A stretch of 32,000 bases of DNA, from the NCBI GenBank assembly GCA_030149205.1, contig JASBSB010000004.1, forward strand, positions 1 through 32,000, in the 5' to 3' direction. A model generated the notes under the pieces. It had not been told where the DNA came from. It was given only the letters and a program-made list of their open reading frames with translations, and did not search any database. The position numbers and the translations under genes were made by a program. This document shows positions 1 through 32,000 of the stretch, piece by piece. The first letter of the stretch is position 1. Every line of letters begins with the position of its first letter. Source of the stretch: Candidatus Heimdallarchaeota archaeon (GTDB taxonomy: Archaea; Asgardarchaeota; Heimdallarchaeia; Heimdallarchaeales; Kariarchaeaceae).

Positions 1-125
1 TCTGAAGCAGCGATCACGCCTCCTGCGGGATCATAAGGCTAAAAACAAGCGGAAGAGCCTGCTGTGCTCTGTGGTCTGGTACAACCACGGAATCCGAGCT
101 CAGGGGGTGATCCCAGTGTAAACGA
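1..125. ncRNA. Putative structured non-coding RNA, truncated at the window edge; identity unresolved (RNase P RNA 3' part is one weak candidate)
   Basis: 56% GC (67/120) against a ~33% background, with no credible ORF. Nested stems: 27-33/108-114 (GGGATCA/TGATCCC), 36-40/56-60, 62-69/96-103, 69-75/84-90. ACGGAATCCGAGCTCA (87-102) loosely resembles the RNase P CR-V motif. Confidence 0.35.
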
Positions 126-185
126 ATTTTGGGACAAGCTTTTCTTCGATATTTATTCTTCGCTTCAAAAAATTGGAATTGGGTT

Positions 186-614
186 TTATATACTCCTCTG
201 TTTTTGCCCAATTGGTCTTGATGATCGAAATGGTCTACCAAGAAGGTCTCGGAGTTTGTATAACTCATATGTATCCTTGTCCTTTGCGAGAATCAGCTCA
301 AAGTCATCAGAGGCAAATTCAGCCATCACCTGCAGACAGACCCCACAGGGGCTGCTTGGCTGGTCATCATCAGTGATAACACTGATTGCTTTTAATTCAG
401 TTTTTCCCTCAGAAATTGCTTTAAAAATTGCTGTTCTTTCCGCACAAACGGTAGGAGTGAAGGAAATGTTTTCAATATTACAACCACCAAACATCTCTCC
501 ACCCTCAATCAGTAACCCAGAACCCACCTTAAAATTGGAATAGGGTGAATATGAATTTTCTTTTGACTTTTCTGCAAGTGTAATTAGCTCTTTTATCTCT
601 TCAGAGGTAACCAT
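186..614 (-). CDS. cdd: Cytidine deaminase (homotetrameric type)
   Basis: Motifs SPYSNFKVG, GCNIEN, CAERTAI and PCGVC (three-Cys zinc site). Confidence 0.95.
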   Translation of the reverse strand: MVTSEEIKELITLAEKSKENSYSPYSNFKVGSGLLIEGGEMFGGCNIENISFTPTVCAERTAIFKAISEGKTELKAISVITDDDQPSSPCGVCLQVMAEFASDDFELILAKDKDTYELYKLRDLLGRPFRSSRPIGQKQRSI

Positions 615-649
615 GACATAAAGAGGTTTTATGAATTAATAAAGGTAAA

Positions 650-672
650 GAAAGGGAGTCTTTCTCCCTTTC
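650..672 (-). terminator. Hairpin followed by a U-rich tract (terminator-like)
   Basis: Perfect 9-bp stem GAAAGGGAG/CTCCCTTTC with a 5-nt loop, followed on the minus strand by TTTACCTTTATT; lies just upstream of the cdd promoter. Confidence 0.4.
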
Positions 673-685
673 AAGGTTGTGGTTG

Positions 686-922
686 TTAGGATTGATGAAA
701 AAGAAAAGTCTGCTCAAAAGTTGTCCTTCTGTATCCTAAAACTGTTTTACTTTCCTTTTTTTCTAAAATTGGTAGTTCACTATATTGGAAATTCGATTTA
801 TTTTCCTTTTCTAATATCTGCAGGAATGGACCCTTAGGTTGCTTGCTTTCCGTGTGCTCCTCAAGATACGATAGCAAGGTCTGATGTGTCAATAATCTCC
901 TGTTTGAATGAGCTAAATCCAT
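686..922 (-). CDS. Small hypothetical protein (78 aa)
   Basis: ATG lies exactly 24 nt after a CTTAA TATA-like element, the same spacing as neighbouring genes; no recognisable domain. Confidence 0.3.
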   Translation of the reverse strand: MDLAHSNRRLLTHQTLLSYLEEHTESKQPKGPFLQILEKENKSNFQYSELPILEKKESKTVLGYRRTTFEQTFLFHQS

Positions 923-987
923 AGGGTTCTATGTCATCCATGATATTTAAGAGGATATGGAGAGCACATTAAAAGTAAAAATCCTGT

Positions 988-1470
988 TCAATTATCTTGA
1001 TTTTGAATATGTTGTAGTACTTGATTTAAATGATATATATCATGATCAACAATGACTTGAAATATTTCTTCTACTGAATACAATTTCCCTGTGGCATGCC
1101 TTCCTCTTTTGGAATAATCACTTTCATCAACTGTGTCAAGCAAACTAACAAGATCAGTTTTGTTCTGACTCAACTTTTCAAGCAAATTACCAAAAGATAT
1201 GGTTTCCAACTTTTTAACTTGACTTTTGTTATACCGGTTTAAATCAAAATCTTCAGGGACTCCCTGTCCAGTGAGAATTATTTTTTGAATTAACTGAATC
1301 ATACCCTTTTCTGACTGAACTATGTGTTTTACTACGTCAATTGTGGTCCATCCATCTTCATGTCCTTGAACATTGATATTAAGATCATCATTCGATATTT
1401 TTGAGACTAGTTTATCTCTTTCATCGAGCTTTCGCAATATATACTCATTCAATTCATTTTTTGTTTTCAT
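988..1470 (-). CDS. DinB/YfiT-like four-helix-bundle protein
   Basis: WTTIDVVKHIVQSE near the N-terminus and HDIYHLNQV at the C-terminus give the His triad pattern of the DinB superfamily. Confidence 0.75.
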   Translation of the reverse strand: MKTKNELNEYILRKLDERDKLVSKISNDDLNINVQGHEDGWTTIDVVKHIVQSEKGMIQLIQKIILTGQGVPEDFDLNRYNKSQVKKLETISFGNLLEKLSQNKTDLVSLLDTVDESDYSKRGRHATGKLYSVEEIFQVIVDHDIYHLNQVLQHIQNQDN

Positions 1471-1601
1471 ACATGTATAACAGCATTTTACATTTTATAC
1501 TTTGAGCAAATAAGATATATGAATACAAAGTTTCTCGAAAATTCAACATAAATTGTTTGGGGTTATATCGAATTTTTAAATTCAAACTCAGTTATTACTT
1601 G

Positions 1602-2783
1602 ATGCAGAGTCATACTCCAACTAACGAAAAAAATTGGGAAGCAGACAGATTAAAAATTCTCAGACCTTCAGGAATTCGAAAAATGTTTGAACGTGCACAA
1701 GGAATTGAGGGTGTAATTTCCCTAGGAATTGGAGCTCCAGACGTAACTCCTCCAAATGGGTTAATTGACGCACTTAAAATCCAAACTGATAATCCTGTTG
1801 CTCATAAATATTCGTTAAATTCAGGGATAATTCCTTTAAGAGAGAAAATCGCAGATCGATATAAAGAAAGATATGGTTTTGACTACGATTCAAAGAATGT
1901 TCTGATAAGTACTGGGGGTACAGAATTTATGTTTGCAGCATTGATGGCACTCCTGAACCCCAAAGATGAAATACTTATTCCTGATCCGGGCTTTGTATAT
2001 TATCCAAGCATGCCAAAAATTTTTGGGGCCGTTCCAGTTCCATTAAATTTAGATGATAATTTCCAAATTAATATCGATGATTTAGTTGAAAAATTAACTC
2101 CTAAAACCAAAGGTTTGATAATGAACTCTCCAGGCAACCCAACTGGAGCGGTGTATTCGAGAGAAATTGTGAAACAGATATCTGAGATAGCAGTAGATAA
2201 CAACCTCTTCATCTTATCCGATGAGGTCTATGAATATATGATATTTCAAGGATATGAACATCATTCTTTCGCTGAGTTCGCCCCAGAAAATACCATAATT
2301 TTGAATTCTTTCTCAAAATCCTATTGTGTTCCTGGCTGGAGAATAGGCTTTGGATTGGCACCTAATCAGTTTATGCATTCCATTTCTAAGCTTCACCCAT
2401 TCATTGTTGCAAACACTAACACTTTGTACCAATTCGCCATAAATGAGTTCTTTGGAACAACCGAGGAGCAAGCTTATTTCTCAAAAGTTTCAAAAATTAT
2501 GGAGGATAGAAATGAGGTGACCTACGAGGCATTCAATAAGATTCCTTCAGTTTCACTAAATAAATCACATGGATCATTTTATTCATTCCCCAAAGTTAGT
2601 GACTCAATATCTACAAATCCTGGTGAGGTATATGTCGAGAGAGCCTTTAAAGAGGCAAAGGTTGTGTTGGTACCAGGGAGTGAGTTTGGAGATTCTAGAA
2701 ATGATCATTTTAGAATTAGCTATGGAAGTGCTTCAACAGAGGAAATTAAAGAAGCTGCGGAAAGATTGATTGCAATATCTTAG
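1602..2783 (+). CDS. PLP-dependent class I/II (aspartate-type) aminotransferase
   Basis: Motifs NSPGNPTG, SDEVY, NSFSKSYCVPGWRIG (PLP lysine), PGSEFG and HFRISY. Start moved from 1557 to the in-frame ATG at 1602 because a CGAA..TTTAAA BRE/TATA element lies ~22 nt upstream of it. Confidence 0.92.
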   Translation: MQSHTPTNEKNWEADRLKILRPSGIRKMFERAQGIEGVISLGIGAPDVTPPNGLIDALKIQTDNPVAHKYSLNSGIIPLREKIADRYKERYGFDYDSKNVLISTGGTEFMFAALMALLNPKDEILIPDPGFVYYPSMPKIFGAVPVPLNLDDNFQINIDDLVEKLTPKTKGLIMNSPGNPTGAVYSREIVKQISEIAVDNNLFILSDEVYEYMIFQGYEHHSFAEFAPENTIILNSFSKSYCVPGWRIGFGLAPNQFMHSISKLHPFIVANTNTLYQFAINEFFGTTEEQAYFSKVSKIMEDRNEVTYEAFNKIPSVSLNKSHGSFYSFPKVSDSISTNPGEVYVERAFKEAKVVLVPGSEFGDSRNDHFRISYGSASTEEIKEAAERLIAIS

Positions 2784-2859
2784 CGTGTTTTTACCATTTA
2801 TGTCTAAAATCCATTACCTAAATAAATCTAAGAAGTTTAAACCTAAGAATTCACTACTA

Positions 2860-3477
2860 TTATAAGTCTAAGAAGTTTGTAATTTCAGAATACCTTATAA
2901 TTTCCATAAAAGGTCCGTTTGTTGAAGGATACATCACATTTATTCGGTTCATCTCATTTACTGCCTGGATCCCCTTAGTATTTACAATTATTATGCCTCT
3001 GTGTAGATTTGCCTGTAACAGCGTTTTTTCAACCTTCTGGATCTTTCTATAATCTAAGGGCTTTTTCGTATCAAAATAGAAAACTCCAATTTCAGACCCA
3101 TCTTCGAACCGTAGAATTATGGGGATAAAATTTGATTCATAAGATCGCTTAGGTTTAGTCTTCAAGCCATGACATATATCTGCTTTATAGATACTCCTCA
3201 AATATTTTAACACGTTTAGAAACCTGTCTGGATTTTTCACAATTGAACTATTCGGAGTCTTAAGAGTATGAATTCTCAATGATCCGTTATACCTAGATAA
3301 AATTGTCCCAACCTCATCTTCAAATGAGAACGGGAAAGAGAATAATGACTCATAATCTCTTACAACCTCATCTAGGTTAGTATCAACCTCGTATGCGTTA
3401 ATTACCGAATCTAGATACATCAGGTTTGAAGCCTCTGTATCTGGATTGTAGTAACCATTTTTGTTTGAACCTAACAT
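2860..3477 (-). CDS. Hypothetical protein; C-terminal half resembles a degenerate PD-(D/E)XK (Mrr-like) nuclease fold
   Basis: 205-aa ORF with normal composition. The segment IPIILRFEDGSEIGVFYFDTKKPLDYRKIQKV...RGIIIVN has Mrr-like secondary-structure spacing but no clear ExK catalytic motif. Confidence 0.45.
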   Translation of the reverse strand: MLGSNKNGYYNPDTEASNLMYLDSVINAYEVDTNLDEVVRDYESLFSFPFSFEDEVGTILSRYNGSLRIHTLKTPNSSIVKNPDRFLNVLKYLRSIYKADICHGLKTKPKRSYESNFIPIILRFEDGSEIGVFYFDTKKPLDYRKIQKVEKTLLQANLHRGIIIVNTKGIQAVNEMNRINVMYPSTNGPFMEIIRYSEITNFLDL

Positions 3478-3805
3478 TTAACCACTTGCTTGTTCAGCAG
3501 AATACTTGCAGTAAATGAGTTTATAAATTTCATGGAATCAATTTTAAAAAGTGAACAAAATAAAAAAACAATACCCTAATAATATTTGGGTAATCCCTAA
3601 CTTTGTAAATTTGATAAAACAATGGTTTTCTTTGATACGAAAATTCGAAAATCAGTTAAACCAATTGTCAATAATTTTTGAGAATTAATCCTCTGACTCT
3701 AAAACTGCTAAATTGCTAAGCTAACTAAACACTGACTTTGATAATCGAAGAAGGAAACGCAATGGTTTAATAGTCCCGCAAAAAAATATAATTGCATATT
3801 AGCAA

Positions 3806-6088
3806 ATGTCAAACAAAACAAAACCCAGAGTAAGTCTCTTGGATTTCGGAAGGGTTAGAACACCAATTGTTGATATTTTGATTAAGCTTGAAGAGTTAGA
3901 GACTGTAATTATTAGCTCTAATTTATTAGATTTTGATCTTCCTAATCCTGAGGGTAGTGTGATTAATCATTATCCCTTGGAACTGATGAATGTTTTACAT
4001 CAAACCACAAAAAATATCAAGGAAAATTTTCCTGTACCTTCAAAGATCAAAAGTGAAATCGACAACAACCAACACCTTCCCTTTAATTTAAGCTCAGATG
4101 AAGTTGACATTCTATACAACATAAATTTAATTGAAAAATCCTCTAACAGTTTAATAAAAGCGTATGATATTTTAGAAGGTCAGACAAGGTTAAACAATAT
4201 TGACCTATACCCCTTAATAACCAAAGAAATACAGTTAAATATCTTTCAAAAGGGGAAATGGGCCCCTTTGCGTTACTACGTAAGAAGCGGAGAGATTCCA
4301 TTTTCTGAAGATGACTGGATAAAAATTTGTAATACAAGAGGTATTGAAGAATGTAAGAAGGGAATGTTACAGTCTGATGTCAAACAAATATATGGATTAG
4401 AGTTGTTGAATGATGCAAAGCTAGATCCAAGGGTTGTGGAGGTATTTTCCAATTCTGATTTGTTACTGTTCTCGTTCACAGATCTTCTTTCTTATTTGAT
4501 TTTCTTCTCATCTAAGCAGTTGTATGAACAGATAAAAAAAGCAGCACCACTAAACAAATCTGTATTCATTTTTGATAAGAATCTGCTAAAAGAACCAACT
4601 GATAGAGAATTGGAGTTAATTTCTCTCCTAAAGATAAAACCAAAGGATGCAAGCTCTCTGTTTACGGATAAATTGGCAGAATTATGTGATTATGTAATTG
4701 TAGAAGAAGAATCAAGTTTTACCAAGATGTTAAGAGAAAATGGCTTAAAAGTATTACAAGAATTCTACTCACAACTGAGTACAGTGGATCAAATTGATGA
4801 TTTGTACAAATCTGAGTTTTTATCAAACCTGTTTAACATAGCAAAAATAGATCTAGCTGGACTTAAACCTCAAATAAACAAAAATAACAATAGTTCTTCT
4901 CCAACAAATCCTTCAGATAAAGCAGAAACTGTAGAATCAAATAATTCTAAGATTGATAAAGATTCAAGTAAAAATGAGAATACAGATGGTGATACTCAGG
5001 CTAATGGTGTGGAGACTATTCAAAAAGAGGAAAAATTAGAAAAACCTGAGAATGGGTCTGAAATTCCAGCTTCTACAATTGTAGAAGAAGTACAGGAAGA
5101 ACATGGATTTAGCCCAGATGAGAGTGAGACCTTAGAAGAAACCTTAAACAGAGCTTTATCAGCCTTGTCAGTAGAAAGTATTACTGATGTAAATAGACCT
5201 GAAATTCAATGGATACTCTCACTCTGTGATCAAGACCATGAGAAAGAGGTTCAGGTACTTTCCTTCATTATGAACAAATTTATCAATATCGAAAGTTTTG
5301 AATCAAAAAGAAAGTATGTTTCTTTACTTGGATTGTTTTATGATTTTTATAGACAAACAATGGTTCAAATTGCAACCAAAGAAATAAATGATTCAATTGA
5401 GAGCAAATCAGAGGAGATATTAAATAATTATGGAAAAAGCTTTCAAATTTTACGTGATGAGATCCCTGACTTCGCTGAAAGAATTGTCAAAAATGTTGTA
5501 ACATCTGTTTGCACAATTAAAGATGATCCTGTTGTAAACGAGCTAGGAAAGGTAACTGTATTGCAACTCGTACTCCCCTCAAAAAATCTTTCCAGAATTG
5601 CAATATCTGGGATTTTAACAATGCTTTCATCAAATCCAAATTCTCCACCACCTGAACTTTGGAATATTTTGACAGGATTTAGTGGGAGCATGGTCGGTGT
5701 CGAAATGATTACAAACTTTACCAAAGATACTGCTGAGGAACTGATTCGTAAATCTGCTCTACTTCGTTACACAGGCTCTTACATCACCACAATTAATAAA
5801 ATACTAAATGCTTGGTCATCTGGCGATAGCAATTTGGTTTCCTCTCTAGCTGGGGGATACCTCCCTAACCAAACTCTTAGAAAATTGGAGAGACTCGAAC
5901 TGGCCAGGAACATCAAGAGACTTAGGACTATCCCATTAGAGACGTTAGCAGATATATCGAATATGGATACCAAAACAATTGAAAGCATGATTGCTGAGAT
6001 GGCATTAAAAGATAATCTCAATGTTAAAATGGAAATGATAGACAATAGAATGATTGTTGTATATGAAGGATCAGATGAAGACATCTAG
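3806..6088 (+). CDS. CofD/YvcK-like N-terminal domain + acidic linker + helical region + C-terminal PCI-like winged helix
   Basis: GEIPFSEDDW..GIEECK and AKLDPRVVEVFSNSDLLLFS resemble CofD segments. An N/S/E-rich low-complexity linker lies at about aa 355-445. The C-terminus IPLETLADISNMDTKTIESMIAEMALKDNLNVKMEMIDNRMIVVY fits the PCI winged-helix pattern. Confidence 0.6.
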   Translation: MSNKTKPRVSLLDFGRVRTPIVDILIKLEELETVIISSNLLDFDLPNPEGSVINHYPLELMNVLHQTTKNIKENFPVPSKIKSEIDNNQHLPFNLSSDEVDILYNINLIEKSSNSLIKAYDILEGQTRLNNIDLYPLITKEIQLNIFQKGKWAPLRYYVRSGEIPFSEDDWIKICNTRGIEECKKGMLQSDVKQIYGLELLNDAKLDPRVVEVFSNSDLLLFSFTDLLSYLIFFSSKQLYEQIKKAAPLNKSVFIFDKNLLKEPTDRELELISLLKIKPKDASSLFTDKLAELCDYVIVEEESSFTKMLRENGLKVLQEFYSQLSTVDQIDDLYKSEFLSNLFNIAKIDLAGLKPQINKNNNSSSPTNPSDKAETVESNNSKIDKDSSKNENTDGDTQANGVETIQKEEKLEKPENGSEIPASTIVEEVQEEHGFSPDESETLEETLNRALSALSVESITDVNRPEIQWILSLCDQDHEKEVQVLSFIMNKFINIESFESKRKYVSLLGLFYDFYRQTMVQIATKEINDSIESKSEEILNNYGKSFQILRDEIPDFAERIVKNVVTSVCTIKDDPVVNELGKVTVLQLVLPSKNLSRIAISGILTMLSSNPNSPPPELWNILTGFSGSMVGVEMITNFTKDTAEELIRKSALLRYTGSYITTINKILNAWSSGDSNLVSSLAGGYLPNQTLRKLERLELARNIKRLRTIPLETLADISNMDTKTIESMIAEMALKDNLNVKMEMIDNRMIVVYEGSDEDI

Positions 6089-6107
6089 GAATAATTTTTA
6101 ACCAAAT

Positions 6108-6740
6108 TTAACTTCTTAGATCAATTCTCTGTATGACTACCTGTTTAAAGGAGTAAAGCATTAATATCAATGAAAATATTAACAAAGAAGGTACATAAGG
6201 ACCTAGAAATGAAGCCACTACTGGACTTAGGAGCGCAGCGATTGAGGGTGTACAGCATGAAACCAAGCTGGCAGATGCACTGACAGTTGCCCCAATTGAC
6301 GCGGTTGAAGAACTCAAGATCTCTCCCTTAGCACCATCTTCTATAGTCTTAATACTACATTTCGTTGGAAGTGAGAAAAATGATGAATAAATAACACCAA
6401 TAAATAAACTAATCACAACAAAATATAAGCCAGGGTAATATCTTACAAATAAACTCCAATTCTGGGTGAAGTTAATTCTTACACTGTCAGCTGTGAAATA
6501 TAACCCTGGTACCAAATAGAAATATCTTGCGATTGACCCCGTCAAAGTCATTAACAGGGATAATGATCCAAAAAAGAAAATCAGAAATAAAATCCCGAAC
6601 TTCTTTACAACTGTTTTAGGAAGATACAAAGATTCAGGATTTCTAGAAATAATGTACGCTGTGTATACAATAGGGATAAGCATTGCAGCTATCGGAATAC
6701 CAAAGGTTTGTATCCCCTGTATCCAGTAGTTCATAATCAT
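6108..6740 (-). CDS. Multi-pass membrane protein with a vicinal Cys pair (SCC)
   Basis: Four to five hydrophobic segments; ASASLVSCCTP motif; co-directional with the MinD/longin genes. Confidence 0.6.
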   Translation of the reverse strand: MIMNYWIQGIQTFGIPIAAMLIPIVYTAYIISRNPESLYLPKTVVKKFGILFLIFFFGSLSLLMTLTGSIARYFYLVPGLYFTADSVRINFTQNWSLFVRYYPGLYFVVISLFIGVIYSSFFSLPTKCSIKTIEDGAKGEILSSSTASIGATVSASASLVSCCTPSIAALLSPVVASFLGPYVPSLLIFSLILMLYSFKQVVIQRIDLRS

Positions 6741-6791
6741 ATAATAAGTTGTGAAAAATATATATATTTAGTAATAAAAATCGGAACTTGA

Positions 6792-7424
6792 TTAAGAAAT
6801 GAAATAATGAATTTTACCTGCTTTGTTTTCTTGGCCAATAATCCCCTTTCTCAGGAGTTGTTGAATTACAGGTATTAATTTTATAGGCTTTTCTCCCATC
6901 ATGATGGATAATTCCTCAATATCACATTCCCTAACCTTCAGCATCTCTCTTGCCACCCTAGCTTCATCTGTTGGTAAGGTGAGTAAGGTCTGAGAAGTTA
7001 AGGTATTTTTTGGATCAACTCTGGTTTCTTCTACTTCAGATAATCCCAATATCTCAATAACATTTGCCTTAAATGATTCGAAATCCTTGGTGTCTCCCTT
7101 CCAATTATCTATTTTTGATTTGTATCTTTTTAAGAAAGTTACACCAATCTGTTTAATTTTGTCTAGAGCCTCATCTGATTGATTAGAAACCATAACTATA
7201 AAGAACTCTCCCGCTCTTTCACTCACAAAAAGAAAAGGGCCAGCAGACAGTTTCGAAAAATAATTTCCTGTGACTTCCTGTACAAAAGATTGCATTGCAA
7301 TGAACATCGCAGAAACCAGGTCTATAGGTGGAGCAATATCTGAAAATATTTCACTGAATGCTGCTCGTCCATCATTTGTAATTATATAAACTGAATGAAC
7401 CCGTAGAACACTCAATCTACGCAT
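6792..7424 (-). CDS. Longin/roadblock-like domain fused to a C-terminal winged helix
   Basis: VYIITNDGR..LVSAMFIAMQSFVQEV...FLKRYKSKIDNWKGDTKDFESF matches the Asgard longin-like pattern. The C-terminal IEELSIMMGE..IQQLLRKGII is wHTH-like. Overlaps the MinD gene by 8 bp. Confidence 0.7.
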   Translation of the reverse strand: MRRLSVLRVHSVYIITNDGRAAFSEIFSDIAPPIDLVSAMFIAMQSFVQEVTGNYFSKLSAGPFLFVSERAGEFFIVMVSNQSDEALDKIKQIGVTFLKRYKSKIDNWKGDTKDFESFKANVIEILGLSEVEETRVDPKNTLTSQTLLTLPTDEARVAREMLKVRECDIEELSIMMGEKPIKLIPVIQQLLRKGIIGQENKAGKIHYFIS

Positions 7425-8280
7425 CCTCCTTTTTATAGATTAATTTTAAGAAACAATCCGCTATCTTTGATATTTCATTGGCTAGCTTTCCATTTGGATT
7501 CACGACTACATGGATAGGTCTTTGTGCACTAACTCCCTCTAGGTAGTACATTGCATATTCAGCCTCTTTCTCAATAACCTCAAAATCTATTGAAATAAAT
7601 CCACAGATGTCCACCTTAGAATCATTCAAATCTTTTAATATCACATCATGAACCAAGGATTTTGTATACTCTTTGGTGTTATCCTCTATAAAAGGGTCAG
7701 GAACCTGATTCAAAATCAATGAAATTGAAGGTTTCAAACTATGGTACAATGTATCTATTATTTGTTTAGTTCCAGTTATGTCTGCGTTTACCAACCTCAT
7801 TGCCAAGATCAAATGCTTGGTTGCTGCGATACAGTTTAGTGACTCAGTAGAGAACCCAGGATTTGTGTCTAAAATTATAAAGTCCACATTCCAAGGGTTA
7901 TCAGGAAGAACTTCATCTACAAGTCCAATCAGTTTATATAACTGGTCTAATGAAGTCTGTTTGTCATAGTTCATCATCGAAGCGATAGCGTCTCCTTTAT
8001 CGTTAGCTAAACCAAGGAAAAGCTTCCCCTCTCCCTCTTTTATGACTAATTCTGTCGCGTCTATCAGTACATCTTCAATGCTCGTTTCAGTAGTGAGGTA
8101 TTGATTTATTGTTGTTTTAGTTGAGTTTGGATAGTAAGTTTGAAGACTAGGAGCACCAAAATCCATATCAATTAAAGCCACACGAAAGCCCTGAGTGACA
8201 AGGTACGCTGCTAAATTCATTGAAAGTAAGGTCTTTCCGGTTCCTCCACGAAGACTGTGCACTGTAAGACTAACTGTCAT
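7417..8280 (-). CDS. MinD/ParA family ATPase
   Basis: Deviant Walker A HSLRGGTGKT, plus VALIDMDFGAP, DFIILDTNPG and LILNQVP. Confidence 0.85.
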   Translation of the reverse strand: MTVSLTVHSLRGGTGKTLLSMNLAAYLVTQGFRVALIDMDFGAPSLQTYYPNSTKTTINQYLTTETSIEDVLIDATELVIKEGEGKLFLGLANDKGDAIASMMNYDKQTSLDQLYKLIGLVDEVLPDNPWNVDFIILDTNPGFSTESLNCIAATKHLILAMRLVNADITGTKQIIDTLYHSLKPSISLILNQVPDPFIEDNTKEYTKSLVHDVILKDLNDSKVDICGFISIDFEVIEKEAEYAMYYLEGVSAQRPIHVVVNPNGKLANEISKIADCFLKLIYKKEDA

Positions 8281-8471
8281 TTACTTAATATACCTATTTT
8301 CCTTCTCACTAAAATATTTATGTTCGGTACTTATTGTAATTAGTAAATTTATAATTATAACACATGATTTATAAAAATCAGGCTATATTTCAAGTACACA
8401 CTGTGAATAACAAGGAATTAGACAGGATTACAAAAAATAGTCTTATAAGCATTTGAAAATTAGGAATAATT

Positions 8472-8978
8472 GTGAGTGAATCAGATTTAAATGGGTTTTT
8501 AGGGTTGAAGAACTACAGGTATGGATCTTACACTTTGGCAATTCTAATGTATATCTTAATTTTATTGGGAGGTTACACCAAAGCAATAGGGGGAGGACTT
8601 GCATGTCCTGACTGGCCTCTCTGCTATGGCTCACTTTTTCCTGATATCCATTATTGGTTCTATACTACTCCTTATTCTCTAAATACATTCAACTGGGGTC
8701 TCTTTGCAGAGTATACCCATCGTTTTGTGGCATTAATTAATATTATTCTTATCGTATATTTGTTTATAAGTGGATGGACTCATAGGAGAGCTTTTCCAGA
8801 GATCAAAACTCTAACCATTCTATTTCTAATCATCGTATTGATCCAATCCGTTTTTGGGGGACTGACAGTACTTTATAAACTTCATCCATTAATTGTTACC
8901 GGTCACTTAGGTCTGGGGATTCTATCATTCATTATTGTCCTCTACAATGCACAGGTGGCTTACAAGAAGATAAGATAA
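8472..8978 (+). CDS. ctaA: Half-size heme A synthase (COX15/CtaA family)
   Basis: GGLACPDWPLCYG, EYTHR, Q..GG..V and HLGLG motifs; only 168 aa with 4 TM segments. Confidence 0.82.
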   Translation: MSESDLNGFLGLKNYRYGSYTLAILMYILILLGGYTKAIGGGLACPDWPLCYGSLFPDIHYWFYTTPYSLNTFNWGLFAEYTHRFVALINIILIVYLFISGWTHRRAFPEIKTLTILFLIIVLIQSVFGGLTVLYKLHPLIVTGHLGLGILSFIIVLYNAQVAYKKIR

Positions 8979-9107
8979 TAATGAGATGAAGTAATTAAGG
9001 TGCTTAATACATAAGAAATTATAATATTTAAAATAGAAAATAATTAAAAGACGGAGTAATTAAAAGCTAAAAAAATTTCTAGATGGAATAATTAAACGAT
9101 AAAATAG

Positions 9108-9944
9108 TTAAGAGACGAAATTAGCAACAATCATTCCAAAGTATGTAGGAGAAGCATAAAATAACTCATCCAAGGTATAAGATTCATTCAAGAGCCCGTC
9201 GAGCATATAAATTCCAAGGTAACCACAACTGAGTGCTTGATTGACAATCTGATCGGCCTTGTCTAATATTGATTCAGAGGATTTGGTATCAGAGAGTCTG
9301 GATGAGAGCCAACCTTTAACTAATTTATCAAATTCTTCTGAAGTGCTTGAATATCCATAGATACTCTCTTTTTGATGTGTATGGGCAAGGTCACCACTGA
9401 TAATTATCCAAAAATCTGAATTCTCAGCCTGACAAAATTTTCCTAATAAGGTTCCAAACTGCTTCATTTCACTCCTCATTAACTCAGGATGTTCATACCG
9501 TCTAAATGGGAGGCTTAATATTATAAGTGGGATATCAGACTGTTGACTATACACGTGATACAATGGGACTACTTCTCCCCATCCAATATTTATTGGATAC
9601 GACCTGGTATGAATTGTAATGCCCTCAACAGGTTGAGATTCTTTTCTTAGATATTCTAATAATCGTTTACTCCCATCCAGATCAACTGAGGCGTCAATTT
9701 TATACTCCCCGAATTTTCCATCCCATTCAGCTGAACCTCTTACTTTAGAACTAAGATAAATTCCAGTATTATGATCAAGGAGAATTCCATGTGGAGTTAT
9801 TAACACTATTTTTGCAGGTTTTTTATCCAGTATGTTTCTAGACGCTTTTTGTAAAGAGTCTGCTAGCTTCTCTAACTCAGAGTTCTCTGTTCGTTCCAGT
9901 AAAATTGATCCGTGTGGAAAGAATGAAATTCCAAGAATTGGCAT
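9108..9944 (-). CDS. LigB/MEMO1-like class III extradiol dioxygenase-fold protein
   Basis: Motifs FFPHG, VLITPHG, GEVVPL, ISGDLAH and SCGYLG. Confidence 0.75.
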   Translation of the reverse strand: MPILGISFFPHGSILLERTENSELEKLADSLQKASRNILDKKPAKIVLITPHGILLDHNTGIYLSSKVRGSAEWDGKFGEYKIDASVDLDGSKRLLEYLRKESQPVEGITIHTRSYPINIGWGEVVPLYHVYSQQSDIPLIILSLPFRRYEHPELMRSEMKQFGTLLGKFCQAENSDFWIIISGDLAHTHQKESIYGYSSTSEEFDKLVKGWLSSRLSDTKSSESILDKADQIVNQALSCGYLGIYMLDGLLNESYTLDELFYASPTYFGMIVANFVS

Positions 9945-9981
9945 GGAACATCCTTAGAAAATTCAAATAAAGATGTTGCTC

Positions 9982-10524
9982 TCATAAATCGAACAAATCA
10001 AGGGTTGTGTAATTTTTCTTTACTCTTGAAATCTCTAAACTTAAGTAATTTAAGTAATTTTCCCTGAAATTTTCATCAATAATAATTATATCTACAATGA
10101 TGTAGGGACTTCCTAAGGTGTAATATTTACCAGTACCAGGAAGATATCCAACAATGATGTTATCGTCCTTCCATAGAAGGTCAGTACCTGCATCTTTGAA
10201 CAATTTGATGTAATTATCCAAATCTGGTCTCTTGGCAGGACGCAGATGTTCAGTTACAACCTCTTTGTAATCCCTCTTTCGTGTGGATTTTGGGATAGAT
10301 TTGTAAAATTTCATCCCTAGTAACATTGACTCCTCAAGAGGAGTTCTTGGAATCATTGATCCTAATTTGGAGATCGCAGACCTGTAATAATCTTCATCCT
10401 TTCTTGAGGGATTCACCCCCCTTACCCCTGATCTGGTGGCATAAACTCTCACTCTCTTTTTTGCCAGAGGTTCCACATCTAATTTGAAAGAATAGGTTGA
10501 TTGTGCTGTGACCCCATTTGACAC
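9982..10524 (-). CDS. rusA: RusA-family Holliday junction resolvase
   Basis: RPDLDNYIKLFKDA...WKDDNIIV carries the RusA catalytic aspartates; N-terminal PLAKKRVR. Confidence 0.78.
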   Translation of the reverse strand: MSNGVTAQSTYSFKLDVEPLAKKRVRVYATRSGVRGVNPSRKDEDYYRSAISKLGSMIPRTPLEESMLLGMKFYKSIPKSTRKRDYKEVVTEHLRPAKRPDLDNYIKLFKDAGTDLLWKDDNIIVGYLPGTGKYYTLGSPYIIVDIIIIDENFRENYLNYLSLEISRVKKNYTTLDLFDL

Positions 10525-10644
10525 AGAGAAATATATAGAGCTAGAATTAAATAGTTTCGGGAAAGAGCATCATTTTAATTAGTATAATTCCTGTTGACTC
10601 AAATATAAGAGAATATTTTTGAGGATTAAGATATAAATTCTGTT

Positions 10645-11997
10645 GTGGAAGTTTATGAAAATATCTTGGAAACCGTAGGGAATACCCCATTGATCCGACT
10701 CAGATCCTATGAAGAACGAGGAATAAAGATATTTGCAAAATTGGAGACATTTAATCCTGGAAACTCTAGTAAGGATAGAATCGCCTTGCCAATCATTCTA
10801 AGAGCTGAGGCTGAGGGATTACTAAAACCTGGAGGTACAATAATTGAAGCCACATCTGGAAACACTGGCCTTGCTTTAGCATTTGTTGGAATAACAAGAG
10901 GATATAATGTTATTCTAGTCATGCCAGATAAAATGAGTCCAACCAAGATAAATCTGGTTAAAGCCGTGGGGTGTGAGGTTATTGTAGCTCCAACTGAGGT
11001 CGAACCTGATGACCCAAGGTCTTACTATTCCATAGCTAAAAAGCTCAGCGAGACTGTCCCAAACAGTTTCTATACCCAGCAGTACTGGAACCTCGAAAAC
11101 CAAGAGGCTCATTATAAGTCAACCGGACCTGAAATTTGGAGACAGACCGGTGGAACAATAACACATTACTTCGCCGGAGTTGGGACTGGCGGAACTATTA
11201 GTGGAACAAGTCGATACCTAAAAGAAGTGAATCCCAAGATAAGAACAATTGGTGTAGATCCTGAGGGGTCAATCTTAGCTTATTATCATGAGCACAAAAA
11301 CACCGACATTGAAGCCAAAACATACAAGATAGAGGGGGTAGGTGAAGATATAATCCCCTCAAATGTACTGTTCGAATTTATTGATGAATTTGTTAAAGTA
11401 AATGATGTAGAGGCATTTGAAGAGACAAGGACTCTTGCCAAAAAATTCGGTATAATCGTTGGTTCTTCTGGTGGAATGGCTGTCAGAGGTGTTCTTAAAC
11501 ATTTAAAAACCATCCCTGATGATTCTGTAATAGTGGTGGTTCTTCCAGATACCGGTGAGAGATATTTGGACAAGGCATTCTCACTAAAATGGCTAAGAGA
11601 TAATCAACTGATAAAACCTGCAGAGACAATCAAAGAGATCATTGAAGCCAAATCCCCAACCTTACGTGGAATAAAATCTCTACAAAATGAGGATTACAGC
11701 ATTGAACAGTTGGTGTTTTTATTCAGAAAATTTCCACAGATTCAGCTTGTGTTAATCGGTGCAATTGATTATGGATTCAGATACATTACAAAAACAGAGG
11801 TTAGAAAAGTGGTTTTAAGCAAATCTAACATAAAAATTCCCTCAATAAATGACCTACCTACTGCTAAAATTTATGATGATACACATTCACTCGATTATTA
11901 CAAAGCCAGATTAGTTGAAGAATCAGTCATTCTGATACAAACAAAGGACAATCTTGAGGTATTGACACTATCAGACTTCGGATTTGATGACTCATGA
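10645..11997 (+). CDS. cbs: Cystathionine beta-synthase / PLP-dependent cysteine synthase family, with C-terminal extension
   Basis: KLETFNPGNSSKDR (PLP lysine), EATSGNTG, GVGTGGT, IEGVG and VGSSGG; ~120-aa C-terminal extension that may be a degenerate CBS domain. Confidence 0.88.
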   Translation: MEVYENILETVGNTPLIRLRSYEERGIKIFAKLETFNPGNSSKDRIALPIILRAEAEGLLKPGGTIIEATSGNTGLALAFVGITRGYNVILVMPDKMSPTKINLVKAVGCEVIVAPTEVEPDDPRSYYSIAKKLSETVPNSFYTQQYWNLENQEAHYKSTGPEIWRQTGGTITHYFAGVGTGGTISGTSRYLKEVNPKIRTIGVDPEGSILAYYHEHKNTDIEAKTYKIEGVGEDIIPSNVLFEFIDEFVKVNDVEAFEETRTLAKKFGIIVGSSGGMAVRGVLKHLKTIPDDSVIVVVLPDTGERYLDKAFSLKWLRDNQLIKPAETIKEIIEAKSPTLRGIKSLQNEDYSIEQLVFLFRKFPQIQLVLIGAIDYGFRYITKTEVRKVVLSKSNIKIPSINDLPTAKIYDDTHSLDYYKARLVEESVILIQTKDNLEVLTLSDFGFDDS

Positions 11998-12043
11998 ATA
12001 CATTCCAAAAAACAATTAAATCAGAAAATCTATTTAGGGTATT

Positions 12044-12910
12044 ATGCCCTCCTTTCAAGAAGTGGGAATCCTTATAGATTCTGCATTGGATGTAGATAAA
12101 GACATCAGAAATCTCCCGAATCTCAAGGTAGTTCCGGTATATGTCAATTTTGGTGATATATCATATAAGGATCGCGTAGAGATATCAATCGCAAAATTCT
12201 TTGATGAGATCAAAAGCAATTCAAACTGGCCGACTACCAGCCAACCATCTCCGGGTGATTTTTATGAGGCGTACAGCGATTTTTCCAAGGATTACAAAGA
12301 AATTTACTCATTTCACGTCAGTTCTCGACTATCGGGGACTATTCAATCAGCTCAGATTGCAGCAAACCAAATTATGGAAGAAAACCCAGATGTGAAAATT
12401 CATCTTATAAATACCAAATCTGTTTCTGTGGGAGGACAGATTATCATTGAGAAGTTTCAACAGCTGTTGCAAACCTACAAGGAATATCCTGAGTTCTCGA
12501 AAGAGCTGCAAGAATTCATAAACTCAATGGAAATTTATCTGGCGCTTCACACCTTAGAATATCTCATCAGAGGCGGAAGACTAAGCAAACCCAAAGGATT
12601 TCTGGCAAGAATAATGGGTTATCAAGCCCTACTCATCATAAAAGATGGGATTATCTCACCATTTGATAAAGCAAGAGGATTTGAGAATTGTGTTAAACTT
12701 GCAGAGAAAAATGCTTTTAAAAGCAGATCTGCTGACGAAACCTTCTCCTTTGCGGTCGCACATGTCAACGAACCTGAGACTGCAAAGCAATATCTTGAAA
12801 CTCTCTCAAAAAACTTCCCAAATGCAAAAGGAAAGATAGTCTCAATTGGTCCAGCTTTGTCTGCTCATAGTGGACCAAGAGCAATGGCCTTTCTAAGCTA
12901 CAATATATAA
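12044..12910 (+). CDS. DegV family fatty-acid-binding protein
   Basis: Motifs IDSALD, PTTSQPSPGDF, HVSSRLSGT, TLEYLIRGGR and HSGP. Confidence 0.92.
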   Translation: MPSFQEVGILIDSALDVDKDIRNLPNLKVVPVYVNFGDISYKDRVEISIAKFFDEIKSNSNWPTTSQPSPGDFYEAYSDFSKDYKEIYSFHVSSRLSGTIQSAQIAANQIMEENPDVKIHLINTKSVSVGGQIIIEKFQQLLQTYKEYPEFSKELQEFINSMEIYLALHTLEYLIRGGRLSKPKGFLARIMGYQALLIIKDGIISPFDKARGFENCVKLAEKNAFKSRSADETFSFAVAHVNEPETAKQYLETLSKNFPNAKGKIVSIGPALSAHSGPRAMAFLSYNI

Positions 12911-13144
12911 ATTACACCAAAAAAAGAACCACAAATTACCGAAGGTTAAAGTACTCACCTTAGAAATAAAAGAGTAGGTAAACAACACATGATTTCCATA
13001 CTTATTGAATTAAATGCAATTTTCACTATTATTTTTACAGATTTTTTTTATCGTAAAGGGGAAGCGTTATAAAGGAAAAAATTCCCTACCATATTAACAA
13101 TCACGGCTATACCTTGAATTTTAAATTCAGCTTTATAGCAAAGA

Positions 13145-13420
13145 TTGGAGATGGACACAATGGTTTATGTAAGAAAAATCACACGAACTTGGAAAAATAA
13201 GTCTGGTGATACCAAACAGAAAGATTACTACTACTGGTACAAAAGCCGAAGAATCGGTGACAAAGTAATATCTGAATGTATTGGTAAAGCAACTAAGGCA
13301 GATTATGATAGAACACACCAACCTTTGGTTTCTGGTGAAGAGAGCCTGACTAACAAATCAGTGAACTCTAAACCAAAGATTCAAACAATTACCCAAGATA
13401 TATTTAAGAAAAAAGACTGA
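13145..13420 (+). CDS. Small basic protein with a mobile-element-type beta-sheet motif
   Basis: YVRKI..K.GD..KDYYYWYKSRRIGDKVISECIG resembles the 'YYY..S.R.G.KV....+G' pattern seen at the N-terminus of IS1634-type transposases; no catalytic domain follows. Confidence 0.5.
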   Translation: MEMDTMVYVRKITRTWKNKSGDTKQKDYYYWYKSRRIGDKVISECIGKATKADYDRTHQPLVSGEESLTNKSVNSKPKIQTITQDIFKKKD

Positions 13421-13541
13421 TTCTATCAATTAAACAAATTTCAAATTATTAAGAATTTATCAATTTAAACTAGTGATAACTAACTCTGGATAGTCAAAAA
13501 TAATTCCAGAACATTCAGAACTGATATTGAGTTGAACAGTT

Positions 13542-13696
13542 TAGGAATTGAATAGATAATGAGTAGAATACTGTAGGAATTGAATAGACAATAAGTAGAA
13601 TACTGTAGGAATTGAATAGACAATAAGTAGAATACTGTAGGAATTGAACAGATAATGAGTAGAATACTGTAGGAATTGAATAAATAATGAGTAGAA
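13542..13696 (+). repeat. 32-bp tandem repeat, ~4.8 copies
   Basis: Unit TAGGAATTGAA(T/C)A(G/A)A(T/C)AAT(G/A)AGTAGAATACTG starts at 13542, 13574, 13606, 13638 and 13670; no spacers. Confidence 0.95.
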
Positions 13697-13846
13697 CAAG
13701 CAAAGAGTTGAATAATGTAGGAGTTGAACAACTAGGGAATGGGGCTGAAAAGGAAAGAAGAATTTGGGAGTGAGGCAGATTGTTAGTAACACAGTTACGA
13801 GATAGAACAGATAAGGGAAATCTAGTTTAGGAGAGCAACAACTAGA

Positions 13847-13939
13847 GAGTGGAAGAGCGAAGGAGAATATAGATTAGGAGTGTAACAAATAGGGAGTGGA
13901 AGAGCTAAGGATAATATAGATTTGGAGTGTAACAATTCG
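13847..13939 (+). repeat. ~46-bp imperfect tandem duplication
   Basis: GAGTGGAAGAGC(G/T)AAGGA(G/T)AATATAGAT..GGAGTGTAACAA starts at 13847 and 13893. Confidence 0.85.
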
Positions 13940-14135
13940 AGACTAGAAGAACTAGGGAAAGAAGAAACAAGGTGTGGGGCAGATTCCGACTCACAAGAAA
14001 AGCATAAGGAACAATTGAAAAGTTCTGAAATAAATCAGATTAAACGAAGATCAAATCATTGTAAACTGCAAAATAACAACAGTGATAAAACTCATACAAA
14101 AGGATGTCAAGCAGACCATGATTACATCTTTACAT

Positions 14136-15065
14136 CTAGAAATAATCTGAGATAAATGTCTGAGTTGGTTTCGAAAGTTTCTCTTTGATAGTTTGTAACA
14201 TATCTGCATTTTCTGAGATAAATTGAGGAGTCAGCTTGCTGAATGCCTCCTTCATCATCTCCTCTGAATCACTATCAGATAAAGCACACTCAAGGTGGTA
14301 ACTCACATTTCCAACAATCTTCCCTCTGGGGGTTTCAATCCATGAAGGTTTACTAAGCTTAGGCTCACCTTTCTGGATAGGTTCCTTGCACACAAAGCAT
14401 TTTGCCCTGCTTGATTTTGCCACAGAAAACTCACAAGTTGTGTTTGGTGGATTATCAAGTTCAGCAGAAACATAAATCTGCAGCTTATTTTCCTCAGAGG
14501 GAGGTTCATTTAAGTATACCTTGGTGTCTGGGTCTGAATAGAGGAGAACTCCACCCTCCTCACTTAAATCTGACAATACACCCTTAAGGTAAACTGTATC
14601 TCCCTTCTTTATCTCTTGATTAGTGTCAAATAACAAGAATTTCACCCTTCTAGCCGAATTTCCTATCTGCAGGGTCTTTGCATCAACAAATGAACCCCTG
14701 AATTCAACCTCTCTTGCTGGGAGCAATCTGAACACCTTCGCCTGAACATTTACCTTGCCCTCCTCTCCTGTCAGGTCTTCTACCTCAAAAAAAGACACAC
14801 CCGAACTCAATGATTTCTCCTTAAGTTTTGCCAGCTCACTCTCTTGTTCTGGTGTCAGAAGGTCTAAACCCTCTGCATTTATGAAGGCATCAGGGTTATT
14901 TTTTAACATACACTCAATATGGTGCCACTTGTACGAGGTGAACTCATCCTCACCTCTTTTGAAAACTGATTCTAATCCAAACCTAGGGGTGTCCTTCTCT
15001 ATCTTTTGATTACAGATCTTGCATGTCGATCTGTTTGACTTAGCCAACTCGATTTTGGAAACCAT
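14136..15065 (-). CDS. PARP-type zinc finger - OB fold - PARP-type zinc finger protein
   Basis: IELAKSNRSTCKIC...WHHIEC and FSVAKSSRAKCFVC...YHLEC are both zf-PARP CxxC..HxxC motifs. The central GKVNVQAKV..REVEF..TLQIG..RVKFLLFD..IKKGDTVYLKG is RPA-like OB. Confidence 0.85.
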   Translation of the reverse strand: MVSKIELAKSNRSTCKICNQKIEKDTPRFGLESVFKRGEDEFTSYKWHHIECMLKNNPDAFINAEGLDLLTPEQESELAKLKEKSLSSGVSFFEVEDLTGEEGKVNVQAKVFRLLPAREVEFRGSFVDAKTLQIGNSARRVKFLLFDTNQEIKKGDTVYLKGVLSDLSEEGGVLLYSDPDTKVYLNEPPSEENKLQIYVSAELDNPPNTTCEFSVAKSSRAKCFVCKEPIQKGEPKLSKPSWIETPRGKIVGNVSYHLECALSDSDSEEMMKEAFSKLTPQFISENADMLQTIKEKLSKPTQTFISDYF

Positions 15066-15354
15066 AACACCTGATATTTCTAAGGCTAAAATAGTTTATA
15101 CTAAAATTTTAGAAAAATTCTTTTGTTTTCCAATGAAATTGACCTAATTTAGAAAGTGAAACACAGACGAACTATAAATTTTCAATCATAGCTCGTATCA
15201 ATCTACGTGTACACCAACAATAACACTTCTTTGCACCAGCAAAATTAAACCCTGTTGTGGACGATTTTCTATTCTCCTCTATTGTAATCATAGCTTACAC
15301 GTCCTGTATCCTTGAATTCTTAGACTAGACTAATAAATTGAAGGATATAATTTA

Positions 15355-16074
15355 CTACCCCCTCAGCTTCCACCGTACACGCCAGAACTCCACTGGTTCA
15401 TTTATCTCACCTTTACTTAGCATTTCAATCAATTCATAGTTTCTTTTGTTTATGAGCTGCTCCAGATAATTATAGGCTGGAAGAAACAAAAATCCTAAGG
15501 AAGCAGCTAATTGAAGAATTAGATTAAATCCTGATGTGTTACTTTTATTAAAAGTTAACATGAGAAGAACAAGGACAGGATACGAAATCAACACAGTAAT
15601 AATTAGATTCACAACTATTGAGTAATTTAAGGTAAGGGAATTATGATGGTCTTTAAGGTAACCCTCGTGATTTTTGTTTGAGAGATACTTAAACATATTC
15701 CTTGGATAAATTGTGAAAAATATGAAATGATTAATTGCTATTAAGGTGTTTGTCAAAACGAAAATTCCAGGTGTTAAAGCCTCTTTATAAAATAAAAGAT
15801 ACAAAAAATACTGAAGCATGAGCAAACCAGTTGGAATGTATATTTCAAACAAAAGGGAGCGAAAGACTCCATGCTCCAAGAACCATGAACGCTTTCTTAT
15901 CATGAACACAAGCTGAAAAATAAACACCAATGACTTTATCCCCAGAAAAATCCCATAGAGAACCAACATCATCAGCCATCTTGGGAAAATCAAGAAGGGT
16001 TGAAGGAGAATAATCTCAATTCCAATAAACCCAATGTACAGATACTCTATAAATTCAACTACTTTGTTATTCAT
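15355..16074 (-). CDS. Multi-pass membrane protein, partner/immunity-like family I (ends RWKLRG)
   Basis: About 6 TM segments; paralog of 18953..19669 (shared FEHLY/IEYLY, HG+.RSL and EQ.INKR..EFWR.RW.LRG); SD AGGAG upstream. Confidence 0.75.
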   Translation of the reverse strand: MNNKVVEFIEYLYIGFIGIEIILLQPFLIFPRWLMMLVLYGIFLGIKSLVFIFQLVFMIRKRSWFLEHGVFRSLLFEIYIPTGLLMLQYFLYLLFYKEALTPGIFVLTNTLIAINHFIFFTIYPRNMFKYLSNKNHEGYLKDHHNSLTLNYSIVVNLIITVLISYPVLVLLMLTFNKSNTSGFNLILQLAASLGFLFLPAYNYLEQLINKRNYELIEMLSKGEINEPVEFWRVRWKLRG

Positions 16075-16089
16075 TTTATTCTCCTATGT

Positions 16090-16185
16090 TTAATTTATTA
16101 ATTGACCAGCCATTAGTGCTAGAATAATGATTAGCACAGGTGTAAGGATGAGTTGAAGTTTTGCAAATTGGTGTACTTTATCCAT
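16090..16185 (-). pseudogene. Short hydrophobic C-terminal remnant (31 codons), possible tip fragment
   Basis: Reads MDKVHQFAKLQLILTPVLIIILALMAGQLIN*, with the stop 15 nt before the family I start; an in-frame stop lies 10 codons upstream. Confidence 0.3.
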
Positions 16186-16316
16186 TCCTTTTCTTGAACC
16201 AGTTGGACTCTCTTAGAATTCCCCTATTTAATGATTAAGCAAAATAACTAAACATTACTTTAATCAGAGCAAAAGACATAAAAAAACTGAAACGATAAAA
16301 ACTGATCATGATTTTT

Positions 16317-16868
16317 CTAAATCAGTTTAAAATAGCTTAAATATCGATTTAACTCTGAAATAAAGACAATGACAACCCCAAGTACGTGAATCACAAACCA
16401 AGACCTTAGTAATAATTGGCTGTAAGATACTGTCAAATCTTCTTTTTGAGGCAGTGGTCTTTCTAGACAAAGTGGAATTATATAAAATGGAAGTTTAAAT
16501 AATGGGATTGTTATTAACTCTTCAAGTTGTCCATCGGTGAGCGAATCTAAATAAAAGTTCAACATATATTCTATGAGCAAAAATAAAAAAAATGCAGTTA
16601 AAGGAAAAATTGGAACATAATAAGAGGAAAAGAATGAAAGGGCCAGAAGGACTAAACCAAGAGTATGAAAAATGAATTGGTTTTTCTTATTTGTGACCTC
16701 TTTAACATATTTCAAATACGGTTTGTACTGATTTTTTAAAAAGCGATTCGAGAAAAGGTACCTAAATAAATTTAACAGCTGAAAAGCTATATTTAGGAGA
16801 ATACTAAATAACATAGTGCTTACAATTATAATAATAAGCGAACCAAGCAAATAGAGATTCATTTCCAA
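16317..16868 (-). CDS. Membrane protein, candidate partner of module A
   Basis: About 4 TM segments; starts 6 nt after the stop of the module A tip (16875). Confidence 0.65.
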   Translation of the reverse strand: MEMNLYLLGSLIIIIVSTMLFSILLNIAFQLLNLFRYLFSNRFLKNQYKPYLKYVKEVTNKKNQFIFHTLGLVLLALSFFSSYYVPIFPLTAFFLFLLIEYMLNFYLDSLTDGQLEELITIPLFKLPFYIIPLCLERPLPQKEDLTVSYSQLLLRSWFVIHVLGVVIVFISELNRYLSYFKLI

Positions 16869-16874
16869 ATGTAC

Positions 16875-17326
16875 CTATAATCGCTTCATTGAGCCTGCCC
16901 AAAGCCACATGTTCATAAAGTGGTAAAATGTTAATGTACCGGCGTAAAGGAACTTAAGAACATCCATTTGATAGTCACTCGCAGATTCCTTGAAAAAAGA
17001 TATTCTACTCACAAAATTGATTATGTGATTTAAAATTTTACCAAATACTGCTATTGTCATGTAATTCAACCGAATCTTCACCCCGTCAATAGTGAAGCAG
17101 CCCTGATGGTCTGCAAGGCTGTAGTACTCATTGTCCTAAGCTCGCTGACAAAGTCCACCAGGGTCACCTCAGGCTTGCCAATGATGCTCATCACCCACAG
17201 GTTCTGCAACCAGCTCTCTTGGTAGATTAAATTTGAAATCAGTTGATTTTTAGGTGTTGTGGGAATTGTAATAAAAGCCTTCTGATGAGTCCAGGCATTC
17301 ACGTATCTAATATCCATTAATCTCAT
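16875..17326 (-). pseudogene. Orphan module A: leader + core-homology block + short tip, frameshifted
   Basis: 17078..17326 encodes WLQNLWVMSIIGKPEVTLVDFVSE..ALQTI. A 1-bp deletion near 17101-17104 relative to the main gene (gcagccc-tgatgg vs gccgtccttgatgg) shifts TIDGVK and the tip into ORF 16875..17081. Confidence 0.8.
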
Positions 17327-17342
17327 TTAAGTTTATCGCACA
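17300..17342 (-). promoter_or_regulatory. Cassette-head motif copy A
   Basis: TGTGCGATAAACTTAA + 24 nt + GTG. Confidence 0.65.
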
Positions 17343-17607
17343 AAACTCATCTTTTAACATAACTTCTAATCTTGCTTTATTATCCTCAGTCTCAAAAACT
17401 ACTTGTAAGTCATCCTATATGTCTGAACTATAACATTTCTTACCAAAATTAATGTTTCAATATTTTTTTTCATCATTAACTCTAATCATACATCGGTTAT
17501 AGAAATTAAAATTCCTTAACTTGCATATAACAATTTTCAAGCTTTAAAAAGTTCATTCAAAATTATTACTAATTAAAATCATTTTCATCTTTAAGATTTT
17601 AAGATAT

Positions 17608-18729
17608 TTAAACTGGACCGATTAGTAGAACATTTTTATCTTCTCGAACTTTTCTATATAATTTACAAGTTAGGTCTTTATCCTCTTCAGTGAATGAAGT
17701 TGAAAGTACTTCAGCAAAATTATAAATATTAGGGTCTTCTTTAAAGCCTAATAAAAATGACTTGTCTAAGGAGTTGGTGTTTGTTAAAAGAATAACTGTA
17801 AATTTAGTAGTAACAAGAAAATCAGGATCGATAAATTCAATTGGATTATGGCGTAGATCAAGGAAATTTACATCACAATTGATTAAATCTGTCGAAAATA
17901 ATTTTGTAATTTGATTATGACGTAAATCTAGTAGAAAGGCTGAAGCATCAAAGAAATTTGTCAATGACTGGATCCCAAGGTCATTAAAATTTAAAATTGG
18001 AATCGCTCTGTATTTCTGAATACCAAATATTTTAATCATTGCAACAATTAATCTATTAATAAAATGAACGTAAGCAAATGGTAATAAAATTTTTTGAGGC
18101 TCTAAATTTTTGGATGTCTTTGCTTTCAGAATTACATCTTGAACTCTTGCACTCGAAAATTTTGCAATGTTTTGATACTGTAGATATTTGCGCATATCTT
18201 GATTGTTAAGTAAATTACCCCTCCAGTATATTATCAAGATAAAATAAAATAAAATTGCTGGAACATAAAAATAAATTACCCCTCTTCTAAAATCAAGGAA
18301 GATTGACTCATAAGAACTATTGGCAAGTTCATTTAAGGTGTATATTCCTAAAATACCTGATGCACAAAAACCTATGAATGTCCAATAAGAATTTAGTATT
18401 GTTTTAAATATACCTAAATTAATAAAAAGGAACACAAAAATCCCAATAAGCCCCAGTATTAATAATCCGCCTAAAATCAATTGATAAACGATTGCTCCTA
18501 GATATAAGAGAAATTTTTCCCTCCGATGTATAAATAAAATTAAACCTAGTTGTCCTACAACCATCATAAGAACCGAAGTTATGAAGTAATTTAGCTTATT
18601 ATCAATTTTTAGCTGGGGATAATCTTCCGTGATATATACCAGTTTTGGAGAGCTAATTTTCCGCAGCATTTCCTCAAAAACTAAATATTGGCGGATTTTG
18701 TCCAAATCTTTTTGTGATGCGTTTATCAT
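17608..18729 (-). CDS. Membrane protein with C-terminal leucine-rich repeats
   Basis: About 5 N-terminal TM segments; LNFNDLGIQSL, LDLRHNQITKL and LDLRHNPIEFI (LxLxxNxI); SD AGGAGG upstream. Confidence 0.75.
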   Translation of the reverse strand: MINASQKDLDKIRQYLVFEEMLRKISSPKLVYITEDYPQLKIDNKLNYFITSVLMMVVGQLGLILFIHRREKFLLYLGAIVYQLILGGLLILGLIGIFVFLFINLGIFKTILNSYWTFIGFCASGILGIYTLNELANSSYESIFLDFRRGVIYFYVPAILFYFILIIYWRGNLLNNQDMRKYLQYQNIAKFSSARVQDVILKAKTSKNLEPQKILLPFAYVHFINRLIVAMIKIFGIQKYRAIPILNFNDLGIQSLTNFFDASAFLLDLRHNQITKLFSTDLINCDVNFLDLRHNPIEFIDPDFLVTTKFTVILLTNTNSLDKSFLLGFKEDPNIYNFAEVLSTSFTEEDKDLTCKLYRKVREDKNVLLIGPV

Positions 18730-18830
18730 ATGCGAAATCTTACCTCCTAGTTAAAATACAGTGGTTAGAAAGGATGAGTAAAGTCTCATAAGAGGTCTGG
18801 TGCATACAGGTTGCTGATCTATTCATAAGG

Positions 18831-19068
18831 AAAAGTACAAGACCATTAAAGCTTCCCTTTATTTTAATTTATCCTACAGGAAGTGATCGTTGGAACAGAA
18901 CATTCTTCGTGGAGAGGTTTCCTCATAGCTTTATTACAATCAACATCCCTCGTCAGCCTCTTAGGCTCCACCTTGCTCGCCAGAATTCCATGGGTTCACT
19001 CTCCTCCCCACTGCTTAGCTTTTCCATCAGTTTGTAGTATCTTTTGTTTATGACCTGCTCCCGATAAT
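18831..19068. repeat. 238-bp direct repeat, copy 1 (partner at 22000..22237)
   Basis: Ungapped alignment; covers the last ~38 codons of a family I gene plus ~120 bp of downstream sequence. Confidence 0.9.
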
Positions 19069-19669
19069 TTAAAGTAGGTATGTAATAAATTCCTAGAGAT
19101 CCAACTAATTCAAGAATGGTGTTAACTGATAAGAAAATAAACTTCGAATTTACAATAATCATAACAATTACGGCAACATGAGCGATCAGAATAGCTGGAA
19201 TGAGGGCATATATTTTATCTAGGTCAATTTTTAATCTAAATTGATAGTCCTTGATATATTCCTCATATTTTTTGTTTAAGAGATAATAATAGAAGGTTTT
19301 TGGATACATACTAAAAAACATGAATAGATTAATTGTGACCATCAGATTAAGCAAAATGTAAACTCCGGTAATGACACGGAAATCTAAGTACAACAAATAC
19401 AAAATTAGCTGAAAAATCAATAATCCTGTCGGGATGAATACATCTGTAAAAAGGGAGCGAAGAATTCCATGGTTTTGTAACCAATGCCGTCGACCAAATA
19501 TAAACCGTAATTGAGAGAAGAATATTATAGCTTTAATTCCAAAAATGAGACCATAAGGAACAAAGAAAAGATTGGGAATAAGTCCTAGAAAAAGTAGTAC
19601 TATGATCTCAATCCCTAATTCTAGGGTATACAAGTGTTCAAAATATAAAATTTGCTTTAATTTGATCAA
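18953..19669 (-). CDS. Multi-pass membrane protein, partner/immunity-like family I (ends RWSLRG)
   Basis: Paralog of 15355..16074; SD AAGGTG upstream of a TTG start. Confidence 0.75.
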   Translation of the reverse strand: MIKLKQILYFEHLYTLELGIEIIVLLFLGLIPNLFFVPYGLIFGIKAIIFFSQLRFIFGRRHWLQNHGILRSLFTDVFIPTGLLIFQLILYLLYLDFRVITGVYILLNLMVTINLFMFFSMYPKTFYYYLLNKKYEEYIKDYQFRLKIDLDKIYALIPAILIAHVAVIVMIIVNSKFIFLSVNTILELVGSLGIYYIPTLNYREQVINKRYYKLMEKLSSGEESEPMEFWRARWSLRG

Positions 19670-19712
19670 ATAAACACCTTTAGATCTATCATTTAATCAA
19701 CAACAAGTCCAT

Positions 19713-19755
19713 CACATATCTGTTATACATTAAGATTACTTAAGTTTATCGCACA
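19713..19755 (-). promoter_or_regulatory. Cassette-head motif copy E (core and tip absent)
   Basis: TGTGCGATAAACTTAA + 24 nt + GTG; overlaps the stop codon of 19746..20417; leads into only 8 codons and then the family I gene. Confidence 0.65.
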
Positions 19756-20417
19756 TTCAATTTTGCATCCTCATTCTTGTGTCCCTCTGTCACAGCTTCC
19801 TTCTTCTTTTGTCTATATCCAAGGATTATGAGTTGTGTCCTACGGAGAAGATACATGATGAATGGCCACCAAAGTAGTGAGTCAATAGTAATTAAATGTA
19901 ACCACCCAGAGATTTGTAGTCTTTGACAGGTTCCATCATAGCAAACATAAAACACAACCAAAACTGGAAGAATGAGAGAGAGAGGAAGAAATATTTTATC
20001 TATGGGGTCTTCAGGTGTTATATCCGCGGTAAAAAACTCAGATCCGTACCAGATATAAAACATTGGGTTCGCCAAAATAAAAAAACTTGTACCAAATATT
20101 ATGTCGACGGCTGCTAGTCCTAAAATAAGTAAATAGAGATACCTTAGAGAAAACAGGGTTGAAGCATCTCTAAGTTCTGATTTAAACAACACATAATATA
20201 GACCAGATACAAAAACTAGAAGAGGTAACAAATAATAAATAAACACAATTGAGAACCAAATCCAAACATTTGATCTAGATAGAGCGTTGATTATTTGATT
20301 GAAATTTACCTGAGAATTAATCAGAGGGTGTTTCCAAAAGTATGAAATCATAACTGCTAGGTAAGGCAAACTTATACCTTGAAATACTGAAAGGGTTTCA
20401 TATTCCTTATCTTTCAT
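19746..20417 (-). CDS. Multi-pass membrane protein (partner-like)
   Basis: About 5 TM segments, charged C-terminal tail, SD AGGAG upstream. Confidence 0.7.
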   Translation of the reverse strand: MKDKEYETLSVFQGISLPYLAVMISYFWKHPLINSQVNFNQIINALSRSNVWIWFSIVFIYYLLPLLVFVSGLYYVLFKSELRDASTLFSLRYLYLLILGLAAVDIIFGTSFFILANPMFYIWYGSEFFTADITPEDPIDKIFLPLSLILPVLVVFYVCYDGTCQRLQISGWLHLITIDSLLWWPFIMYLLRRTQLIILGYRQKKKEAVTEGHKNEDAKLNVR

Positions 20418-20429
20418 GCTGTATATCTC

Positions 20430-20675
20430 CTAAAAAAGTGAGGCGAAAGACCTTTGTAGTAGCAGAGGAGCAAATACAAGGGAATAGAAGAGTATTGACA
20501 TTCTTGTTTGAACTACCTTTTTTCCAATCATGACATCTACTCCATTGACTACACCGATAGTCAGGGCTATGAAAAGCACCTTAATGTAGTTGTGAAGCAC
20601 CTGTAAATTTAGTGTTTGCGGTGAGATTAGACCAACAAAGGCCTTATTTAACTCATTTGTTGTTTTGATTTTCAT
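20430..20675 (-). CDS. 81-aa hydrophobic ORF, possible tip remnant
   Basis: Two hydrophobic segments; stops 12 nt before the next gene, with the SD overlapping its stop. Confidence 0.35.
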   Translation of the reverse strand: MKIKTTNELNKAFVGLISPQTLNLQVLHNYIKVLFIALTIGVVNGVDVMIGKKVVQTRMSILFYSLVFAPLLLQRSFASLF

Positions 20676-20738
20676 TAAATTTCTTTCTCAGTTGATATTA
20701 TTTATTATTTCATCTACTTGAAAATGATTACTATTCAT

Positions 20739-21866
20739 TTAGTACAATTTGTGATTTGTGAGGTTATATTTGTATATCCCTCCATTGGAACCAACAATAA
20801 CTACCTCATGGCTTGAAAATTGGTGCATCTGTATTGGAACAAAATCTGTTTTGATACACAAAGTGTTATGTTCCGTCTGTTCAATTATTTCCCCTTCTGA
20901 GCATGATAGCAATCCAGAATCTATGACCAGCATATCATATACCATTGTACTATGAGACATCGGTAACTCTGAGGTCACTCCTCCCTCTATCTTATAAAGT
21001 GTCCCCTCCTCACTTCCCAGATAAATAGTGTCATCTTTAGATACTAAGGAATTGATATAGCAGTTAAACAAGAATCTTTCTGTGCTAAAATCAGATGTAT
21101 CGATAACAAACAACTCTGATTGCGTCTGTGAGTCATTGAGGAGAAATGTTTTGTTTTCATACTGTGTCAATCGCTCCACAGTTATTGGCAGTTTAACAGT
21201 GTGAAGAATTGCAAAGGTTCTTGATGAAATGTAATAGATGAATTCCCCTCTCCCAATTACTAAGAGCTCACCCTCCTCATGAAAGTCAAAAGGAAATTCT
21301 GGTGCTACTGGCAATACATATTCTTGCAGAACATTGAAGTTTGAATCATACAAAAGCGCTTGACCAGAGCTCATCAAAATTAAAACTTTTGCAGTTTTTA
21401 ATGGAAGAGCGTAGAACACGTCCTGGTTGATTTCCTTTGGTTTCTTAAAATTATTGAAATCAAAGACACCTAGTGTGTTATTTTTGTTGTAAATCAACAG
21501 GAATTTGTCACCCATAAATGGTTCAAGATGTTCAATGTCTGGAAATCTCAGAAAAATTGGTTCTTTGTCATACTCTAGATCTTGTATCTTAATCTGGAAA
21601 TTACTGTAAATTACGACCTTGCTTCCAATTATTACTGAATCTTTCACAAAAAATTGAGGTGAAGTCACACGAGAGCTCCCAATAAAAAGTGGTATAACAA
21701 ACCAGATAAAGGCTATTCCAGTCAAAATCGCAATTAAAAGACCAAAACCCACAAGAACCTCCTGTTGTATCCCAATTGTTTGAAAAACCATAAAAGAAAG
21801 GTATAAGGACAAAATTAGAAAAACAAGAAAATAAGAAAAGCTGGCACTAAAATATTTATGATTCAT
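20739..21866 (-). CDS. Two-TM-anchored beta-propeller (WD40-like) protein
   Basis: Two N-terminal TM helices followed by ~40-aa beta-repeats, e.g. YINSLVSKDDTIYLGSEEGTLYKI, HSTMVYDMLV and VVIVGSNGGIYKYNL. Confidence 0.7.
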   Translation of the reverse strand: MNHKYFSASFSYFLVFLILSLYLSFMVFQTIGIQQEVLVGFGLLIAILTGIAFIWFVIPLFIGSSRVTSPQFFVKDSVIIGSKVVIYSNFQIKIQDLEYDKEPIFLRFPDIEHLEPFMGDKFLLIYNKNNTLGVFDFNNFKKPKEINQDVFYALPLKTAKVLILMSSGQALLYDSNFNVLQEYVLPVAPEFPFDFHEEGELLVIGRGEFIYYISSRTFAILHTVKLPITVERLTQYENKTFLLNDSQTQSELFVIDTSDFSTERFLFNCYINSLVSKDDTIYLGSEEGTLYKIEGGVTSELPMSHSTMVYDMLVIDSGLLSCSEGEIIEQTEHNTLCIKTDFVPIQMHQFSSHEVVIVGSNGGIYKYNLTNHKLY

Positions 21867-21872
21867 TGTGTT

Positions 21873-21995
21873 TTACAACCTCAAATTATAGTTTGTCAAA
21901 TGAAATATGGCAAATATTAATGAAATAACAGCCATAGCAACATTAAATTTTAGAGCTGCGTCTAAATAATGTATTAACCCACTTTGAACAATCAT
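21873..21995 (-). pseudogene. 40-codon hydrophobic C-terminal remnant, possible tip fragment
   Basis: Reads MIVQSGLIHYLDAALKFNVAMAVISLIFAIFHLTNYNLRL*; the stop lies 6 nt before the propeller gene start. Confidence 0.35.
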
Positions 21996-21999
21996 GAGT

Positions 22000-22237
22000 A
22001 AAAGTACAAGACCATTAAGGTTTCCCGTTATTTAAATTTATCCTACAGAAAGTGATCGGTAGAACAGAACATTCATCGTGGAGAGATTTCCACAGAGCTC
22101 TACTACAATCAACATCCTGCGTCAGCCCCTTAAGCTCCACCGTGCTTGCCAGAACTCCACGTGTTCACTCTCCTCCCCACAGTTTAGCTTTTCCATTCAT
22201 TTGTAGAATCTTTTGTTTATGAGCTGATCCAGATAAT
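22000..22237. repeat. 238-bp direct repeat, copy 2
   Basis: Aligns without gaps to 18831..19068. Confidence 0.9.
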
Positions 22238-22244
22238 ATTGTAA
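22122..22244 (-). pseudogene. 3' remnant of a family I gene
   Basis: Reads LQYYLDQLINKRFYK*MEKLNCGEESEHVEFWQARWSLRG*, with an internal TGA at 22197-22199; the 5' part of the gene is missing. Confidence 0.85.
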
Positions 22245-22440
22245 TAGTAGAAAGAATGAACCACGAAAAGAAGAATAGAAAGATGTTTCCCTTTAGCAAG
22301 TGTTCAAGTGTCTTTTCTGAGTCGAGGGGTTAATTTCTCGTAGTAAAAATATTATTGGTTTAACCTCAGAATTTGAAGCTCACAGAATTTTCATTAAAGA
22401 TCATGATTAATTGGTGAGTTTAATGATTCGAAATAACTTC

Positions 22441-23628
22441 TTAAATAAAAATATCTCCACCCAGGTTCATGCCACCAAAATATTTTATGACCTTATTGTC
22501 ATCATTATTTGTGATGGTTCTAATTTTAGATAATGATTCCTTGGTTATTGAATTAAGCAACAAGTTAATACTCCAATAATTTCTTTCTATCAAAAACCCG
22601 AAGAACATTGAAGTAATGACCACAGTTCCTAATATCACCATTGAAATAAATTGGATTGCATTAATCTCGAATTGATTATTAAATAACTGAGACAGTTGGA
22701 GAAAAATATTTAGTGCCAGAAAAAGCCCAATCCAAACATAAGACTTCTCATAAATATATCGATCAACCCACAACTGGTCTAAGAGAGACAATTTTCTAAA
22801 ATTAAATCTTTTAATAACCCTGTTGCCAATAATAACTCCAAGAATTAAAGATGAAAGATATAAAAAGGCTAAAAGAGCCGATGCAGCAGAGGAACCAAAA
22901 AACAAAGTCAATGCAGGCTGAAATTCCCAAAGAATATAATTGATTGGTAAAACAAAAATCACAACAATTCCTGAAAATAATCCAAACAACTTAGTTTGAG
23001 AGAATATTATGGGTTTGTAAGGTATATAAGAAAACTTGGAAAATGATGAAATAGCCATCAGAATAAAGAAAGAGGCAACTGGCACTAAAAACAGGCTGTA
23101 AAGGAGGATTATGATGATAATGCCAATTTGTGACCCAGTTGGATCAATAATCACAGAAAATCCCATCAAAACTAAAATTTGTAAGAAGAGGTTAATTATT
23201 GTGAATTTCAATGAACGACGATATAAGTGTTGGCTTTCAGAGAATTCAACTCCTCTTGGATTTATCAAAGCAATTGTCTCTTGCACAAAATTCAAAAATT
23301 TAAATAGTGATGGTCTAGTCTTTGCATTCAATGTTTGAACATCTTTTTCATCAAGAATTTTTCTTAAATTATCGGTTAGTTCTGGAAAAAATTTGTTCCA
23401 ATTTTTAAAAACTAACATTCCAACAAAGTCTGAAATTATAGGGAATAAAAATAACGTCCCAATAATCGCTATCATAACCTCTATCATTAGATACTTGTGT
23501 AGGAGATACAAATTATCTATTCCCAATGAGAAGGAGAAAGTAAAGAAAATTACCCAAAAAAAGATGGTTTGATAAATTATCAAAGTTCGAATAAATCTTT
23601 TCTTTCTTTGGCTTAAATTATGTTTCAT
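22441..23628 (-). CDS. Large multi-pass membrane protein (~9 TM), candidate partner of module C
   Basis: Starts 15 nt after the module C stop with SD GGGAG; F/I/L-rich composition. Confidence 0.75.
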   Translation of the reverse strand: MKHNLSQRKKRFIRTLIIYQTIFFWVIFFTFSFSLGIDNLYLLHKYLMIEVMIAIIGTLFLFPIISDFVGMLVFKNWNKFFPELTDNLRKILDEKDVQTLNAKTRPSLFKFLNFVQETIALINPRGVEFSESQHLYRRSLKFTIINLFLQILVLMGFSVIIDPTGSQIGIIIIILLYSLFLVPVASFFILMAISSFSKFSYIPYKPIIFSQTKLFGLFSGIVVIFVLPINYILWEFQPALTLFFGSSAASALLAFLYLSSLILGVIIGNRVIKRFNFRKLSLLDQLWVDRYIYEKSYVWIGLFLALNIFLQLSQLFNNQFEINAIQFISMVILGTVVITSMFFGFLIERNYWSINLLLNSITKESLSKIRTITNNDDNKVIKYFGGMNLGGDIFI

Positions 23629-23643
23629 TTTAAACTCCCTACA

Positions 23644-24585
23644 TTAAACCAACGCTTGAATTGCAAACCACACACCCATGGCTAGATGGATGACACTCAA
23701 CAGAAGGAAAGGTACTGCATTGGCTAGCAATCTATGAGTCCGAGACCTTTGAACTTTTGATGCGGCACCATTCGTTATGGGGAATGACCCCGCCACCGTT
23801 CCAACAGTAAATCCAGCAATTAATCCTATGACTCCTGTATTAAAGAACAAGTCACCAACAATGTTGAAATCCCCGTGATTTAGAGGTAATAATGATGTAA
23901 ACAATCCAGTGATAAATTGACCTATGGCTAACAACGCAAAGATGGCAGTCATTTCTTTTGTTAATGCTCCCTTTACAATGAGAAACTCTGTGAACTTGCT
24001 TAACCCAGGTGCAAATCGTGTGAACTTTCCTAACTCAGTAGTTTTTGCGTTAAATCTATAATTACGGTAAGAAGGTCCAGCAAGCAAATATCTCATCGCA
24101 AGATATGAAACAACTGCTAGAAATATTGAAAAATGCATATTTGCAAATCTGATTGCCAGCCTCTTACGATCCTCCGCAGGCTGAGAGTTCACATGGATGG
24201 CCTCCCCTATGAGGATGGCAACATTTGCAAGATGTGTCACCATTGCTAAAACAAGATAATAGAATGTGTAAAACATCATGTATGTATAAGACTGAATCAA
24301 GATATTCCCTGAGGAATCCACAGTCACACTTACTGAAATTATTGTTTCAACAATCTGTAGCAGAGCAAGTATTGCTGAGCGATACACATTCATCATTTCT
24401 TCTGCAATAAGCAGGGGTATTTTGTTGACGATGAACTCCCCAGCCACCTTGACCACTTCGATGGTGACGCTGTCCTTAATGCCCTGCTGGTTAACACATG
24501 TGAAACTGAAGCTGCTGTGTGTTCCAATTCCAAAGGATTTTTGGTGAAGGCAATGGTACACATACCTGATATACATTAAAACCAT
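23644..24585 (-). CDS. Orphan module C: leader + partial core block + hydrophobic tip with a glycine zipper
   Basis: FSFTCVNQQGIKDSVTIEVVKVAGEFIVNKI aligns to the main gene's FTFTVRALQTIKDGVTVDGVKEAGEFIANNI; tip contains GLIAGFTVGTVAG. Alternative start is the GTG at 24561. Confidence 0.8.
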   Translation of the reverse strand: MVLMYIRYVYHCLHQKSFGIGTHSSFSFTCVNQQGIKDSVTIEVVKVAGEFIVNKIPLLIAEEMMNVYRSAILALLQIVETIISVSVTVDSSGNILIQSYTYMMFYTFYYLVLAMVTHLANVAILIGEAIHVNSQPAEDRKRLAIRFANMHFSIFLAVVSYLAMRYLLAGPSYRNYRFNAKTTELGKFTRFAPGLSKFTEFLIVKGALTKEMTAIFALLAIGQFITGLFTSLLPLNHGDFNIVGDLFFNTGVIGLIAGFTVGTVAGSFPITNGAASKVQRSRTHRLLANAVPFLLLSVIHLAMGVWFAIQALV

Positions 24586-24601
24586 TTAAGTTTATCGCAC
24601 A
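24559..24601 (-). promoter_or_regulatory. Cassette-head motif copy C
   Basis: TGTGCGATAAACTTAA + 24 nt + GTG. Confidence 0.65.
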
Positions 24602-24722
24602 TAAATCATGTACCTAAACTTCCCGCTCAAGAAAATTACTGATGGATCTTTTAATTTACCATATCTTTGCTCCTTGGATTCTGCTTAATCTTCAATCAGT
24701 TTCACCGAACAGGTTAACACAT

Positions 24723-25490
24723 CTATGTCTCTATAGGAGTGGAATTCTTGAGGGAAGGAAAGTCAATTTTAAGCATAAACCAATCAATTATAACTAAATT
24801 AATTAACACAAATGTCTTCGCAACCACATGGCCATTTACCAATGGAATTGAGTTTGTGATGTTTTCAAAAAATGTGAAAAATAGCAAATTTTCAAGGTAA
24901 TTCAATGTCAGAAAACCAAGGATGATGAATTTCCACATTGTAAGATCTGCCAATACTATATTCTTGATCATATTTTCAAAGTATAGCCCCATAATCAGAA
25001 CCACCCCTAATATTCTTAAGAGATTCCAGTCACCAGCAAAGAAACTCAAAAAATACAATGAGATTAAGGTGATTATCCTAATAAAGTAGAAACCAATGCT
25101 ACTTTTCTCAAGGGTCTTAGGAAATAAGTTAAATTCAAACTTAAATTTCGGGTCATCTGAATTGGAATCTGTTAATAAAAAGGGAAATATGATCAGTAAC
25201 ATTGAAATTAAGCTTTCTGATGTTATACTACTGATTAAGGCGATTACACTTAGGACATAATAAACCAGGTAATTTTCCTTAGGATCAGGTTCAATTATCC
25301 CTCGAAGTGATATCAGACTAATTATTTTGGAGATAACCAGAAAAATTACCAATCCTCCAAGAAGACCAAAACCCTCCCAGCTTGAAAATGACACATTATT
25401 AAGGAGCTGAAAATAAAGCACTATTGGAAACAGCAGCACCATTAGCTGCCTCAGAACAAAATTTACAACAGGGAGGTGTTTTCGTTTCAT
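24723..25490 (-). CDS. Multi-pass membrane protein (partner-like)
   Basis: About 7 TM segments; its ATG overlaps the module B stop (ATGA, 25487-25490). Confidence 0.7.
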   Translation of the reverse strand: MKRKHLPVVNFVLRQLMVLLFPIVLYFQLLNNVSFSSWEGFGLLGGLVIFLVISKIISLISLRGIIEPDPKENYLVYYVLSVIALISSITSESLISMLLIIFPFLLTDSNSDDPKFKFEFNLFPKTLEKSSIGFYFIRIITLISLYFLSFFAGDWNLLRILGVVLIMGLYFENMIKNIVLADLTMWKFIILGFLTLNYLENLLFFTFFENITNSIPLVNGHVVAKTFVLINLVIIDWFMLKIDFPSLKNSTPIET

Positions 25491-25726
25491 ATTCTAACTC
25501 CGTCGACGAAGCTGGTGACGCCCCTTTTGATCTCTGTGAGTGCCTTGTCTGTCACCCGAAACACCTCAGAGACAAAGTCAAACAGGGTCGCTCCAGGCCT
25601 GCCAATGATGCTCATCACGGTGTTCCACAGGTTCTGCTGCCAGCTTTTCAGGGACGGTTCATTCAAAGTTAGAACTCGGAACTTTGAATTAAATTCTAAT
25701 TTTAGCTGTGCAATGTTGATATTCAC
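25487..25726 (-). pseudogene. Orphan module B: core-homology block with no tip
   Basis: Reads SWQQNLWNTVMSIIGRPGATLFDFVSEVFRVTDKALTEIKRGVTSFVDGVRI*; 56% GC over 25501-25660; carries two 6-nt in-frame insertions relative to the main gene. Confidence 0.8.
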
Positions 25727-25938
25727 AAAGTTAAATAATTTTCTTTATTTATAAATTTACTCCACAAATGACAGAATTGAAATTCTATTGATTGGAATTA
25801 TATCATTATTTGAGATGACCTTTTGTCCCTGTCACGTATTTGAGTGTTATAAGTCACTTGTGTAAATACTACCCCTATTTTTAACTAACCATTTTCAAAT
25901 ATCTATAAACTTTGAAATCTTATCTGTAGATTGAAAAA

Positions 25939-26679
25939 TTAAAACCAACCATTTGATGTAATTAATAATAGTCTAAACAAAAAAATCGAAGCAGCAATAA
26001 ACAAACTAAGGTTTATTATTACTAGCCCTGGTAGATAAAGCATTAAAAGCGATTTAATAGAGTTTTCACTTCCTTGGTTATCTGGAGGATTGAAGTAATA
26101 AAGAAATCTAGGAAGTAAACCCAATGTAATTCCAGACACAAATATCAATAAGGTGATCATCTGTTCAACACCTCCGAGATAGACATCTATAATACGTATA
26201 GGGGCTAATACTATCGCAATTCCAATGAACAGGAGATCTAACTTCTTAGAGGTAGCAGGTACAAATTTGATAGTCCATTTCAACAATCTCTTAATCTGCT
26301 TGGAAGGTACAGAAAGACCACAGAAAGTTAATATTTGCTCGCTTTGATTAAACTCTCTGTTCAGCTCATCCGAAAGGTTTAGAATGACACCAAGCATCCC
26401 AAACCCAAGTGCCATAAAAAAAATATAACTTCTTGTTAGTCCAGATTTTACAGAAGGGGATAGCAGGCCAATTATAATTACAGTTAATCCACCACCAGCC
26501 ACAAAAAGGATAAAAATTGCTAAATTAAAAACCGTATATCTCTTAAATGAGGTGCCTTCAGCTATAAAGGAAAGAAAATGAGAGTCCCCGAATTTCAATA
26601 AATTCCTAGGGGGGGGTGATTCTGAGGCACTCAATCTACTAATACCACCCACTTTCAGTACCTGCCAGCATTTGAACAA
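25939..26679 (-). CDS. Multi-pass membrane protein paralogous to the tip of module D
   Basis: See the alignment in findings (DVY..G...I.....V.GI.LG.LP and terminal GW[YF]). An alternative TTG start at 26634 lies just after the module D stop. Confidence 0.75.
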   Translation of the reverse strand: MFKCWQVLKVGGISRLSASESPPPRNLLKFGDSHFLSFIAEGTSFKRYTVFNLAIFILFVAGGGLTVIIIGLLSPSVKSGLTRSYIFFMALGFGMLGVILNLSDELNREFNQSEQILTFCGLSVPSKQIKRLLKWTIKFVPATSKKLDLLFIGIAIVLAPIRIIDVYLGGVEQMITLLIFVSGITLGLLPRFLYYFNPPDNQGSENSIKSLLMLYLPGLVIINLSLFIAASIFLFRLLLITSNGWF

Positions 26680-27772
26680 GGTAATAAATCGCCAAACCTA
26701 TGAAAACCATGCTCAAACTGAAGAATAAAGGGATATAAACTTTAAAAACCCCTTTTGTAGGCGTACCTACACCAGATCCAATCTTCATGAATAATGATGG
26801 AAGCTTCCCTAAAAGAATGCCTATTACAGCAACTGCTACATCAATTGCACCGTCTGGTCCCTTTTCATACACATCAAGTAAGTTGGGAGCCACTGATAAA
26901 AATCCAAGTAATGCAAGGATATAAATTGTATATCTACTTAAACCACCCAAAGAGTATGCCGTAACCCTTATCAGTTTTTCTAAGTGACCGATATTTGAGA
27001 ATAATTTGCTAACAAACCCAATGTGATTTTTAGTCTCATAATTCCTTTTCATTTCATGGGCTAATTCAAAGGTTGATTGTAACAAAGCTAATCCAAGTGT
27101 CAGATAGAGAAGCAATTTTCTGAAAACAACTATTTCTTTTGCTTTCTTTGTTGTTCCAGTAAGCTTTCCCTCAATAACCATGGCAACAATTACAGCAGCC
27201 AGCATAGCACCGTTAACTATCAAATAAGATTGAAGAGAAGGTGTTCGTCCTAAGGTTGATAAAAGAATTGAAAAGAGCAACATAAACCCTCCCCAAACCC
27301 CAATTAATGCAAGTGTATCTCCTAGAGCATCTGAATCGACTGGCTTTAGGGAAAGTGTTTCAAATCTTACTTGAAGACTTGAGATTGGGCTTCCTATCTT
27401 TAAAATCTTCTGGTTAAAAATAAAAAAGAAATTTTGGATGTCAAAGGTAATAGTCAGATTTAGTAAATTTTTGTTCTGCTTGGAGATGATAATTGAATCT
27501 CCTAGTCTTGTGATTAAAGTCCTATCCTGAAAACTTTTAATGGAAAAAATAGCAAAGAGTGTGCTTAGAATGATTTCTTTCAAAGATAAATGAAGTGCTA
27601 ATACTATTGCTTTCATCACATTTTCCCCAGCCGCATTGATTCCATCGACAGTGATGCTATCATGGATGGAATATTCGCTAATTTTGGTAAAAATGAACTG
27701 GTATGAACTCCCTAAAGTAAACACTTGCTGATGGGCACAGGGATACACAAACTGATTATTCCTTACTATCAT
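26639..27772 (-). CDS. Orphan module D: leader + diverged core block + ~6-TM tip
   Basis: IHDSITVDGINAAGENV aligns to IKDGVTVDGVKEAGEFI of the main gene. Alternative start is the GTG at 27748. Confidence 0.8.
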   Translation of the reverse strand: MIVRNNQFVYPCAHQQVFTLGSSYQFIFTKISEYSIHDSITVDGINAAGENVMKAIVLALHLSLKEIILSTLFAIFSIKSFQDRTLITRLGDSIIISKQNKNLLNLTITFDIQNFFFIFNQKILKIGSPISSLQVRFETLSLKPVDSDALGDTLALIGVWGGFMLLFSILLSTLGRTPSLQSYLIVNGAMLAAVIVAMVIEGKLTGTTKKAKEIVVFRKLLLYLTLGLALLQSTFELAHEMKRNYETKNHIGFVSKLFSNIGHLEKLIRVTAYSLGGLSRYTIYILALLGFLSVAPNLLDVYEKGPDGAIDVAVAVIGILLGKLPSLFMKIGSGVGTPTKGVFKVYIPLFFSLSMVFIGLAIYYLVQMLAGTESGWY

Positions 27773-27788
27773 TTAAGTTTATCGTACA
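27746..27788 (-). promoter_or_regulatory. Cassette-head motif copy D
   Basis: TGTACGATAAACTTAA + 24 nt + GTG. Confidence 0.65.
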
Positions 27789-27961
27789 TCCTTCATCAAA
27801 TCCTTTTCCTTGAGGTCATATAAATTTCTCATAATTAAAATTTTTGTACATTCCATTAGCGATTGAATTACAGAGCTCCAAAACCCAAAATTCAAGGTAA
27901 TACAGGTAATGAATGTTTGCACATAGGGAAGTCTGAAAGTGAAAATAATGATAACAGACAA
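27779..27961 (-). CDS. 60-aa ORF, probable gene remnant
   Basis: Ends VR* inside the cassette-head motif; starts at a TTG with no clear SD. Confidence 0.25.
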   Translation of the reverse strand: MSVIIIFTFRLPYVQTFITCITLNFGFWSSVIQSLMECTKILIMRNLYDLKEKDLMKDVR

Positions 27962-28017
27962 TAAAAACTCACAAGCTCAGACACATTTCCTTAGAATAGC
28001 CTTTATTCAACCAAAGT

Positions 28018-28740
28018 TCAGTTAGCCGGTGATCTCTTTTGAATTTCTTTTAGAAGTTTTTTTCTGTAATTACTCTGTTTGAAACGTTTCCCTGATACAA
28101 AGGGAATGAATGCGGTCAAATGATCTGGCCAGGCATCTAACATATCCTCAGTTATGTAAAGGTTCAATGAAGAGGGTAGCAGAGCAATTATTACGCATAT
28201 CACAAAAAAAAATCCCTGTATTCCTTCAAAGGGTAGGAAACCGTATGTGTTGCCAATGATAAAAAAGTTCCACCAGATGATTGAGGTCTCTGAAAATTGT
28301 GATAAAATGAGAGCAGGGTTAGACCTCTGATTTGAAAGAGGTGCTAACTTAAAGAGGATATATATAAATGCAAGATAAATAAGTAAATAATCAAAAAATA
28401 CAACAAGGAACAAAATCCTTAGATTAAAGAAAACTGAATAGATGATTGTGCCTACAATTACAACATTCATAAGTAACCATGAACTAAAGAATGTAAATTT
28501 ACTTTTGAAGGATGGTTGCTCAATAAGTTGGTAAACAGCAAATAACCGTCTCTGTGGCAAGAAATGAATGATTGTGAGCAAAATCAGCTCTGCTACCGAA
28601 ATAAGTGAAGTAACCCAAGATTCAAAATTAACACCTTGAAAGATAAATATGAAATTGATCACTAGGAGAAGTATAGCTACTACTATTAAGAGCAAAAGTG
28701 TCTTTATTCCAATTAATGGGGTTTCAAGTTCTTGTTTCAT
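28018..28740 (-). CDS. Multi-pass membrane protein, partner/immunity-like family II
   Basis: Paralog of 28987..29718 (FQG, IHF.PQRR, SQ.SE and AWPD.LTA..PF..GK); SD AGGTGA upstream. Confidence 0.75.
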   Translation of the reverse strand: MKQELETPLIGIKTLLLLIVVAILLLVINFIFIFQGVNFESWVTSLISVAELILLTIIHFLPQRRLFAVYQLIEQPSFKSKFTFFSSWLLMNVVIVGTIIYSVFFNLRILFLVVFFDYLLIYLAFIYILFKLAPLSNQRSNPALILSQFSETSIIWWNFFIIGNTYGFLPFEGIQGFFFVICVIIALLPSSLNLYITEDMLDAWPDHLTAFIPFVSGKRFKQSNYRKKLLKEIQKRSPAN

Positions 28741-28753
28741 TAGATCACCTAAA

Positions 28754-28912
28754 CTAATCTATTCCCTGATTTGATAGAATAAAGAATTCTAATACAAATA
28801 TACTCATGGTCTGCAGATTAATATAAATTGACCTGGAGGTATTGCATACTCCAATACCAAATGATTCTTGAAGGACACAACAGTACACAGAACTATTATC
28901 CAATGGCATCAT
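28754..28912 (-). pseudogene. Collapsed module F: leader peptide only (52 codons, not in the ORF track)
   Basis: Reads MMPLDNSSVYCCVLQESFGIGVCNTSRSIYINLQTMSIF..., compared with module C MVLMYIRYVYHCLHQKSFGIGTHSSFSFTCVNQQGI. Confidence 0.7.
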
Positions 28913-28928
28913 ATAAATTTATCTCATA
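28886..28928 (-). promoter_or_regulatory. Cassette-head motif copy F (diverged)
   Basis: TATGAGATAAATTTATATG matches 15/19 positions of the consensus, with GTG at the same 24-nt offset. Confidence 0.55.
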
Positions 28929-28986
28929 AATTTCACAATTCTGTTCAACTCAGATGAGAAGGAGCAAAGTATCAATGTCGAAGAGA

Positions 28987-29718
28987 CTAGTGATTCTCAA
29001 TAAATCGCGAAAATTTATCAACCTCAATTAAATTTGCCTCTCTCTTTAGCTCCTTTCCTGTGTGAAATGGTAACAATGCAGTAAGTTTGTCTGGCCATGC
29101 TTTCATCATATCTTTTGACAGCCAGATTCTTCCAAGCAAGGCTGCAAGTATAAAGACAAACAAATAGAGAAGAAACACATAAACTGACAAAGTTCTTTCT
29201 AGATAATTTTTAAATATATCTCGAAATGTGAGACTTAAGATACTGAAATTTACCAGATGAAGAAATACTTCACTAAGCTGTGAAAATGAAATAAGTAATT
29301 TAAATTTAAGTGGTCTTATAGAACTCAGAGTCCAAAGTACAAAGAGAAGATAACCACTTAAAAACATTGGGAAATTAAATAAATAAAGTAGTGTGGAACC
29401 ACTGATTATTGAATAGAAAAGCACCATAACAAATAACATATTAGGCAGAGCCCAAAAAGTGACAAAAAGTATCTTATGTTGTTTATCCTTCTTCAGGTTG
29501 GTGAAAAGTTGATAAAGAATAATAACACGTCTTTGTGGAAAAAAATGAATGAATACCAAAATGCCTATGACTATTAATGAAATTATACTCTCGAACAAAT
29601 TTTTGAAAGATATTCCCTGAAACACAAAAATTACTACAAAGATAAAAAAAAGGGTTATAGATGCAAATTCTAAAAATATCCTAGTGCCATTCATTCTTGA
29701 GTCTGAGGTATTAGACAT
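28987..29718 (-). CDS. Multi-pass membrane protein, partner/immunity-like family II
   Basis: Paralog of 28018..28740; starts 8 nt after the stop of 29727..30191; SD AGGTGA. Confidence 0.75.
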   Translation of the reverse strand: MSNTSDSRMNGTRIFLEFASITLFFIFVVIFVFQGISFKNLFESIISLIVIGILVFIHFFPQRRVIILYQLFTNLKKDKQHKILFVTFWALPNMLFVMVLFYSIISGSTLLYLFNFPMFLSGYLLFVLWTLSSIRPLKFKLLISFSQLSEVFLHLVNFSILSLTFRDIFKNYLERTLSVYVFLLYLFVFILAALLGRIWLSKDMMKAWPDKLTALLPFHTGKELKREANLIEVDKFSRFIENH

Positions 29719-29726
29719 TTTATCAC

Positions 29727-30191
29727 CTAAAAAATACTCTTTGCAATTTTTATTGCAAAAAGATTCGATATTAAGAAATGTATTAATGCCATAACTAACA
29801 AAAATGCATAAAATGGTACAAGCTGTGTTAATTTCGCCAAGATTGAAAGTTCAGCTGTTGCTGTTGCCTCAGCAACTGTTTTCCAAAGAATTGATGAATA
29901 GAGGACAATCATAATTGGTAAAATAATCCATCCCTCTTTGAACCACTCTGGTAATTGATACAAGGGGTCTTGGGTTGGACTATAGGTATCACTCATAATA
30001 AAAGAAAGAGCAGCTCCAAAAAACATTCCACCCAAACCAGTCAAATATTTGGATGCAGAGGTAACTGGGAGTACTAAACCAGATATGAAACTCATTACAT
30101 CTATAAGAGCATATGAGATATCTATAGGTGTCGTATTGGACTCTGGTATTCTGGTGGTTTCTGCTGAAAATTCGTTGAAGTGTAAAAACAC
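29727..30191 (-). CDS. Orphan tip fragment (G/A/T-rich hydrophobic), probably 5'-truncated
   Basis: Contains TGLGGMFFGAALS; its C-terminal VPF...IHFLISNLFAI parallels module C VPF..IHLAMGVWFAI; no SD and no core block. Confidence 0.55.
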   Translation of the reverse strand: MFLHFNEFSAETTRIPESNTTPIDISYALIDVMSFISGLVLPVTSASKYLTGLGGMFFGAALSFIMSDTYSPTQDPLYQLPEWFKEGWIILPIMIVLYSSILWKTVAEATATAELSILAKLTQLVPFYAFLLVMALIHFLISNLFAIKIAKSIF

Positions 30192-30308
30192 TAATGATTT
30201 TCTATTAAAATATTTTTTTTAAGCAGAAGGTCTGGGTCGTTCTAAGATTTTCAGTAGAAAAAAAGATCGTTAAACCAATGTTTTTAATATCGTTAAAATT
30301 ATCTATTC

Positions 30309-30929
30309 TTAAATTGAGGGGACAAATCTAACTACAATAAAATACATCGAAAAATAAATTAAATGTATCCAAAGATAGTTACTAATCTCAAATTCTGGGT
30401 ACTTAGATGAAACGAACTCCCAGAGTAAAAATCCAGGGTATTTTGATCTTATACATCCCACAGCTTCCCTTTCAATATTGCTTTGAATGTAATTGCCAAA
30501 GAAACGATAGCCTAATGCTAAGATGGCTGTAAAAGGTAACCAAAAAAAACTAAGAGCTGGTAAAACGATAACATTCCCTAGTGATATCAGATTATTAAGA
30601 ATATTAGAAAAATACAACCAAAACAAAACAATGACAGGAAGGTAAACAAAGATTAGGTGAAAACTTACAAAACCGAAGAATTTTCCACGAGTGCTCACTT
30701 CACACTTTATTACCTCCAAGTATCCCAAACTCTTGTTAACCAGAAACAATAGAAAAAAAAGACTAATAGACAACAGGATAAAAATCGCAGTCAAAGTAAA
30801 TTGTTTGTTATAATTCACACCTTGATCATTTTGAAACAACTCAGTCAACAATCTAAGGAATATTACAATCGCTATTGTTAGCTCTACAATCAACGTGCTA
30901 CCTAAAATAATAATTCTTTGTGAATTCAT
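30309..30929 (-). CDS. Multi-pass membrane protein, candidate cognate immunity protein of the main gene
   Basis: Its ATG directly abuts the main gene's stop (TAAATG); about 5 TM segments. Confidence 0.7.
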   Translation of the reverse strand: MNSQRIIILGSTLIVELTIAIVIFLRLLTELFQNDQGVNYNKQFTLTAIFILLSISLFFLLFLVNKSLGYLEVIKCEVSTRGKFFGFVSFHLIFVYLPVIVLFWLYFSNILNNLISLGNVIVLPALSFFWLPFTAILALGYRFFGNYIQSNIEREAVGCIRSKYPGFLLWEFVSSKYPEFEISNYLWIHLIYFSMYFIVVRFVPSI

Positions 30930-32000
30930 TTAAACTTGGACATCTCCTGCAATCAGTCTGTAGACAATTACTAACAAATAGTGGTAATAAATCATTAAAG
31001 TGAAGTAACTAAATAGGTCCGGGATCAAACTTATTGTCATAAATGAGGTGACAAACCCAGAACCAACATCTGCAGATAAGCGTATAGCTATTGGTGTTAA
31101 ATACACGATAAGTGTTGTGATTATTCCAGGTAGTATCTTACTTGAAGCCCAACTGGGAAATAGATTAGAAATTGTACCCTCAGGATTTGCAAGGAAGGGA
31201 ATTAGATTCGACAGTAAATAGCCCCCTATTTTTGCTAAAGATGGTGCCATAGTTAATCCCAATATTCCAAATGAGCTCGCAAGTAAGAGCTGTAACAGAG
31301 CTAATGCGACAACACTTCCGCGGTGATAATATGCCATCCATCTTGCTTCCTCTGGTGATATTTGAATTATGTAAAATAAATTCAACAATGTCTGAGTGAC
31401 AATTGAGACAAGACCAATTCTCTTTGCCTCAAGTGAAATCGGGGTAAGACCATAACCTGATGGCTTTGATGGTGCAACTAGCATGGAAAAGGCTAAAAAT
31501 TCAATTACTAAGTTCAAGGCAAAGAATACAAAGGAATTAATCTGTGGATTTACACCTAATGTCTCTGGTAGCTCTATTCTAGGAAACAAATAAGGTGTAA
31601 GAATACGAAATTCTTCAACACCATCAAAGTTTAAAACCAAATCTAGAGGAGGGGTAATATCCATCTTGATAAAACGAGTTATTCCAGCAAATGTTATTAT
31701 ACCCCCATTACTTTGAGTTGCCACATTTATTGAATACTGAGCGCTGATGGTGTAAAATATGGTGTGTAACAGATTAATAAAAAAACTTTTGACATCTTCT
31801 ACAATTGGTAGGAGTATATTGTTGGCGATGAACTCTCCAGCCTCCTTTACCCCGTCGACGGTGACGCCGTCCTTGATGGTCTGTAGGGCTCTGACTGTGA
31901 AGGTGAAGAACTGGCTCAGCGCTTCCACCAGGGTCGCCCCAGGCTTGCCGATCAGCCCCATCACCCACAGGTTCTGCTGCCAGTTGTCATCCTCATCAAT
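30930..32000 (-). CDS. C-terminal part of a large protein (open to the window edge): GC-rich conserved core + AT-rich hydrophobic tip; putative polymorphic membrane toxin
   Basis: The frame stays open upstream of 31964 (IDEDDNWQQNLWVMG...). GC is 106/180 over 31821-32000 versus 39/120 over 31681-31800. The tip has about 6 TM segments. Confidence 0.75.
   Translation of the reverse strand: MDEDDNWQQNLWVMGLIGKPGATLVEALSQFFTFTVRALQTIKDGVTVDGVKEAGEFIANNILLPIVEDVKSFFINLLHTIFYTISAQYSINVATQSNGGIITFAGITRFIKMDITPPLDLVLNFDGVEEFRILTPYLFPRIELPETLGVNPQINSFVFFALNLVIEFLAFSMLVAPSKPSGYGLTPISLEAKRIGLVSIVTQTLLNLFYIIQISPEEARWMAYYHRGSVVALALLQLLLASSFGILGLTMAPSLAKIGGYLLSNLIPFLANPEGTISNLFPSWASSKILPGIITTLIVYLTPIAIRLSADVGSGFVTSFMTISLIPDLFSYFTLMIYYHYLLVIVYRLIAGDVQV

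Follow-up and report, generated by a model that had tools for sequence, protein, structure and literature searches.

We have found on one contig of a Candidatus Heimdallarchaeota archaeon a 42-kb gene array whose members have a short GC-rich core in common and then diverge into unrelated hydrophobic tails (tips), each gene being followed by a gene for a membrane protein. In this text, the window is the whole 32,000-nt stretch of DNA that was analysed, coordinates with the prefix C1 are those of the contig, a cassette is a core-bearing gene, and its partner is the membrane-protein gene coupled to it. Judged from its sequence, the locus is built from undescribed domains and is laid out like the polymorphic toxin/immunity loci of bacteria. 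Our best reading, to which we give slightly less than even confidence, is a lineage-specific polymorphic C-terminal cassette system resembling such a toxin/immunity locus. The first-pass annotation, made from the window alone, had supposed an Asgard host, and the kin found at the family level are indeed Candidatus Heimdallarchaeota.

The array lies on the minus strand throughout, from window position 15355 to C1:57325. The earlier annotation had rightly noted that all genes in 15355..32000 are on one strand, which holds for every substantial ORF there, and had given the array 16.6 kb, a size that falls short of its actual extent because the array continues to a 614-aa head gene (C1:55481..57325). 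The gene at the window edge does have the hydrophobic tip and the abutting membrane gene ascribed to it; it is not large, being only 390 aa (C1:30930..32102), and is thus one more cassette and not the main carrier. Extension to the right had been expected to reveal a secreted N-terminus; it led to this 390-aa cassette and to the head gene, which has no signal peptide, an N-terminus that is not hydrophobic, and its first predicted transmembrane segment (TM) at residue 413. A profile search gave 16 core-bearing genes in the main array and three more at C1:94-101 kb, 19 copies in total. Neither tRNAs nor Rfam elements were found in the window.

The core consists of a WQQNLW block (block 1) and an IKDGVT..G.K.AGEF block (block 2). 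Profile matches with E-values of 1e-7 to 1e-27 in the genes starting at 32102, 27772, 25726, 24585 and 17326 uphold the earlier view that four orphan modules (D, B, C and A) reuse parts of it: B (25726) has block 1 and the beginning of block 2, and D (27772) and C (24585) have block 2 only. Similarity among the copies stops at a fixed junction with the motif DGVK.AGEF. The GC content of the core is 0.42-0.59 against 0.35 for contig C1, and GC3 reaches about 0.7 in the pre-core and core of the head gene. Across 159 nt of core, the head gene is 92% identical at the nucleotide level to C1:38098..39036, with unrelated flanks, and the 5' part of the latter gene is instead 82% identical to C1:44578..45987. 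On this comparison of copies, the core is a mosaic within which the cassettes exchange sequence, as had been expected of homology blocks, and orphan cassettes that share such a block and bear signs of exchange, one of the criteria of Zhang et al. (2012), are present here. A recombining GC-rich core in a 35%-GC genome offers a clean natural case in which to study archaeal gene conversion. An exact 18-mer from the WQQNLW coding stretch occurs at 40 loci in metagenome contigs; none of these encodes the family, and they are therefore chance matches.

Read from right to left on the minus strand, the window opens with the 3' 1071 nt of the 390-aa cassette (30930..32000), composed of a CTHQ head, the core (about 31812..31982; GC 0.59) and a hydrophobic tip (30930..31811; GC 0.36); the ATG of its partner (30309..30929; 206 aa, about 5 TM) directly follows the cassette stop. 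A 154-aa hydrophobic ORF with many small residues (29727..30191), probably a core-less tip remnant, is followed after 8 nt by a partner gene (28987..29718; 243 aa, about 5 TM), then by a degenerate cassette-head motif of family D3 without a core after it (28886..28929), and by a partner-type membrane gene (28018..28740; 240 aa), a paralog with 31% identity to 28987..29718. Cassette D (26639..27772; 377 aa) has the head YPCAHQ, block 2 at about 27602..27667 and a multi-TM tip, and its partner (25939..26679) has 246 aa if read from TTG 26679, or may start at 26634. Cassette B (25487..25726; 79 aa) is core only and stops just past the junction, in agreement with the earlier description of it as tipless; its partner (24723..25490; 255 aa, about 7 TM), a member of the XY superfamily, overlaps it in an ATGA. 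Cassette C (23644..24585; 313 aa) has the head MVLMYIRYVYHCLHQ and a G-x3-G-x3-G-x3-G zipper in its tip, and is followed by a partner of 395 aa with about 8 TM (22441..23628).

At 21992..22237 lies the 3' end of a family-I partner with its non-coding tail (family D2), 87% identical to 18823-19068, and then come three membrane-protein genes of 375, 81 and 223 aa without a core gene (19746..21866). A cassette-head motif at 19713..19756 stands directly 5' of a family-I partner gene (18953..19669; 238 aa, about 6 TM), core and tip being gone; a family-I partner occurs also at C1:100058, there after an intact 370-aa cassette. The next gene (17608..18729; 373 aa) encodes a membrane protein whose C-terminus is LRR-like at a sub-threshold level, and is a paralog of C1:36554..37711. 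Cassette A (16875..17326), listed earlier as a module starting at 17326, is frameshifted: the head and block 1 lie in ORF 17078..17326, and block 2 (TIDGVK) with a short tip continues in ORF 16875..17081. Its partner (16317..16868; 183 aa, about 5 TM) begins 6 nt past that ORF, and a further family-I partner gene (15355..16074; 239 aa) ends the array. The two leftover heads, the core-less tip and the partner 3' end are additions to the earlier list.

Remnants of cassette heads and of partner genes are thus present, and 11 of the 18 cassette or tip remnants of the main array are truncated, frameshifted or core-less. Such findings, together with the missing carrier gene described below, could mean that a giant gene, since lost, had its 3' end copied repeatedly by segmental duplication, and that the array is the debris of this and now functionless. 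We consider this very doubtful, because open frames persist in seven cassettes (312-614 codons) and in about 24 partner genes, against a stop about every 14 codons expected in a random frame at 35% GC (calculated from base composition), and because five other genomes also have the family in several copies. Where tips are truncated or absent, the partners stay open as well, with dN/dS values of 0.26-0.52, which indicate purifying selection on them. Furthermore, the cassettes have promoter-like heads and start codons of their own, and a CxHQ leader, preceded by an invariant GTG, is conserved and translated, with synonymous variation around it. Promoter-like heads and a conserved leader favour independent expression over silent storage; the proposed layout of core, variable tip, coupled gene and orphans is real, except that these orphans differ from the classical silent ones. 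Independent expression is also an argument against the toxin/immunity reading.

The coupling of partners to cassettes is tight. A membrane gene closely 3' of each module, as first described, was confirmed with gaps of 0 nt for the 390-aa cassette, -4 nt for B, 15 nt for C and 4 nt for D if TTG 26634 is its start. Concerning the downstream-gene criterion of Zhang et al. (2012), cassette-to-partner gaps are -4 to 15 nt and tip class T1 is followed by a partner of the XY superfamily in 4/4 cases; the protective role of the partners is putative. The two tipless cores still keep an XY partner, and the partner of B is 41% identical to that of the head gene and 77% identical to C1:47904..48671.

The tips in the window share no relationship with one another, and those of the array fall into unrelated classes; all of them are hydrophobic. 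They are richer than the partners in G/A/S/T (29% vs 19%), and small-x3-small zippers are five times commoner in them. Two observations on tips speak against a toxin/immunity function: tip D is a paralog of its own partner (z = 15 vs shuffles), and sister-species tips that are 24-29% identical have unrelated genes downstream. The first of these is easier to reconcile with a like-with-like membrane complex than with a toxin and its antidote, and tip and partner could accordingly form a polymorphic membrane identity pair for non-lethal self or kin recognition, with cognate-only binding as in Proteus IdsD/IdsE, displayed on or exchanged via a giant surface protein. Polymorphism, tight coupling and the all-membrane nature fit this idea equally well; IdsD and IdsE form a heteromeric complex whose allele-restricted binding depends on variable subdomains (PMC4471559), and the giants carry LamG domains of adhesion type. 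We nevertheless take it to be rather unlikely, since the many tipless partners kept here are more typical of immunity hoarding, this genome has no carrier, and cell-cell recognition in these archaea is without precedent on record.

A large secreted protein ending in the module, as the first-pass annotation envisaged, exists in relatives and is missing from this assembly. Giant versions of 1,988 to 2,661 aa (P0009, P0014, P0007 and G003:C209) were found in a sister species and two other assemblies. LamG/pentaxin domains are their only Pfam domains, a Sec-type signal peptide is present in P0009 and the G003 giant, and they end in the same C-terminal module; a membrane gene lies downstream of it, and toxin-antitoxin and integrase genes are in the neighbourhood. 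They match the head gene over its residues 26-380 with phmmer E-values of 1e-22 to 1e-48, and both have a pre-core/core module, about 270 aa long, ahead of a hydrophobic C-terminus. No giant carrier gene was found in the present assembly, which is 93.5% complete, and the longest copy in this genome lacks the secretion domain that Zhang et al. (2012) use as a criterion; these absences again count against the toxin/immunity reading. No DNA-level synteny was found between the array head and the giant-gene contig of the sister species, a contig that ends within the core. A caspase-like domain in the giants, suspected by eye, was unconfirmed by Pfam, and we make no claim of it.

The giants also raise the question of whether the hydrophobic tip could be a simple membrane anchor, since a signal peptide at the N-terminus together with several TM at the C-terminus is the topology of an anchored surface protein. 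The tip would then be the C-terminal anchor of a giant adhesin, the partner an accessory membrane subunit, and the array an archive for switching or diversifying the surface, e.g., for evading viruses that use it as a receptor. The promoter-like heads and leaders, by which cassettes are probably expressed as membrane proteins of the producer, and the long helical hairpins of the AlphaFold2 (AF2) model are in favour of it. We judge it quite improbable, because an anchor requires neither unrelated classes at a fixed junction nor a cognate partner gene, partners persist where tips are gone, and variation usually targets the extracellular part, which is not the variable one here.

In a search of 41 genomes, the cassette family occurred only within one family of Heimdallarchaeota, and each of the four species searched from the genus has it in several copies. 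No bacterial relative was found among 48 hits. A word-based protein search with the head gene returned only paralogs from the same genome because the giants are beyond the length limits of that search; a profile search of genome contigs with alignment A2 returned one locus, and an exact-sequence look-up found no sequence identical to the 390-aa gene in other assemblies.

The absence of a recognisable toxin domain in the tips, noted at first sight, was borne out: no core, tip or partner gene had an above-threshold match in Pfam, NCBIfam or PADLOC, and two sub-threshold matches, a weak one to a tape-measure protein (E = 0.07) and one to a holin (E = 0.008), were set aside. For the fold searches we used a full-length AF2 model (pLDDT 71), the domain-only model (pLDDT 59.5) being too poor for searching. 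Foldseek against PDB and AFDB clusters gave nothing at E <= 0.001, and a wide VIA-align search reached at best Z 7.4, with generic helical bundles; the model shows no recognisable toxin-like fold. In these searches none of the tips could be assigned to a known toxin family or fold, which is a further point against the toxin/immunity reading. Pfam detected no YD/RHS repeat or RHS core domain, and no TPS/FHA, VENN or CdiB domain, in the head gene, cassettes and giants; archaea have no outer membrane for CdiB. Ig domains were not detected either, giants included. It also speaks against the toxin/immunity reading that archaea are not known to have a route for passing a membrane domain of several helices to an adjacent cell. 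Tightly coupled pairs may also look like an effector and its inhibitor, and the giants sit near toxin-antitoxin and integrase genes, so that membrane-disrupting effectors restrained by partners and freed on infection (abortive infection) could be envisaged as anti-virus defence. This is extremely improbable in our view, because PADLOC gave no match, sensor and nuclease-type domains are absent, and the giant secreted LamG carrier of the relatives is ill-suited to intracellular defence.

Under the toxin/immunity reading, from which we infer toxicity, protection and delivery, a Sec-exported giant LamG surface protein in the relatives would present the conserved pre-core/core module and then a variable hydrophobic tip acting on membranes, and the tightly coupled downstream gene would encode the cognate membrane protector. 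Downstream cassettes (core, alternative tip and partner) would be swapped by recombination in the GC-rich core. Speaking for this reading are the number of copies on one strand, the fixed junction with its unrelated tip classes, the close coupling of partners, the GC-rich mosaic core, the linkage of T1 to XY, the selection on partners of decayed tips, the distinct composition of the tips, the multi-copy occurrence in the genus, the giants of relatives and the genes around them, and the precedents of Zhang et al. (2012). Because no giant carrier was found here, the array of this genome would most likely serve chiefly to keep tips in store and, still more, protective partners, which stay intact where tips have decayed. 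We put forward with reserve, as quite possible, that one family of Heimdallarchaeota has evolved, independently of bacteria, its own contact-dependent competition or self-recognition system, in which a giant LamG surface protein has interchangeable membrane-inserting tips with matching membrane partners, and promoter-bearing cassettes are diversified by GC-biased gene conversion at a fixed junction; the carrier would have been lost here and the partners hoarded as acquired protection. A native multi-copy cassette system whose variable parts are all membrane-embedded would provide new membrane-active proteins together with their cognate partners, and would open cell-cell interaction in this lineage to concrete tests.

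The closest comparison is with the polymorphic toxins Rhs, CdiA and MafB (PMC3482391), in which, as here, the N-terminal part is conserved, unrelated C-terminal tips begin at a fixed junction, a coupled gene lies 3' and orphan cassettes follow downstream; a GC-rich core with AT-rich tips is shared with Rhs. Precedents named by Zhang et al. (2012) are immunity proteins of two kinds, CdiI with two TM and others with LRRs, and a tip that forms pores (PMC3482391). In contrast to those systems, no YD/RHS, FHA/TPS, VENN, PxxxxDPxGL or DUF1020 element and no known toxin or immunity family is found here, the junction being DGVK.AGEF where Rhs/YD-repeat toxins have the PxxxxDPxGL demarcation. Every tip here is hydrophobic, the orphans have promoter-like heads and a conserved translated leader, and the carrier is a Sec-exported LamG giant in relatives and missing from this genome. 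In archaea, polymorphic toxin systems of the classical type are rarely found and nest inside bacterial clades (PMC3482391), whereas the present family has no bacterial relative among its hits.

Three other systems share part of this anatomy. VARTIG of Thermococcales (Makarova et al. 2021, PMC8416519) is also archaeal and lineage-restricted; it has a large surface protein whose C-terminal part is hypervariable and recombines, the genes downstream vary, and the same three kinds of hypothesis have been put forward for its function; an Ig domain varies there and a multi-helix hydrophobic region here, where truncated cassettes form long tandem arrays. IdsD/IdsE of Proteus mirabilis (PMC4471559) are likewise encoded by adjacent membrane-protein genes whose variable regions set cognate binding, which is putative here; they are a single pair depending on type VI delivery, unlike the present array, and have no sequence similarity to the cassette family. 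The AID orphan-immunity arrays of Bacteroidales (bioRxiv 10.1101/471110) resemble the array in keeping protective genes without functional toxins or a delivery system in the same genome; there immunity has been demonstrated and the cognate T6SS toxins are known, whereas here the partners are putative protectors and the tips candidate toxins.

The window covers the initial 32 kb of C1 (contig JASBSB010000004.1, 271 kb) in an assembly of 3.3 Mb in 12 contigs that is 93.5% complete, and we extended the region rightwards along this contig. The first-pass annotation had described a one-strand array of 16.6 kb; all substantial ORFs in 15355..32000 do lie on the minus strand, but the run is in fact 42 kb long, from 15355 to C1:57325. 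The two core motifs quoted there, block 1 (around WQQNLW) and block 2 (here read as IKDGVT..G.K.AGEF), proved to be real and recurrent: phmmer, queried with the longest copy's core, matched 16 of all six-frame ORFs of the genome (E from 3e-4 down to 7e-91) and an iterated profile found 17 core-bearing ORFs. Core matches are confined to C1, with 16 in one minus-strand run at 17-57 kb and another 3 at 94.8-100 kb on the plus strand. Seven cassettes of the main array look intact (312-614 aa) and 11 are truncated, frameshifted or without core, while about 24 membrane genes of the partner type, i.e., the type found just downstream of a cassette, are open; a less likely, rival reading of the array is decay. 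A second small array (C1:94.0-100.8 kb, plus strand) holds three further cassette/partner modules. Its genes, at 2776..8780 (+) of the extract C1:92001-103000, include a T1-like tip with a partner of the XY superfamily plus an intact 370-aa cassette with a family-I partner behind it; in the window, family I has lost its cassettes.

Within the window, the supposed large gene at the edge is a 390-aa ORF (C1:30930..32102, minus strand, starting beyond the edge) that carries both core blocks and abuts its partner with a gap of 0 nt; it begins with a head of the orphan kind and is therefore one more cassette. The cores of the four modules proposed as orphans are present, all on the minus strand. 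Cassettes D (start 27772) and C (start 24585) have block 2 only, with partner gaps of 4 nt, if TTG at 26634 is the start, and 15 nt, respectively; cassette B (start 25726) reads through block 1 into the beginning of block 2 before meeting a stop, and overlaps its partner by 4 nt. Cassette A (start 17326) has block 1 and is frameshifted, continuing in ORF 16875..17081 with block 2 (TIDGVK) and a short tip, after which sits the membrane gene 16317..16868. The close multi-pass membrane gene behind each module was thus correctly described, and so were the differing tips, which have no relatedness to one another past the core. The list of modules was incomplete, as minus-strand debris also includes head motifs without core (19713-19756 and 28886-28929), a tip remnant (29727..30191) and a 246-nt copy of a partner-gene 3' end (21992-22237). 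Transmembrane counts come from our own Kyte-Doolittle scan and are crude.

Each cassette is preceded by a conserved element that takes one of two forms, GATAAACTTAA, which overlaps the first ATG, or GGATAAATTTATATA, some 55 nt upstream. The motif GATAAAYTTAW has 71 genome-wide occurrences on both strands; 13 of them read along the coding strand in the two arrays, whose share of the sequence is below 1%. It resembles the BRE/TATA element of archaeal promoters and may be one. The first codons encode a CxHQ leader that is conserved through synonymous changes (TGC/TGT, CAT/CAC and CAG/CAA), and therefore the leader is probably translated. Bacterial orphans as a rule lack start signals of their own, and the present cassettes differ in this respect; orphans in other genomes have other heads and start at other points of the core.

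The 5'-most gene of the array, the head gene (C1:55481..57325, minus strand, 614 aa), begins with some 225 residues unique to it, followed by both core blocks and a T1-class tip, and its end is overlapped by 8 nt by a partner gene. Its full-length AF2 model (pLDDT 71) opens with a helical N-domain, followed by a helix of 67 residues that spans the core, then a small beta domain modelled with confidence and, in the tip, long helical hairpins; no significant match was found in PDB or AFDB clusters, and exhaustive alignment gave just generic helical-bundle matches (best Z 7.4). Consistent with the earlier statement that no toxin domain is recognisable in any tip, Pfam, NCBIfam and PADLOC gave nothing above threshold for head gene, tips and partners; the LRR matches of two membrane genes stayed below threshold.

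HMMER, run exhaustively on 1.8 billion representative proteins, yielded 48 matches, three of which are giants of 2,661, 1,988 and 1,199 aa; the shortest may be partial. Their C-terminal regions align with residues ~26-380 of the head gene, and past this module hydrophobic helices run to the end of each giant. The 2,661-aa giant starts with a Sec-type signal peptide, and LamG/pentaxin domains are the sole Pfam domains in the three giants run (2,661 aa, 1,988 aa and one of a sister species). In both loci fetched, the giant gene is followed by a membrane-protein gene and has toxin-antitoxin genes nearby, with an integrase in one. When 41 related genomes were searched with a profile, this protein family turned up in all four species of this genus (16, 16, 5 and 10 matches) and in two further genera of the same taxonomic family (13 and 1), whereas the 29 genomes representing the order's other families gave no match. 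In one sister species, a gene with a signal peptide spans 2,508 codons or more, and its contig ends inside the core. Rightward extension had been expected to reach the N-terminus of a large gene; it showed that gene to be of 390 aa, and the head gene has no hydrophobic N-terminus and aligns with giants only from residue ~26-44 on. Nor did anything credible emerge from this assembly when the N-terminal parts (650-2,200 residues) of four giant relatives served as tblastn and phmmer queries, and so we found no carrier here. Stand-alone pre-core forms of about 500 aa occur in another assembly as well.

Several genes outside the arrays deserve mention. A 309-aa protein with two PARP-type zinc fingers (14136..15065, minus strand; Pfam zf-PARP, E = 4e-21, two stretches) and a weak OB-fold match between them directly adjoins the 3' end of the main array. 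At its head lies a 300-aa protein without family match (C1:57464..58366, plus strand; L002:7464-8366 in our extract), having a D..GEFKS motif and C-terminal VGLEKVV repeats; a 75% identical 3' fragment (C1:101061-101453, minus strand) borders the second array, and a third copy, 50% identical, is on another contig (C7:429719-430594). A ParA/MinD-like ATPase, a LigB-family protein and a RusA-type resolvase occur together at 7417..10524 (minus strand), the last of which could be a sign of an integrated element. The 760-aa ORF at 3806..6088 (plus strand) has no match in Pfam or NCBIfam.

The cassette-and-recombination part of the reading is well supported. Core GC is 0.42-0.59 versus 0.35 for C1, and the pre-core of the head gene reaches 0.53 (GC3 ~0.7); this step is also found in the sister species and is absent from more distant relatives. 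In the head gene and in the locus L015:1-7524 (minus strand), pre-core plus core have GC ~0.55 and GC3 ~0.7 in genomes of 35-37% GC, an excess that could come from GC-biased gene conversion. Over exactly 159 nt of core, the head gene is 92% identical in nucleotides to C1:38098..39036, whose 5' 320 nt instead match C1:44578..45987 (82% identity), so that by sequence comparison C1:38098..39036 is a mosaic. Adjacent segments also diverge differently: dS is 0.20 for a pair of truncated C-type cassettes and 0.79 for their partner genes. From these patterns we infer that gene conversion in the core is frequent and may be GC-biased.

One tip class is linked to one partner superfamily. All four T1 tips (head gene, C1:34330, C1:32931 and C1:94776) are followed by an XY member, and XY partners are related at pairwise z 5-11 against shuffles with conserved N, R, P and G positions. 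Both tipless cores (B and C1:48668) keep an XY partner, which looks like tip deletion, and still-open partners of truncated or absent tips have dN/dS 0.26-0.52. Partners diverge faster than tips (22-28% versus 31-50% identity). Tips are richer in small residues than partners (29% versus 19%), and small-x3-small zippers are five times more numerous in them, with p-values overstated because copies are paralogs. Tip D is homologous to its own partner (z = 15; paralogs over ~210 aa, 25939..27772, minus strand), sharing a GW-aromatic C-terminus, the sole such case among 10 tips tested; this speaks against a simple toxin/immunity picture. The same picture is countered by sister-species tips of 24-29% identity with unrelated genes downstream; in one sister species the 304-aa protein after a D-like tip (L029:409-1320, minus strand; G003:C110) looks, by inspection, like a soluble leucine-rich-repeat rather than a membrane protein. 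Toxin/immunity function, for which the proposed layout and core exchange were borne out, is the best single reading, a tentative one that we would not quite call probable. Less likely rivals are a non-lethal recognition pair like IdsD/IdsE (PMC4471559) and a variable membrane anchor aided by an accessory subunit.

A full-text literature search of limited coverage returned no description of such a system in Heimdallarchaeota. The nearest conceptual precedent is the archaeal VARTIG module (PMC8416519), whose functional readings are likewise hypotheses. Partner genes kept here without tips and without a carrier resemble orphan-immunity arrays (bioRxiv 10.1101/471110). With polymorphic toxin systems (PMC3482391), for which that paper lists immunity proteins of two-TM and of LRR type as well as a pore-forming tip, the present system has in common a conserved part, a fixed junction, unrelated tips, a coupled downstream gene, orphans and core exchange.

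What the first reader, a model, noticed from the sequence alone, without database searches (positions are those of the whole stretch)
17300..28928. A 43-bp cassette-head motif: BRE/TATA-like box, invariant GTG and a conserved YxCxHQ leader
Seen: five copies of TGTGCGATAAACTTAA(ATG) at 17342, 19755, 24601, 27788 and 28928 (diverged), each with GTG exactly 24 nt after the TATA-like pentamer, the same spacing as host genes. Four continue into VNAWTHQKAF, VYHCLHQKSF, VYPCAHQQVF and VYCCVLQESF, with synonymous changes (TAC/TAT, TGC/TGT, CAT/CAC, CAG/CAA). This leader is not present in the visible part of the main gene. Inference: unlike classical silent orphans, these cassettes carry their own promoter and a translated Cys/His leader, so truncated tips and partners may be expressed independently. 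In E and F the core and tip are lost, leaving promoter plus partner gene. Alternatives: the in-frame ATG at the motif is the start, or the motif is a site-specific recombination site.
Basis: partly seen in the sequence, partly recalled or inferred. Interest (0 to 1): 0.8.

Follow-up and report, generated by a model that had tools for sequence, protein, structure and literature searches.

The report
Self-promoted cassette heads, Asgard tail-gene array
Each spare "tail plus partner" gene cassette in this Asgard archaeon's toxin/immunity-like array begins with the same 70-base block, which looks exactly like one of the host's own promoters placed to start the message at an invariant GTG start codon, so the cassettes are probably expressed on their own rather than lying silent.

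Summary
The motif lies on the minus strand in five type-A copies in the window (17342, 19755, 24601, 27788, 28928). A sixth starts the supposed "main gene" at 32118, just outside the window. Two variant type-B copies (18878, 22047) were missed. The genome has 15 type-A and 5 type-B heads, all in two arrays on one contig.

The conserved block runs from -40 to +30 around an invariant GTG. CTTAAA starts at -29 from the GTG, which is the modal TATA position of host leaderless genes. A host-trained upstream matrix peaks exactly at the GTG in 13 of 15 heads and scores at random level at the embedded ATG.

Codons after the GTG (YxCxHQxSF) vary at the third position. The 24 bases before it do not vary like coding sequence. 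Partner genes carry Shine-Dalgarno sites.

The best reading is a BRE/TATA promoter, a leaderless GTG start and a translated leader, which makes each cassette its own operon. This rests on sequence analysis only; no RNA data exist.

Another genus has a different head with the same geometry. Relatives keep giant lectin-type main genes; this assembly has none. Recombination appears to use a GC-rich junction about 90 nt downstream, not the head. Earlier reports of this scan on adjacent DNA also called the cassettes self-promoted.

The parts
17273..17342 (-). Type-A head: BRE/TATA (GATAAA CTTAAAT), spacer, GTG at 17300-17302, degenerate leader VNAWTHQKAF
   Evidence: host-matrix score 5.2, best offset 0
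17078..17302 (-). 74-aa stub of the family (leader + WLQNLW..GKPEVTL core, tail lost)
15355..17081 (-). Downstream multi-TM genes of this unit (16875-17081, 16317-16868, 15355-16074; the last is partner family 'EFWRxRWxLRG')
18782..18900 (-). Type-B head (TGTAGGATAAATTAAAAT ... GTAC, 12 nt, ATG at 18824-18826) with 28-aa leader ORF MNRSATCMHQTSYE... (18740-18826)
17608..18729 (-). 373-aa TM/LRR-like gene served by AGGAGGT Shine-Dalgarno site directly after the 28-aa leader ORF
19713..19755 (-). Type-A head, promoter part only (embedded ATG mutated to AGT, GTG at 19713-19715 kept, leader lost)
18953..19669 (-). Partner gene (family 'EFWRARWSLRG', 6 TM) with AGGTG Shine-Dalgarno site and TTG start, 44 nt after the head's GTG
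21953..22069 (-). Type-B head, promoter part plus unrelated 40-aa ORF (ATG 21993-21995); precedes genes 20739-21866, 20430-20675, 19746-20417
24532..24601 (-). Type-A head, GTG at 24559-24561, leader VYHCLHQKSF
23644..24561 (-). 305-aa headed tail gene (6 TM) read from the GTG
22441..23628 (-). 395-aa 8-TM partner gene, 15 nt after the tail gene
24400..24504 (-). GC-rich junction (..GGCATTAAGGACAGCGTCACCATCGAAGTGGTCAAGGTGGCTGGGGAGTTC.., 49% GC against 33% for the genome): constant/variable boundary
24723..25726 (-). Headless stub (25487-25726, WQQNLW..VTSFVDGVRI*) cut at the GC-rich junction and abutting a 7-TM partner gene (24723-25490)
27719..27788 (-). Type-A head, GTG at 27746-27748, leader VYPCAHQQVF
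25939..27748 (-). 369-aa headed tail gene (26639-27748, 7 TM) and overlapping TM partner gene (25939-26679)
28859..28928 (-). Type-A head, diverged (TATGAGATAAATTTATATG), GTG at 28886-28888, leader VYCCVLQESF, 44-aa remnant ORF to 28754
28018..28740 (-). Partner gene with AGGTGATC Shine-Dalgarno site 4 nt before its ATG
30930..32000 (-).

Best explanation
The 43-bp motif is the upstream part of a 70-nt 'expression head' (-40 to +30). It consists of a canonical archaeal core promoter, transcription starting at or within a base of an invariant GTG, and a translated N-terminal leader.

- The promoter has an A-rich BRE (GATAAA, -35 to -30), a TATA box (CTTAAAT, -29 to -23), an A/T element at -11 to -9, and a T(-1)/G(+1) initiator.
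- The GTG is read as the start codon of a leaderless mRNA.
- The leader is (M)YxCxHQxS[F/Y].

The head is fused to 5'-truncated copies of the C-terminal part of a giant lectin-type surface protein. Each copy has a different hydrophobic tail. It is followed by Shine-Dalgarno-led membrane-protein partner genes that look like immunity genes. Every cassette is therefore its own small operon. Where the tail has been deleted, the head still drives the partner gene.

Shown here: the sequence anatomy, the match to host promoter geometry, the coding-type constraint after the GTG, the non-coding-type constraint before it, and the operon layout.

Inferred: that transcription really starts there, that the GUG is used, that the partners are immunity proteins, and what the Cys/His leader does.
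For: - The block has sharp edges. Majority-base counts are 11-14 of 14 from -40 to +29 and at background level outside.
- For 683 host ATG-start genes with confident starts, YTTAWA starts peak at -29 (23 against about 3 background). For 182 GTG-start genes, 51 TATA-like hexamers start at -31 to -27 against 6.6 expected. Host leaderless promoters read AAAA(-34 to -31)-YTTAWAW-...-T-rich(-3 to -1), and a third of them start with GTG.
- A matrix trained on host genes outside the arrays scores the heads 4.5-7.9 at the GTG (2.5 for the 98959 copy), where the random 99th percentile is 3.7. The GTG is the best offset within +/-40 nt for 13 of 15 heads, and the other two are off by 1. Anchored at the embedded ATG, scores are -12 to -0.8.
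- GTG is present in 15 of 15 heads although it makes up 18% of valine codons. The neighbouring Tyr and Cys third positions split about 50:50.
- In the spacer, the third 'codon' position is the most conserved in 4 of 7 triplets. The ATG is lost in 3 heads, and an in-frame TAA follows it in a fourth head that has an intact 370-aa gene.
- Type-B heads have a different spacer but again 29 nt from TTTAAA to the G of GTAC, followed by a 12-nt leader and an ATG.
- Partner genes have AGGTG or AGGAGG 4-11 nt before their start codon. This fits the archaeal rule of a leaderless first gene and RBS-led internal genes, with the promoter box about 26 nt from the start (PMC6028130).
- Genus G007 has 10 heads with a different sequence: TTTATC, TTTATG or CTTAAC starts 30 nt before the ATG or GTG of an MG[FI]RIRxVDxLY leader, which is fused just before the W[VI]SALW core.
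Against: - No RNA run holds this DNA, so no transcription start site, peptide or expression level is known.
- In Haloferax volcanii, leaderless GUG starts are a minority (6%) and are tied to weak expression (PMC4983044).
- The embedded ATG is kept in 11 of 15 heads with an open frame, and gene callers usually chose it.
- The copies are paralogues in one genome, so counts overstate independence, and gene conversion could keep the block uniform.
- The conserved TGTGCG at -40 to -35 and several fixed spacer bases are not explained by the host consensus.
- The function of the leader is unknown.
Confidence: 0.75

Rival explanations
1. The ATG embedded in the motif (TTAAATG) is the true start codon. 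The motif would then be a 5' UTR or translation-initiation region, the promoter would lie further upstream, and the proteins would begin M[VRI]L[MI]xxRYVYxCxHQ.
For: The ATG is present and in frame in 11 of 15 heads. The ORF listing and most public gene calls start there. A few apparent synonymous pairs occur in the spacer (AGG/AGA, TTA/TTG, ATC/ATT).
Against: There is no conservation upstream of -40, and no consistent TATA 29 nt upstream of the ATG. Host-matrix scores at the ATG anchor are at random level. No Shine-Dalgarno site precedes it; the bases at -11 to -8 are GATA, against the host's G-rich signal. The ATG is mutated in three heads, and a stop follows it in an otherwise intact gene, while the GTG never changes. 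Spacer variation is not three-periodic. Seven stop-free AT-rich codons are expected by chance in about 60% of copies.
Confidence: 0.1
2. The block is mainly a recombination substrate: a site-specific recombination site, or a homology patch for gene conversion and cassette shuffling. Its resemblance to a promoter would be incidental.
For: The block is a 70-nt repeat of high identity present at every cassette boundary, in direct orientation within an array and inverted between the two arrays. Subgroups share longer flanks, which shows that duplication has occurred.
Against: No integrase, recombinase or transposase domain was found in the array genes scanned. Contig joints in the source and related metagenomes fall in the core and GC-rich junction, not at heads. 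The constant/variable boundary and two deletion end-points lie at a separate GC-rich element about 90-130 nt downstream. This model does not explain the exact -29 spacing, the invariant GTG, or the same geometry arising from unrelated sequence in genus G007.
Confidence: 0.07
3. The heads are merely inherited from one recently amplified ancestral gene, and the cassettes are decaying pseudogenes. Conservation would reflect youth, not function.
For: Many members are truncated (82, 52, 123, 124, 144 and 167 aa) or are stubs. This assembly has no giant main gene.
Against: The flanks and the x positions of the leader are saturated with changes while the promoter bases and the Y, C, H, Q and F codons are kept, with third-position turnover. 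The only amino-acid changes at those positions are in the two shortest remnants, 17302 and 28888. Promoter-only heads are retained in front of intact partner genes.
Confidence: 0.08

Closest known systems
Orphan cdiA-CT/cdiI and rhs-CT/rhsI modules of bacterial contact-dependent inhibition and Rhs loci (Poole et al. 2011, PMC3150448)
   Same: Tandem arrays lie downstream of a large surface-protein gene. Each module is a 5'-truncated copy that keeps a short conserved junction, a variable C-terminal tail and its own small partner gene. Many tails are degraded while the partners stay intact.
   Different: The bacterial orphans generally lack translation-initiation signals and are co-transcribed from the main promoter (PMC3150448). 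Here each module has its own core promoter, start codon and conserved leader. The domains are unrelated and have no Pfam match. The tails and partners are polytopic membrane proteins. The organism is an Asgard archaeon, and no full-length main gene is in this assembly.
Polymorphic toxin systems as defined by Zhang, de Souza, Anantharaman, Iyer and Aravind 2012 (PMC3482391)
   Same: Relatives have a giant secreted N-terminal part (signal peptide, Laminin_G_3 lectin domains). There is a conserved pre-tail region, hypervariable C-termini, adjacent immunity-like genes and spare cassettes.
   Different: None of the catalogued trafficking, releasing-peptidase or toxin domains was detected. Toxicity and immunity are untested. 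The self-promoted heads are not part of that definition.
Archaeal leaderless core promoters (BRE/TATA about 26 nt before the start codon; GeneMarkS-2 group D, PMC6028130; Haloferax volcanii dRNA-seq, PMC4983044)
   Same: An A-rich BRE, a TATA box, an A/T-rich -10 element and a pyrimidine/purine initiator are present at the host's modal spacing. The downstream genes in each operon are RBS-led.
   Different: This is a 20-copy, near-identical promoter with an extra conserved TGTGCG upstream and a fixed GTG start, attached to truncated gene copies rather than to a single-copy gene.
Hypervariable Ig-domain gene module of Thermococcales (Makarova et al. 2021, PMC8416519)
   Same: It is another archaeal locus type built around a large surface protein with variable downstream genes, proposed to act in conflict or self/non-self recognition. 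I know it from the title and abstract only.
   Different: The proteins are different, and the abstract mentions no repeated promoter and leader head. I did not compare it in detail.

Membership tests
Archaeal BRE/TATA core promoter driving a leaderless mRNA | TATA box centred about 26 nt upstream of the transcription start/start codon, at the host's own spacing | tested here: met
   CTTAAA starts at -29 from the GTG in all type-A heads. The host peak is at -29 for ATG-start genes and at -29 to -27 for GTG-start genes.
Archaeal BRE/TATA core promoter driving a leaderless mRNA | Purine/A-rich BRE directly upstream of the TATA box; A/T-rich element near -10; pyrimidine(-1)/purine(+1) initiator | tested here: met
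   GATAAA lies at -35 to -30, ATA at -11 to -9 (13-14 of 14 copies), and T at -1 (13 of 14) before the G. This matches the host profile.
Archaeal BRE/TATA core promoter driving a leaderless mRNA | Mapped transcript 5' end at the start codon; TBP/TFB binding | not testable with these tools
   No RNA run is listed for this DNA. Binding needs bench work.
Polymorphic toxin system (Zhang et al. 2012) | Large N-terminal trafficking/surface part in a full-length gene | tested here: inconclusive
   It is present in relatives: G003 has a gene of more than 2508 aa with a signal peptide and Laminin_G_3, G011 has one of more than 1184 aa, and P0004 is 939 aa. It was not found in this 93.5%-complete assembly. 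The longest member, P0001, is 614 aa and 5'-truncated.
Polymorphic toxin system (Zhang et al. 2012) | Conserved junction followed by hypervariable C-terminal domains, with spare cassettes | tested here: met
   There are 17 members with a shared N-terminal 70-100 aa and a GC-rich junction, and unrelated or mosaic tails.
Polymorphic toxin system (Zhang et al. 2012) | C-terminal domain is toxic and the adjacent gene gives specific immunity | not testable with these tools
   No known toxin or immunity family matched. Tail type and partner family tend to co-occur, but that is only circumstantial.
Classical silent orphan cassette (CdiA-CT/Rhs-CT type) | Orphan tail fragment lacks its own promoter and translation-initiation signals | tested here: not met
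   Each cassette carries a host-type promoter and a start codon. The bacterial orphans lack these (PMC3150448).
Site-specific recombination site (att/attC-like) | Nearby recombinase gene, inverted-repeat core, rearrangement joints at the site | tested here: not met
   No recombinase domain was found in the array genes scanned. No joints lie at heads in the laid contigs. That is weak, because contigs cannot show rare events.

The most novel reading that the evidence does not exclude
The heads may be portable, lineage-specific 'expression modules' that convert spare tails of a giant surface protein into stand-alone proteins made without the carrier. The conserved Cys/His leader (YxCxHQxSF here, MG[FI]RIRxVDxLY in another genus) would act as a functional tag for membrane targeting, for docking onto a carrier, or for processing. 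[quoted passage not shown]
Probability: 0.2. Interest if true: 0.7.

Novelty: new variant of a known kind. Interest (0 to 1): 0.5.

Why it matters
Orphan toxin cassettes in bacteria are usually treated as silent spare parts that act only after recombination into the main gene. Here every cassette appears to carry a complete host-type promoter, a start codon and a selected leader peptide. A second genus has arrived at the same design with different sequence. This genome seems to keep only the self-promoted short forms.

If transcription is confirmed, three things follow. Orphan arrays in Asgard archaea would be expressed repertoires, at the least of partner (immunity-like) genes. The locus would provide about 20 natural replicates of one promoter for studying Asgard transcription and leaderless GUG initiation, for which I found no start-site data. 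It would also give a handle on cell-cell conflict or recognition in a lineage where that biology is essentially unknown.

Tried and rejected
- Pfam scans of tails, partners and flanking genes found no family for any tail or partner. An ESM Atlas look-up of P0001 found nothing above 0.75.
- In the RNA evidence search, no RNA holder was listed.
- I laid contigs of three DNA runs on 13000-32000. The joints reflect paralogous core and junction repeats, none lies at a head, and contigs cannot show rare rearrangements.
- The head DNA pattern was not found in same-genus genomes G001-G003, in G007 or in G011. It was not found in any fetched relative locus by nhmmer, nor in genome contigs or metagenome contigs.
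- A profile search of leader plus core against 1.84 billion representative proteins found the leader only in this genome's own proteins. Weak core hits went to tape-measure-like repeat proteins.
- A search for longer proteins carrying the 23644-24585 tail found none.
- The AlphaFold2 model of P0001 with a 10-row alignment had mean pLDDT 49. It is mostly helical with a small beta-meander and was too poor for a fold search, so none was run.
- The tail/partner complex prediction gave no verdict.
- A genome-wide screen for other multi-copy promoter-plus-start blocks found only this family.
- Oligo-T terminators upstream of the heads were not consistent.
- I considered homology between the leader and an internal segment of full-length relatives (P0004 'YITICHEWQSNPF'), judged by eye only, and dropped it as too weak.

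Full report
**Organism and setting**

The window is bases 1-32000 of contig C1 of a 3.3-Mb, 12-contig genome that is 93.5% complete. The genome encodes TBP and an archaeal 16S rRNA. Earlier notes of this scan place it in the Heimdall group of Asgard archaea. GC content is about 33%.

**Checking the observation**

TGTGCGATAAACTTAA occurs on the minus strand at 17342, 19755 and 24601 (exact) and at 27788 (1 mismatch). A looser match lies at 22047. That is 5 matches against 0.46 expected, and no shuffle of 100 reached 5. A profile built from the copies recovers the diverged 28928 copy at E=6.8e-15.

Genome-wide, 14 copies align without a single gap over 78 nt. A fifteenth, at 19755, matches the upstream half only. 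All lie on C1, at 17-57 kb on the minus strand and at 94-100 kb on the plus strand.

The conserved block has sharp edges. The majority base is shared by 11-14 of 14 copies from -40 to about +29, numbering from the G of an invariant GTG, and conservation drops to background outside. The leaders and synonymous changes it quoted are correct.

The open-ended 'main gene' at 30930-32000 is a 390-aa member (P0003). It begins MILRNNRFVYSCTHQESF... at a head at 32049-32118, about 100 nt beyond the window. It is therefore one more cassette.

The window also contains two heads of a second type (type B). These read TGTAGGATAAATTTAAAT, 23 nt, GTAC, 12 nt in all from that G, ATG, then MNRSATCMHQTSYE. There are five in the genome.
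- The one at about 18878 keeps a 28-aa leader ORF. It is followed by AGGAGGT and the ATG of the 373-aa LRR-like membrane gene at 17608-18729.
- The one at 22047 precedes genes 20739-21866, 20430-20675 and 19746-20417.

Together the heads divide 15-32 kb into eight units, each starting with a head.

**The gene family**

There are 17 members in the genome. They share an N-terminal 70-100 aa. Their tails are unrelated or mosaic and rich in transmembrane segments. Each is followed by multi-TM partner genes that fall into small families. None has a Pfam match.

The longest member, P0001 (614 aa, C1:55484-57325), aligns with a 939-aa metagenomic protein and a 494-aa MAG protein. It also aligns with the C-terminal region of giant genes in genomes of the same family. 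G003 has a gene of more than 2508 aa with a signal peptide and a Laminin_G_3 domain, and G011 has one of more than 1184 aa. Matches were found only in family f1: 5 of 11 other genomes there, and 0 of 49 in other families of the class that were searched.

The giant N-terminal part is not in this assembly. P0001 itself begins with a degenerate head: GGATAAACTTATATA, a stop codon in the spacer, CTG in place of GTG, and an ATG two codons later.

The heads join the conserved core at four different points: about 200 aa before WQQNLW, about 25 aa before it, directly at it, and about 35 aa after it at QTIKDGV.

A separate GC-rich element (45-56% GC) encodes ..QTIKDGVT(SF)VDGVKAAGEF... It marks the constant/variable boundary. 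It is also the end-point of two deletions that fuse a stub directly to a partner gene, at 25525 and 48706.

This layout matches polymorphic toxin/immunity loci with orphan cassettes (PMC3482391, PMC3150448). Toxicity and immunity remain inferences.

**Is the head a promoter with a GTG start?**

I derived the host's own rules from long ORFs whose start is unambiguous.
- Some host genes have a G-rich Shine-Dalgarno signal at -11 to -8. Others have a T-rich then A-rich signal at -29 to -22.
- Starts of YTTAWA peak at -29: 23 of 683 genes against about 3 per position.
- Among 182 genes whose first possible start is GTG, 51 TATA-like hexamers start at -31 to -27, against 6.6 expected.
- Host leaderless promoters read AAAA (-34 to -31), YTTAWAW, an A/T-rich -10 region and T-rich -3 to -1. 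A third of them start with GTG.

The head reads GATAAA (-35 to -30), CTTAAAT (-29 to -23), ATA (-11 to -9) and T(-1)G(+1). That is the same register.

I then trained a position matrix on host genes that lack a Shine-Dalgarno site, excluding both arrays and without conditioning on a TATA box.
- Anchored at the GTG, the heads score 4.5-7.9, and 2.5 for the most diverged copy. The random 99th percentile is 3.7, and the upper quartile of host starts is 4.7.
- The GTG is the best offset within +/-40 nt in 13 of 15 heads, and the other two are off by one base.
- Anchored at the embedded ATG, scores are -12 to -0.8, which is random level.

**Constraint pattern**

After the GTG the variation is three-periodic.
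- Tyr is TAC or TAT in about equal numbers, and Cys is TGC or TGT in about equal numbers.
- His is CAT 12 times and CAC once. Gln is CAG 12 times and CAA twice.
- The x codons are free.
- The only amino-acid changes at Y, C or H occur in the two shortest remnants, 17302 and 28888.

The leader is therefore translated and under selection.

The valine codon is GTG in all 15 heads, although GTG makes up 18% of valine codons in this genome. That fits a start codon or initiator rather than an ordinary valine.

Before the GTG the pattern is not coding-like.
- In 4 of 7 triplets the third position is the most conserved.
- The embedded ATG is ATA, TTG or AGT in three heads.
- An in-frame TAA follows the ATG in the head of an intact 370-aa gene.

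Type-B heads have a different spacer yet keep 29 nt from TTTAAA to the G of GTAC.

Partner genes carry AGGTG or AGGAGG 4-11 nt before their starts, often overlapping the stop of the headed gene. This is the arrangement described for archaea with leaderless first genes and RBS-led internal genes (PMC6028130).

**An independent replicate**

Genus G007, in the same family, has 10 cassette heads with unrelated sequence. A TTTATC, TTTATG or CTTAAC hexamer starts 30 nt before the ATG (GTG in one copy) of a conserved leader, MG[FI]RIRxVDxLYxLPxTI. The leader is fused just before the W[VI]SALW core. The G000-trained matrix peaks one base from that start in 7 of 9 testable copies.

Other relatives show classical orphans that simply keep about 100 aa of main-gene homology and have no such head.

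The G000 head itself was not found in any of the following:
- the same-genus genomes;
- the loci fetched from relatives;
- two public contig collections;
- 1.84 billion representative proteins, where only this genome's own products carry the leader.

**Rival readings**

- ATG start (about 0.1). Nothing conserved, no TATA box and no Shine-Dalgarno site serves the ATG, and the ATG is dispensable.
- Recombination site (about 0.07). No recombinase gene was found in the arrays, no contig joints fall at heads, and a different element marks the exchange point. The heads may still undergo gene conversion.
- Young pseudogene family (about 0.08). This is contradicted by third-position turnover with the amino acids preserved, and by promoter-only heads kept in front of intact partner genes.

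**What remains open**

- There is no transcript or peptide evidence.
- Leaderless GUG starts were a weakly expressed minority in Haloferax volcanii (PMC4983044), so expression may be low.
- The TGTGCG at -40 to -35 is conserved but is not part of the host consensus. It may be a binding site for a common regulator.
- The role of the Cys/His leader is unknown.
- The structure prediction was too poor to use.
- Whether a giant carrier gene exists in the missing 6.5% of the genome is unknown.

**Comparison and novelty**

The locus works like an orphan-cassette array of a polymorphic toxin system. It fails the 'silent orphan' criterion, because each cassette has its own promoter and start. I found no paper describing this family or such heads.

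Earlier reports of this scan on adjacent windows independently called the cassettes 'promoter-bearing' or 'self-promoted' and described the GC-rich junction. My tests agree with them. This report adds the following:
- the host-calibrated spacing test;
- the contrast between the GTG and ATG anchors;
- the type-B heads;
- the second-genus replicate.

I rate the finding a new variant of a known kind, of moderate interest.

Noticed in passing
window 13540-13700 and 13800-13930: An intergenic, purine-rich stretch (GC skew +0.30, AT skew +0.25) holds about five tandem copies of a roughly 34-nt unit (GTAGGAATTGAATAGACAATAAGTAGAATACT). A second repeated unit follows (GGAGTGTAACAA.TAGGGAGTGGAAGAGC.AAGGA). 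There is no Rfam or tRNA hit in the window.
   Followed up: partly
window 14136-15065 (-): A 309-aa protein carries two PARP/DNA-ligase-type zinc fingers (zf-PARP, E=4e-21) and nothing else recognisable. This domain is best known from eukaryotic nick sensors. The gene sits at the 3' edge of the cassette array.
   Followed up: no
C1:57686-58366 (+) and C1:101058-101336 (-), outside the window: A 226-aa gene with no Pfam match flanks array 1. A truncated homologue flanks array 2, with a shared C-terminus (..EVKQALQ[DE]LLNKI[ND]S). It could be a regulator or a relic of the duplication that made the second array.
   Followed up: no
window heads, positions -40 to -35 (e.g. 24596-24601): TGTGCG (TGTAGG in type B) lies just upstream of the BRE. 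It is conserved in 11-12 of 14 heads but carries almost no information in the host promoter profile, so it is a candidate site for a regulator shared by the whole array.
   Followed up: partly
L022 (ENA contig k141_366075) 8839-9723: In a metagenomic relative, a phage-integrase-family gene lies directly after the main gene and one classical orphan cassette. This hints that the locus can sit on or next to a mobile element there.
   Followed up: no
window 9982-10524 (-): A RusA-type Holliday-junction resolvase gene (E=3e-14) lies among metabolic genes upstream of the array. RusA is usually prophage-borne in bacteria.
   Followed up: no

Follow-up and report, generated by a model that had tools for sequence, protein, structure and literature searches.

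A truncated paralogue of a membrane tip domain occupies the partner-gene slot of an archaeal, polymorphic toxin-like cassette: a possible decoy

The window analysed here is the first 32 kb (32,000 nucleotides) of contig C1 in an archaeal genome of 3.3 Mb and 12 contigs. From about 15 kb to the end of the window every gene is on the minus strand, and together these genes make up an array of cassettes. The first gene of a cassette encodes a conserved N-terminal leader and core joined to a hydrophobic C-terminal domain that varies (the 'tip'); the second, directly behind it, encodes a membrane protein (the 'partner'). With an HMM made from the copies of the core in this genome, 17 core-bearing ORFs are detected, all on C1, at 23–57 kb and 94–100 kb. 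A full C-terminal domain is retained in 10 of the 17, and the C-terminal domains of the set are mutually unrelated or distantly related. In all ten cassettes of this genome the stop-to-stop spacing between the tip gene and the gene downstream falls between −55 and +8 nt; for the nine cassettes other than the one described below the range is −24 to +8 nt.

What kind of family is this? Of 83 class genomes, 5 (this one counted) have the core, as do 4 of the 11 in the family; within the 83 it is restricted to two genera of that family, one being the genus studied here. The longest copy in the present genome is 614 aa and lacks a recognised domain. In another genome of the same genus the core comes last in a protein of 2,508 residues or more that runs off the contig end and has a signal-peptide-like start and a Laminin_G_3 (lectin-type) domain. 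Ten array proteins gave no Pfam match above the cut-off, and PADLOC found no match for the array proteins. A sequence search of the PDB returned no family match, its sole match being a subunit of the Mrp antiporter (E 0.042), which we take to be membrane-helix noise; the ESM Atlas returned nothing usable. Neither YD, FHA or other known carrier repeats nor known toxin or immunity domains were recognised in the array. The family context is polymorphic toxin-like in its conserved core, in membrane tips that vary, in partner genes closely joined to them and in displaced copies, and also in the giant protein of the same-genus genome.

The pair of interest is small, two genes in about 1.8 kb. The first encodes the cassette protein D, the tip protein (26639–27772, minus strand), listed as an ORF of 377 aa with an ATG start. 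Between D and the called gene upstream lies a gap of 245 nt, the sole content of which is one 60-aa ORF starting at TTG. The N-terminal region of D is common to about 13 ORFs on the contig. Leader and core together make up residues 1–78, the conserved family core (the IxD..TVDG..AGE region) occupying residues 23–78 (27539–27706, minus strand; E 1.5e-18 with the HMM from the genome's own copies). The segment after the core is predicted, in a low-confidence model, to form beta strands. Then follow six hydrophobic helices, a–f, located by a hydropathy scan. Helix a (residues 153–175; 27248–27316, minus strand), placed by the same scan and by alignments, is kept in D-type tips. The remainder (residues 176–377; 26642–27247, minus strand) is the domain shared with the second gene, delimited by BLASTP, MAFFT, hhalign and the helix map; it holds the five membrane helices b–f and a basic loop of 44 residues, and terminates in GWY-stop. 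The C-terminus of D coincides with that of P0003, one of its two homologues. As a stand-alone protein D has no signal peptide.

The second gene, partner ORF G (25939–26679, minus strand), encodes 246 aa if read from TTG 26679; the public protein set calls it as 237 aa from GTG 26652. The first-pass annotation had placed D and G correctly. It had also called the partner carrier-less, and so it is: G lacks the leader, the conserved core, the beta-rich segment and helix a of D, for which the alignments reveal no equivalent. In their stead G has an N-tail of its own, unrelated to D (residues 1–48; 26536–26679, minus strand), with seven K+R against three D+E; a C8 run lies within it at 26609–26616. 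The shared domain of G (residues 40–246; 25942–26562, minus strand) comprises five membrane helices matching b–f of D and ends in GWF-stop. Outside the helices the match extends to the long basic loop that connects c to d, and it takes in the Asp, Gly and Pro positions. Its K+R residues number 16 on one face and 2 on the other, a clean positive-inside pattern, from which the N-tail and the long loop are predicted to be inside.

How might G be expressed? Its candidate starts are TTG 26679, GTG 26652, TTG 26634 and TTG 26598. No in-frame ATG precedes the first membrane helix, the only ATG being codon 89, and the TTG and GTG starts come with a partial or badly spaced ribosome-binding motif. In most other partner genes examined, an ATG start lies 5–8 nt past a GGTG or GGAG motif. 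To this extent G looks like a makeshift gene, which would fit birth by partial duplication; the weakness of its translation signals also weakens the case that G is made in protective amounts. The last 13 codons and the stop of D overlap the longest form of G at 26639–26679, in different frames. Since there is no intergenic space between the two, there is no site for a G promoter outside the coding sequence of D. Directly past the stop of G, the sequence reads T5 on the minus strand (25934–25938), and 212 nt without an ORF then separate it from the next cassette fragment. Archaeal transcription terminates at oligo-T runs, so this run possibly marks the end of a D–G transcript. The unit is thus bounded on its two sides by 245 nt and 212 nt without a called gene. 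A fusion of D and G by read-through or frameshift was considered and excluded: the D frame meets three further stops past its own, which leaves room neither for read-through nor for a recent break, and D terminates at the same point as its homologue P0003. In the sequencing data the pair is covered by the probable source sample alone, one contig of which matches the window at 100% identity; two other sequencing runs cover the flanks only.

G lies where a partner gene is expected, adjoining or overlapping the stop of D as partners do in the other cassettes, and no other candidate partner for D was found at the locus. That tip and downstream gene are paralogous had been proposed from three blocks aligned by hand, with 7/29, 12/31 and 8/33 identities and a shared GW-aromatic end. 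The counts hold on recounting, both proteins do stop at GW[YF], and all three blocks fall within one colinear BLASTP alignment. This joins D 184–377 to G 58–246 at 21% identity (39.7 bits, E 3e-8), extends over about 190 residues and reaches the final residue of both proteins. A profile of the three D-type tips (D and the two homologues described below) aligned to G by hhalign yields a probability of 89.7% and an E of 1.9e-6 over 193 columns. Searched with phmmer among the 9,192 ORFs of at least 60 aa in the genome, D and G are each other's only match (E 6.6e-6 and 4e-5).

Could two hydrophobic proteins resemble one another to this degree by chance or composition? The identity is only 21–23%, and L, I, V, F and G are abundant in both proteins. 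We therefore compared the D/G Smith–Waterman score of 127 with those of shuffled G, using global shuffles and shuffles within windows of 5, 10 and 20 residues, the windowed kinds retaining the local hydrophobic pattern. Shuffled G scores 42–47 ± 7–9, so that z lies between 9 and 12.6, and none of the 1000 shuffles of each kind (0/4000 in total) attains the score of the real pair. The similarity is accordingly significant against the shuffled hydrophobic controls by which it stood to be judged. Reversed G scores 49 against D, and among the 19 membrane proteins of the array pairs without other sign of kinship do not exceed 72. Furthermore the matches are concentrated at positions invariant in the other tips: the three D-type tips agree at 22 positions, and G has the same residue at 14 of them, while in variable columns identity is 17%. 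Together with the reciprocal sole match in the genome and the hhalign result, these comparisons make fortuitous similarity vanishingly improbable, and within the reach of sequence statistics we reject it. G is a true paralogue of the membrane domain of D. Both the homology of the pair and the position of its members are established at the level of the sequence.

If G is a copy, how old is it? Apart from the 41-nt physical overlap D and G have no nucleotide similarity. When they are aligned by codon, third positions are 33.5% identical, about random for the composition, and second positions 54%. The chance probability of an open frame of 246 codons is 7.6e-9 at this base composition. With third positions at chance and the frame still open, the copy must be old and maintained as a protein; the open frame and the 14 retained invariant residues likewise point to constraint on G at the protein level. 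In pairwise comparisons G scores 123 with D but 72 and 62 with the other two D-type tips, and the three tips score 145–168 among themselves. A four-sequence maximum-likelihood tree joins G and D with a bootstrap of 77, the branch of G being twice as long. On the other hand, G uniquely shares 14 residues with D against 10 and 13 with the other two tips; this gives it no clear sister, and a local duplication is for that reason only moderately supported. Local partial duplication followed by fast divergence remains the simplest reading of the origin. As a paralogue of the D domain G is truncated at its N-terminus and of ancient divergence, its most probable source being the partial duplication of a D-type tip.

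Is a paralogous partner the rule in this family? The first-pass annotation had seen weaker hints of the same likeness in another, main pair of the array. They do not survive: the best BLASTP segment of that pair has an E of 4.2 and its Smith–Waterman z is 0.5. We compared the post-core region of each tip with the ORF downstream for 27 pairs, ten in this genome and 17 in four related genomes, by Smith–Waterman and window shuffles on single sequences, a procedure that could miss very remote kinship. D/G alone stands out (z 11). The 26 other pairs have no similarity (z −1.7 to +1.8). In the fragmentary genomes of the relatives, some 'downstream ORFs' are probably portions of the tip itself, split off by a frameshift. 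As a general rule, paralogy of tip and partner therefore finds no support, being confined to 1 pair in 27.

The D domain itself has few relatives. A full HMMER pass over 1.84 billion representatives returned only D, G and one more D-type tip; the latter, a 360-aa protein from a JGI metagenome, is full-length and has 26% identity to D (E 2e-18). A six-frame search of the 83 class genomes added one further D-type tip, in a genome of the same genus. Word-indexed protein searches with D and G found only D and G themselves, and scans of metagenome contigs with both found no relatives. Behind neither of the other two D-type tips is there a gene resembling G. The JGI contig continues with a hydrophilic start of 70 residues, soluble-looking and not related to G; the tip of the same genus passes by an ATGA overlap into a leucine-rich-repeat protein of 304 aa (Pfam LRR_14, E 3e-14). 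These two downstream genes are not related to each other, and no remnant of the leucine-rich-repeat partner was found near D in the present genome. Since D-type tips elsewhere are paired with unrelated genes, the tip type does not need a paralogue; and in all searches G is a singleton, so that any conservation of the D–G pairing is conjectural.

The same observations would suit an alternative raised at the outset, that G is a second, orphan tip. G would then be a stranded, headless tip of the D type, the C-terminal remainder of either an earlier cassette protein or a partial tandem duplicate whose head was lost, persisting as recombination stock or as an undecayed relic with no protective role; D would be partnerless in this genome. 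This alternative draws on the weak translation signals of G, which lacks the ATG and well-placed ribosome-binding motif of most other partner genes, and on the headless copies elsewhere, for core-less ORFs resembling tips are common in these arrays. At 32934–33305 on C1 there is a remnant of 124 aa of the tip type found at 34333–35457 (Smith–Waterman 250, z 24), and in the relatives several core-less ORFs match tips with E of 1e-7 to 1e-51. But G is not of their kind. The two full-length headless copies examined in relatives both retain the F/E-T-L-G boundary motif before the membrane domain, the remaining core-less ORFs being short or frameshift pieces; G starts past helix a, within a few bases of the stop of D. 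The remnant on C1 still has behind it a second copy of the partner of the 34333–35457 tip, while G has no partner of its own. G is also far more diverged than the other headless ORFs, yet intact, and its chance-level third positions in an unbroken frame of 246 codons argue for long selection on the protein. A recent beheading of a tip with a long functional history, finally, would need a deletion that coincidentally ended at the stop of D. We regard the stranded tip as a serious rival, somewhat less probable than a partner role for G.

A further possibility is that D and G are homologous subunits that assemble together in the membrane, perhaps into a hetero-oligomeric channel or anchor, in which G would be a required structural component and not an inhibitor; the array would then diversify a surface or membrane complex, not a toxin. 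Homologous membrane domains often hetero-oligomerise. Moreover, tips form the end of the giant protein with signal peptide and lectin domain in the relative, so that a polytopic C-terminus could be a mere anchor, and a toxin or immunity family was recognised in no array protein. Against this, the 26 pairs in which tip and downstream gene are not homologous indicate that hetero-oligomers of paralogues are not the general mode of the family, and displaced copies together with partner-only remnants are the signature of conflict systems (PMC3482391). We judge a purely structural role for G improbable.

What, then, might G do? The reading that we favour, with a probability of roughly 0.4, is that G is the cognate partner of D, associating with it like to like and thereby acting as a decoy or a cap. 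G would insert with its N-tail and long basic loop on the cytoplasmic side; it would pack like-with-like on the homologous helices b–f of D; and it would cap or mis-assemble whatever the membrane domain of D forms, so serving as a protective decoy. Antiholins, wtf antidotes and anti-apoptotic BCL-2 proteins would be its counterparts in mode of action. We infer a local duplication, co-transcription of the two genes, association of D with G, protection by G and even the harmfulness of D. Protection of the decoy type is plausible. The first-pass annotation had suggested that the copy might poison the oligomer or take part in homotypic self-recognition, and both suggestions are conjectural.

How would the two proteins be oriented? 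In the loops of D homologous to those of G the K+R residues divide 10 to 5, leaning to the same face as the 16 to 2 of G. The shared lean is compatible with parallel packing, which we consider likely; the stand-alone D, however, has no signal peptide from which its topology could be read, and the packing may instead be antiparallel. AlphaFold2 models of D and G, built from alignments of three and four sequences, have a mean pLDDT of about 50. The predicted order of helices in them is colinear, a result not independent of the shared alignment. A prediction of the complex of D 147–377 with G 40–246 scored 0.00, evidence neither way.

The wider proposition is that a polymorphic toxin-like cassette duplicated its own membrane 'warhead', and that the truncated copy became a co-assembling, protective decoy partner; this we put forward only tentatively. 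The usual view of the immunity proteins of polymorphic toxins is that they are binders with no kinship to the toxins with which they co-evolve. If the proposition is true, to duplicate, truncate and retarget the membrane domain of the toxin itself would be a quick route to a new immunity gene, and the pair would be a prokaryotic counterpart of the like-neutralises-like logic of holins, wtf drivers and BCL-2 proteins. To our knowledge immunity by a paralogous decoy is unreported for prokaryotic polymorphic toxin systems. Searches of the full-text literature turned up no polymorphic-toxin tip whose immunity gene is its paralogue, which is weak evidence of novelty. If G is only a stranded tip, the case documents decay and the storage of modules in archaeal arrays.

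With which known systems may the pair be compared? In several the former of a membrane hole is restrained by a co-assembling copy or paralogue: holin and antiholin (lambda S105/S107, phage 21 S68/S71), CidA and LrgA, and BCL-2 against BAX/BAK. Inhibitors of this kind differ from the hole-former at the N-terminus or in topology. G has this feature of a paralogue with an altered N-terminus, being helices b–f behind a different, basic N-tail. Antiholins, however, differ from holins by few residues, whereas D and G differ at 77% of positions. In Pfam neither D nor G matches a holin, LrgA, CidA or BCL-2 family, and there is no lysis-gene context around the pair, the neighbours being further cassettes.

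By layout the closest known systems are the CDI ionophore toxins with their membrane CdiI proteins. There too the C-terminal domain is polymorphic; it is predicted to form a five-helix membrane bundle, a variable entry region precedes it, and a hydrophobic, toxin-specific membrane protein comes directly after (PMC11630599). The shared domain of D also has five predicted membrane helices, but the AlphaFold2 models are poor, and there is no sequence relation to known ionophores. The CdiI proteins, however, are two-helix hairpins of 72–100 residues unrelated to their toxins (PMC11630599), while G, a homologue of the tip, is 246 residues long with five helices. The present array also differs from CDI in having no VENN motif, an archaeal host and a toxin role that is putative. 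Also close are the orphan arrays of Rhs and CDI loci, which combine a conserved core, exchangeable tips, a linked downstream gene and displaced partial copies (PMC3482391, PMC4436062). Here the differences are that the archaeal array is without the known carrier repeats or the toxin and immunity domains, and that its orphans are complete small genes, each with its own conserved leader. Polymorphic toxin systems and most superfamilies of immunity proteins are rare or absent in archaea (PMC3482391).

By proposed mechanism the nearest relation, one of analogy only, is with the wtf poison and antidote proteins. In that system the poison, a membrane protein of the multi-pass kind, is countered by a protein having the same membrane domain and a different N-terminal cytosolic tail, and paralogous, antidote-only wtf genes can suppress a driver by mimicry (PMC5478261, PMC7591262, PMC6283613, PMC10721834). 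The wtf genes are eukaryotic (fission yeast), and poison and antidote, nearly identical, come from one gene by alternative starts; D and G are two genes whose products are 23% identical. The wtf antidote, moreover, is the longer form. In the archaeal pair the candidate antidote, G, is the shorter form and lacks one helix.

What becomes of a cassette, which usually joins a conserved leader, a core and a variable hydrophobic C-terminal domain (the tip) to a downstream partner gene, when the tip is absent? On the minus strand at 24723-25726, a core fragment of 79 aa (25487-25726) is joined through an ATGA overlap to a partner gene of 255 aa (24723-25490), with no tip between them. A second tip-less copy lies on the same contig as the window (G000:C1:47904-49012), and the 30 nt preceding the partner ATG are identical in that copy (48671). 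Twice, then, the partner gene appears to have been kept with the tip cleanly absent. Downstream of the 614-aa 'main' gene, the longest core-bearing copy in this genome, lies a 259-aa ORF (54709-55488) whose N-terminus is similar to that of the 255-aa partner.

Two tandem membrane genes of 240 and 243 aa (28018-28740 and 28987-29718, minus strand) are paralogous (Smith-Waterman 263) and have good GGTGA-ATG starts, without a tip ahead of them. The pair, with a membrane ORF of 154 aa just upstream (29727-30191, minus strand), has the look of orphan partner genes. The tip type of 34333-35457 recurs at G000:C1:32934-33305 (L007:2707-3078) as a headless remnant of 124 aa without a core (Smith-Waterman score 250, z 24). 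Behind this remnant lies an ORF of 236 aa (G000:C1:32215-32925) whose N-terminus, by eye only, is like that of the partner (33583-34326) of the same tip; remnant and ORF together look like a decaying tandem duplicate of a cassette.

Where might such tips be exchanged? Most of the tips read carry a short [F/E]-E-T-L-[G/S]-like motif ahead of the first membrane helix, as at residues 138-141 of the 377-aa cassette protein D in the window. Headless copies in relatives (L046:425-1231, L038:209-1027) begin just upstream of this motif, which may be a second exchange boundary alongside the GC-rich core junction. G, the truncated membrane-domain paralog of D, contains a run of eight C (minus-strand reading, 26609-26616) inside the coding region of its N-tail, in a genome of 35% GC, with an in-frame TTG at 26598 just downstream. 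The run is a candidate slippage site that might act as an on/off switch for the long form of G.

Two loci of a same-genus genome, G044, bear on partner and carrier. On contig C110, a membrane tip homologous to that of D is joined by an ATGA overlap to a soluble-looking leucine-rich-repeat protein of 304 aa in the partner slot (L005:406-1320, minus strand); the partner genes of the family are thus not invariably membrane proteins. On contig C209, the family core terminates, at the contig end, a giant protein at least 2,508 residues long (L054:1-7524, minus strand) with a signal-peptide-like start, an S/T-rich composition and a Laminin_G_3 domain (E 4.6e-19). Because a stretch in its last ~250 residues resembles, by eye only, the pre-core part of the 614-aa 'main' gene, the latter may be the truncated end of a giant carrier.
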